Counted from the stretch's first letter, positions 1 to 64,000 are shown. The stretch: DNA of 64,000 nucleotides from Ramazzottius varieornatus (GCA_001949185.1 BDGG01000009.1:1105624-1169623); one strand, 5' to 3'. Notes: generated from the letters alone by a model not told the origin. Translations and numbers: made by a program.

Positions 1-1117
1 CAAATTCACGATGAAGGCTTTCATTTTATATGGCGGTTTCCCGAATCGTAAAGCAATTACTCTTTGAACCCATAGGCGGGACAACGGTTGCGACTTTAGC
101 CGGGAGAAAGGATGGCGACTATTCCCAACTTGATCGTAAAGACGCGATGGAAATCAAAAGGCCTTTGCAAGTGTCTAAGGGAGACTTGCGCGTTAACATG
201 TCTTGTCAAATTACCGGAAGCTGCCTCGCGACATCGATACCCCGCTGACACTCTTAACTTCCCGTCTTTCGAACAATGAAGGACGATTGGAGTGAGGCGG
301 AGTTGCCCAACCGAGAAAGCGTTCAGGCCGATATCGGACCTAACATCTCTGATACTTGCGGTGCAGTAGGCTTACTGGGAAGCTTGCTGGATGAGCTGGC
401 ATGAACTACTGCCGTGTGGGTCCTCGCGTACGTTGGCGGTTGTTCGGGAGGCGACAGCTGGGCTAATCAGCTGGAAGTCATGAACGAGATGATTGGGACT
501 TCGAGGATTTGTTAGACTTGTGGGATGAGCGAGTAAACGTTTTCCTGAATTAGGAAGTCAAAGCTCGTTAAGGAGAGAGTTTTGTTCTTGTAGGTCGTGC
601 CCTTCTCCTTGCCGAGCGCTCGAGCACGCGGTGGTTCTTTTTATTTGTTCAGTGAATAACGCACACTTGACGCCTTGATTGAAGGCGGATCCGGAAATTG
701 GATGAATCTGGTGGATGGTATAACATTGCTAAAACTACCATTCTTATCACGCGAGGCTCGTTCGAATACATCATTCAGATCCAAATCAACCTCACTTACC
801 AATAATACCAGTTGCATCAAAATCCATCCACTTTTTCTGCATCTTGCTGGTGTGAACCTAGGCTCTATCGGCCTTACCCACAGCAAAGGTTATGGGTGGC
901 TTTTACTGTACTTTGGAAAAGCTTGGCTGCAAGTCGTGAAAATTTATTTGTCACACCAAGGAGGAAACTCGAAGAATTTGATAACTTGATATAGGATTAT
1001 AGGTCCATTTCTCGGCGAACGAGCCCAATTTTAGAAAAATGACTTTATTAGTCATCGGTTCCGCCGGGATGGGTTGACAGGTTGATGAAACACTTTTAGC
1101 TCAAATGTTCAAAGTGA

Positions 1118-1892
1118 TTAATCCAGAACATGCATCCTTGGCAAAAGGAGGAGATATATTGCCTTGAGCACTGTGTAGCTGGAAGTTCGGCTTCCGGCAT
1201 TGTAGTTGCAGAGATCAGTGGAGCAACAATTGGTACACACCCATTCTTCTGGCTCGTTCACGTCGCAGGGAGCGTGCATCTCCAACGCACGCTTTTGTGT
1301 CAGGCAGGAATCTCTCTTGCTGCATCGCTTCGTGATTTGTAACTTCCCCACTTCCGCTAGGAAAAACCCACCGTGCATTCTTTTCGACAAGATTATTCCA
1401 GCAGTCTGTATAACTTACCTGCGTATCTGACCATGGTCAGACATGTATCGTATGTGATAGGACATTGCCGAACGCTTTCCGTTCCGTTGCATTCGCTGTT
1501 GTCGTGGGCGATATCACAGCTGAAACACTCAATGCCAGAGACTGCAAAAACAACCCTTTTCAGGTTCAAAAATATACGAATGAAATATGGGACGTCGGCA
1601 AATGATTTCGGCTAGATCGTTTCCCCAATTGGCCCTCGAACCCGACGAATCGCAATTTAAACACGCGCCATTTGAGAAAACGATCATCTCGAGCTCACTT
1701 TTCAAGTGGCGCACAATGTCAGTGTTATTGACAGATATCACGCGCCCCTTGACAAAGCAACCCCAGTGATTTCATTGCCGACGTCCCGTATTCACCTAGA
1801 TTGCTTGATATATTACCTTCTGGGATTTTCCAAAGTACCATGGTCAGCAGAAGGCAAAAAGGAAGAATTGAGCTATAGAAATGTTGTGGCAT
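1118..1892 (-). CDS. Ly6/uPAR (three-finger) family protein, probably GPI-anchored; 3 exons (1817-1892, 1419-1541, 1118-1356)
   Basis: Spliced translation: signal peptide MPQHFYSSILPFCLLLTMVLWKIPEVSG, then IECFSC...C...C...C...KRC...C...C...CTNCCSTDLCN and a hydrophobic tail. GT-AG introns are in phase. Confidence 0.85.
1588..1788. repeat. Family A palindromic element, 2 units (Ly6 intron 1)
   Basis: TGGGACGTCGGCAAA...TTGCCGACGTCCCG ends; AAGTGGCGCAC core. Confidence 0.85.
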
Positions 1893-2964
1893 TTCCTGAC
1901 AATGTCCATCAATATAGGGCGTTGACGATGATGCCAGAGTTTTAGGAAGTCCGCTTTGCCATTAACGCCACTGTCAACGCACTGATCCAGAAAGCAAATG
2001 AGGGATGTGTGTGGAGCTACATCCTATTGGATTTCAACAAGCAGGAAGGAAGTGTGTGTGTTCGCTTGAGGCGTGTTTGCTGAACTTGGCGGATAGTCCT
2101 CCTTGTTTAAAGTCGAGATGAGAGATTTGGTGGCTGCCATTTGCATGATTGTGTCGATCGACAATAACCAGTATCTGTCAAAATCACTAACAATCTTTGT
2201 GCATCTTGTTCTTAGAACGCTCGCTTTCACGAAGCTGTGCACTGTGGATGGAGGCGCTTTGCTGTATATGCTGAGAGTTCCCCGGCTATAGCGCGGAAGA
2301 CCCAGACAAACAAAGTCAACCTCAACCTTTCAGACCGAAGAATTCGCAACTTTGCAGATGATTGTTCCCTAAGATTGCACATTTCATAGTTGCTCTACCG
2401 GCCGGTCGTCAAGCATCAGTTCCGCGATCTGCCCACCAAGAAACCGGCTCGTTCTTAACTTAGGAACAAGTATTCGCTTGAATGAAAAATAAGTACCATT
2501 CCTCGTTTGTATCAAACAAACTCGGTTACAATGAGGCAGCTTTTTTTCCAGCTGAGAGACGAAAATCTTGTTGGGTCTTTGGGGTCGAAATGTATGTACA
2601 GTAGGATAGCACTGTAGACCTGCTGGCTGTTGGCAAAGGCTTTGTTATTAGGATGTGCATGGTGGCGCCACCGTCGAGCAGGATTGTGGCAGGTGCTCTG
2701 CGCGAGTTCCTGGATAGGTCGGAACTTGTCGCAGTTGCTTCCGTAATCTATCCTCGTTTCGCGAACAAGATGAAACATTAATCTAGGGAATTTACTTTCC
2801 ACGTGACTCTATCCTGTCGGGGAGGCTCATTGGGGCGTATCGCGAAAAACATAATATATCAAAATTCTGGGAGCCCGTGCCGGAGTTCCGCCAGAAGAAG
2901 ACAGCGCGTCCGACAGCCTGAATCACTCCTCCACAGAGTGTAATTTCAAAGTGCCATCTGTATT

Positions 2965-3089
2965 TGGGAGGTCGGCAAATGACTTGGACATGATCGCTTT
3001 CACAAGTCGCGCACACTTTCGACCAGCTTCAATGAGAACTTGCGCCATTTGAGTTGACGATCATGTTCAGTTCATTTACCGACGTCCCA
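2965..3089. repeat. Family A element, 1 unit, complete 125 bp
   Basis: TGGGAGGTCGGCAAATG...CATTTACCGACGTCCCA. Confidence 0.85.
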
Positions 3090-3827
3090 TTTCGTGGGAA
3101 TTCTAACGCCTTCTCGTTGCTGGTCGTTCCTACTGATTGTCTCTTTCAGTTTGCACTTCTTTCGTCGTTACGTCAGATATCCTGAAAAAATTTTCCAAAC
3201 TTTTCCAACTTTTCCACCAGCCAGATAGGAGACAAGATGGAAGCTGACTTTTTTGTACGGACTATCCCTCGGGCATGCATGTCGATGTAACATGGTAATA
3301 TAATTTTGCAGATGAGAGTCGGAAGCCATTAAGGTCCCTCGTCTGCAGCAAAGCGATGGGGAAAAACTCATCCAGCAAAAAGATTGCGTGAAGGAAAAGA
3401 GCCGTCGGATCAATGAACACAGCTGCACAATATGATAACTTTCGCTGTTTGTTCTCCATATCGATCTTAATATGGCCATGAATGGATTGGTTTCGGTAGA
3501 TGTATTCACGGTCAATTCGACGCGAGCTAGTTATGACATAAGATGGATGAGGCGCTTTTCTCTGCCGTGGTCGAGTGATTGTGTTACGAATCGATTTGAG
3601 CTGAAAGGCCTTAAAGGCCCACTGAGGCACCACCATTTTTGCTGCGGCTCCTCCCGAGACATACTTTGCAGGCAGTATACATCTGCCGCAAAGCCGCGCA
3701 TCTTTTCTGTCAGTCCTTCCATGACAAGTGCCCGCATTTATTGCCTGGTTTTTAATGAAGCTCAGCTAGTGAGATGCTCATTGAAGTAAAAGGGTCCAAA
3801 TAGCATCATTAGGGTCGGCATGTCGAA

Positions 3828-5773
3828 TTGTACTCAGTGGCAGCTTTAGCCTTGTGGAGCCATCCTCTGTTCGTGCCGGAAATGGATTCCGTTACCGCTC
3901 TTTCTACTAAAGGTAAGGGGTATTTAGCCGACAAACCTGAAAAACCTGACATTATTTTCCTTCATGATCTGTTTAACTTCCCTGTAGAGCCGTCGCATCA
4001 GCCGATAGAGTGTAACAAGCCGACCGTCATCTGCCTACCTTCGGACCCGGATAACGACGACTTTGGAATCGAACTGACCGGTGGATGTCATTCCTACATG
4101 GTAAGCTGAGTTATGAGGCCGCCAAACGAAACATCCAAGTTTTTTTGAAGTGGCGCATGCTTTCAGCCAATAACACCAACAACTTGCGCTACTTGGGAAA
4201 CCAGTCAAACTCGACAGTTTCGCTTTCACTAGTGGCGCACGTTCCCAGTCAATAACATGAAAAAACTGCGTCACTCGAGATAACAATGTTGTACATTGCG
4301 TTTGCTTCTGGCCTTCTGATATTGAAACCGAAAAGCGAAGTAATGTTTGACAAGGTTGCCTTGTAGGGGGAAGTTTGCGTCTGTAAAGTTTATACGGATT
4401 CCGTTAGCTATCGGGACGGAAGACTAAAGCGAGGCGATGTTCTCTTATCGGTAAGCTTGTTTCAACGAGTTTGTTAAGAATGGGTTGCACAACAGCACTT
4501 TGGCTGTAAGTGCCGGAGCTGAAATTGACAAGGAACCACTTTGGGATGACAAGCTCCGATGAATTTATTACAAGCACGAGATAAGACTTGCTTGTCGTCG
4601 AGCGGCATCCTAATGGCGTGCTATCTTCCGTTGATGCTCTAGGTCAATGGCAAATCGATGAAAAAATGTTCGCTCGAAGAAGCTCGAAGCGCCGTAGCCA
4701 ATTCCCCTCATACACTACAGTTGGTCGTCAGACGGGATCCCGACCCTTTGACTCTCTTTACAAGCATTGAAGGTGATAACTTTCGGTGAAATATTCCAGT
4801 GCAATTTTCTACGATATTTCTCTATAAGAGTATTGTTGTTCCCTGCTCTTGTGTTCATAATTACGTGGTTATGTTGCTGTATTCAGATGTCAAGTTACAT
4901 CACGCTCATTTCAAGATTTTTCATAGAGCCAAAAATTTTTATTACGGTGGAGCTGTGGAGGACCCATATCAACGAGCCTCTGGGGATTTCTTTAATGGAG
5001 CGAAAGTATGTTTACATCACAGTAATGCATGTCTTTATTAGCAATTATAGCTGTAAGCTTACATGGCTCTCACTCATAGACGTCTTTGGTAGGATCGTTT
5101 CATTTCCAGGGACGTCGGTGTCTTCGTCACCTGGATGGTATCATGAATTTCTGAGAGCCGGGAAGGCTAGCGTTGACCTTTTTTTCACGTGACGAGCGCT
5201 GAACGATGATATCCGGTTTTCCTGCAGAGACCTGGATCTCCAGCTGACAAGAGCCAACGCATAAGACAAGGTGATAAGCTCATCGATGTCAATGGAGTCT
5301 CCGTCAAAGGAATGGGCCAGACCCAAGTGGCTCAAATCCTCAGAGTGAGCTGAGTTCATCCGCTCCTCGTTACGAAAGATTAGACTCTTGATTTTCCCAT
5401 AGGAAGTGGAGAATTCCTGTGTGTTGGTCCTGGGAAGGATCCCCGCCCTGTATGCCCGTATACAGGACTGGATCCGCGAGTCTCATCAGCTCACGCCCAA
5501 GAAGGTCGCCGTCAGCCGTACTTCCTCGTGGACCTACTCGGACGCGAACTTATTGAAAGCTCGAAAACTGTAAGTTGCCCTCCGGCTTGGACCAAAAGAC
5601 CGCGAATCAGAATTGTCTTCGGTCGTAGTGGTCGAAAAGCGGAAGATTCGGCAGTTAGTCGTCGTCAGAGTAGACGCTTCTCCGCCTTCAACCTTCGCTT
5701 GCGCTCAAACTCCACGCAAATGGAAAGACTTGCCGTACATTCTGCACCTCCCTCGAATCGAAGCAGTAGCTAA
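3828..5773 (+). CDS. Multi-exon PDZ-domain protein (two PDZ domains); 5' end and final exon uncertain
   Basis: Exon translations FGIELTGG / GEVCVCKVYTDSVSYRDGRLKRGDVLLS and EPLGISL / PGSPADKSQRIRQGDKLIDVNGVSVKGMGQTQVAQILR. Stop is either at 5573 or, via a short intron, at 5773. Confidence 0.6.
4112..4300. repeat. Family A element, 2 units (PDZ gene intron)
   Basis: AAGTGGCGCAT-N25-TTGCGCTACTT plus a second unit. Confidence 0.8.
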
Positions 5774-5967
5774 AGGCTCAAGTCCAGTATATTGGAAGAG
5801 AAAACTGTATAGCAGAAGTCTTTCCGACAAAAGAACGATACCGTAAAGTATTCGACGTCACCATAGAAATTCAGATGATGCTGCAATAGGATCGCGAATC
5901 CGACTTACGAATTAACAATGTAATAAATAGCCTTCTATGAACTGTTGTATTCCGAACTCGAATCTGA

Positions 5968-8900
5968 ATGCTGCCCGGCATATTGCGAAAGGCCGCACTA
6001 ACAGCAGCGGCAGCCGGCGGCACCTTCCTCGGAGCCACTTCGTTAAAATTGTATGACTTGAAAAAGCATGCTTCCATTGCTTCCTGCTCGCAGAATAAGC
6101 CAGAAGAATATCTTGATGTTTTACCTACACGCGAAGAGCAGCTGAAAAGTCTGCAGCAGGAAGATGTGGAGTATGATGTGTTGGTCATTGGTGGAGGCGC
6201 CACCGGCACTGGTAAGTTCCTCTCGAGTGGCGCTCGCTGCCAGCCGATCACAATGGAGACATGCGCCACTTGAGATCTGCTGTGTTTCGTATCAACTCCT
6301 ATACTTGGTTGGGTCGCTCAACAGGTTATGATGATAGGTTTCTGTTTTCGTTGTCGCAGGTGTTGCGTTGGACGCGGTAACGAGAGGGCTGAAAACTGCC
6401 TTGGTCGAACGGGAGGACTTTGCTGGGCAGACTAGCAGTAAGAGCACGAAGCTTATCCATGGAGGTGTTCGTTATCTCCAGGCTGCCATCTTGGGCGTCG
6501 ACATCGAACAGTACAATATGGTAAGCCGCAATTTTGTGAGGAAAGCCGTTATCATCTTTCTAACTGGCACTCACGTGAATGCTCGTGAATTCGATTAGGT
6601 CAAGGAAGCACTTCGAGAACGGAGTAATTTTCTGTCCATCGCACCACACCTCACGAAAGCTTTGCCAATTCTGTTGCCGCTTTATGATTGGTGGAAGATT
6701 CCCTACATGTGGATAGGTAAGCTCTTTATAGAACGATTGGCGTGTGGAAGGGTCTGTTCAGGAAGGCCGGCAAACAAAACATCCAAGATCGTTTATCAAA
6801 GTGGCGCATCCTTTCGCCCAATAACAATGGAAAGCGTGCGCCACTTGACATGGCGACCTTGTACGCTCTGTTCGCTTAGCTCCCGTATCCTGTTACGAAC
6901 TGATTATGCCTTTATGGGTCCAGGTATCAAAATGTATGATCTTGTTTCTGGCGACACCATTTTGCGTAACAGCTATTACCTAAACACCGAACGATCCCTG
7001 GATGTTTTCCCTCAGCTGAATGAGACAGACCTGAAGGGCGGTATCGTCTATTTCGACGGTCAGCAGAACGATGCCAGGATGTGCGTTGCTTTGGCTCTCA
7101 CGGCGGCCAGAATGGGTGCCAATGTAGCCAACTACGTCGAGGTAACATCGCTGGTCAAGGAAATGGAAGGCACAGGACCCGCTCCGCCGAAGGAAGTCGT
7201 CAAAGGTGCTGTTGTCAAAGACACCTTGACGGGCAAAGAGTGGACCATCCGGGCCAAATGCGTTATCAACGCTACTGGGCCTTTCACCGACGCTGTCCGC
7301 AGAATGGATGATTCGACTGTCAGAGGAATCTGTCAACCCAGTGCAGGCGTTCATATCACCTTACCTGGGTACTTCACCCCTAAGAAACTGGGCTTGCTGA
7401 ATGCCGAAACTTCTGATGGCCGAGTGGTCTTTGTCCTGCCGGTAAGAAAAAAATGCTCTTTTTCTTGCTGATCAGTTTCGAGAATAATTTAATTTCCTGT
7501 GGTTTTGCCATAATCATTTATGTTAATTTAACATTACGAGCTTGATATCGTTATGGTTTTCTCTGTTGATTTTATTGGTTCTCAGGCTGAATATGTATGT
7601 GATGGTGTTTTGTTTTACTGATCAGTGGCAAGGTGTGACATTGGCAGGAACAACGGACAAGAAGTGCAAGGTCTCCACCAGTCCTGTTCCAAGCGAAGAG
7701 GACATTGAATTCATTCTTAACGAATGCCGCAAGCTGATCAAGTTAAAAATAACGAGGAACGATGTCTTGTCGGCCTGGTCCGGTATTCGTCCGCTCGTAC
7801 TGGATCCCAGCAAGAGTGATCGAGATACCAAAAAGATTGCCCGAAATCATATGTGAGGACAAAATGGTTTGCTCGCATTGATGGATAATGACGAAAGGAT
7901 ACGTTTGGGACCTGGGCAAATAAACTCGACCAGATCGTTTTCGCAAGTGGCGCACGCGTCCAGTGTTTTCAGCTATAGGCGTGCGCCACTTGGATAATGG
8001 ATCTGGTCAAGTTCGTTTGCCGGGTTGCCAGTCATGCTTTGACCGGACAATCTTCTGTTCCTTGCAGAATTGAAGTAAGTGACGGTAACCTCATCACTAT
8101 TGCGGGAGGGAAATGGACGACCTACCGCAGCATGGCGGAAGAGACGGTGGACGCAGCCATTAAGGTTGCCAAACTTCGTCCGCCGTGGCGCCACTCGCAG
8201 ACCATCGGATTCAAGCTGGAAGGAGCCCATGGTTCGTACCTTCTCCTTTGTTTCGTTTTTGTTCGTCTGATCCGTTCGTCGCGCTGTACATTCTACGACC
8301 ACCTGCCATCTTTCTCAACAGATTTCGAGCCCAATCTGGCCATCAGTTTGGAAAACAATTTCGGAGTGGACCGCGATGTGGCCAAGGTCAGTTGGTCAGA
8401 TGCCGTATTTGCACGCATTACTGGCTGCGTATCATGCTTTATACTCATCAAAATTTTGTAGACAAATGATCAGAGGAACCGTGAGCAACGGGGCTTCAAT
8501 TTGCAAAAACAATCAATATCATAATTTCAAGGCCAAACCAGTTTGGTTTTACAACGTAGTGTAAAATTGTTGAGGAGAAAAAGAGACTCTTTTTGCTGTT
8601 TTGTTGAAGTGTCTTATCATTTTGAAATGTCTGAAACTTGGATCGATCAGTTTTTTGCTTTACAGCATCTGGCTTGCCAGTACGGCGATAAAGCAATCGA
8701 CGTCCTGAAGCTAGCCGAGCCCACAGGCAAGACCTGGCCACTGCTGGGTACGCGACTGGTTGAACGTTACCCATACATCGAAGCCGAGATCCGCTACGCC
8801 ATATGGGAGTACGCCGTCAATGCCGTCGACGTCATCGCGCGTCGCACCCGACTAGCCTTTCAAGACGTCGACGCCGCCAAGGCCGCTCTGCCTCGAATCG

Positions 8901-9490
8901 TGGAAATGATGGGCGCCGAGCTGAAATGGGACGCTGCCGAGAAGACGCGCCAGACGACCATGACGCTGGACTTCCTCGACAAGCAGATGGGCTACGCCGC
9001 CGTCCGCTCACCCACTTCCGCCTCCTCCATGCAGAATACGGGTAACTATCTGAAAAAGTTCTTGGAAGCGGCTGGTGGTGCGGGGAAGAGCACCAATTTG
9101 GCAGTGGTCAGAAAGTCTCTACAGAGCTTGGAGATGGGCGATATGGTGGAGGACGAACTGGAGAAGATTGCCGAGAAGACCGGCTCGTGGCATGCCAACA
9201 AGGAAGTCAATGCGGTGGAGTTTTTGAACATGGTCAGGCATATAGTCAGAGAGAAGGAAATTATGGATGATATCCACTCGTATAAAGTGGCCATGACCAA
9301 GTCCAATACTCAGTACATGCTCGACCAAAACCTACCCAAGTCTCCTGCCACCGATCCTCCGAAGCCTGCCGTCACGGATATTTCGAAGCCTGGCGCGACG
9401 AATATTCCGAAACCTCCCGCCACGGACCTTCCGAAGCCTCCTGCCACGACTAGTGCCAAGCCGAAGCAAGACCCAAAGACTAAAATATGA
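5968..9490 (+). CDS. GPD2: Mitochondrial FAD-dependent glycerol-3-phosphate dehydrogenase (about 8 exons)
   Basis: YDVLVIGGGATG, DAVTRGLKTALVEREDF, TSSKSTKLIHGGVRYL, YFDGQQNDARM, SAWSGIRPLV, IAGGKWTTYRSMAEETVD, DVIARRTRLAF. Confidence 0.95.
6222..6275. repeat. Family A element, core only (GPD2 intron 1)
   Basis: GAGTGGCGCTC...ATGCGCCACTTG. Confidence 0.75.
6760..6855. repeat. Family A element, 1 unit (GPD2 intron)
   Basis: GGCAAACAAAAC...AAGTGGCGCAT-N26-GTGCGCCACTT. Confidence 0.8.
7906..8030. repeat. Family A element, 1 unit, complete 125 bp (GPD2 intron)
   Basis: About 50-bp near-perfect inverted arms around a 25-nt loop. Confidence 0.9.
9335..9466 (+). repeat. Coding 24-bp tandem repeat (about 5.5 copies; PKPPATD-like octapeptide) in the GPD2 C-terminus
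   Basis: PKSPATDP/PKPAVTDI/SKPGATNI/PKPPATDL/PKPPATTS/AKPK. Confidence 0.85.
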
Positions 9491-9689
9491 CGGTTACTGG
9501 CTGCCGATCGGTGCCAGCATTGCCGCTCTTCCTCACAACGATGCTCGGTACCACCGGTCCATAAAGACGACCATGATTGGAAGGAAAGCCTTGAAACTCC
9601 CTAACTAGAGCCGTCGTCTAGTCTTTCTTTTTCGAGCGAAGGTTGTCTTATCTTTTAACTCTTGCATGTATTTCTTTCCGGGATTATTT

Positions 9690-9790
9690 AGGACACCAGG
9701 CGGATTGTTTTCAAGGTGGCGCACAGTTTGAGCTGATAGCAAGGTGAAGGTGCGCCACTTGAGATATCGATAGCAATGCGTTCATTCATT
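9690..9790. repeat. Family A element, 1 unit (between the convergent GPD2 and nAChR stops)
   Basis: AGGTGGCGCAC...GTGCGCCACTTG. Confidence 0.75.
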
Positions 9791-9942
9791 TGACAATGGT
9801 CCGTCTGGTCATCTTTCACTTTTTATTTGTAGCTTTTGTTTTTGTTACTCGACAGTTTATTGTACACGTATACCGGAAAATAAAGCGATTGAAGGTGAGC
9901 TTCGAAAGCACTACGTTTGTGAAAGCTAGGAAGACCCGTGTA

Positions 9943-12900
9943 TTAGCCATTCTCATCTCGAAGGGGGTAGATAACGAGAAGGAACAAGGTCGTACAAAAT
10001 ATCAACAGGAAGAAGACACCAAAGCAAAAGCGATCGAATATTCGTCCGACTTCGATCCATTCAGCAAAAGTCTCTTCGACCATCTTATCCTCGTCAAACT
10101 TATTTAATAAACGCTTGATGCGACCGACCACATCGCCGTCCGGGGGAACGAGGGGTGCCGTCGAGAAAAGGGAGGTCGACATGTAAGATAAGTTGGGTGA
10201 TTGCATGGAATCACACGAGGTTTGTGCGTAGTTAGCGTTGTTTGAGAAACCAATAAGCCGTCGAAGCTCTTCCAAATGATGGCTCTGCTCGGCGTCCGCC
10301 GTCGGATCAACATGATTAAGTGTTGATGCACCATCTTTGACATTGTAATTGCGGTAGACTTTGGACGCGTCTACCATGTAATTTTTCTTGTGATGATTGT
10401 AACCGGGAAGCGTATGTGGTGGTCGATTCAGCAACTTCCCATCATCCGAGTACAATGGCCTGATGAAGGTTATGCGAGTCATGTAGCGAAACTACAAGAA
10501 CAATCATTTCACGGAATTTCAGTTATTGAACGCTTGATTCATCAATCATCATTCATCAAACTGGATACGGGAAGACCCCGAGACCATGGCGAGCCATATG
10601 GGAGAGTGGCAAAGAGATTTGGCCAGATTGTCATCTCAAGTGGCGCACGTTACACTGCACCTGAACAAGATCGTGCGCCACTTGAGAAACCCGTTCATTG
10701 TCTCAACAAGCTGCACATGTCCTCATTGTTAGTGGCTGATGGTGTGCGCCACTTGGAAAAAGGATCTTGCGCACTTCGTTTGCCGACCTCTCATATCGAG
10801 TGTACATGTGTTTTCATCAGGGCTATAAATGCAGTCGATAAATCTTTCAATTATTCATGGAGTTTAGTCTGGCAAATATAATCATAGGGAGATCTCAAGC
10901 TGTGCACGTACTGTTAGTTTCCGGAGCCAGTTCGGGACTGGATTCCTTTTTGTCCCACGGTAATGGAAATTTAGGATAGCTACGGTGGACCCGACAGACA
11001 AGGAAGCGATGAATTCCGTTGATAGAATATAAAGACCCAATCTACAATGGACATGCACTCAGTCAACAATCAGGATCATTTCGTATGTAAGAAAAGACGA
11101 ACGAGGAATATGCAAATTGGCATACAGTGGGACTGCATCACTTGTCTCCGGCATTGTCTCGCCAATCATCAGCATGAAGACAGAGAAGGCCAACAGGACC
11201 GTCAGACCGAGGTTGATCTTCTCGCCGGCATCACAGGGCAGCCAGAACACCACCATGGTCAGCATGGACAACATGACACAGGGCGCTATGATATTGTAGC
11301 TGTGGTACGCGGTCTTCCGCCGAATGTGGAAGTTCACCGTTACATCCGGGAACGGTTCTACACAAAATCCGTGCCACATATCAACACAGGGCTCAAACAC
11401 AGAAAAACGTCGCAAAGCATATTCACCCTTTACCTTCGCAACATGCGTACCGATTAACGTTGCGCACCATCCTGCAAGACACTACCAATAAGGGCCGTTA
11501 TGCCGACCAGGTTTTGAAAGTAACTAGCGGCTACTTACGTTGTGTTAATGATAACCCATTCTCCTATCGACAAAATTAATGCATGATTATTAATAAATTA
11601 ATTATTGATTAGTATTACTTAATCCAGCAACTGCTTAGTCCCAGTCGAAACAAATGAGCCATACTGTGGCTGAACCACGCGGTTTCGTCACTTACCGCTT
11701 TCCATGTAGTCCGTCATATCCACGTTGTCTTTCCTTTTGACCACATCGAGCTGCAGGCACATATAGTGTTACTGTGAAGCCTAGCGGGATGCTGAATTAG
11801 CCGCGAACTATTTTGAAACCGAAACTCATACGCACCTGATATCCATCGTAGATCCAAGAGCCCAGTTTCAGCAAACATTTTTGGTCCTGCGGAGGCAACG
11901 CCCTTTTGTTTGACCTTTCGGTACATGACCGTATGCAGAAAGATACGAAACTGGTACGCATAGGAGCGGCAAAGAGCTGTAGAGAACTTACGTCGAAGGG
12001 AAAGTAAGTTGTGTCTATCTTGCAAGTGCTTCGCATCTTTGTGGGAGGCGACCAGAAAACGTTACCGGTATGTTGCAGAACCTGCCCAAACAGTTCGAGC
12101 ATTATAACGAATCGTTAATTACTTCCAGATCCACTTTGGTACGACCCTTAGCGTACCACATTGACCGGCATGAGGTTCTTGTTATAATCGTCCGCACTAT
12201 AAAGAAAAATCCATAAAGATGACAACAAACGTGACATCAACCAGTGAGGTGCATCACAAATAATTGATCCGTGGAGATCAAAGAGCAGACTAGCCTTGTT
12301 TACATTTCCACTTTCGGACAAAGCCGACGGGCCTTACTTGTTGTACAGAACAATGTCGGGAAGCCAGATCTTCGTAGACGGGACGATGATCATTTCTATC
12401 CCGCCGAACTTCGCAGGGTCCCAGACCAAAACTTCATCCGTCCACTCCTACATACACTCAACACTTATGGATGCTTATGGATGATAGCCTGACTTCTTAC
12501 TTTATGTGGAACGTCGGCAAATAATTTACCCAAATCTTACCTCAAGTAGCGCACATTTTTTATATTAATATTGTTCGGCGTCAGCGTGCGCCACTTGATA
12601 AAAACAACCAGACTCGACAAGACGGTTTTTCCAAGCAGCGCACGTTTTCATTGGTATAGGCCGAGAGTGTGCGCCACTTGTGAAAACGATTAGGTGAATT
12701 TGTCTGCCAACGTCTCTGTCAAAAGAAGGGAAAGAGTCGTACCTGCTCGAGCCAAACATTCACCGTCAGCACTTGGTTTCTTTCATCCACCGAGGCGATT
12801 TGGGTGAGCACGAAGCCGATCTTGACGGTCATGGCCGTGGACGCGTTAACAACAGGCCTTGCGGCTTTCTCGTAGTTAACCATCAAATACTGTAGCAGCC

Positions 12901-13147
12901 GGTGTTCGTCGCTACTCCGCTTGTCCAAATAAGCATCTGTAGAAATATTAATACAAATAAAATCATCGAATTCGTCCCTCAGAGCTGATGATGCAAATCA
13001 ACAACAATACCAACCGCGAATGTCGGAATGGAGACGATAGCTGAAAGGTATCTCCTCGCCGTAATCAGCCGAGAACTGCGCGACAACATTTTTTGGGACA
13101 CCAACGAAGCACAGTAAAACGATCATCGACCGAAGATGGTCACCCAT
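9943..13147 (-). CDS. Nicotinic acetylcholine receptor alpha subunit (Cys-loop cation channel), many small exons
   Basis: DEHRLLQYL...RPV, VDERNQVLTVNVWLEQ, Cys-loop CKIDTTYFPFDDQKC, LKLGSWIYDG, loop C RYACCEEPFPD (vicinal Cys marks an alpha subunit), M2 GEKINLGLTVLLAFSVF, M4 EWIEVGRIFDRFCF. The first exon encodes a signal-like sequence. Confidence 0.93.
10599..10793. repeat. Family A element, 2 units (nAChR intron)
   Basis: TGGGAGAGTGGCAAA...TTTGCCGACCTCTCA. Confidence 0.85.
12506..12718. repeat. Family A element, 2 units (nAChR intron)
   Basis: GGAACGTCGGCAAA...TCTGCCAACGTCTC. Confidence 0.85.
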
Positions 13148-14013
13148 CGCTCTCAAGATGAGGTGTTCAACGAAGAACTGTGGACGACTTGCAGAGCGGA
13201 AGACTACGATCGAGTGCGAACTGGGAGAAGCACAATGGCTGGAGTACGTAGGTCCTTGATCGACTTCTTATAAGAGTTCACAAGCGGCGCACAACCGCTC
13301 CTTTTTTCGACGAGGGTTCAAGACAGCCCAAGAAGAAGGAGGAAGTCAAAAAGGAAGTGAAGAGTAAGTGGTCGCTAACGCTTGTTGAATAAGCTGGTAA
13401 AGTGCTGGTTAAGGAGGAGGTGAAAGAAGGCAAATGCGCTCAAGATCCCAAAATGAGTACGTGTGGACCCAACCATGGCACCAGACGGATTATCCATTAT
13501 ATAGCACCTGAAGACTAAATTCAGATTATAGTCCACAGTCCACACCAGTAAAACACATCTGCACTGTACAAAGAAGGGTAAAGTTTACTTTGTAATTCGA
13601 GTCCTTTCCATCTTTTATGGATCTTCCTATTGATGCCATCCCCAACTTTTGATCGATAATCCACTGAATAACAGAAAAACTACACAAACTGCAAAAATCG
13701 AACGTTTGGGTTCAAGCATACAATACATAGCTGAATTGTCCGGGACAACACTGGTGTCAGCTTTCACACTGCTTATTACCTTCGGCATTCTCTTCTGGAA
13801 TCTGGAGGCGATCGCCAAACTGGGAAGTCCCGATTGACGAAGTGCAAAATCCTGCATGGGTCCCAAAGACGCGGCAAGACGTTCTCTTCGAACAATAATT
13901 GTGAGCGAAAGGGTTCATCAACAATCAACCGCTGGCTTAAGGCTAGTTCGTCATCGTGACCAATCAACCAATACATCCTATGCCGCGGAGTTTGTCGCAA
14001 ACTCCCACATAAA

Positions 14014-14228
14014 TGAGCAGTGGGCAGAGTAGATCAGTAAGGCGCGTTCAGATGACATCATATGAAGCGGGGCATTAAATTAGAGAATATCCGTAGACGA
14101 CCAATGAAAGCACAAAGTGTTTAAGTTTTGCGATCTTGATTGGCCAATTAAAGGAAATCTTTATTCCGTTGCCGCTCCATATTTTTTAAACTAGCCCCGC
14201 CTTACTGATCTACTCTGCCCGTTGCTCA
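14014..14228. mobile_element. MITE-like element with about 31-bp terminal inverted repeats
   Basis: TGAGCAGTGGGCAGAGTAGATCAGTAAGGCG at 14014-14044 and its reverse complement (2 mismatches) at 14198-14228. The interior is non-coding. Confidence 0.7.
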
Positions 14229-14497
14229 AATTAAGGTCGTTCTTCATAAAACATTCTTATCTTTCTCCCAGTCTTCTCAAAGTCAAGATAAAGTGTCAGA
14301 GGGAAAGTACTGCGCTTGAAGCCAATGCTGTGCTGGTGGCTGTTTTCAGGTGGGGGACCATTCTTGTGAGTTGTGACTATTCTGCTCCTCGACATCAGCG
14401 AAGATATTCCCATCCTGCTGTATGGTGACTGCTGTATGCTGCGAGATGCGGGTGAGGGACGGCGACACATCACTGTTTAGTGCCTTTGGCGGATAAG

Positions 14498-16295
14498 ATG
14501 CCTAACGCTGTTAATGCCAGCCTTACTGACGGCGACTTCGAAAAAATATTCTCGGCAAAGAAGACGTCGAAAGAATGTGTTTCCGGTGAAACAAACACTA
14601 GTCGAGTCAAGACACGCATCGTCTACCTCATCGCTTTCCTGGATCTCTTCGCTGCCAGTATGCTGACGCCTTTATTAAGACAGCGTATCCTCGATAGCGG
14701 AATCGGTTACACTGGCGCGGGCTTCATTGGGAGCATTTACGCGTTCTGCCAGCTGTTTTCCGGTCCCGTTTTGGGCGACTGGTACAAAAACATTCTTCCT
14801 CACAAACGTGTGGTGTACCATACAGACTTTTTGTTTCAGGTCAGATCACTACGGTCGGGGTCGAGTAATGTTCATTTCGATACTCCTCTCCAGCCTCGGT
14901 TACTTCCTTCTCGCGCCGTCCAACTCGGTCGTCGTCATCTGCGTCAGTCGCACTATCTGCGGATGTTTCAAACATACACAGACACTGTGTAAAGCCTTCC
15001 TAGCCGATCTTGACACCGAAGATGACCGACATAGTCGGAGAAAGAAGGACGACGAGGCTGAGATTTCTAACGAGCATACGCAGAGTACGGGAACTGATGG
15101 TGGGCGCTTTGGACCCTTCATGACCATTAGCACACTAGGTTTCGTCTTCGGTCCCATCATCGGTGGTCACATTAGCGAACACGAAGGCGGATTCGAAGTG
15201 GTGGCGAGCATAGTAGCAGCCATGTTCCTCGTGAATGCCCTCCTGGTCGGGAAGTACTTGAGTGGCACGAGAAGGCAGTCGCATATGACGAAGAAGGAGG
15301 CCGCTTCGTCGAAGAGCAGCTTGTGGACGGTCATGAAAGATAACGCCGACATCTTCCTGGTTCAGTTCTTAGTCTCGCTGAGCGTCATGGTCATCCGGAC
15401 TAATTATGTAGGTGATAAGTATCTGAGGACTCTAGCAACTCTTCCTACTTGACAAGATTCTTTTCCCAACTGGCGCACATTTCAGCTGTTATTTGCCGCA
15501 GCGGGCGCCACATGGAAGTGCAATCTGGTCGAGTTTTCCCAGTGGCGCATGTTGGCATTGTTATTGGTCGACAGCATGTGCCACTTGAGAAAACAGTCTT
15601 GTCGACTTTGGTAGTTTTCCGCAGTGGCGCATGTTTCCCGTGTTGTTGGCCGAAAGAATGCGCCACTTGAAAACCGATCTTGCCGATTGTATCCCTCCAG
15701 TCATCTGCAGGAGAAGTTTCGACGTCCAACGGTGCTGTCTGTTTATAGATTCAGTACGTGCAGGAGAACTTTGGAGTGTCCATAAAGTGGGCAGGGTACC
15801 TGACGGGCTACCAAGCGATGCTGGGCGTCATCGGCGCAATGTGCCTTTCGACGTCCATCATGAAGTGGTACCACCGACCCGCTGCATTGATGCTCCACGC
15901 AACGATAGCTCTGGGCATCAGCCTTTCCGGGATTGCTTTCACGCGCAGCTTTCCCATCTACGTCTTGTGCCTGACTATCTTGAATTTCGTTTCGCCTTTC
16001 AGGTACGTAGTTCTCTGAATATCATCCGTCTCATTGGCATGTAGTGGACTTTTGTTTCCATTGCAGTCGAATGGCCAACATGAATCAGATCCTGGACCGC
16101 GCCAAGTCACCCGAGCATCACGGTTCCTTGATGGGCACTCATCAGTCCATCGGGTCCTGTGCCAGACTCTCCAGCTCGGTCGTCAGCGGCGTTGCCCAAG
16201 ATCTTATCAGCCCAAAGTATGGCTCTGAGGTGGTTTCTATCGCATGTATAGCTATTGCCGTTGGCCAGCTACTGTCTCTAAAGCCAACCGCCTAG
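14498..16295 (+). CDS. Major facilitator superfamily transporter, MFSD9-like (4 exons)
   Basis: YLIAFLDLFAASM, GSIYAFCQLFSGPVLGDWSDHYGR (MFS motif A), SRTICGCFKHTQTLCKAFLAD, GFVFGPIIGG. Confidence 0.85.
15424..15728. repeat. Family A element, 3 units (MFSD9-like intron)
   Basis: Three TGGCGCA...GCCAC hairpins. Confidence 0.85.
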
Positions 16296-17539
16296 ATGCC
16301 TTGCCCTTTGAAATTCACCTCTCTGTTGCGTCCCGGTCTCTCTATGTTTTGCTGTGATATTAGAGTTTTTATTTTCAGAAGTTCAACGTTTGAAAGTTCT
16401 GAAGAGAAACGTATCAGAGTAAACGTACGATATTGGTGCGGCGTAAGGTGAAGTCCGCGAAGAATTTAGAGGTGTAGAGATCAATATGGTGTTTGTCCAC
16501 CTTGGCAAAATGATCAGAGTTCGTGGTGGCGGACCTTGTCTGGTTGGCCAAAGACCTCACCGGACGGTCTACGCTCATCTCTAACGTTCCGTGAACCGCA
16601 CTGAAGGTTTAAGTTCGGTGCATCGTTGTTTGGCACTTTCGACTTTGGAGCTTGGACTACACACAAGTGCCGACTGACGAGTCTTCAGCGGAGTATTAAT
16701 ATTAAAAAACACACGGAGAACCGAATCTCGCAGTCGCAGCCCGCGAGTAGCACTTCAGTGTGAAGCAAAATCCACCAGGCGGCAAATCAGCGCATCCGCC
16801 CTTCCCCCCATTTGAATCTCCCCCCGGGTAGGGGCGAGGCTTGCTGACGGACTGTGCTTCCCCTCGATGAAAGATCAATTGACCGAATTTTCCGCTAATA
16901 CGCTTCTCTAATTTGTTCTTCTTGGCATTTTGTTAACTTGGGCGAAGCGCAGGCTTGAGGCTTCCATTCGGAAGATTTGAGTTCGATTACTACGGGTCGT
17001 TTTTACTGGATGAGCGGAAAGACAGCCGGATCCTAAAGGAGCGCCGTAGAGCGATGGGAACGGCGTCGTCACGTACTGGAAGGTGGAAGGTTCTGTAGCA
17101 TGTTAGTCTTCAACTGACCGGTCACGCTATATCCTGAATTTCTGCTGGACATCGGATCTCTTGCAACGACTTGAAGGTAAGTTCTTGTGGTATATACTCT
17201 GTAACTAAAGGTGTAGAGGAATCTTGTGGCTAGCAACGGAAGTGCGGCCAGCTTGAACCCTTATACAACGATGATTGACTCATATATTATGTGCATAATG
17301 ATGATCATCGTCGTACTAAGAAGCACCACGAAAAATATATTAAAGATTCTAAAGATGAATTTTGCGGTTGATGCGACAAGTCTGATATTGCATAATTTAT
17401 CTTAACAAATCCTCATGGAGCTGCGATTGCCGGATTTAGTTTGTGAGGCGTGATCTGGACATCGTTGTCGGCCTGGTATATTCCTTCCCCATGTTTGCAG
17501 GATACATATTGTCCCATCGGGAGTGCTGAGTGGTGAGCG

Positions 17540-20500
17540 ATGGCTGAGGCCAAGTTAGCCGTCGCCTTCTCCTTCAATGTCTCCCACGAAGGAGTGCGGC
17601 TCGACTATGACAAAGAGCTGGTCAAGGAGTTGATGCACACAGCCAAACGATCATGGCGCTACCGCTTCATCCGCTTCTGGGTATGTTCTGCTTCTGTCTT
17701 GTACCATTAAGTACACATTTAAGGTGGGTATTTGCTTGCAGAACAACATCAAGAATGTCGTCTTCCCCTTTACGATGCCGTCGGTCGTTGCGCTGATCGT
17801 TCTTACCAGCTCTTTGACGGTCCACGACTATTTCGACATGAACTTTGACCCGACGTTCGGGCTGGCTAGGAGGCTGACAACCTTTGCTCCTTGGTGAGGA
17901 ACGGCCCAAATTCCATGTTGAAGTTTTTGAGGCATTCTGTAGTTTATTGCTAGGCTTTGGCTTTCAGGAATCTTCTTCCTGCTCGGGAATCTTTGATAGT
18001 TAGTGCAGTCACAATGAATACTGTCGGATGGGCTACCGTCATTTTCCTCGTACGATGGTCCATTCAGATGCTGCTGCATTATCATGGAGTCATGTACGAA
18101 CGACGGGGCATATATTCGTTAAAAACAAGAATTTGGTTTGTAAGTAACGTTTTGACACCATGGAATGTGGAAGCTACGCAGAGAAACTCACCAAGCTCGT
18201 TCTTCTGAGTGGCGCACTGTTTCACTGCTTTGGCTGCAAGCGTGCGCCACTTGGATGAGTGATGCTGGTCGCTTACCCCCAAGTGGCGCGCATTTTCATT
18301 GTTTCTAGCTGGACGATTGCGCCAGTTAGGAAAATGATGTTGTCGAGTTTGGTTCTTTTCTACAGTGGCGTACAATGTTGGTGTTATTGGCTGTGAACGT
18401 GCGCCACTTGGAAGAGCGTCTTGTCGAGTTTGTTTGCCTAGGTCCTATTTACTTATCCATAGTTTACAGTATGTTTGATTCAACCATCGTTCATCGGCAG
18501 ATTCTGATGAGGCTTCTTCAAGGAAATCGCAAGCCACAACTGTACAGTTTCTCTGGCATGATGCCAATTTTGCCGCTGCCGCCGTTAAAAGATACGATGC
18601 AGCGCGTAAGACGGCGTCTCGTGGTTCAGTGTGGTGTCTGGAGTTAATGATCGAAATATCTATAAATATCTACATGACATATAAACTTTTTGACAGTACC
18701 TTCGTTCGGTTCGTCCGCTTTTGGATGACAATGAATACACCCGCATGCTCAACCTTGCCATGGAATTCGAGACGGGCGTTGGCCGGCGGTTTCAGCGATA
18801 CCTGTATTTCAAATGGCTCATTTCCACGAATTACGTGAGTGCCTCGTTCAGTCCCGAAAATATTTTGCAGGCTGTCGAGAACATGGACTGAATTTTCGGA
18901 CTTGTGTCTTTCAGGTTTCTGATTGGTGGGAAGAGTATGTCTACCTCCGCTCCCGATCACCGATCATGATCAACAGTAACTTTTACGCTATGGTATGATA
19001 TAGTGTTTTTGGCAGATGGATCAGTCTAGACGGGACAGAGTATCTCTTCGTAGGACACTTTGCTCTTTCGCGGGACAAAGAATCAGGCAGCTCGCGCCGC
19101 CAACTTGATCTACTCGCTGCTATCTTTCCGGCGGATGCTTCACCGACAAGACGTCACGCCGGTGAGTGTTCCCTTCCAATCGCCCATCTGTTCGCCTCAT
19201 CAAGATGTTCTGTTTTACAGCTCATGTTGGATTCGTTGATACCTCTAGACTCATGGCAGTACCAGAGAACTTTCGATACAACCCGCGTACCAGGCATTGA
19301 AACTGATCGTGTGAGTTTTTGATATGGGTTTTTTGTCTTTGACCGTCTTTCTGGCCTGCTGGTAAAACATTTTTGTTTGGTTGTCGTTGAAGGTTTTTCA
19401 CTTCGACAACAGCACTCACATAGTCGCTCTCCATAAAGGTCGCTACTACAAGGTTCCCACTCATGGCAAAGGACGCCTGCTCAACCCCAAAGAACTTGAA
19501 CTGTACGTGCCAACTTCCTCTGGGAACTTTTTCTGTTGACATTGTCGACATGCAAATTAAAATATAATTTGTCGACGGTGGCTATTGAGTTACGCGCGGC
19601 GAGCATTATTTTGCATTGTATTTGCAGTCAGATGGAAAGAATTCTAGAAGATACCTCACCTCCACAACCCGGCGAGACGATGCTTGCGGCGCTAACGGCA
19701 GGCGAGCGGTAAGTTTTTCAACGCCTCAGCTGGCAGCGCACAGCTGTCGATGCATAATGGCCCTTGATCCCGGCTTTTTTGGCTTTTTCCAGGAAAGCGT
19801 GGGCTCAAATTCGCAACACGTACTTCACCCGAGGAGTCAACCGTGTTTCTCTCGAGACTATCGAACGAGTAAGACGTTGGGTTCGGTGTATGACTTCCAT
19901 ATGATTGTGGAGATCGGTGTTGGTTTTCAGGGAGCTTTCTTTCTGTGCTTGGATGAAGAAGAACATTATTATCTTGAGGTAACGAATTTTCTTTCATTTT
20001 ACAAAGATCATCTCGACGACGTTTGTGTTGTAGAGTGACGCGTCCAAGCTCGATGCCTACTGTAAGTGGCTGCTGCACGGAAACGGCAAGAACCGCTGGT
20101 ACGACAAATCCTTCAACGTCATTGTGATGGCAAATGGCAAGGTCAGATTTAGCACTTGTAACCTGTTTTTCTCCTGGTTTCGCTTTGGACTTGTAGCGGC
20201 TTGCTTTCACCTGTTGCATTCTTTTACAGGCTGGCTTGAACGTTGAACACTCATGGGCTGATGCGCCAGTTATCGGCCATGCCTGGGAGTGGGCCATCAC
20301 GGAAGACCTTGGCGTTTTGGGCTATACAGAGGCCGGCCACACAAAAGGCATGATTGTAGCCAACCCTACTCCCCCACAACGTCTACGGTTCGAGCTCCAT
20401 GATGAGGTAAGAATGACAACTAGACACAAGTTCGACAGGATTGTTGTGCGAAGTGGCGCACGCTTTCGGCAGATAACCTGAGAACATGCGTCACTTGGGA

Positions 20501-21964
20501 AAAGTGTCAAACTCGACAAGATTGTCCTCCATAGTGGCGCACATTTGCAGTATTGTCTGCTGGTAGCGTGCACCACTTGGAACAATGATCTGCTGGAGTT
20601 TGCTTGCCGAGGTCCCATGGTTATTTAGTAAACATCGCCAAGATTTAATTTTCATTTATCCGTATTGAGCTTTGGAATTTTAGTGTCTTGAGGAAATCGC
20701 CCACAGCTACCAGACAGCTAATGAACTATGCGACGACGTGGATCTTGTCGTCTTGATGTTCCAAGACTACGGCAAAGGCTTCATGAAAGGATGTAGAGTC
20801 AGTCCGGACGCCTACATCCAGCTTGCCCTACAGCTGGCGTACCGAAGGGTGACGATTCTGTCCAATCTAACCGGCCTGTACTTAGTTTACCTGTTTCCGC
20901 GTATCTTTCTAGGACGCTGGGAGATTCCATCTGACCTATGAAGCCTCGATGACGCGTCTGTTCCGCGAAGGTCGTACGGAAACTGTACGACCATGCACAA
21001 TCGAATCTACAGCCTTCGCAGAGTCCATGTTTGACGGAACGCCGGCAAGTCTTGCGAGACCGTTTCGTACAGCCTTGTATCTCGAAATGACTGTGTAACA
21101 GTGTCTTTTCATGTTAGGTTGAAGAAAGAATAGCGCTGCTGCGGAGAGCCTGTGAAGTCCATCAGCACAACTACTTGGACGCCATGTGCGGCAAAGGCAT
21201 CGACCGTCACCTTTTCTGCCTCTACGTCGTATCTAAGTATCTGCAAACCGAATCGCCTTTTTTGAACGAAGTTCTGAGCGAACCTTGGCGCTTGTCAACC
21301 AGTCAGGTAAGTTCGATATTTCTACTGCCATCCAAATACGTCAATATCTCGCTCTTTGACAGACACCACAAACTCAAACTGGACGGACAGACCTAACAAA
21401 GCGGCCAGAGGAAATTTCGCCGGGTGGTGGTTTTGGACCTGTGGCAGATGATGGCTACGGGGTATCCTACATCATTTCCGGCGAAAACGTCCTCTTCTTC
21501 CATATTTCGTCGAAGAAATCGTCGACAAAAACCGTACGTACTACTTACGAAACATTTGACCCAAGCAAACCGACTCGATGAGATCACTTCTTCAAGTGGT
21601 GTATTTTCTAACTGTTACTGGCTGAAACCGTGCGCCGCATGAAGAAACTCTCTTGTTGATTGTTTATAGTTTACCCAAGTGACGCACATTTTCGGCCAGT
21701 AATACCCGAAGAATGGCCCGCTTCGAAATACAATCCTGCCGAGTTTGTGTGCCGAAATGACAGATATCATCTTCTTGTGGAAATGTCTCTGTGGTCACTG
21801 ATCATTTTTTGTAGAACTCGGACAGATTTCGAAGAGCAATCAGGCAGTCGTTACTGGACATGAGAGCACTCTTCGACCCCAATGCCGACCGGAGCACGTC
21901 TCCAACTCAGACTCGCACCAGCGTTCCGCCAACAGTTGTTCCTGGTGGTCGGAGTAGCCGCTAA
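17540..21964 (+). CDS. CPT1: Carnitine O-palmitoyltransferase 1 (many exons)
   Basis: [13 protein letters not shown]-terminus, [46 protein letters not shown] (catalytic His), [61 protein letters not shown]. Confidence 0.95.
18168..18447. repeat. Family A element, 3 units (CPT1 intron)
   Basis: Three hairpins; right end TTTGCCTAGGTCCTA. Confidence 0.85.
20413..20617. repeat. Family A element, 2 units (CPT1 intron)
   Basis: Right end TTGCCGAGGTCCCA. Confidence 0.85.
21548..21760. repeat. Family A element, 2 degenerate units (CPT1 last intron)
   Basis: AAGTGGTGTA...GTGCGCCGCAT; AAGTGACGCAC. Confidence 0.65.
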
Positions 21965-22590
21965 CACAGAAAGGGTCCAAGTGTCGTGCCGCGTTTTTCG
22001 CTGGACTTCTGTCTGCCTCATTGGCCCATTGTTGTTTCTTTATTTATTCACAAGTTTGCCGATCCGTGCTGTTGTTTTGTGTGGTTTGCAAGGTGCGCCG
22101 CGCCGTTTGACCTTCTTTCTCATCTCTCATGGCTGTGATTGTTTGACAGCAATTAAGGTACTCCTTCGAATGGACTACGTCTACTGTATTTATCCTCCCA
22201 AGTGTGTTATCTCTGTTTATCTGCTGCTAAGTGGAAGCCTTTCCTCTGTTTATACCAAATGAATGCAGTGATCAGAAGAATCTATGACTGCCATCAAACA
22301 AGTTCACGTAGTCAAGAAGCTCACGTGTTATGACTTACGCGTCTTGCCGTGATACCAAGAAATTATTTACAAATTTTAAAAGCACAAAATTCGAAAAGAG
22401 GTAAATTACTATTGATAATCTCCAAACGTACGACGCTAGAGACATTGCAGTTCACAGAAAAGCGACACAATGTTAGTTGCAATACAGCGTCGAGCACTAA
22501 ACTCATCATCAGGGAGGCATCTCCCAAGCTGTTCGTGTGAAAGCACTTGTAAAAAGCAAGAACCCAAAAGGCACAAAACGACCGTCGTTA

Positions 22591-24228
22591 CTAAAACTTT
22601 GGTCTTCCGGCTGTCTCAAACAAGTCCGGCGAAGAACCCACTGTTGACCTAAACAAGGAGGTTATACCAGAAACTGCAGTACCAAAGGTAGACCGAGCCA
22701 TCTGGTGCTGAGGGTTGGCCGTGGGCAAGACCGAGCTAGAGGCAGCAGGGATGGCTTCCCAGTCTGTGTCTTCAAAGGTGTCCACTTCCACCGTGTCGTC
22801 CATGTAGATGCTCACGTCTTGGTTCGACCCCTGAAGTGCGAAATGCGGCGTGTCGTTCGGCGAGTCTTCTTCGCTGGAGAAGACGAGAACGTTACTCAAA
22901 TCATACGGTCCAGTCCTACAAAGCGACCCAATGTTCAACACTGTTTGGGGCTTGGAGACTTGGACAAATGATTTGCACCAGATCGTTTCACAAGTGGCGC
23001 AAAGTTCTGGTCAATTACACTGCAAAGTGCGCCACTTGGGAGAACCATCAAACTCGGGAGGACCGTTCTTCCAAGTGGCGCACATTTCAGGCCGAAAGCC
23101 ATAGATAAGCGCGCCACGAAAAAACCGTCTTGCTGAGTTTGTTTGCTGAGTTCTCGTATCGACAACTTCGGCCAGCGGTAGACTCTAACAGGAAGTTCTT
23201 ACTGACCTGCCTAACTGGCTGAACTTGATGAGCTTCATCAAGTTCCCCGCGGTTTCTTTCAAGGAGAAGTCTTCAACTTTCAAGCCTTGCGACGACATGA
23301 GCGTCAGGATATTCCAGTTAAGCTGATATACATTCTTCTGGAACGAACTCTCATCCAGCTCCTGGCCGAAGAAGACGCCGTAGTCCAGCAAGTCAGGCAT
23401 CTGAAAGTCCAGAATCTGGACGAGGACACTCATCAACTGCGCCACCATGCCGAGTCCAGCAGGCACTTCGTACAACGGGTTGCGCACATTCACTTCCGCT
23501 GGCTGCTCTTTCTTCTGAGCAGCGTAATTGTGGTAGGCCATGTAGTTGCCATCCAAGGGGAGTATCGGTTCCAGTATTCTGCAGTACTCTGCTTGATCGG
23601 ACGGGCAGTTCGGACGGAGCGGGAGCAACATCCGGTCGAGTTCGACCAATGGGAAGATGTCTTTCGTTAATTGCCTGATCGCGATCTGACGTCTTTTAAT
23701 GATATTTATGTCCATCAAATGGACCTCTTTTTTTCTCGACTCGAGTTCTTCGTGCTTTGCTATGATGCACTTCTTGATTTTCGTGCAGTTTTGTTGGAGA
23801 ATTTCGAAGCGAGAGTTTTGCTCATCGACGGAAGTCTGCCTTGTTTCAATTCTCGACAATGTTTGCTGGTTGTCTTTACGCTGGGAATCGATGCGTAACT
23901 GGAGACATCGGAGTATCCATGTCTTTCGGGCGACGAGTCGCTGTAGATCTTCGACAGTGTGGACGTCTTCGGAGATGTCGAGAAGTTCTTTGGCCAGTCC
24001 GAGGCGTCGTTGGTTAGCTTCCAATAGGGTCAATCGACGATCCGCTAACCGCGCATCTCTTCCCTTGGCCGAACTGGTGAAGTTTCCGCGGGCGACACAG
24101 TCCCCACAGTAGAACTTCTGGGCGTACGTCCCACAGCTTTGGCATAACCAAGAATTCAGCTGGGAAGGAGCAGTGTCTGCCAGTTCAGCCAGAGCTTCCG
24201 CCACCAAATCCTCCGTCGTCACCTCCAT
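22591..24228 (-). CDS. ATG14: Beclin 1-associated autophagy regulator ATG14 (2 coding exons: 23207-24228 and 22591-22915)
   Basis: N-terminal CQSC...FYCGDC-x-x-RGNF, coiled coil, LPLDGNY, C-terminal acidic DWE segment and amphipathic tail. Confidence 0.8.
22953..23156. repeat. Family A element, 2 units (ATG14 intron)
   Basis: Two AAGTGGCGCA hairpins. Confidence 0.85.
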
Positions 24229-24712
24229 CCCAGCTTAGTCGATGAGGGTATCCAGTCTTTCTCAGGCTGTCGCGTAATCCATACGGACAGGGAATCTGTA
24301 ACGAAGAAAGGTTAGTTCGAGTTACGACAAAGAAGAGAAAAGGAAGCCTATGGAAGATCAAAGAAATGAACAGCTGACTTCCAATCCGGGATGACAATCA
24401 TGACATGACAGAATGAGTTCTCATAGTAGAATCAACCGTATCCATTTTGTTGTTAGCTTGTATTGTCATAGAAGTGTTAGGTAACGGTCGCTGGTAACGT
24501 CATGGTTGATCAACAATTACGAATGACATACTAATGTCCATTCACACTTGAAAAATCTTCCTTGGATTGTCTTTTCGTTCCGACGTTAGATCTTCCTTTT
24601 GCCATTACTCCGCTTTCCCGGACCGTCGTGCTTACCTCGCTTCCCTAACGAACGTTCTGGTCCATATCCACCCAACGCGACGACTGTCCGACCGCTTTCC
24701 TAGTGTAAGAAG

Positions 24713-26017
24713 ATGGCATTGAAGGACGACGGTAATGTGCTGGACTTTATGCTGATCCTAGGAAATCTGAAGGTACCGTAACACGCTGTCATCCTCTAAG
24801 ATCAGGCCTGTTAGATGTCTGGTTCAACAGTAAGGACGTGCTCGTTAGCAGCGAAGCGCTTGTGACCACTCAGACAGATGTACAAGGATGCACTTCCGGT
24901 TGGTTTAGATGGTTTACATAAGACGTTTCGTTCTTCCAGAAGAACAAGCGAACTGGCTGGATCTTGCGGGGCGTACCCGCGCCAGAAAGCGTAGCGGATC
25001 ACATGTACCGAATGGCCATTCTTGCCATGCTACTGGATGAGAAGGCGTCACTTGACCAGTCAGTCCCGGAAGGACACCCCTTGGATAAGAACAGGTGCGT
25101 ACTGCCAACGGTTAATCTCCTCCTTCCGGCACTCACTTATGGTACAGGCTCTGGGATTGATGTTTTGTTGTAGATGCATTAAGGTCGCTTTGGTGCACGA
25201 CATGTGCGAGGCCGTCGTCGGAGACATCACCCCTTACTGCGGAGTTTCCGTCGAGGATAAGCATTGTCAGGAAAAGGTTGGTCAGAAACAAACCCTGAAG
25301 CGCTTTTCGGACGCTGGTCTTACGTTTCATCCCCCTACAGGCCGCTATGATTGACATGTGTGAGAAACTGCAGAAGAACCTGGCCGATGAGATCTTGGAG
25401 CTGTACGAAGTTAGTTTTAAATCTGCTTTTTGAATTGGCGCACGTTTTCAGTATTATTGGCTAGAAGCGTGCGCCACTTGGAAAAGATAAATTGTCGAGT
25501 TTGGTTATTTTCCCAACTACTGTACCTGCACCTTTTTAAAACATGCTCCAGCTGGAAAAAGGATTTAGTCGAGCTGGCTTGCTTCGGTCGTGACTGCTTA
25601 TCCGAAGTTGTCTGTACCATTCCAATTCTGTAGGAATATGAAAATCAAGAAACCTTGGAGGCACAAACTGTAAAAGATCTCGACCGCTTCGAGATGATCC
25701 TACAGGCTTACGAATACGAAGTGGAACACAGGAGAGAAGATAAGCCTCAGTATCTGGAAGAGTTCTTCGAAAGTACAAAAGGTATTTTCAGACGGTGATT
25801 TCTTCCTTGGCGACGTCGGATATGTCCCTGATGAAAATGCATGACCACTCGAACACGACACTTATTGTTTGCAGGCAAATTCAAGAACCCTCAAGTGCAG
25901 GGCTGGGTCCGGCGCCTGTACGAACTTCGCCAAGTCCTCCACAGTCCGTCGAGCAAGTCTCCGCCCGCGGTTCCTGCTGGAAGCGCTGGCAACTCACCCA
26001 CCTCCTCACCCACGTGA
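24713..26017 (+). CDS. HDDC2: HD-domain 5'-deoxynucleotidase HDDC2 (6 exons)
   Basis: LKKNKRTGW...[57 protein letters not shown]. Confidence 0.93.
25415..25595. repeat. Family A element, 2 units (HDDC2 intron)
   Basis: AATTGGCGCAC-N25-GTGCGCCACTT plus a degenerate unit. Confidence 0.8.
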
Positions 26018-26835
26018 TTGACCTTTGTCAGTGAGCCAACTTCCGCCCTCCGGTGCGATAACTTTTCTCACTCATCACTTCTCCTTCGTTTGTGATACCG
26101 CGATACCTGATCTTTTCTCCCACTAAAACGATGTTCCTCTGAGGTGGAACGAGATTCACTTTGCCTTCCCTTTCCTTTATGTTTTGGTCTAGCCGCTTTT
26201 TCTACCTCACCACTCTGGTTTTCCCTTTGAGCGCTCACTGGTTCCGAGTACTTTTCCGGCAGTAGAGTAAACCTCCTTGACCTATAATCACCAGTTCGTT
26301 GCATATATTTATGGTAGAAACTGGAAACGGGGCTTCTTGACACTTCAGTTTATCCAGATATCTCAAAAACCTTCCGACTTTTCCGTGCTCGTAGGTTCTC
26401 GCATCGCCATAACAGAAGGTGTGTACAAAATGTCAGGATACTAGTCCACAGATTTATCCACGGAGCCGGATGTGTCAAGTACCTAACCACAAGAAGGTCC
26501 GGTTCACGAGAGCGCTGCGTCAAGGTACATGTTTGGGTTTTAGATTTGTGATTGATCTGATCTCATATCTATGTGCGGTGGTCATGTGTAGATGACATCA
26601 GCACTATCCGCGAAACTGGCAGTTCCGCTTCGGCTTAACAGAGTTAGAGCAGTCAGAATCGATGCCATCTTGATTATTTTCACTGATCAATCCTTCCATC
26701 AATAGCGTCAGCGAATCAAATTTTCTGCCTTGTCATCCAGGTAAACTCTCGCACAAGGCCACAAGATTCAGGAGGCTGCTATGTGAAACCTGTATCCAGG
26801 TGGGCGTCGCGTGCCCATCGGATGAATGGCGACCA

Positions 26836-26924
26836 TGACGTCACGATTATACAGCACTTTTGTATGCTTTTGCAGGGCTGACTCACAAAATGCAACCAGG
26901 CTACAGTTCATAGTTCATAGTTCA
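26836..26924. promoter_or_regulatory. Motif cluster upstream of GCLC: CRE, ARE/AP-1-like site and AGTTCA x3 direct repeats
   Basis: TGACGTCA at 26836-26843, GCTGACTCAC at about 26877-26886 (minus strand GTGAGTCAGC), AGTTCAtAGTTCAtAGTTCA at 26905-26924. Confidence 0.35.
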
Positions 26925-27190
26925 TACTATATTATTTATGTCTCGACACTTGCATAATTCGTCCTCGTAGTTGAGGACTTTTCTGGTGACGAGTAGAACT
27001 TACCTTCAGGCTCGAAAGGTGTGCTGTAGGCAAGATATCAGACGCCTGACTCTTCAAAGGTGACAAGAGAGACTGTTAATTCTGACATTTGGGCTGGGAA
27101 CAGATCGGCCGGTCTGTCGACGAGTTCGAAGCGTCGTTCGGAAGCATTCAACCCACGACGCCATAATTGTCGGATTCTGTTGTGAAGGAT

Positions 27191-30100
27191 ATGGGGCTTC
27201 TGACAGAAGGTTCGCCTCTCAGCTGGGGAGAGACGAAGAAGTATGCAGACCACGTTCGGAAGCATGGAATACGCCAGTTTATTAACCAGTATCACAAGCT
27301 GAAAGACCGTCGAAATGACCAGCTTATGTGGGGTATGTTAAATTTATCTTCCACTAGATCTTTTGCTCGCATAACATTCTTCGTTTTTGCAGGTGATGAG
27401 GTAAATCTAGGCGCCTGAAATACTTTGGGGATGCATCTTTACGTAATCGAAGGTAGATTGTATAAGAACTGATATGATGGTCGTTACAGATTGAATACAT
27501 TTTGGTGCATTTCGACGATGATAAGAAACTCGCGCAGCTCTCCTTGCGGGCTCCTGACCTGCTGCCAAGGCTGCAGCAAAAAGAAAAGGATGCGCATGAA
27601 AGCGGGTAAGAAGCAGAGGATAACTCGCTATGATAATCAGCTATTTCAGTACGAAGAAACGAACGGGAAAAGATCGTTTTTGCAAGGGACGCACTCTTCT
27701 AGCTGTTAACACTGTAAATATGCGCCACTTGAACAACCGATCTGGTCGAGTTCGTTTTTCAAGTGGCGCACGGCTCCGGCCAGTAACACCGTGACCGAGC
27801 GCCACTTGGAAAACAGTCTTGTCAAGTTTGTCCATTTTCATAGTGGGAATCTGCTAGCGTATTAACAAGTCTCTTTCATTAACCAGAGACGACCACCCAG
27901 CTTTACCGTCGCTTTGGCGGCCGGAATACGCCGCATATATGATTGAAGGAACACCCGGATCGCCCTATGGGTCGTCATTGGGAGCTCTGAACAAAGTGGA
28001 GTCAAATATGCGCCGTCGTCGAGCGGAAGCGCAAAGGCAGCTGCCCGATAACGAAACTGTATTGTGCTTCACAGCTTTTCCAAGGTATGTAATCGAACGG
28101 GACAATATTTGTCTAGATAAGCTGACGTTGGCTACTCGATCGAAATCGACCGTCAGCGTCTACAATACAAGAGGGTTTTTCCTAGACTGGGTTGTCCGAA
28201 CTTCACAAATCCATCTGCCAAGCCCACGCCCAATGATCCCAACGGCGTGGCACGCTCGCTGTTTTTCCCTGACGAAGCAATATTTTCGGGCCATCCTCGA
28301 TTCAAGTGAGGGTGTCTTCTTTGACCATTATGTTTCGGATAGAAATAAATACCCATGGTTTATATTTGGTAGGACTCTGTCCAGGAACATTCGATCCCGC
28401 CGAGGGAAGAAAGTTATCATTAACGTGCCAGGTACTAACGCTGACTGTTCGTGGCTGCAGCTTCAGTGAGTTGGTACGGATGACCACTGTGGTTTCTTTA
28501 GTGTTTAAGGACACGAAGACACCAGTAGGGTTCGTGGAGGACTTCGAGCCTCTTGGTGATGATGGGGAAATCAAAGCAGCAGCCAAGCCCGACCATATCA
28601 TCATGGACGCTATGGGCTTCGGTATGGGATGCTGCTGTCTGCAAGTAAGCAAGAGTATTCATGCGTCTTCCGTGTGGTTTCCATCCTATGGATCTTATCT
28701 GTCGTAATCAATTGATCATAAGCGCTAACGATACTGCTCGAATAGGTTACGTTCCAAGCATCCAACATTGACGAGGGCCGTTTTCTTTACGACCAGCTAA
28801 CGACCCTATGTCCTCTCCTGGTAAGTTGGACCGTTGTCGAGTTCTGATCATAAGACTGTAATAAGGGAACTGAGCGCATGAATGGCGTGCTTCATGAATT
28901 TTATATAACAAGAAATTGCGAGATATGTCAGCAGAGATAACAATTACGACACTGTCGGATTTGAGGGACCGGCTTTCTTACGTCAAAGGTCTTACATGAA
29001 AAAAGCGGGATCGCCCAAGTACGAGAATGATATTTTACTTATGTTTTGTCTGGTTGCAGTTATCCCTGAGTGCAGCTGCGCCGATATACCGAGGGAAGCT
29101 GTCGGATGTTGATTGTCGATGGGACGTCATATCGGGCAGTGTGGACGATCGCACTGATGAAGAGAAAGGACTCACGGTGATTTTCCTGCTTCTCGATTAG
29201 CGGGTCTTTGCTTCTCGCTTCGCCGGATGTGTAAGTATTATTTTTGTTACTTTGCAGCCGAGGGAAAACGCGCGTTTCATAATCCCCAAGTCACGCTATG
29301 GTTCGGTGGATTACTACATCTCTCCTCTTGGAGAAGGCTATAACGATATTCCACTAGTCCATGACGAGCAGCTTTGGCGGGAGATGGTAGATGCAGGTGT
29401 GTGCGTGTGTACTGTTCGATACCGGAAGACTGTATTGTGTAACTGATCTGTTTCCTGACTTTGACAGGAATCGATAGTCAGCTGGCCAAGCATGTGGCGC
29501 ATCTCTTTATTCGCGACCCTGTATCGCTGTTCAGCGAGAAGATCAATCAAGACGATGAACACGAAACTGACCATTTCGAGGTACGAATAGTATATTGTAT
29601 CTGATAGTTGGGACATCGGCAAGTGATTTCGCTCGGGTTTTTTTCTGAAGTGGCGCACTCTCTCGGCCAATGACACCGAAAACGTGCGCCAATTCCGACA
29701 CCAACAACAAAACTCGCCATGAGCGTTTTTCCAACTGGCGCACACTGCCAGCCAATAACTACGTCAAGTGGCGCCACTCGGGATAACGCTGTGGGTAAAA
29801 TCTCTTGCTAACGTCCCAGTTTATTGGGACGGAATAAAGCTGAAACGGTCGTTTAATGTCCAGAACCTTCAGTCTACAAACTGGCAGACAATGCGATTCA
29901 AGCCCCCTCCACCGGATAGTACAATCGGCTGGCGAGTTGAGTTCCGACCTATGGAGGTGAGCCAATCTAGCACTTTTTTGGCCGCTTGTTGCTGTACTTG
30001 ATGCTCTTGAATTCCTAGATCCAAATGACGGACTTCGAGAACTCGGCATTCGTGGTCTTCATCGTTTTACTCACTCGAGTGATTCTCTCGTTCCAACTAA

Positions 30101-31001
30101 ATTTTCTGATTCCACTCTCGAAAGTCGAGGAGAATATGAAGGAAGCACAGAAGCGCGACGCCGCTCGGCAAGGCCAGTTTTACTTCCGCAAGGACATTCT
30201 TTGCGGTAAGGCTATCCCCACGCTTTGAATTGACTTTCATTTTACGTAATGATTTTGTGGTGTTTTACAGAACATAAAGTAAGCTCGTGTAAAAGTTATC
30301 AGAGCTGTGCTCGACCGAAGAAAAACGAGTACGTCAAGATGACCGTTAACGAGATCTTTAACGGCAAAGAGGGCGAGTTTCCGGGTCTAATTCCGCTCAT
30401 TAAAGACTACCTGAGGAATATGGACGTTGACGCGGAAACCAGCTGTACCCTTCTAACTTACCTCCGCTTCATCCGAAAGAAAGCCTCAGGTATGGTTTCT
30501 CCCCCCTTGGCGTCTTAGAATCTGCAGCCGAAACGTACCAGATCGCTTTGTCAAGTGGCGCATGTTATCTGTGTTATTGGCTGAGATAGTGCCCCACTTG
30601 AGAAACCAATCTTTTCCGATATGATGGTTTTCATAACTGGCGCACGTGGTCCGTGTCATCAGCTCAAAGTGTGTGCCACTTGAGATAACGATCCTTTACT
30701 TTCCGTTTGCCGACCGACCGTCTTAGTGGTGAACCGGATGACAATCCGATGTGTTTCAGGCGAACTCATGACAACGGCTTCGTGGATCCGCGACTTCGTG
30801 AAGAATCATCCTGACTACCAACACGACTCTGTCGTCAGTGAGAAGATCAACTATGACCTGATGAAGACGTGTCAGGCTGTTGCCGGCGGACAGTTGCACG
30901 ACTCGAACCTTCTGATCAAGCGTATTGTCCCGGCTGGTAAGGACGATGAAGCGCTGAGCGACGAAGAAGCAGCTGCTATCCACATGACTAACGGTCACTA
31001 A
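27191..31001 (+). CDS. GCLC: Glutamate-cysteine ligase catalytic subunit (includes an 8-nt micro-exon at 27393-27400)
   Basis: [14 protein letters not shown]|DE|[81 protein letters not shown]. Confidence 0.96.
27655..27845. repeat. Family A element, 2 units (GCLC intron)
   Basis: Two hairpins joined by a CGATCTGGTCGAGTT linker. Confidence 0.85.
29609..29818. repeat. Family A element, 2 units (GCLC intron)
   Basis: TGGGACATCGGCAAG...CTTGCTAACGTCCCA. Confidence 0.85.
30519..30720. repeat. Family A element, 2 units (GCLC last intron)
   Basis: Two hairpins; right end TTTGCCGACC. Confidence 0.8.
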
Positions 31002-31567
31002 GTTGGTGGACCATTGGTGGCGATACCCGATCTCTCACAAAGGCACGCATGATTCAATAAAGACGCTGTTAAAGACCTGCTTTTCATGACCTTAGATAGG
31101 AATAACTAGTTGCAGTTCCATTGTGATTTTTACAGAAGAAACTTGAGTTCTTCACAGGGATGATAATTTAACTTCAAGTTCCCTACTGACTTCCCTACTT
31201 TACATCTGCTCCCTCTGTGCAGCCGGATATTTCTGAACTTACAAGCCCTGTGTTTTAGATTTTATCTTCAATTCTTTGATTTAAACTTTATGTTTAAACG
31301 TTGTTCAATCATTTTGATAGCTATCAATTGATTTCTCGGCGAGTAGAGAACGACTTCGGCAGCACTTCACTTCTAACTTAACTCACTTCCTCAGTTATCA
31401 GTAAATTATAACAGCATGAAAAAAGCCAAAAGATTTATGCGTCAAAATATCGAGGTCTGGAATAACCGGGGTGCAAACGGAATTCCACACGTTGATTGCA
31501 GAAAAGACAACAGACTTTACAAACCAAACGAGGTAGTAAAGTATATAATAGTATAACAAAATGTATT

Positions 31568-33727
31568 TTACACAGTTGGTGTCTTCAGCTGCTCGTAAGA
31601 CCCTCCTCCGGTCCTCCGTCTCATTCCACCCCAGATAGTCGCGGGATCACATTCCAGGAACTCCATACAGTTCCTGACGAACCCTTTATCAAACGGATTG
31701 ACTTCCTCTCCTTCCTCATCATGAAAATGGCCATAGCGCTTTCGGTTAATCCTCTCATTGGTTGTCATGGCCATCATGGAGATCTGGTATGTCTGCATGA
31801 CGGCCAAACAGCCGATCCACACCGTGAAGCCCATCGAAATGATCAATATGAACATGGTCCAGGGTGAACACTGCATAGCTGGACCGATCGTCAGAAGAAA
31901 GGCTTCCGAGCTCAACCTGCAGTCTTTGCCTAATTGACCCAAGTACGTGAAACCAGCCCAGATTGTCCAGATACCGGTGAAAGTCAGAAAGAGCAGATAG
32001 CCGAGGAAAAAGCGGTGGTTCTTCTTGCCTATACAATTGCCTACGAATGGGCAGTGATGGTCCATCACTTGGACGCACTTGCCGCAGACCGAGCAGTGCT
32101 TTGAGCGAATGGGTCGTACGACTAGGCAAGTCGTGCAGAGCTTCGACACGTTGAACTCGTTCTTCTCAGCCAGCTCCACGACGGTCTCGAGACGGTCCAT
32201 GGGCGGCGGACTAACGTAACCGGGATCACCCAACCAGGAACGGAGGAAGTTGTACATCAGACCGCTCAGTACGACTAACCAGAGTGTGGCGTTGCTGAAC
32301 GTGGCGATGGTCGGCAGCCAAATTGTAAAGACTGTGAGGATCACGAGGGACTTCACACCGAGGTAGACGGCCAGGGGAAATTGGTCCGCTAACCGGTGGA
32401 AATGCAGCCACTTCCCTGGATAAAAAATGGATTCAGTTTCATAGTGCTGAAGTAAAAGATTGTTTTTCCAAGTGGCGCACGTTTGCAGCCGATAACACTG
32501 CAGACGTGCGCCACTTCGAAAAACAAGTTCGTTTCCAAGTGGTGTACGCCTCCACCTAAAAACAATGTAAACCTGCGCCACTCGGGAAAACGGTCTTGTC
32601 CAGTCTGTTTGCCGAACTCCCAGTTTCATTTACCTATATAATAGGCTGCAAGGCAGTATCCAGCTATGCCCAAACACTTCACCCAGCCGTTGATCCCCGT
32701 TGTAAAGATCCAGCCGACGAACAAGAAAGAAAGAAATGGCAGGACGGAAAATATAAATTTGATCAGCGGTTCATTCCGAGAAATATTCCTGGTCAACCAA
32801 GACCCTTCGAAACCCTTGGCTTCTCTGTGAGATCGAATGATATCTTCAATATATCTATTGCGTTTGTCTGTTAAGGATATGACAAGGGCAGTTTTGTTTT
32901 CTGCGTTCAGCGAATCGACGTCTGCGCCATGTTTGAGAAGTAGCTGGCAGACGCTGGGGTTGGTATTGATGGCTGCCCAATGAAGAGCCGTGTTGCCGTG
33001 TATCCTGTCTTTCAGGTTGATGTCCGCGCCCATGTTGACGAGCAGCCTGGCTGGATCCATGGCACTAACTTTGGTCGACCACATAAGGGGAGTCATACCG
33101 AACTGATCACGAGCGTCGACGTCCACACCCTTGCCCAAGAGGTAGGCTACGATGTGGCTGAAGCCGCGCTGACAGGCAAAGTGGAAGGTCCCGCAGCCGT
33201 CGCGATTGACTACGGTCGGGTCAGCTCCGTTCTGCATCAGGCAAACTACAGCGGCGAGGTTACCCATGAAGGTCGCCCAGTGGAGCGGAGTCGCCTTCAG
33301 CTCGCCACCTTTGAAAAGGAACACACCCGTAATCAGACTGATGTCACGATCAATCGACGCATGACCACGTTAACAATACGTTTTGCCCCATGACGTCATG
33401 CGTCTCGTGTACTGTTATTGAAACATTCGTGATAGTCTCACCTGTGTAATTGAGGTTGGCTTTCTGCTCGATGAGGTACTTCATACACAGCACTTGGTTA
33501 TTTAGAGAGGCCCATTGAAGCAGCGAACAGTCTTCACGGTCGGGAATATTTACATCGTACTGGTAAAGCTCAACCAGTTGTTGAAGCTTTTCGAGATTCC
33601 CACGCTGTACGCAGTCCACCAGAGTCGACGACAGCTCGGTCGGAGACAGCAGTGGCTCGGATTGCGATTCGATCTCGGAGCTTTGTGATCCCCTACCCTC
33701 GTCAGACGTGTCCATGTTCTTCTGCAT
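31568..33727 (-). CDS. ZDHHC17: Ankyrin-repeat DHHC palmitoyltransferase (HIP14 / ZDHHC17/13 type)
   Basis: Ankyrin repeats (SLLQWASLNN, TPLHWA, TPLMWS, TALHWA), then CTTCLVVRPIRSKHCSVC...DHHCPFVGNCIG and TTNE. Confidence 0.9.
32430..32622. repeat. Family A element, 2 units (ZDHHC intron)
   Basis: AAGTGGCGCAC-N25-GTGCGCCACTT; right end TTTGCCGAACTCCCA. Confidence 0.85.
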
Positions 33728-34272
33728 GTTGGATTGGATGGTGAGCGACCTCAGCGACGTGTGATTGCAGATGAAAGGGACAGTCAGCGCAGCTGTCAAT
33801 CTTCGGTAAGGCCACTTCACAGTGTCCTCGTCCGTACGACGATCATTCCAATGCCCGCCACTCCTGGTAGTGCCACACGTGACCGTCCGGAACTCGAAGA
33901 TTTAGAGTACCAAGCAGATGGTCGGATCTCGAAGCACAGAAACGATTCTGGATGAAAATTGAAAGATCCAAAAAGCGAAGTCGTCGACGAAAAAGATCAT
34001 AATTATTTATATCTGAATCTGACACTTAATTTAAATGACATGACAAGGCATGGATTGTTTGCATACGTGTACTACATGACAACCTGTCATAACATCCGGG
34101 AAGGACTTTGGCCATCCACTGTAGCCAGTGTGGTGGAATTTTCATGAGACCGTCTCACTCATTTACGATGGGAAGGCACCCGGAACTTCCGTTATGCAGG
34201 AAGGAGAACCAGGCTCTAGGAAATGTGGAAGACGTCCCTATAGAGCTAGTATGAGCGAAAGTCTGCGAAACC

Positions 34273-34741
34273 ATGGACCAAGAGGAGCCTGTTGAATCTA
34301 CCGATGTGGATGAAGAGCTAGTCAGCACTTTTACTCTACCGGAAGTGTGGCAACGTCTTCCTTGGATGCTGGTGGAGGAGACCTTTGCCTTCCTCAGTCT
34401 TCAAGATGGCCAGCGACTCCGCAGTAGGTAGTACTTGAAACTTGCAGCGAAGCGTTTTCTAGTCCAAAATCAGTGGTGAAGATAATCTCTCTTTTGCAGA
34501 GTTACGTACTTCCGTTTGGAAAGCGGTGTTACAGCGACAGATCTTTTCGACAACCGCATCGTCTTTTTTCACTGGTCAAAAAACGAAACACCGGGACTGT
34601 AACGAAGAGGAAGACAAGCACAAGTTTTATGGAAGAGAATCTGTTACTGAAAGACAACGCCATCAAGCACTTCTGTTGTTACTGGCATCACTCATCTGTC
34701 CACGCCTGACTATCCAGACGCAGCTTTATGCAGGAAGCTGA
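34273..34741 (+). CDS. Short F-box-like ORF, possibly a pseudogene fragment
   Basis: MDQEE...WQRLPWMLVEETFAFLSLQDGQRLR, then a plausible intron and SVWKAVL. It resembles an F-box but no downstream domain is recognised. Confidence 0.35.
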
Positions 34742-34989
34742 TATCTCTACCTCATCCTGTGACCACATTTAGTCTTTTCAACTATAGCGTCAAAGACTAT
34801 TATTGCTTCTGCTATCTTTAAACTTTCCACGACCTGATTCTGCAAAAGTCCCAAATGTTTCGCATTATCGGCATTGAACTTGGTGTAAGGACTGAGGGTT
34901 ACATTAAAACGATTGCGGCTTTTTTCTTTTTCTCGACAAGAAAAGAGCAGGTCTTCTCCGGGCTATGGTACAGTAAGTCCGGACAAATT

Positions 34990-35110
34990 TGGGAGCTGGG
35001 CAAAAAATTTTTACCAGATCGTCTTCCAAGTGGCGCATCTTTTCCGTTTTATTGGTTGGAAGCGTGCGCTTGGGAATACGATCTGGTCAAGTTTGTTCGC
35101 CAAGCTTCCG
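34990..35110. repeat. Family A element, 1 unit (intergenic)
   Basis: TGGGAGCTGGGCAAA...TTCGCCAAGCTTCCG. Confidence 0.8.
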
Positions 35111-37255
35111 CTTGAATTTATGGTATGTACTCAAGTCGATAAATGGATAATACGGACAGACTAGATTTCAGATTTCTGGCTGCAGGGAATTATCGCTTTG
35201 GCAAACCCTCGATTTTAATGCGAAACGATTGAATGTTCAGCGCTTTTAATATATCATTATAATTATCCTAACCCAACGACTGCTTGGTTGATATCAGATG
35301 ATTCAAACACGTACGCTCTTACATAAAAATCACGTATTCGTAGTCTAGCGCAAACAAACAGCCACAAACATGTTGTAAAGGAAATTCAGTCTATCTCAGA
35401 CGATGCCCGAGACCGAAGGCCCTTTCGAACTATCAGTACTCGTACCTTAAAGGGTTCTACAATTTTGCGCCACTCCTGTTCGCCCTTCGGCGTCCGATCG
35501 GCCAGGACTTTCTCAGCTCGATTATAGACTCCCACCCAAGTCACTTTTGGCTTTCTGAAACTGTCTCCGTCCTGAAGGTATCCTGAAGGTCCCTTGATAG
35601 CTCTCGGACATCGTATCGAGCAGGATCTTATCTGCTTCCTCAGTTCTGCGCTTATGCGAGTCATGGCTCGTCGGGCATGTTCGGCAGGAGATGCCTTCGC
35701 CACAGAAGTACCTAAAGTACGCCCCTTCCTTGATCCGACCAAATGACCATCAGACGGACAGTGTGGTCTTTCTTTCAGAGTCTTTCCTCTAAGGAGTCTA
35801 CCTCGTCGAGCTGGTACGGCTTCTCTCGCTCCATCCCACGGACCAGGAAGACATTCAGCAAAATTACACTATACCAATATCGACACTTCTGCCGTTATGC
35901 CCTATGGAATGGACCGATGGACCATCGATGGACCCTACATTCCATTTTTATGGATCTTTTATCGCTTCTTCTATTCGAATCTTCTTGCTCCAGTATAGCT
36001 CTTGCTCCAATGATTCGTATTTTGTACTGTGATTCTTGCCGTTCCTTTTTATAATGCGATTTTTGAAATATTCTATTTTTACTTGAAAAGAGAGTAATGT
36101 CACGGGGAAGTAACGATGCGTCACTTTGACCGCAATCGTTACGTATCCGCGCAAGGGTTAATATTTCCCAGGCGTATCTGCACGTCCGCAGCACGCTTGA
36201 GTCATCCAATAACGAAACCACGACGATCTCAAGAACCTGAGTGGTACCCAGAGGTCACTATATAAGCGAGCCTCTGGGCTCCTTTGTGGCATCTTCCCTA
36301 GTTATTCGAGCTACTTCCTGGTCTGTGTCGGAAAGCCTTGGATGTTCTATTGATTGCTTGATTGAAGTCAGGGTTCCTACCCACCCCTGCTGCCTTACGT
36401 AACACTTGGATGGCCCTTAACGGCGTGGTCAGAGTCGGCTGCCTCATGTTCCATTGTCAACTCTTCACTAGATGCTGCGGTCTGGTCAGAACACTCGAGA
36501 ATTGCTGGGTGGCCGACGTCCAACCACGCTATTTTGGCTTTTCTTAACAATGAATTATAAATTGCTGGTTCAAAAGAATTTGCCCGCTTCCCATGTAGAG
36601 GAAAAGCACCCGGCTTGCTGCTCCGTGGCTACCACAACACGGTAAGATGACCGGCCTCGAACAGAATTAATCTGCAAGGTCTCTGAAGGACTCATTGCGA
36701 AATTAACTCTGATCACAACTCTGATCTTACCGGTCTGGATGCCGGTACGTGCACATAGCAGGGAAAGAACACAGTCCAGTTGGTTCCGCGGAAACATCCG
36801 AAGATCCACAGACGTGTCCAGAAATGAATAAAATATGGCGATAAAGTTGTGACTCGGGATTACTGTAACAGACGCAAACACCAGAAGCACCGCGATCAGA
36901 AAAAAACTTTACCCATCACAATTAGTCCCTGACGACAAATCCGGGTCACCACCCATTCTCCACTGATACTGAATCACCACCACGTCCTTCCCTGGAAATT
37001 TGGACACTGAAAATTTTCCGCTGCTTCCTTGCATCTGTTCCCATTTAGTCGCCGAATTTTCGTCGCTATGGTACGCCTGTTTCGCATCAGTACTTTTCAC
37101 TGTCAATTGCATCAAGTTTCGGGCATTTGCTACTGTCTTTATTGGTTCGTTCACCAAGCGGAATCGAACTAACCCAACACAGAAAGTAACTTCCGGGATC
37201 GGGCAGCCAAATAAAATCTAAAACAGAAACTCATCCCTACGACGAAAAGCAAATT

Positions 37256-40200
37256 TCAGAAGGGCGAATTCATTCCCAGTTTGGTACCAAACTCCAACCG
37301 AGCCCGTTTCTGCAACTTATCCAACTCTGACAATTCGAATCTCATGATCAACTCGTTCAAAGGTAACAAAATAAAAGGCCAAAGAAAGCCAGTCAACCAT
37401 ATCCAATATGGAATGTCAGTCCAGTAAAAATCTAAACGTCCGCTACTCCCAGTGTCGAAATCCTGGATAGTCACATTATGGACGGTGAGATGTTCATGTT
37501 GAACCACAGGAACATCGACCAGGAAGTACAGCACCTGCAACAGCCAGCTGAGGGCCACTGCAAAAAACCAGAATTTGTTCTTCAACGGTGAATACTTCCA
37601 AAAACCCGGTCTGGAAGTGCCATACCCTAACGAAACCACACTGAAGTACAAGACGATCAACAACGCACAGAAATTCTGGCTCAACTTGATACTATTCCTG
37701 GCATCAAACAAACCAAATAAAATGGGGTAACATGTGAAAGCTCCTTCTGTACAGTGCTGACTTAACACCAATGCTTGACAGAGGAGAACTAGGAGAACGG
37801 AAGGCAGCCATCGGATGAGGAGTGTGCGAATGAGCCTCCAGCGAACACCTTCCCGAGAAGAAAGGATGTCTTCAGTGCGGTTCTTGCCCGTGGAGATCCG
37901 CATCAGATTCCTATCGTGTGGTGAGGACAGGAGTGAGATGCTGAGGAAAGGGAGGGTAACGCAGGTCAGAAGGAGGATGTGACCGACGGAGAAGGTCGGT
38001 GGAAGGCAGAGAAGACTGGAGGCTGTCAGTAGAAAGACGAGGGAGATGGCAGCGGACAGGAGGTACTTGCAGCAGTTCCGAAGGACAGCCAGGTTATGCC
38101 TCGACTACGAAAACACAATTCGTAAACTAAAGACCGCAGCCGCAGCGACTTTACTAACAAATAAACGCTTGGCAAAAACACTCGACTAGATCGTTTCAAC
38201 AACTGGCGCACCTATTCGGTGAAATTAGTTGTGGCTGTGCGCCTCTTGGGAAGTTCCATCTGTGCCAGAATTTATTTTCGAGTGGCGCCTGTTTCCAGTC
38301 ATTTTGGCTGGAAGCGAGCGCCACTTGGGAAAACGATCTGGTCAAGTCTGTAGGACGAGTTCCCAAAGAAGCCTCTCTTACTTCGATGACGAGCTGCATC
38401 AGGCTTTGAGGGTCTTCCTTTTGGCAAGAAAGCGAGCAGTTAAGGCTGAGCAGTGTTCGCATAAGCTCGGTCGGCAGACACTGCGAAGGTTTCCGGTCGG
38501 AAGATTGGTTGAAAGAATGCTTATTGAGGCAGCTTTGAGGGTACATTGGCTCTGAAAGAGACCATTCATATTCAGACAGAACCAAGTGATGGAAGGACAT
38601 CGAAGATGACGAGTTGCTTACCGATGGCAATGGAGATGTCAGCTTGAAGGAAGACCGAGCAGTTGTACAGGCTAGCCGAGCTGCCCAGACAACACACGAC
38701 CTCACCATTTTCCTGCATGATGGCTATCATCTCCTTGACAGACTCAGGCGCACAGTCCGTAAAGAGCGAGACGAGTAGCGGGACGTTATCCACTTCCTCG
38801 ATGTGCTCCCGAATGTTCTCGATTCCACGCGGAAGCCGCGCTCGGTTCTCTAGGTTGATCTCCGGTTCCACCACAATGGTCGTCTTGCTTTTCAGCTGGG
38901 ATGTCTCTGGGAGCGGTTGAAAGGTAATGTGCGACTCCAGAGATGTCGGGTCGATACCTGGAACATGCGGGCAAGGTTAGAAAGGGATAATTGAACTTAT
39001 TCCCAACAGGGAAACACGCTCCATCGTTTTCAGCCGACATGTTTAAACATGATTATTCCATATCCCCGATCAGACCAGCGAAGATTCACTCTTATCTCAG
39101 TTGTGTGCAACATCTTTCCTCCCAACAAATGAGGTCAAGGTGTTAGACAAGAACAGCCAAAAACAAGAGGCACACCTTTGGAATCGAGAGAGATGTGACA
39201 GTTCCAGCCGCTTTCGAGACCAAGTCGTTCGGCGAAGACTCGGCTGCGAAGCTCGGTTTCTGGGGAGAAGTGGATGAAGCGGATGCAAGCTTGTTCGAGT
39301 AGATCGATGAGATGGACGAACTCGTTTCTTGATTGATACTGCTGGGCCACACAACCCAAGAAAATCTGGTTCTTGCAGCAGCTTTCGTGAAGGTCGTGGA
39401 GAAGCTCGGTCGAGCTTTCCGATTCGCCCATCTGCACAAAACCGAGCAGATTATTCTATACTCTTTCTCACCTCTTGTCCGAAACTGAGACCGGTAAACG
39501 TAACTTACAGAATTGTTTCCCCAGTGGCGCACGCTTCTGGCCAAAACTAGTGAAGAAGTGCGCCACCGGATAAGAACAAACAAACTCAACCAGATCGTTG
39601 TCCCAACTGCCATTGGTTTGCCGCTATCACCAATGAAGAAGTGCGCCACTTACAATAACAACTTTGGACCTTTCGCTCATCGACCTCCAAGTTAGTTTTG
39701 ATCTTACCTGTGAACTGAGTTCGTGAACAGATGATTCGTCATCTTCGGTAGGCAGCTCGATGAAGATGTCTTCAGAGTCTGAATCCGAGTCAGACTCGTA
39801 CTCTGGAACAGTTTCGATCATGGGCGAGTAACAGAAGGCGGTGCAGTAGGCTGTCATACTAAATCGCGTGTAGAACTCCAGGATGTACTTGCGTTCCTCG
39901 TCTGTCAAGGCACGAACTTCCTGGCCGTTCCAGTAGTCTGTACAGGCGTCCAGTATGAGATCAGCCGTACCTGAAAGACAGATTCAGTTTGTACCAAACC
40001 CAATTTTCTTTCACCGAGTTTCTTCCTATAAATAAACCAAATAATTTCTGAGGACCTGTCTAGCGGAACGTAACAGTACCTTGAGACATGACGTGGGATC
40101 CACCAGACTTTTTGTCTTGTGCGATGACAGACAGCATGTTAGGAAAAGGAGTCTTATACCGTCCCGCATTTGCTCGCGGAGTCTTGGCCGGCTTTCGGTA

Positions 40201-42956
40201 GACAGCCATGCGCTGGATTTGCTTGAAGATCTTCGGCGCGGATGGTGCGAACCCAATCAGGTTACTCAACGCACACAAACACCTGCAACAGACAGAACTC
40301 GATGATCGAACAGAACCAATGAAACGACATCGCCGGAAATTAACACTTCATCAGAATCAAAATTCCGAAACTACAGAAAAATCTATTATCTGACCGTTTG
40401 AATGTTTTTCATCAATGAAAAATCTAAATTTATGCTACCATTTACCGTCGGTTAATGACAGGGACAGTTTGATCATAATGTAGTGCCACACAGCTGACGT
40501 GGTCGGTGAAGGCCCTGTAGTACTCTTGGACTTCTTTGTTGCAAGTATTGAGCATGATGCCTAATCCCAGTGGCTTCAGACTATCCTTCATTTTGACCCA
40601 GGATGGATCGTCAAAGTCGATATCGAAAGCCCGTCCACCATTCTGCGTGATATCCAGTACTTCCGCCACACACCCTCCATGCTCGTGCGCCACCACCGAC
40701 AGCGAGTTGTGCCGGTCAAAGTTCTTGGCGGCTAATAAGTCGTCCGTGATGTAGACCATCTCCTGAAGGGAGCTTGTGGATTGCCGTAAGGAAACTTTGG
40801 AGGTGGACACCGACTCTGCACGGGGACGAAGGACAAAAACCTAAAACGGCACAACTGTTGGAAAAATAGCAGATCCGGTCAGAAACCAACGTAATTCATC
40901 ATGCTTCTACCACTGAATTTTTCAACGAATAAAGGAAGCTGACGATTTGGCGTTGTAAGCGGAAGCTGTCGTCGAGAGGAAAAAGTACCTTTTCTGCGTT
41001 GGGGTTGGGCCACGACAGGACGCCCTTTTTATCCAGACAGCAGACCGCGGTGACATTGCCCAAGGCATGGACCAAGTTGGCAGTTTGGTAGAGAGACTCG
41101 TTGCGGCCCTGAACAAAGGACCGGAAACGTTTCCAGGTGGACATCCAGTCAGCTTTCACCGTGTAGATGGCATCGGTCAGCCTGGCCTCATGGAGGCTAT
41201 CATGCTTAAACTGCAATAAAAGGCAAGCACTAAGGTGTTGAAGAGTTCCGAATTCTTGCAACAAGTTTGTTCTAGTTATCATTTTCCTAAATTTCTGAAG
41301 GCACCTTTTTCCTCTTGAATTTGTGGAAGACGCTCAGTACGCGAGCGAGGATGATATAGTTCACCCCGAGCCACAATGACGGAAAGATTAGTGGCGATAA
41401 CGGCAGAACAACATACAGGAGGCCGTACAGAATTTCTTCTGGCCATCGCTGCACGAAGCCTTCGTGGACAGCTGCCATCTTGATGATGATCGAAACCGTG
41501 AAGAGGCCGACGAAGATCGGAACGACCAAACGAAGGATGAACCCCGATGCAATCAGCCGTTGCTTCTCGATGACGCTGCTTGGTCGCTGTAACGGCTTCT
41601 CTGACAGCGACTCTTGGAGATGGGTCTAGAAGGATATCAAGAATGTTATTTGGATTTCCGACCGAAAATATCTCTAGGCTAAAAGAAGACGTTGCCAAAC
41701 GATTCTATGCAGGTCGCTCTCTTAAGTAGCGCACGTTGTCGTTACAACTGGCTCAGATCGTGCGCCACTTGGGAAAACGATCTGGTCCAGCTGGATTGTT
41801 TTCCTTGGGTGGCGCAGGTTTTCGTTGCTACAGGCTTGGAGTGCACCAGTGTGAGGTTATGAGCGAACTCGTTGTCCGACATCCCACTTAAGCTACCTTG
41901 AACGGGGCTTCGAGGACCATGAAGCGACATGGCGATGCCGATTCCCTTTCCTTAGGTCCCGCCGGATGTTCCAGTTCTCCTTCCACATCAGGCTGGAAGA
42001 CATCGCCGACCCGAAGCGTCACGTTCCTCGTGGTTTCATCGGCGTCTTCGGCCAAGATCAGACATCGACAGTGGACGTGCTGACTGGGACGGATCAGTAC
42101 AATATCGCCTGGCACCAGCAGGACGGCGGGAAGGTTGACTAGGACGCCATCGCGGTAGGTCCATTGAAGTGTGACGCAGGGACTATCGGGAGACTGGAGA
42201 TCGGGATAGATAGAAGGCTTCCAGTCAAGGGAACGCTTGTTGGACGCATCTGTAATGGGCAAGTTAAAACAGGACGTCGTGCGATCCATTCACACGGTGC
42301 GCACCAGAGAAGCGTGACGTCAGAGAGCACTAGTTTAGCCATAACGCCCATATGTACAGTTTCCGCTTGATTTGTGATTGATCAGAAACTCCATACCGTT
42401 CAATTCTCGTTGAATCAATTCCTTCACGGCCTGCATCTGCCTCCACAGCTCCGTATACCTCGTTCTGGCATCCCAGCACGACAGGAAAACATTCAGGAGA
42501 AAGAAGAAGATTAGAACGATGAGTACAGCCGTAGCTTCTCGTGGAGTAAAGTAGACATGGTGCGAATGGGGAATGCTGAGGACGACAAACACGAGGATAA
42601 TTTCAACGAGCAGGAGCAAACCTTCGGACCACCTAAAGATGGAGCGTTGACTGTTGTATCCCAGCGCATCTCTGAACCACACTTTCCAGCTGAATGCGTT
42701 CAAGAAGCGGGTTTGTTCAGTGTCGATGAGTTTTTCCAAGAGATGCAAGCCTTGACGAGTGGATAATCCCTTGTTGCTTGCTTTCGCGATATCGACTGGT
42801 ATAACCACAGGCACGTCTTCAAGTAGCGCAGGGGGAATGGACGGGGGGAGCAGATTCTCGATTTCAGCTGATGGCCTCTAAGGAATAACACGGTGGGATA
42901 ATGTTGAGTTATTTACAAGCAATGTTGGAAAAGGATTCCTTTACCAGCTGATCCAT
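37256..42956 (-). CDS. TMEM94: Transmembrane protein 94 (P-type ATPase-like)
   Basis: GLSTRQGL, RDGVLVNLPAVLLVPGDIV, CCLDKKGVLSWPNP, CIRFIHFSPETELRSRVFAERLGLESGWNCHISL, NRARLPRGI, C-terminus RLEFGTKLGMNSPF. Confidence 0.93.
38163..38365. repeat. Family A element, 2 units (TMEM94 intron)
   Basis: Two hairpins; right end GAGTTCCCA. Confidence 0.8.
39500..39690. repeat. Family A element, 2 units (TMEM94 intron)
   Basis: CAGTGGCGCAC...GTGCGCCAC plus a second degenerate unit; AAACTCAACCAGATCG linker. Confidence 0.8.
41684..41886. repeat. Family A element, 2 units (TMEM94 intron)
   Basis: Right end TTGTCCGACATCCCA. Confidence 0.8.
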
Positions 42957-43139
42957 TCTTGCCAGTTACAACACTCTCGAAGACGGAATCATTCGCGAAG
43001 TCCTTCAGTCCAGCAGCAGCTGATCCATGACTGCCACCACAGTATTACATCAACATGTGCCCCACAAGCAGACCAAGCTCGAACGCTAAACGATTCTTCG
43101 GAAGTTCGGATTCTTTTTAAAACGACAAAAGAATTGAAG

Positions 43140-43225
43140 CCTGGCAAAACTCGAAAGAGTATTGTTTTGATCAAATGGCGCAATGTGTGAGAGTTTACGA
43201 GAGGAAACATGCGCCTGTGCACTGC
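43140..43225. repeat. Degenerate family A remnant (upstream of TMEM94)
   Basis: GGCAAAACTCGA...AAATGGCGCAA...ATGCGCC. Confidence 0.5.
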
Positions 43226-44039
43226 GTCATGCAAACCGAGTATTTTGATTGGCTAGAAGATCATGGAGGCCCAAGGGTCATGCCCACCAGCTTTTCTTTA
43301 GTAGGAGTACTCCAGCTCGTCGTCGTCGAGCAGCGAATGCCAGCGATATCGGCAGTTCCCTGATTTTTAGGGGGTTTTTTGCCTGCCAGTTCACAGGTCT
43401 TCTCTGCGTATTCAGCATGCTTGAGAAACTTTTTTTTAGCTTCTACGGACTTGTCAACTACTGGACAACAGACTTGGCCTCGTATTGGCCCAGGTGGACG
43501 ACGATTCGGATGAAGAGCCTTTCAAGGAATCGTACTAGACTTCTCTATTTTTGGTTCGAATAGACTGGATGCGAAGTGTGCATAAAGTTGGGATTGCCGA
43601 CGTTCAGTCGCTTTTGTTTCGTTCGAGCTTGTTTCTCTATGAGCAATTAGGAAAATATGAAAATATATACGTACAGTCGTGCTTCGATATGTGTGTCCCG
43701 TTCTAAGCAACAAGGCTGCGTGATAGTATTAGAAAACCGTGTGCTGTGCCTTTCTAACTTACTTACTGCTTTATTAATATCTGTAACTGGTGACGTAAGA
43801 TTCGGTGGCGAAGGTTCGTGGCCTGGCGCATGGACAGTTGGCTGCTCGTTGTGTCCACTCCGTTCTTCTTCTCTCGTAGCACCTTTGAGCCACAGAGAGC
43901 CATTTTCCAAAATGCCTGAATCACTGCCACCCGGTATTCGTTGCTAAGCATCAGGAATATCACCTGTAAGGACACAAAACGAATTATTAGTGACACGCAC
44001 CTGTCGCTGCGACGCTTTTTCCTGATGGGCAGAGGACCT

Positions 44040-45098
44040 AATTTCGGCCGGATCTTTCTCCGGTGATTAAGTAATTAAGAATATATACCGGATGAAGTGC
44101 ATACCCAAACAAAAGGACGGCATGCAGCAGTAAGAAAAGTAAGGGATGGACAAGGTATCGAGGTTAAACGGCCGCGATAATAGGCGTCATGAGAATATAT
44201 CCGAAAAAGAGCATTTCCGTTACTCGAAGCAGCCGCTTGGTCTCCTCCACATCCGCTAACGTCACTTGACCGCTCTGAGTTACAGGATCAACTGGTACAA
44301 TAGCACCGCCCAGTGCCCAAGCTGCCTTTCAAGAATAGAACGACGTAGTGAATAGAAATAGTGAATGAAAGAATAGAAAAACGTAGTGAGATACAGGCAT
44401 CCTTCGGCACTAATGGGGATGTAAGAACTAATAGTCAGGAGAATGTAAAACCTGGCTGGGTTCCCTTTGCTGCGCTGAAGGCACATTTTCCAGATATTCT
44501 GCGACGCGCAGATCACGGCATCAAGTTCAAGTAGCGGAATTGATTCGCAGATTAATGACTGAAGCCAGATGTACGCGATCAGACAAGCCGTAACCCGTGT
44601 CGATGTTGCCGTCTCGTATTTATGGGGAAAGATCAAGGCGATGGAAGCGGTTCAGCGCAACGAGAAACTCCGACCAGTGGAGAGACTGTTTGACTAGATA
44701 GTAAAATAATGTGGAGACCTTGCAGAACGTAAATGACGGAGGGTGGTACTGTGCGAAGTATGTTTAAAAGGCGAGAAGTGAAAAGGCGAAGAAGCAGAAG
44801 GTACCTTTGGTCAAGAGGGCGTGGGCGATGAGAATGCCCGTCCCACAACGAAGATGACGTTTTGTGAGGTGGTTGCCATTGTGGTTGCCAGAAGGTAGCT
44901 CGTCAGACCACCAGACCAACCAGGAAGCAAGATGAATATCAGCCACAGGTTTGGCCCCAAGCCGTATTGGGTATAAGATGGTGTGGTTATGTTCGTAAAA
45001 GAGTGAAACAATGACAAATTCATACGGAACCAATGGTCAGCCGAAAAATTATTTGTGATATTCGATCGAAGAGAGCCGAAAATGTCGGCCATGCATAT
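44040..45098 (-). pseudogene. Intronless rhodopsin-like GPCR pseudogene
   Basis: TM1-like LWLIFILL, LRCGTGILIAHALL, in-frame TAA at about 44765, TM3 FCKV...VALNRF followed by a +1 frameshift to IALIFPHKY, TM4 W...P, further stops downstream. Confidence 0.7.
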
Positions 45099-45708
45099 GG
45101 TGGGCGCTCCGGAGTCCAGACACGGTCATTGCAGGTGTGCTTTTGCTCGATGCGTTCCGCTCACTTTCCGGTTTGACAGAACGCGCCACTGACGAGGGAC
45201 CCTTCAGACCATGTCGCTCGCTGATCACGAAACCGATGCTTTTATATGATGGCTGAGGCCCTTAGCTCTCTACAAAGTATCGGGAGGGCCGGCGAATAAC
45301 CACTTCCTGGAACTGGAGGAAATCCCGAAGGTGCCTCGTCCACCGTAGAACCCGTGTTATAGCCTGTATAGCGTTACACAAAACGATCCAAAACCTGGTC
45401 CGTTATCTAAGGAAACTGCAGATTTCACTTGCGGAAGGTGTAAAGTGATGTTTCGAACTATAGTTATACGTAATTTTAACAGCCCGTATTTGTCCACACT
45501 GGACTTGGTTCAAAATTTTTCATGGGAGACGTGGGTATTATTCAAAACGAAGAGGGATAGATGGCTGCAGCGATTTATGATCATCGTCGCATCTATGGTG
45601 GGACAAGAGATCCAAACGTAACAGGAGCAATAATATGATGATCAATACATAAAGAGACATGTTCTGTTAACACCGGTACCGAGAACAAAGCTTCGCATGA
45701 GCGAGTAC

Positions 45709-47420
45709 TCAAGTCGGATGCAAATTCGGCATTAACGGGTCCCACGTCCGCCTGCCTGCTTCCGTTTCCTCTTCTTTCGTTTCTTCTTCTTTCGTTTCTT
45801 CTTCTTTGATTTTCTGCTTGTGCTCTTTCGCAGTGCGAGACAGCGCCCTCTCTTCACTTCGACGGTTCGCCCAAATCATCATTACACAAGCCAAGGTTCC
45901 GACTACGCCCATACACAGTAACATGATCATCAAGTACTCGAACGCCTTCTTCTCGTCAACTGCGTCGTTGTCTAGGATCAGACCGGCAACTAAAGCGAAG
46001 AACCCTGCCCCAACGAAGCGGAAAAACTTCTGGATGGATTCCGCCACACCTTCGGTATCTTCGGGCGCTACCATGGCGTTGCTTGCTGCGCACAACGGGC
46101 TAAAGATGGCAAAACCCAACCCGATGATGACCGTCATGACTATGGAATTAATGGAGCTAGACGAAAGGTACACTGCGAAAGCGCTAAAGATCAGGATGGC
46201 TCCCAGAGTCATCCAATAATCGCGGTGACCGACGCGATCGACCAGGAAGCCGAAGAGGGGAATGAGGATGCTGAGGTCGTAGACCAGGCCGATAATCCAG
46301 ATAGCCTGCCTCTCGCTGTAACCACTGCCGTCCTATATGTAAGAAAAACACGGCGATCAGCACGATTTGCCGCACTTAGGGTAGGTGGACGACGGCTAAG
46401 GTCTTGAGTACATGTACGTTACCTCTAACAGAGTAGGAGCGTTGACGACGAAGGTGGTGATCAGGGCATGGATCAGAAACAGCGCGATGGTGAACCACCA
46501 GAAGACCGGCTCGACATTCTGCCGGAAATGATGAAAGCCTTCCTTGACCGACCGCCTCAAGCTTCTTCCCTCTTTCTCTTCATCGTCCTGGTCAGTGTCG
46601 ACTTTACCCTGTATGAGTGCAGCTACTGTTGCCAGAGCTGTAAGTCCGACAGAAATCCAGATGGCGTTGCTCATCCCGATGGCGTCTAGAACTTGCCCGT
46701 TCAAGTAGAAACTGAAGGCTGAGCCCAGTGCAGCGGCAAGCACGTACAGTCCCTTCATCTGGGTACTTTCCTTCCACAACTCGTTGACGCGATGGGCACA
46801 GACCGTCACACGCAACCCATTTCCCAAACCGTAGATTATGCGACCCAGCATCAGTGCGCCGAACGCCATCCTGTTGTCTTCCAGATAGGATCCGCCGACG
46901 AAGACTAACCTAATAGGCAGGAAGACTATCGATCGGAACCCAACAACACAAAAACAAGGCGTCGAAAATGAATACGGCTTTCCAAAAGAATTATGATGAC
47001 GCCGCGCCCAAAATTAGGATGCCTTATATTGTAAACATCTACTGCAGGCGATTCCACTTACACTCCAGCAAGGGTGAGCAACCCACATGTCCAGATCAGC
47101 CATTTTTGTCCATATTGCTTAATTGCCAACGTGGCAAAAATTGCTACAGCGCCAGTAGCGAAGAAGAAGGCCGTTGTTAGACCGTTGTATTCCACGCTGC
47201 TCAGATCTAGACAGCGGTCAGCAGGTGGTGGTTCTTCACCATGGTCGCTTGCTTCCAGATGCTTGGTGGTGTTCTTATGTTCATCAGTGCCATTGCGGCA
47301 AGCTAGCGATTCTCCTTGCAGTCTTCGGCCGAGCGGAGTAGGAAGCTCTTGAAAGAAGCTCCCGGCAAAGGCTAACAAGCACGAGCAAATCAGCACTGTC
47401 CATTTTCGTTTCCTGGGCAT
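45709..47420 (-). CDS. Major facilitator superfamily transporter, MFSD1-like
   Basis: WTVLICSCLLAFAGSFFQELP, CLDLSSVEYN, MLGRIIYGLG, multiple TM segments; EEETK x3 repeat in the C-tail. Confidence 0.8.
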
Positions 47421-48157
47421 TGCCAGTTGGTTCTGGGTCGATCGAGAGGATAACAGGGGATGATGGATGTGCGATCAAGTAACTGCAACGCAAAACCTGC
47501 GTGTAGGCAATGTTTCTTTCCCTCCCTGTTGCTGTGATCAGACACGTCTAGTACAGTAGTCTAAGATGGTAAGTGATGCGCACAACATGAAAACAGCTAC
47601 AAAAGGACGGCAGGCCAGATGGATAGGCATTCAATCGATTTCTCAAACCGGCTGTTTCTTCGCATTTGGCAGTTCATAGAGATACAGTTTCCGTGTCTGT
47701 CCAGAGTTTCCCAGTGGATACTTCAGAAACCCAGAAAACATACCTTATCACCATAGGCAATCTTCGTTCTGGCTTACACTTTGCGTACGGTCTACTGTAC
47801 GTAGTGGAGACAGGCACGCAATAACGGAAGAAACCCAAAACCTGTTCCAGCAAGCCTTTGATCTATAGCATGTTTATATCGGATAGGGTATTTCCCGACA
47901 CATCGTTCTATGACGTCTTCTGTTGACTTGACTGATAGAAGACTGCAGCGCCGCAGCGATAACTCACACCCAGCACTGCAAGTTCTCCGTTTCAAAATCG
48001 GTGTTTCGCAGTTTACAGCATGTGTTGCTAAACACAGAAAGCCGTCCCCTACAAAACGTACATGATGTGCTCGGAAGGGCCCGTATGTATGGATGACGTA
48101 CGTCCTGTAGGTGGCGCCACGAGCAACGGGGTTCGCGAAGATATCGGGGAAAAACAG

Positions 48158-48178
48158 TACGTACGTACGTACGTACGT
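48158..48178. repeat. (ACGT)n self-complementary microsatellite
   Basis: About five consecutive ACGT units (tacgtacgtacgtacgtacgt). Confidence 0.85.
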
Positions 48179-48750
48179 GTGCAATTCACTCCACAGCACC
48201 TTTCAGATATTTTTTACGGTTCAGTTTCAATTTTCCACTTTTTCCGTCTGGCCCAAACTTTTTAGGGGCCCGAACTTTCTTTTCGTGCGTGTACCGATTT
48301 CAGAAATTACCAAGCAGGAGCAGATTAAGTCGCCCCGCTGATCACAAAGAGTTTCCGGCGAATGTGCCCCATAGGTAGCGCCTTGAGCGCCTGTACGGCC
48401 CAATTGGAGGCGCACTTCGTAAGTCTTCGTCGTAGGCGCTATGAAGTTACTGTCAGGTCCCTATCGATATCACAGTCAAACAAGGGAGCTTCATTTATCT
48501 TTCTCGACCTACACCTGAAGGATGACATATGGCTTATCTACACGGCGAACCAGCGAATGCGTATAGAAGAGCTCGAAAGGAACGCAGATTCCGCGACAAA
48601 GTGACCATAAGAAAACTGGAGCCAGCTTATGGGCGAAGCTTCTGGTTCCGAAATATGGCCTCCGGACAAACGCTCTTGTTTAATTTGCCCCACCGTCAGA
48701 GGAGCCATCGACGAATACGTTATGATCCCGATGGGACTTCATAGTACCGC

Positions 48751-50572
48751 TTATTCCAAGTCAGTTTCGAGCCCATCCACGGGACGCCGGCGAATCCTGT
48801 CCCGATCGAACATCTTCTTCTCCTTGTGGTACCTCAGGCAGCTGTGGCTGTTAGCGAACGAGAGCTGATCTCCTTGGAATCGACATCGCCTCCTGGGTCG
48901 CGCTTGACAGTCGCAGCCACATTTGGCCAACTGAAACTCGCACTCTTTCTGTGGGTTTGACCGGCAGTCACAACCGCAGGTGGCCGCTTCGATGCGGCAC
49001 TGTTTCTTCGGCGTTGCGATACAGTCACAGCCACACGTTGCCGCCCTGAAGGAAAACGCAACCTCCACATTACAAAAACGCTCGTTGTAATACCTCAAAA
49101 GAGGAAGATACAGTACTCACTTGCCGGCTATTGCATCCTGCAGCAGACCGCGCTGAATCTCTATCAGTCGACCATCCGAAAGGCGAACGCACTCTCGGTC
49201 GCTGCGGAAAGCTCATTTGTTCAGAAAGCGAAGCACAAGCGGATTATTGTTGTTCATGTTACCCAGTTTTAACAGCGGAGTTGGTTTTGGGAGCAGGCCT
49301 GCCAATAGCAAGTCTCGCATCCTTGGCATTCACCATGTATAAAGTCATCTGTGAGAATTCTTCCCACGTCAGCAGCCCATCCTACAACAACCGACAGGTT
49401 GCTTACTTCTCTTCGCACAATAAAAAAAGATCACCCAAGTTGTCAAGATCTACCTTAGTAGCCACTTCGTGAAATTCGCTGAGAGACATCCGAGGGAAGC
49501 AGATGAGGTCCACAGCAGGACCCAAAACTTGTCGCTGATTTTTGGGATCGTCCGGATGTAGTCCTTGTCGCTCGCATTCCGCCTTCGCCCACCTTGAATT
49601 GTAAGGGCGCATTGTAATGATAACAAGTATCATTGCAAGGGCTAGAACTTGGGAAGGCCGAGGCACGAACTTACGTTATTGCACCTCTGAAAATTTCGAT
49701 CTCCGGAAGCTTGTTGGTGCCTTCGGGGAAGGTATCATACTGCCATATGTACATGAGGTGCTTTTGCGGTAGATCAACGAAGTATTCCTCCTTCTGAAAC
49801 AGCTTCCAAGCATTTGCTTCGATGAAATTGTTACAATGCTGGCGAATGACTGCCACATCGTAAATGTCATTCTGCAAAATAACAATAATAAAACAGCCAA
49901 GAACGAAGCCGGCTTTTGATGCACAGGAATACACATATTAGAATCTAAAACTAAACAATCAGTAATCGCTGATTCGGACATAAGCACCATCTCGAGAAAT
50001 TCTCCAACCGTCTCCATCGAGATACAGTTTTTGACTTGATCCGCGCAGAACTTCTTGAGCGGGATAATGTCGTACTTGTGAGCCACGCCGTACATATCGA
50101 TGAGGTTGCGGACGTTGATGCCCGCAGTATCATCACTATAAACGAACCTAGAATCCCAAACGATGGATTCCTACCTGGTACAGTTGCCGGAGCACGGAGA
50201 GTAAGAAATACTCCATTTCGAGAAGGCCTTACTTCAACATCAGCTTGAAGATGTCCGGGGAGGTGTCCGTTACTTCGACAAAAGCTTTGTTTTCCGGCAC
50301 CGATCCAAAAAACATTGTAGCGAAGACAGAACTTCGGGCGGCCAGCAAAGCGCTAGAAATGCAACAGGTTGTGGATAGCGTAAAAATAACTCCTGGACAG
50401 AAAAAGCTTCAGCCTTTTCTGCTTACCGGTGACTCTTGATCTGTTCTGTTTCTCCGTCAGTTCCCACTTGAAAGACAACGTCACAAAACTCATTTTTGAG
50501 GAGCAGGGCTTGGACCATCGAAGCTACCGTATTGACATCGTTCTGCCAGGGCGTATCGGCTCGGCGCTCCAT
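48751..50572 (-). CDS. BTB/POZ-BACK protein (BTBD1/2/3/6-like N-terminal half) with a C-terminal Cys-rich CGCDC repeat
   Basis: FCDVVFQVG...IKSHR|ALLAARSSVFATMFFG, FVYSD, AHKYDIIPLKKFC, EIEIFRGAITWAKAECERQG, ICFPRMSLSEF. In-phase GT-AG exons lead into the CGCDC x3 exon. Confidence 0.8.
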
Positions 50573-50939
50573 CTTGTCGGGATATCGACAACTCCCACTG
50601 CACCCTCGTCACAAAACTGAAGCGTCAAGCATCCATTGTGCATCAAAGAAGGAAAACCCACTCACATTGCGCAGCAGCCGAGAATTTTGTTGTACAGAAA
50701 TACTTTGTTGTCAAATTTAATCGAACGAGATTTTCCGCCCTAAAGCAAGGTCACTACTACCTTGCCATACAACTTATACAACGTACGACCTTCAAGTGGA
50801 GTTACCCCCCCCCCGGGCGAGACCCCAAACTGCTGAGGGCGGGCGTCGAGGGAGTTGTTCGATCAGCTGTGCGATCGGTTATGTTCGAGTTGTTGCAGAC
50901 CGCTTGCTCCGTTTACTCGGTCCTGAAATTATTTGCGCC

Positions 50940-53201
50940 ATGGATCATCAGAAAGTGGGCAATGGAGCTTCGAGCGGAGGAGGACAGCGTCTTATTCGGA
51001 GAGTGGTGGACATCTTGCTGGAGACATGGGAACACCAGACTGACGAGGGTGGGAAGATCCTGGACTTTAATATGCCAGACAAGCTAATGGTATGTTTGAT
51101 ATTACAGTTTTTGGTCATGGAACGTTTCTTAGGTGTGTCTTTGGCAGAAAATCTTCACTCTCGAGTTGGGAGAGAAAGGAGCAGCTGACGACGAGCTGGT
51201 GCCGATTTGTCAGAGCATCGTCGATCTCAGTCTCCACGCGGGTAAATACCGTGCTACAAAAAGTTTCATGCACTTCGCGAAGTACGTCATCTTACGCACG
51301 AAACAGGGCAAAATTTTCGGACCGGGGTTCAACTGCACGTGCATGATGACGTGCTTCGCGAAGTTCATGAAGCATTACAGTACACTGTCTGCTTTTCATT
51401 AACGATACTATGAAATATGGTTAATTGTTTGTTAGGTCATCCTGCATTCTATAATCAGCTATGGGGAGGCCTGGACGAGTACGGACTGCTGAGCGCATGG
51501 ATGGTGGAAGCATTGCATACGAGCGTGTAATATTGGAAATTTAATTTATGGCATATTATCGTTGTTACGATTAATTCGCAGCATACTCTTGATTGGAATC
51601 CATGTTTCATTTTTAGGTACACCTATGAAGTCGCGCCGCTTTTCACATTAATGGAAACCTATTTGATCCAGCATATCGGAAAAGAGTTAATCGGTTATCC
51701 AGATGTTGATAACATCGGCGGTCTGTTCAATGCCGGTGAGGAAGTATAATTTGTAAGTTGTGGATAATGTTGTTATTGCACATCCGTGTTAATGCTACGA
51801 AATATGCGTGAGGTGTAATGCTGCTGTCTGTAGGAGGATCTATTTCGAACATGATGGCTATCCAATTAGCTCGGTACAAACAAAATCCTTCAGTGAAGAC
51901 GAGAGGTAATCACGCGTTTGATAAGCCGCTGATTATCCTTACGTCCGTCGAAGCGCACTACAGCATTCAAAAAGCTGCTAACGTCCTGGGTATCGGCACC
52001 GATAATGTGTGGAAAGTCCCGACAGATGATAATGGTTGCATGCGACCCAATAAGCTGGAAGAAGAAATCGGCCGAGCAGGGAAGGAAGGCAAGCTTCCGG
52101 TGATGGTGAATGCTACCAGTGGCACTACCGTCCTTGGGGCGTATGACCCGCTAGACCAGGTCGCGAAGATATGTGAAAAACACAAAATATGGATGCATGT
52201 CGATGTAAGAAAAACCATCACGATAAACTGTTAAACTGTGGATCAGAGTGCTTCCACTATTTGAAGACACTCGAGGTAGTTTTTGGCTGACTTACTCTTT
52301 TTTCCGGATGTAGGCAGCTTGGGGAGGTGCTGTGATGCTCTCACCCAAATTACGCCACACAATGAAAGGGATTGAAAGGTAGTTTTGCCGTACTGTAAGG
52401 CCGCAGTGACGTCATTGCGAACCTTTTCTGAAAATTATTATTCTTTAGGGCAGATTCGGTTACTTGGAATCCGCACAAAATGCTGGGTCTGCCTTTACAG
52501 ACTGCACTGCTGATTACTAGACACAAGGTAATTAATTTTGTAAGATTTTTGGGAATTCTCATTCTTGGGAATTCTCATGGTGTAAGTTCTGGTGCCGTAG
52601 GGTTTGCTGTTGGAATGCAACAGCAACAAGTCCAGCTACCTCTTCCAAAGCGACAAATTCTACGACGCCGAGTACGATATCGGTGATAAGACATTCGTGT
52701 GCGGGAGGAAAAACGACGCCTTGAAGCTGTGGTTGACGTGGAAGGGAAGAGGAAAGGCTGACTTGACTGCAGCTGTTGAGAACGCATTTGACATGGCAGA
52801 ATACCTGGCTGAACTGCTTCGAGACCGTGAAGGGTTCCAGCTAGTCCTTCCGAAAGTCCAGTGCACTAACGTGTGCTTTTGGTACATTCCTCCAAGTATG
52901 CGTGGAACAGTCGACTGGAAATCGGAATCCTTCCGGGAGAAACTTGGCAAAGTATAAGATAGTTTTTTTTGCGGATATCATATCGAACTATCAGATATGA
53001 AATCTGCTTTTCGCCTAGGTGGCGCCGTGTTTGAAGAAGCGAATGATGGAGAAAGGTAGTTTGTTCATCGGCTACCAGCCCAATGAAAACCGAAACTTAC
53101 CCAATTTCTTTCGAATGGTGATCCACTGTAATCCTCGTCCCACAAGAGAAAACATGCATTTCGTCGTGGAGGAAATTGAAAGACTTGGGGCAGATTTGTG
53201 A
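50940..53201 (+). CDS. Group II PLP-dependent decarboxylase (CSAD/GADL1/aspartate 1-decarboxylase-like)
   Basis: GHPAFYNQL, YTYEVAPLF, GGSISNM, AHYSIQKAA, TSGTTVLGAYDPL, WMHVDAAWGG, DSVTWNPHK (PLP lysine), YLFQSDKFYD, NVCFWYIPP, NFFRMV. Confidence 0.92.
51265..51371. repeat. Intronic inverted repeat (27-bp arms, each containing the palindrome CTTCGCGAAG)
   Basis: TTCATGCACTTCGCGAAGTACGTCATC ... GATGACGTGCTTCGCGAAGTTCATGAA. Confidence 0.8.
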
Positions 53202-55978
53202 TGCTTTTAGTTCCTATTATGATGATGATGAACACCCGGAGCTGTATTGATCTTTGCGAGTTCCTGTTTGCGTAACACCGTAGTTCCGCTAGCACCCCTA
53301 GTTAGATTTTTGGAAATTCACCTCTGAATTTTTATCGTTACCTTTGCCATATTACCGAAGTGGTTGATTTTCTGTTGAATTTATTCAGAAGCAAGTTTCT
53401 TCTGTGTCGACGTGAACAGAAATGGGAATTGCCGCCATAATACAGGTATTTACATGTGAACGTTTTCTTGATTTCTTTGCTTCCTGAGTCCTTTCTTGAA
53501 AAGGCTGATGAGGTGATTTCGGTAATCGCTTCCCTTCAGTCCGCCCGTATTATCCATTTATCTGCTTACTCATAATTAGAACATTTTCAGATTACTATCG
53601 CGATCCGCATGGAGTAGCTGCCATGGCAAGACCCACAGGAAGCGAAAGAAAGAGCAAACTGGCAGTGGACGGTTCGTCCGAAGGGACGTCACGGAACACT
53701 GACCGAACAACATATCTCGTGCATACCTTGCACACCCAATAGGAAGACACTGCGGTAATAGCTTCACTTTCGAGAAGCTGCTCCGAAGAGCAGCTTCTCC
53801 GGCTGAAGACATCGTTGGCAATCTTTAGTCGATGGTCGAGCCAGAAGCTGCGAGATTGATTGAAGAACTTGACGATGGATCCGAAACAGTGGTAAGTCAC
53901 TTATTGTTACAAGCCCAAACTGATCACATTCGCACGCCGCGTTCCCACGGTTGTTTTTGAATACTGTCACGGTGATTCAGAATGTGGTATCTTTCGTCGA
54001 GCAGGGAAGACTATTTCCGCCAGGAGTCCTCGGAGCGATCCAGAAGCGTTCTTGAATGGGGAAGGGGAAAGTTGAACGTACGAGACTGCGCTTTGCTTGT
54101 CAGGGTGTTGAACTGAACTCCGAGGTGGCCGAACCGCCCCACAGTATCTCAGATGGCTTCATCCGCAGAACTTTCGGCCTCACTTAATCCGCGGCTTTTC
54201 AACATCTTTGCTGGGTTTACCATTCTTAGTCCGGGCAAGTCGTGAATTGTATGAGCAGGACTCAGCTGGTGGTGCTTTCCGTGTCCGTCGCATTTCTGCT
54301 AGTTTTTCTTGTAGTTTCTGACATATCAAGTTACGGTACAAGTTCCTGCAAATGGTTTCCCAGGTACTGATTTTGTTTTCTGCTTTCTTCTGATTTTATT
54401 GAACACTTTGAAGAGGCTCGTGACCGCGCAGAGGATTTGGTCGGACTTTGATACTTCCGCAAGGCTATCCTCGAGTTTCCGAGAAGCCGTGTGGCTGTCT
54501 TGTTTCTCAAAAGTCCCGGGCCGTGAATATTTGTGACGGGAAGAGGTCCGAGCTGCTGACTAGTCAAACCACCCAACGCCAAGTGATTCCAGCCGAATTC
54601 TCACTCGTGCCCTGATTCGCATCACAGACTGCGGTTTGCCACGCTGAACTCGTACGTAAGTACCGTCTTTTAGACGGTTATTCCGCTTCTTTGAATTCCT
54701 CGGTACTGCGTGGTTTTCAATCCTAGCAGTATGCCAATGATTATTTTGTTGACAGGACTACCTGGGTCTTCCTGAAACGCTTTCGGTACAATTATTCACT
54801 TCTGTCACCACAAGTTCCGTGTACCAACTCTAGATGCTTTTTCAGGGACCGTGATACGTTGGTGACCGCTTCTCCAACCGCACTTTCGTGTGGCCGGCGA
54901 CGGCCATACCGGAAGTCAGAAAATGATGTCGAGATTCGGGAATCGGGACCTGGTGGACGTTGAAAGGCTCTGCTTACCAGCGGAAGGAGCCGAACGATGG
55001 ACTACACTATGAGATACTGCCTCCAAGTGTCGCACAGGTACCGTAACTGGCGAGTGTGAATAGCCGGCGAGTGGTGATATTACTCAAATCTAGTATCAAA
55101 ACCCGGCTCACTAACTTCGCCGACATTGTCTTCAGTGAGCTCTGTACAGGGCGGGAGGACAGACAGTCCGACAGCATGTTATCAAAACTGCCTAATTATA
55201 AATTCAAAAGAACCGGTTCTTTCTTTGAGTTTGTGAGGTTCCGATGTCGGACATACGTGTTCGACTTTGTACTGTGGGCCGTGAGCACTGTATGGACCAG
55301 GGTACATATGCGGGAAAAATTTCCGAAATGATCGGAACTTCAAAATAACTTGTGCTGAATTTGCAGACTACATCTAGGAAGCCGCGGAACCCATAACAAG
55401 AACCACGGACCATCCAGCCGACTTACAAGAATGTCAAATTAAGCGAACTGTATGTCTTCGTACGATGCTTGATTCGTCCAAGTATCGAGCGTGATACAGA
55501 ATGCCGAGATGGAAGAGTACATTGCAACTTTACGGTTGCGTTGGGCGCCACTTCATTTATGGACACGCAAGTTACACACGAGCAAAACGCGTAAGCTTCA
55601 AATTAAAGCTAATGTAGGCGTTATTGTTTAATTCAGTGAATAGATCCGATCGTGCTTGTCTTTAAGATAACCCACTGTATGTGATTATATTCTTGACTAG
55701 AGAATACATTTCTCTGATCGGCGTGATCGCCGGACAAGAAAGCGAAATTACATTGTAGGGTTGAGCTGTTTTGTTGCAGAGACCTCCTCACATCAATTCA
55801 AGTTGACACCGTCAAGCTCTTTAGTCTTGCTGGCAGGTACTATCGTTCTCAAGTTGGCGCCTGATGTGATATTTATCGAAGCTGATGGATTTTTTTCCGT
55901 GTCAGCTGGAACAGAATACCACATTTTTCTCTCGGATTAACATTGTAGAGTTTCGCAAAAAGTAAGTTGATTGTAATC

Positions 55979-56199
55979 TGGGTGCGTGGCAAGGAACTCG
56001 ACCAGATCTTTTCCTTGAGTGGCGCACTTTGTTACTCATTTTGGCTCATCTTAACGTCCTCACATGTATCGCTAGAAGCGTGCGCCACTTGGGAATGCAT
56101 TCGTACTCGACGGGATCGCTGTTCCAAGTGGCGCAAATCACTAACAACGTGCGCCACTTGGAGAAACGATCTGGTCGAGTTTTTTTTGCACAGCTCTCG
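55979..56199. repeat. Family A element, 2 units with aberrant loops (about 50 nt and 12 nt)
   Basis: GGCAAGGAACTCGACCAGATC...GATCTGGTCGAGTTTTTTTTGC. Confidence 0.85.
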
Positions 56200-57678
56200 C
56201 GTTTTATTATGATGTATTCGCTTAGCGTTTCTTCTTGATATGTGTTCTCTGAGGTCTCCGCTGGACTGGGCAGGTTCGACAGCCATCGTTCCGCTTGGTG
56301 CTCGTATTAAATGACGACTTTCCAGTCTAGCTGACAGTCTCGCCTGCCTCGCGTAGTTCGGACGTGTTTTTCACCGTGAAATCTTGTTTGTTATCAGTCT
56401 GATCTCTCTTGATCACCTGTGCTAATCAAAAAGCCAAAGCGGAAGTCAATCGCCTATCAAAGCTGTTTTATTCGCTATTGTCGAAACCATACAACGACAA
56501 TCCCTTCATCTGTCTTTTCTTTGTTCTTTCCAGATTGCCAAAGGATGTACCGAACTTGAGTCGTTGAAATATTGAGGAGTATTTTGGTGGAAGGTCTCCG
56601 AGGGTAAGACTGTAATAGGCAAGAGTCTCGAGCTGCACTTGGGGTTTTTGGATGGTTGAGTTCTTCCACGAGGTGATCATCTTCGCTGCCGGTAAGACTA
56701 ACCAGTGGTTTCGCGTTAGGTCGCCCACGTCTGGAGGAAAAAGTGCCATGTGAATATCGTTATGTTTTGCCGCCCTGTCATCAATTGGCTCTTAGTCACG
56801 CTTCCACGTTCCACGTAGCTTCCATACTTCGCCTTATCATAATTCACTTTTGTGTGAAGCTCGACCATCTCAGTCGTAAGCTCGAAGCAAAAAAGCGCCG
56901 TATGAATTTAAAGAAGGTGAAGCGAAAGCCAAGCGATAGTACATGTATCAAGTCGATCACTTTGTAAAGCTTCCGTCGTTTTGTTGCAGGTACCGAACAG
57001 AATATTGGCTCACTCTGTGAGCAGCATACCATGGCATGCGGACTGAAGGACGAGTCAACTAGAAGACAATTTCCAAAGAATCGTGCCTTCTTCAGCATCA
57101 AATAGCGCGTATGGCTTTTTATGATGGAATCTTCACCGGTAAGACTTGACTCTCTGCCATGGCGTTGTCCTACTTGCAAAACTCTTCTCAAACCGATCAA
57201 ACGTAACTATCTCTCTCAAAATTGTCGTTGACAAGGGTGAGAAAACTCTTCGCCTGTTGCACGAAATTACGACCATTTAAAAGGCTACCATTTTGTTTTT
57301 GTTCCACATTATTCGCTACACTGATACTGTGTTTATCTCAACTGCCGGTTACGCGTCCGGTATAACTATTCTGATCTGCTTAATTTCCGCTGCAACAACC
57401 ACCTCCGTTTTCACTCGCAAAACACCGGTGAAGCCTCTTCCTTGTCGAACGCTGCGGAATAATCCGCAAAACTTCCCAAGGAGTATTTCTCAGAGGTCGG
57501 AAACTAAATGCGAACAGTTTGCACACACCTGTGTACTCGCGCACTACAGCAAAAATGTGATTGCGCGTATGCGGGTTTGTGACAGACAAGGATGCTTTGT
57601 TACTCGCCTCGCGCTTGTCATTTGAATGAAATTTCAAGTGTGGGATCTTACTTATTTTGGTTTTTGATAGGTTGAACA

Positions 57679-60600
57679 ATGAGCCATTTTCGCAAATATT
57701 ATTCCCCTTCTACTCTCAATTCCTCCAACGCTTCTTCCACGTCGGCCAGTACGCCATCTACCGTCATCCAGGTGGGTCCTACGACCACTGCTGAAAGTTC
57801 CTCGGAGAATGTGCAGGTTTCAACGGACCCAAATCCACTTCCGTCTACCCACCTGTCCAGCACAGTTTCAGCCTTTCGCGGACAGAGCACGAACCGTGGC
57901 GCTTTGCCCACGTCGAATTTCCTAATCAATCGCCACAAGCTGTTACGGAAGACTGAAGAAGGTAAGGTGATGCGTGAGGGCGGTACTCTGAGTGGATCGC
58001 GCTCGCAGCTGACCGGCAGCTCGTCAAATCTAGCCCATAAGCCAAAAGAATTTGAGAATTATGGCGCTAATGGAAAGTCATTCGTCGAAGATGAAGATAG
58101 ACACGCTTCAACGGACACATCGCGGTATGATGATAGTGCTGGGAACATCACCGAGACGGACTTTTCCGAGCGGTCAGCAGTATCGAGAATCCCTGTTGGA
58201 AACGTGGAATACGGTGGAAACGAGAGGCCGATCGAACATGTTACTTCGCAAAATTTCGAAACTGAGTAAGAACTGGAAACTAAGTTGTAATTCAGAAACT
58301 CTATTCCTGAAACAAAAATAGACAAACGAACAAATTTCTGACTGGGAAGTCCGCAAATGGTGTTACGCAGATCGTTTTTCCAGTGGCGCACGCTTTCGGC
58401 TAATAACAATACAAACGTGCGCCACCTCAGATTGTCGAGTTTGATTGTTTTCCAGGTGGCGCACGTTTTTAGCCTTATTGGCCGTAAGAGTGCGCCACTT
58501 GAGATAAGAACTTGGGTGGACTCATTTGCCGACGTCTTAAATGTTCAATTATTTAGAATAAAAATCAAAATTCTGATAGTTGAAATAATTAAACCATAAG
58601 CCGAATATTTCTTTGGAAATGATGGAAAACCGATTGTGGTTAGAAAGTTGCGTATTATTCTGTAGTAGTGAGGCCCCGCGCGCAGTGTCGTCCGTTCGGT
58701 GGTCGCCGAGCTCGAGCAGTCGCCCACAAGTGCCGCCGAAACCAGATATTTCGAGCAATGAGTTGGAGAGAAAGATGGAGGAGATTGCGGCCAAGTCGAA
58801 ACAAAGTCGAGGGATCTTACGTGTACCGTCCTTGCGTGGGACTCTAACTCGCTCGAGAACGCCCTCACGCGGACCTTCCGAAGAGAGACCGGCAAAGAAA
58901 AAAGAAGAATACTTACACGAAAGTGTTACGTATACAAAAACCAAAGCGCCAGCAGAAGTACCGGTCAGTAGTGCAGCACCTTCTTCTGGCCGAGCTAATT
59001 TCTTCCGCGGTCGATCAGGTAACACAGTCACTTCTTCGTCCTCCTCGCGAGCAGAAGTCTCTTCGCCTCAGTTGCTCAATACTACCACCGACCAAGTTGG
59101 CTCAGCTGTAGAGATTGGTGGTACGTCGAGGAGGATCTCCCCGTCACCTCAACGCACGTCCATCATCCCAGCTCCCATACAGACGGGCACGGTGCAAACC
59201 GCGAACTTATCCTTGAGGGAAACTGATCGACCTGTCGATGTGGAGACTATCGTTCAGATCGCTCCCGTTTATAGCCGGCTCAGCGACGTCCGATCTGCCC
59301 CAAAGCAAACGACGCGAATCCAGGTATTTCCTGTGTTAACAATCCATTCCTACATTTGGAAGCTCGGAAAGCAAATTCCTCCACATCGTTCTCTCAAGTG
59401 GCGCATGCTTCTATCCATTAGCAACGTGCGCCACTGAGGAAAACAGCAAAACTCGACAAAATGTTTTTTCAAGTGGCGCACCCATCTGGCCAGCAACAGT
59501 GCAAACGTGCGTCAGCTGGGAAAACTATCAAAGTCGACCCGATCGTGCTCCCAAGTGGCGCAATCGTTCGACCAATATCACTGAAAAGGTGTGCCACTTG
59601 GAATTAACGATTTGGTCGATTTTGTCCCTTTGGTGTACATCGGAGTATCTGCCTTGACCTTACTATTTTCATTTCACAGCAAATGATGGAGTCCTCTCGG
59701 CCCGCTGTGCCCTCACCAACGCCTAGCGGGTTCATCCAGCCGCAAATCCGTCCCACTCCGCCACGGAAACCGGTCAGAACAGATGTGAACGAAACTCTGA
59801 TAGAAGTTCTTCCGCAAGGGAAAGCGAGACGTCCAGCACCGCCGGTACCGGCTGTCAACCACCGAGCGGCAACAGCTGGTCGTTCTGAGCAGCACGTAAC
59901 GACTATCCGCACCTCCTCTCCGTCACCGACACGTGCTGGTCATCTGTCGACCGTCGCGAACCTCAGCCGCAATACCAGCCCAACGCATGGCGTAACGGTA
60001 CCTGTCAACAATCATAACAATGTAGGACACGATGCCGCAAGGCCCATTCAGCGCATCGAAAGTGCCCCCAAAAGTATTAACGACTCATATGCGGGCCAAA
60101 TGACGTTTGATGATGAGTTCGACTCGTTGATGTCTTCATCACACGTCGATTATGAACATTCGTCGGCTGACGAAGACGATGACTTGGTCAAGAGGTCTCT
60201 CATGAAAGCTTCGGGGAATCGACGAGGAAACATCGAAAATATCGAGGAAGAGAACATCACTACGACCTATGTGGACAACGCACCAACTGTGTACAGGACC
60301 GAGTTCGCCACCCATTCGCAGTCTCACTATGACAAACTACCTCAAAGACATACTCGGACAGGTAACTACAGGTGGCACAGAACACGGAAGGTCGGCGAAA
60401 AACGCTTTTTGCAACCTGCATACATCGTGCTGTACAATTTCCACGGTGTGCGAGTATGCAGGCTCCATAAAATACCTATTCCGCAACCTGCATACATGGA
60501 TCCGTATGGTTTAAATGGTATGGGAGTATGCAGGTTCTTACAGAGGGATAAATGGGTTCTGACAAGCTTTCGTGCAGTTAGCTTCGACTCATGATCGGTT

Positions 60601-61056
60601 TTCTCTGTAGTTGTGCAACGGAAGCCATCGTTTCTTTCCTCGGCTGACGATAGCGACTCATCTCGCGGACAAGGCAATCTAGCTGGGTCGAATGTGCGGT
60701 CAAGTGTGACCACTACACGAGTCTCCCGCCGGGAATCGGACGTCAACCAGGCCGACGCGCAATTACCGCGCGACGATTCGGCGGGTAGGCGTAAGTACGA
60801 CGAACGCCGCCAACTCCTCCGCAGCTTTGAAGAAAATCTCCAACGGAAACGCCATCAGTCGGCTAAAGACGATGATCGCTTTACGCAATCAAATCAAAAC
60901 GGACCGCCGCGGAATACCCAACAACCCCATCACATCTACCGACAAACTGGGTAAGCCGACTTAGAAAATATCAAACGAAATATGATCCCCACAAAATAAA
61001 CGATAGGTGTCGATCAGACGAAGCTTGCTATCACCGTATGTTTGAACAGGTATTAA
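57679..61056 (+). CDS. Uncharacterised Ser/Thr/Pro/Arg-rich, probably disordered protein (4 large exons plus a tiny last exon)
   Basis: Long open exons at about 57679-58265, 58665-59323, 59680-60361 and 60611-60950 bounded by GT-AG; PxxP motifs; no recognised domain. Confidence 0.65.
58343..58539. repeat. Family A element, 2 units (intron of the disordered-protein gene)
   Basis: TGGGAAGTCCGCAAATG...CATTTGCCGACGTCTTA. Confidence 0.85.
59357..59630. repeat. Family A element, 3 units (intron of the disordered-protein gene)
   Basis: Three AAGTGGCGCA hairpins. Confidence 0.85.
60383..60574. repeat. Variant ('family B') element: family-A-like ends with two AACCTGCATAC-N30-GTATGCAGGYT hairpins
   Basis: CACGGAAGGTCGGCGAAAAAC...GTTCTGACAAGCTTTCGTG; cores start at 60413 and 60485. 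Confidence 0.75.
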
Positions 61057-61372
61057 GTTTTAGATAGAGTATTAATTTACTAAAGCCCGAGCTTCCGCTT
61101 GACAAATACGGTGTGCAGTAAGGGTAAACGTCGCTTAACGATCGTTCATTCAATTCATCATTATGGCACTAGGAGCAGTCATTGCGGCCACTTGGAAAGA
61201 GGTACGTGATGGCCTCAGGAACGAAAATATTCTGTACAATAGAAGAAAACAATCACCATGTGTCAAAGAGAGACCGTGAAAGATTTATACACTGGAGAAC
61301 TTAATATTGCTTTATGTACAGCCACAGATCAAAAATCGCTCGTTTGTTCAATACTTGTCACGGTCGCGATGG

Positions 61373-63034
61373 TTATTCCGTGTAGACGTAACGTGGTAAT
61401 GTCTGGCACAGTCTTTCTGTTAGGTCATGCTGCAAAATAAGAACAAAAATACGGTCGTTAATTTTACCAACCAACGAACTCTTCGGACGTCTGTCGGAAC
61501 TTTTGTGGGTGTTGTAACTAATTGCGGTTCTCACCAGGGGTTCCAGCTCCTTCTTGGAGACGAGGTTGAATTCCGTCACAAAGTAATAATAGTGCTTGTA
61601 ACATAAATTAACATGTGGCACCTGCGATAATGAGCAAAGAAGATGGGTCATCTGTGTGGCCAGTGCGGTAGATGATAATGGTAATGAGGATGTGAGTGGG
61701 GTTCTCCAACTTCACTTGGTACAACTTACCGCACTCAAGTCCGTCAAGGTATCGAAGTGATGAATATAAATATGCACAAACACCCGATACATCCGTGAAG
61801 CGATCTTCTTACACGTCGCAAGAAAGTTCGACGGAAAAGGCACATCTACAAGAGATCAATACCAAAATTAAGCCACAGATTAGTAAGAAAAGCTGGGAGC
61901 TCGGCAAAACCTCCAATACTGTATTTCCAAGTGGCGCACATGTCCAGTGTTGTTGGCTAGAGACATGCGCCGCTTGTGAACAACGATCTCGGCGAATTTG
62001 ATTGTTTTCAAAAGCGGCGCATCTTTCTACTTTTAGTGGCTGGGAGCGTGCGCCACTTGATAAACCGATCTGGTGGACTTAGTTTGCAGCGGTCGTAATA
62101 AAAAAAATTTATTGGAAAAAAATCACAAATAATAATAATCATCAATCTAAGAAATACTTTCAAAATAATCTGGAATTGGTGCGCGTTGTTTTTTACGTAC
62201 CGACGAAGACAGGGAAGACTTTGATATCATTGATGGTGGTGTCGACCCAGTCAAGTAGCAGTGTCAGGTATTCGCGAGCCGGCATTCTAGTGGGTTTTTT
62301 GTACTCTCGCCCATCCGACCAGAAATATTCATACCTGTATGATATTATGCAAAAATACCAAATGAAGATATGCGGAGCAAATTGGACCGAGTCAACAGTT
62401 AGAGAGTTCACGGTTCGAGCAAGTGTTTACTTTTGGCCAGCTGACATTGTTGGACATGTTGACGGAGTGCAGTAATCAGTTACCTGAAACAGGCAAAACA
62501 TGTCCGGATTTAAACTAACATTGCCGTACGGACAGACGCACGACGTTGTCCAGCCGTTTTTGTTTGCTTTTCCACATAAGTAACGATGTAAATTCCCAGA
62601 CTTACCGTGCCGTATATCAGGTTGATGCGGTTGAAGAAATCCACAACTACAAAACAAGAACACAAATTCCAGATTCGGGTCGTGAAAAAAAGGAGCTGCG
62701 ATAGCTCTTACTGTAGACAGCAATCCAGTCTTCCAAACTTTCCCCTTCCGGAAGTCTTACTGTCCGCTTCAAGTCGACTTCCGTGTCGAAAGAGGCCAGC
62801 GCTCGTTTATGCAGAGAGTACTTGAGGGTTCCTGGAGTGAAGTGTTTCTTCGGTCTGAACGTCTGCAAAGAAAAAATGCCCACTTCTGTCTTTTCCAGTT
62901 GGTTCAGCACTGCAGGTTGACTGTTTCAAGGAGATTCTTTCTCGTAAAAGGGATCGTACCTTTTTGCGGCTGAAAAAGTCCATAAACTGGGCCATAGATC
63001 TGGCAGGCGGGAAGCCGGCGCTTTTGGGAGCCAT
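61373..63034 (-). CDS. MOB3: MOB kinase activator 3
   Basis: [86 protein letters not shown]. Confidence 0.93.
61894..62097. repeat. Family A element, 2 units (MOB3 intron)
   Basis: TGGGAGCTCGGCAAAA left end; two hairpins. Confidence 0.85.
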
Positions 63035-64000
63035 GATACCCTAGTCCAGACAGTGAAGATCACGTTTTTGTGGATTCAGCAAAGTAACGAGCTGACAACG
63101 CTGAAGGAGTTTCCAAGAGGCGATTGGAATGTCGATCAAGACCGAGATTTGTCACGGTCTGTCGCCGAAGCAGAGTCAAATGTTCCGCTTGTTTGTCGCT
63201 ATACGATGGATGATACCCACTACACCTTCATGCTTGATCAAATCCTACTACATTGTACCATTCTGCACGAAAAGCATAAAATGGCGAATGGCAATCTGAA
63301 GTATAAGATTGACTTGCTGAGGGACCAGTTAAATTGTAGCAGTAGGCATTTGTACGCGGTACAAGAAAGTAATAAGCACGCAAAATGTGTTAGCTAGAGC
63401 GATGCGGCCAACGCGAACTTTCGACCTGGAAATAGTGATCATAACGCGGCTAATCTGGCACTGACCACGACCACGATGCAGTTGGCGGAAACACTGCCAA
63501 CATGCGCTGATTTGGTGTCAGTGAGGCACTTGAGGCTCTTTGTCGCCTCTAAATGTTTTCGCAAGTGAGGCTCTGGCTGTATAAAATGAGAAACCTGTAC
63601 GAGATACCCACCGGTATACGCCCTCTTTTATTCGCCCCGGCTCAACCGACGCAGGCAGTGACGGTGCCGATTCTCAGCGCCGCGCAGTCTGTGCTACTTG
63701 TATAGACTACAGGTTTCCGTCAATTAACTTGTATTCAGCAGCTGGCATTATCAAGTGTTGCACAACTGACAACTTTACCCAGAGATAAAGATTTTCCCCT
63801 CGTGCTTGACCGTCTAATATGGCCCCCAATAACAGGCCGAAGAATTAGTAATTGCTCGTGAAAGTTGTTCGGTGTCTTTTGTTGGGGGTGGATAGAACGA
63901 TCGAAAATACTCTTGTGTTTACGTGTCTGATTGCTTTTTGTTTAGACCAATCTTAAGCTTGACTCAAAAGAAAAAACATGTGTTTTTTTCTGCCAGGCAA

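Follow-up and report, generated by a model that had tools for sequence, protein, structure and literature searches.

The window analyzed here, a 64-kb stretch of the genome of the tardigrade Ramazzottius varieornatus in which a GPD2-like gene, an ATG14-like exon and ankyrin and DHHC exons are found, harbors 28 loci of a short palindromic element between positions 1589 and 62094. The family is real. The loci were identified with an iterated nhmmer profile, and their number agrees with the about 28 copies of the original prediction. They comprise 6 monomers, 16 dimers and 3 trimers, plus 3 fragments that are weak or consist of a hairpin alone, namely:

1589..1787, dimer with a degenerate first hairpin, flanked by ATAT / GTAT-like 4-mers
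2965..3089, monomer of 125 bp with ATTT on either side
4116..4306, dimer with a 35-nt linker, orientation F-f-F
6220..6275, fragment consisting of a hairpin alone, within transcribed, UTR-like sequence
6762..6884, monomer in the + strand intron ~6720-7015 of the GPD2-like gene
7906..8030, best-kept monomer, in the + strand intron 7853-8067 (215 nt, GT..AG)
9702..9772, fragment consisting of a hairpin alone, within transcribed sequence resembling a 3' UTR
10600..10790, dimer in the - strand intron 10492-10911 (420 nt)
12508..12715, dimer
15446..15690, trimer whose outer ends are truncated, orientation R-r-R-r-R
18170..18445, trimer with both ends present, orientation R-r-R-r-R
20426..20616, dimer lacking the left end, second loop flipped (F-f-R)
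21558..21756, dimer with decayed boxes
22957..23154, dimer, F-f-F, directly 3' of the ATG14-like exon
25424..25589, monomer in which the right arm is disrupted
27657..27831, dimer with truncated ends and flipped linker (F-r-F)
29610..29817, dimer, F-f-F, with AGTT on either side
30521..30714, dimer, R-r-R
32456..32621, dimer with a 20-nt linker, between the ankyrin and DHHC exons in an inferred - strand intron
34991..35109, monomer with a partly deleted right box
38168..38364, dimer, R-r-R
39490..39683, dimer with a decayed second hairpin
41688..41849, monomer with a partial second unit
43141..43215, weak fragment, E ~0.001
55988..56196, dimer whose loop 1 carries an insertion and whose loop 2 carries a deletion
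58344..58536, F-r-R dimer (linker of 26 nt)
59358..59625, trimer
61895..62094, dimer, R-r-R

The element is a nested palindrome with the grammar A-B-D-C-L-C'-D'-B'-A', and full copies carry terminal inverted repeats, namely GGGAGSTCGGCAAAC and its complement, at both ends. When reread, the monomers at 2965-3089 and 7906-8030 match their earlier description, although GGGAG...CTCCC is the better reading of the ends. The left and right halves mirror each other, no microsatellite is present, and the variants diagnostic of subfamilies are symmetric across both arms. In multimers, the unit B-D-C-L-C'-D' is repeated between the constant ends, with one to five modules per element. Each module consists of a 47-nt hairpin, with a loop of 25 nt in 63 of 80 hairpins, and a linker of 35 or ~25 nt, giving a measured period of 82 or 72 bp, where ~80-bp modules had been predicted. 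Elements are small (125-300 bp), dispersed, high in copy number and without an ORF of their own; the predicted lack of a transposase ORF is borne out by the 20 longest ORFs of the window, among which no transposase domain was found. Within the window, AAGTGGCGCAC with at most one mismatch occurs 70 times against 1 expected, a count reached by no shuffle; for the linker motif, 19 occurrences compare with 0.6 expected.

Counts over the 55.84-Mb genome gave 752 perfect hairpins and 5697 relaxed hairpins (163 in the control), together with 242 long-linker and 68 short-linker pairs of adjacent hairpins (0-1 in the control), 3 triples and one 5-module array. Perfect 16-nt ends number 153, compared with 0 in the control. 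Since about half of the modules retain the relaxed pattern, the genome is estimated to contain ~11,000 modules in ~9,000-12,000 (roughly 10,000) loci, which are dispersed over all large contigs and of which about one-fifth are multimeric. The window is not typical, its hairpin density being ~4 times and its density of intact long-linker dimers ~14 times that of the genome; an unbiased 200-kb block elsewhere holds 30 loci (22 monomers and 8 dimers), and multimers are clustered by region.

A sister family, termed B, has the same terminal cassette and other boxes. Two loci in the window belong to it:

60383..60574, family B dimer in an intron-like stretch
57526..57577, decayed family B hairpin

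In the dimer, the ends GGAAGGTCGGCGAAA are similar, while the boxes differ (AACCTGCATAC / GTATGCAGGTT), the loops are 30 nt long and the period is 72 bp. Family B has retained its own boxes, and its loops are near random.

The flanks of the ends indicate a preferred target. Position -3 is A at 69 of 100 perfect ends, and AAAT and ATTT are equally frequent on the same side. Among 41 end pairs, all from old copies, exact matches of the flanking 4-mers are direct in 4 cases and reverse-complementary in 0, and the middle dinucleotides of these 4-mers match directly in 8 cases versus 2 (shuffle P=0.018). Thus, where no consistent target-site duplication had been visible before, a 4-bp A-N-N-T duplication is probably present, with moderate support; the signal is modest and blurred by the age of the copies. 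Terminal inverted repeats, the lack of coding capacity and this probable duplication together suggest that the element behaves as a non-autonomous DNA transposon, i.e., a miniature inverted-repeat transposable element (MITE), for which the structure would imply cut-and-paste mobility. Reading inward from 100 of the 153 perfect ends, as a search for long elements with the same ends, revealed no autonomous partner: ~95 lead into an ordinary MITE interior, and one (C2:150157) runs into an unrelated interior.

Four established classes were considered and rejected. A Tc1/mariner (Stowaway-like) MITE does not fit, as TA is not the target (AA or TT stands next to TGGGAG at 49 of 100 ends, TA at 6), and neither does a piggyBac-type MITE, as TTAA is absent, the flanks being AAAT, ATTT, AATT or AGTT, and the ends are GGG...CCC instead of CCC...GGG. 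Helentrons or HINEs are contradicted by the terminal inverted repeats, the symmetric structure and the direct 4-bp flank matches, and introner elements by splice sites that lie 37-121 nt outside the element in two introns with clean GT..AG joints.

No description of the element was found in the literature searched, and the proposal of an undescribed non-autonomous family with a modular interior has held up, given its terminal inverted repeats, probable target-site duplication, ~10,000 copies and non-coding nature. The premise that MITEs usually have a fixed interior was too narrow, as tandem-repeat-containing MITEs are well described (PMC3879986, PMC7492417, PMC4079207); the element belongs to this known kind. 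Taken as a whole, we consider it likely that this is an old, now apparently immobile MITE family of the tardigrade, the multimers of which were amplified as units.

The history of the family may be proposed as follows. Each copy would have been a near-perfect palindrome on insertion. It is built from the ends GGGAGSTCGGCAAAC, two arm segments, a box of 11-12 bp (CAAGTGGCGCAC) and a loop of 25 nt, which is itself a small hairpin with a 9-nt asymmetric center. Insertion would have occurred at A-W-W-T sites, probably with duplication of 4 bp, by a cut-and-paste mechanism that depended on a putative, probably extinct transposase. Tandem duplication of the inner unit (arm segments, box, loop, box) would have taken place in some source elements, at a period of 82 bp or, in the shorter-linker form, 72 bp, and the resulting dimers, trimers and rarer longer arrays would then have been amplified as units, so that monomer, dimer and trimer represent subfamilies rather than stages in the growth of individual loci. 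Lying between inverted arms, the loops and the linker core appear to have been inverted in about one-tenth of multimers each, which is the expected behavior of short spacers flanked by inverted repeats. Copies, apparently mostly intronic, would persist where the compact genome tolerates them, namely in introns, UTRs and intergenic DNA.

The family is old, as the arms are only ~0.65-0.74 identical to the consensus and no copy has two perfect 16-nt ends. Rather than decaying uniformly across positions, the copies preserve the box CAAGTGGCGCAC, which decays 2-2.7 times more slowly than the arms (decay analysis of 45-59 copies from 264 kb). In 45 copies ascertained by their arms alone (reversed control, 0), identity to the consensus is 0.87-0.90 for the boxes, 0.64-0.74 for the arms and 0.66 for the loop. 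Complementarity between the two arms of a copy, a measure that is free of the consensus, is 0.79 for the boxes and 0.61, 0.61 and 0.49 for the arm segments. Compensatory double changes are absent from the box (0.004) and the arms pair no better than predicted by independent decay, which argues against pre-mRNA pairing, one of the modes of action first suggested, as the constrained feature. The slow decay instead points to sequence-specific reading of each box, presumably by some protein.

What such a protein would be is best discussed in terms of two readings. It is possible, although we would not count on it, that the MITE served as a vehicle for a host cis-code, in which thousands of box pairs are kept by selection as putative sites for a host protein that acts on DNA, such as an architectural zinc-finger protein. 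This would account for the slow box decay in both the within-copy measure and the arm-ascertained copies, for a constraint on sequence rather than pairing, for the lower net indel rate of the loop (0.0096 per nt, compared with 0.0171 in the arms) and for the retention of boxes in family B next to near-random loops. The box also matches 8 of 9 positions in the strong 3' part of the fly CTCF consensus AGGTGGCGC (PMC1904468), and CTCF has been reconstructed in the panarthropod ancestor (PMC5094011). However, the single mismatch falls on a strongly conserved G: compared with the CTCF core, which has CC at positions 1-2, AG at 6-7 and GGC at 10-12 (PMC1904468), the box contains the GGC and the following GC, reads AA in place of AG and lacks the upstream CC. 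Furthermore, the sample is small, and ~20,000 constrained boxes would be a heavy load for a 56-Mb genome. The CTCF of the tardigrade, one candidate reader under a host code, is reportedly truncated.

The box is common to subfamilies with differing arms, so its conservation could partly reflect a requirement for mobility in the source lineages rather than a host function, which would also explain it. Tentatively, the box could then be an internal binding site for the transposase or an accessory protein, with selection acting among source elements and dead copies decaying neutrally. The terminal inverted repeat and the box are indeed kept in subfamilies whose arm segments differ considerably, among them four younger, near-identical copies that have a distinct arm, and family B, with shared ends and another box, is what would be expected of exchangeable functional modules. 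On the other hand, the symmetric diagnostic variants imply that copies were near-perfect palindromes at insertion, hence the mismatch within a copy should measure decay since insertion, and this is still lower in the boxes (0.21) than in the arms (0.39-0.51). The full proposal of a cis-regulatory or architectural host code, with ~10,000 sites and two or more types of box, spread by MITE families that share a terminal cassette and kept by selection for a sequence-specific reader, we regard as rather unlikely; if true, such a code would have been retained in a genome that is otherwise shedding non-coding DNA.

The evidence indicates that the multimers arose in source elements and were then amplified as units, without growth in place. 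It consists of the linkage of orientations, since loop and linker are concordant in 17 of 25 multimers scored by script and 30 of 47 scored by eye (25% under independent assortment), and of the lack of excess similarity between modules of one element, loop identity being 0.603 within and 0.592 between elements (P=0.21). About one-third of the multimers are discordant, so that more than one founding event or frequent inversions are needed. Orientations assigned to decayed loops are subject to some error. Of the predicted expandability, the variation from one to five modules stands, whereas the evidence favors pre-formed multimers. An array in which slippage or unequal exchange adds or removes ~80-bp modules at the locus itself, as in a minisatellite, is accordingly improbable: constant ends around a variable number of modules and the proneness of palindromic units to slippage would suit it, and such hotspots were proposed by the authors of DTC84 (PMC3879986), but the lack of excess similarity among modules of the same element, the linked orientations and the regional clustering of multimers fit the amplification of pre-formed multimers.

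Joints of RNA contigs at 7852/8068 and 10491/10912 and a replaced stretch at 6719/7016 place three loci in introns. The introns with an element measure 215-420 nt, compared with 67-132 nt for nearby introns without one. The dimer at 32456..32621 almost fills its intron, leaving ~11 nt and 12 nt to spare, with splice sites predicted from the sequence alone. At the RNA level, the hairpin might fold the insert out of the pre-mRNA and bring the splice sites close, or feed small-RNA or editing pathways, a role that we think improbable. Besides the difference in intron length, it is favored by the folding of intron 7853-8067 (-93.8 versus -63.6 kcal/mol for shuffles, z=-7.0), in which the element forms one long hairpin, and, as a weak hint, by loop orientations that follow the gene strand in 13 cases versus 5 (P=0.10, with crude strand inference). 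Against it, the dimer-bearing intron 10492-10911 folds only marginally better than shuffles (z=-2.0), Rfam gave no match, the pairing of arms and boxes shows no sign of being maintained (see above), and RNA contigs of the same strain show no A-to-G differences that would reflect the suggested A-to-I editing, which is a weak test as contigs hide partial editing.

An HUH or rolling-circle element recognizing hairpins (Helentron/HINE-like, or a eukaryotic analog of REP/BIME), in place of a cut-and-paste MITE, is very improbable, because the hairpin-linker-hairpin modularity, the T/A-rich flanks and the Helentron ancestry of known animal carriers of central tandem repeats (PMC7492417) are outweighed by full symmetry, inverted repeats that are terminal rather than subterminal, the absence of a microsatellite and of an asymmetric 3' palindrome, and a direct 4-bp flank repeat that is favored over none.

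Among known systems, the MITE reading has close counterparts in the bivalve tandem-repeat-containing MITEs, such as DTC84 of Donax trunculus and other pearl/CvA-type elements, which are non-autonomous and high in copy number (PMC3879986). Like the tardigrade family, they have constant flanks with short inverted repeats forming a cassette around up to five tandem core repeats, each with a palindrome, and the number of modules varies between copies (PMC3879986). They differ in their lack of symmetry, one end carrying a microsatellite, and in their ~160-bp core repeats and putative AA target (PMC3879986), whereas the tardigrade element is a nested palindrome throughout, with a hairpin unit of 72-82 bp, an A-W-W-T-like target and a 4-bp duplication that is probable. 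Helentron-derived HINEs (Cg_HINE of Crassostrea gigas, DINE-1 of Drosophila) likewise disperse short satellite-like arrays in a mobile cassette, place unrelated repeats in related cassettes, as do the main family and family B, and are frequent in non-coding parts of genes (PMC7492417). However, the inverted repeats of HINEs are subterminal and accompanied by an inner complementary repeat, a microsatellite and a 3' palindrome, and insertion takes place between T's without duplication (PMC7492417); none of this substructure is present in the tardigrade element. The Foldback-type element Tetris of Drosophila virilis resembles it in its long inverted arms with tandem repeats inside and in non-autonomous copies able to fold back, but Tetris arms span hundreds of bp and seed a satellite (PMC4079207), while the tardigrade arrays have 1-5 units. 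No long satellite array of the tardigrade unit was seen in the sequence examined. Mammalian SINEs carry CTCF sites. Plant MITEs have amplified motifs of E2F and other transcription factors (PMC5950925). As in such transposon-borne factor sites, a short motif was spread to thousands of places and decays more slowly than its carrier; the tardigrade motif differs in being an inverted pair with a fixed 25-nt spacing and a putative reader. REP/BIME elements are prokaryotic and intergenic, with units of ~35 bp that are tied to RAYT transposases. The tardigrade element shares with them, in form only, the hairpin-linker-hairpin appearance and the variable number of units, but it is an animal element with terminal inverted repeats and a probable target-site duplication.

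The palindromic repeats of the window, read from their structure as copies of an old MITE family with the probable ends GGGAG...CTCCC, were collected with an nhmmer profile that was built from one copy and iterated. This returned 28 loci between 1589 and 62094, in agreement with the original prediction of about 28 copies, and the two monomers named there are present as described. A full readout of these loci gave 6 monomers, 16 dimers and 3 trimers (copies with one, two and three hairpin units, respectively) and 3 fragments. The monomer has the order A-B-D-C-L-C'-D'-B'-A', where A is the end, TGGGAGCTCGGCAAAC or its ACGT/AGGT variants (the end sequence of the family is also given as GGGAGSTCGGCAAAC), B is AAACTCGACAA, D is GATCGTTTTCCC and C is a conserved 11-nt segment, the box, AAGTGGCGCAC. 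L is a loop, 25 nt long in 63 of 80 hairpins and itself a small hairpin with the asymmetric centre CCAATAACA. In multimers the repeated unit is B-D-C-L-C'-D', and neighboring hairpins are joined either by a long linker, D'-B-D (35 nt), which gives an 82-bp period, or by a short form of ~25 nt in which one D is missing, giving a period of 72 bp. The linker B is flanked by inverted D arms as L is by inverted C arms, so that inverted arms follow one another along a multimer, with 25-nt and 11-nt spacers in alternation. The box, with at most one mismatch, occurs 70 times in the window (1 expected), and the linker motif was found 19 times (0.6 expected). None of the 20 long window ORFs scanned encodes a transposase, as had been predicted, and the window has no Rfam match at the gathering threshold.

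The genome search covered 55,842,812 bases in 200 contigs, of which 264 kb were analyzed by script and the remainder through pattern listings. Hairpins with both 11-mers perfect number 752 genome-wide, and the relaxed pattern GGCGC-N27-31-GCGCC identified 5697 hairpins compared with 163 for the control. Adjacent hairpin pairs number 242 with the long linker (control 0) and 68 with the short linker (control 1), triples number 3, and the longest array seen, at a period of 82 bp, comprises five hairpin units (contig C1:1396-1759) and lies 1.4 kb from a contig end. The relaxed pattern is kept by about half of the modules in the 264 kb, hence the genome total is about 11,000 modules at ~9,000-12,000 loci, one-fifth of them multimeric, amounting to ~1.3-1.5 Mb. 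In an unbiased 200-kb block (C1:1.0-1.2 Mb), 22 of 30 loci are monomers; the window is atypical, with a hairpin density 4 times the genome mean and intact long-linker dimers at ~14 times the mean. Intact dimers cluster by region on contig 1, with 7 in 0-6.8 Mb and 27 in the 2.3 Mb of 6.8-9.1 Mb, a pattern that points to domains resembling chromosome arms or to separate bursts of amplification. Within the window, 12.8 kb (43216-55987) lack any copy despite multi-exon genes for MFS transporters and a PLP-dependent decarboxylase, and such a gap is unlikely at the window's own density (Poisson P <0.01). A scan of metagenomes for perfect hairpins gave 0 matches, and an ATG14-like exon of the window shares 60% identity with a Hypsibius exemplaris protein, an ATG14 orthologue.

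The monomer is symmetric except for L, so that after independent tandem duplications at each locus the linker B would point either way regardless of the loops. A scripted call found full concordance among the segments of 17 of 25 multimers, and inspection of the genome listing by eye found it in 30 of 47, where a quarter is expected in both cases, and short-linker dimers follow the same trend. Loop identity is 0.603 within one element and 0.592 between elements (permutation P=0.21). With orientations linked and no excess likeness of loops within an element, the duplications are older than the divergence of the copies, and dimers and trimers arose in source elements and were dispersed as units. 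The earlier proposal that the element grows by adding modules holds for the architecture of one to five units between constant ends, but the orientation linkage and the loop identity argue against growth in place. Separate amplification histories are consistent with the regional clustering of dimers. Among the discordant third are clear cases in which one loop or one linker core lies inverted (e.g., 20426-20616, 27657-27831, and 58344-58536). Inversion is a known behavior of short spacers flanked by inverted repeats, but multiple founding events would leave the same pattern. The family offers a clean example of how tandem repeats can originate within a transposon and spread afterwards.

At the outer boundary, an A stands three bases outside TGGGAG in 69 of 100 perfect 16-nt ends, and A or T predominates at the two intervening positions, with AAAT and ATTT about equally common on the same side; on the opposite side, the mirror position is T in 24 of 41 ends. 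Read this way, A-N-N-T would flank both sides and the element proper would be GGGAG...CTCCC. Among 41 end pairs, exact direct 4-mer flank matches occur 4 times, 3 of them informative (ATCT, AGTT, and GTCT), and reverse-complement matches 0 times, while the middle dinucleotide gives 8 direct and 2 reverse-complement matches (shuffle mean 3.7, P=0.018). Where no consistent target-site duplication had been seen before, these flanks lend moderate support to a probable 4-bp A-N-N-T duplication. Duplications of TA, TWA, TTAA or 8 bp are unsupported by the flanks, and a target-site duplication placed three bases outside TGGGAG went from z=3.0 (20 pairs) to z=2.5 with more pairs and is better explained by A-N-N-T. 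A younger subfamily of four near-identical copies, with a different arm, CTATCATGACCAGGTCGGTCTACT, and the same end and box, is found at C1:5292966, C1:5932981, C1:6644743 and C2:695881 (contigs 1 and 2), and these would be the most promising copies in which to find clean target duplications. No autonomous partner was found among the perfect-ended copies (100 of 153 perfect ends read inward), as about 95 of the 100 lead into an ordinary MITE interior in which the box has its expected position. The sole perfect end of the 100 that runs directly into unrelated sequence (C2:150157-150213) may mark a truncated copy or the terminus of another, longer element. A 2.6-kb pair of matching rare-variant ends on contig 5, considered as a partner, consists of two separate elements.

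A sister family, family B, is also represented in the window:

60383-60574: family B dimer, ends GGAAGGTCGGCGAAA similar to those of the main family, boxes AACCTGCATAC and complement, 30-nt loops, 72-bp period
57526-57577: family B

The boxes of family B are AACCTGCATAC/GTATGCAGGTT with loops of 29-31 nt, and perfect 9-mer box pairs number 320 genome-wide (control 0). Since its ends are similar and its boxes different, one terminal cassette thus carries at least two box types. The loops of family B are near random (0.573 compared with 0.537 for shuffled sequence) with the boxes intact, so that the contrast between box and loop is stronger than in the main family. Two further inverted repeats of the window are unrelated to the main family. 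The repeat at 14014-14228, with 57-nt arms (79% complementary) separated by 101 nt, is probably another small palindromic element, and the one at 51260-51376 has 32-nt arms (88% complementary), a 53-nt spacer and a TTCGCGAA core.

At the RNA level, contigs from four runs were aligned to 6200-12100, where they give clean GT..AG joints and place the copies as follows, together with one dimer whose splice sites were read from sequence only:

6762-6884: monomer within an intron at ~6720-7015 (RNA contigs)
7906-8030: monomer within an intron at 7853-8067, 215 nt (RNA contigs)
10600-10790: dimer within a minus-strand intron at 10492-10911, 420 nt (RNA contigs)
Two hairpin-only fragments: in transcribed UTR-like stretches (RNA contigs)
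32456-32621: dimer that seems to fill nearly a whole intron (splice sites from sequence)

Nearby element-free introns measure 67-132 nt. Where both intron bounds are clean joints, 37-121 nt separate the element from the splice sites, hence these copies are not introners. The loop has the same orientation as the inferred gene strand at 13 loci and the opposite at 5 (P=0.10, not significant; 18 loci from the window and the C1 block), the strand being a crude one taken from flanking open frames. The RNA runs X6 and X12, labelled as the same organism, differ by ~2-4% from the reference in UTR and intron sequence (window 8664-10756), so public data include a diverged strain or sibling species. Its contigs cover the element parts 9702-9772 and 10600-10756, and these insertions thus appear older than the split.

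The monomer-bearing intron folds at -93.8 kcal/mol compared with -63.6 kcal/mol for shuffled sequence (z=-7.0), and the dimer intron folds only marginally better than its shuffles (z=-2.0). No A-to-G differences indicative of A-to-I editing were present in same-strain assembled RNA contigs, which hide partial editing. The pattern of decay was followed in 45 monomers detected by their arms alone (0 in reversed sequence), which avoids box-based ascertainment. Identity to the consensus is 0.87 and 0.90 for the two boxes, 0.64-0.74 for the arm segments and 0.66 for the loop; the net indel rate per nucleotide is 0.0096 in the loop and 0.0171 in the arms. Because the arms differ among subfamilies, a consensus-free measure was added, namely the arm-to-arm complementarity within each copy, which is 0.79 for the boxes, 0.61 for D, 0.61 for B and 0.49 for A, so that the boxes decay about 2-2.7 times more slowly than the arms. 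About half of the copies that carry a clear diagnostic subfamily variant (columns 16 and 25) have it in both arms, approximately the rate of surviving consensus pairs, hence copies were close to perfect palindromes when they inserted, and the within-copy complementarity reflects mostly post-insertion decay. Double changes that keep a pair are virtually absent from the boxes (0.004), and box pairing equals the product of the conservation of the two sides, so the constraint is on the sequence of each box rather than on pairing, which argues against a generic RNA-structure role and in favor of sequence-specific recognition of the box. The box is also common to subfamilies with different arms, including the four younger copies, so a requirement for mobility may account for some of its conservation.

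The slower decay of the boxes would predict that thousands of intronic sites have a sequence-specific reader. The box agrees at 8 of 9 positions with AGGTGGCGC, the strong 3' portion of the CTCF consensus of Drosophila (PMC1904468), but the single mismatch affects a G that is strongly conserved, and the CC upstream is absent. CTCF has been reconstructed in the panarthropod ancestor (PMC5094011), and a CTCF-like protein is a candidate box reader, as a lead and nothing more.

Published estimates for R. varieornatus give a TE content of 4.3% (PMC7943196) and repeats of 18-21%, mostly unclassified (PMC5531438). The main family, at ~1.3-1.5 Mb or ~2.5% of the 55.8-Mb genome, may be a large part of the counted transposon sequence, and naming it would improve the annotation of introns and repeats in an extremotolerant model animal; its protected boxes are what merits further study. 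The literature searched contained no description of the family or its box, and a full-text search with the box sequence returned only unrelated primers. MITEs with variable internal tandem repeats are already well described, and the tardigrade family is new among the papers searched. Variable internal tandem repeats between constant flanks are found in DTC84 and pearl-type elements (PMC3879986), and likewise in Helentron-derived HINEs (PMC7492417), whose substructures are absent from the tardigrade family, and in Tetris (PMC4079207). In contrast to all of these, the tardigrade family is a nested palindrome throughout, with a repeated unit that forms a hairpin of its own and a probable 4-bp A-W-W-T as target.
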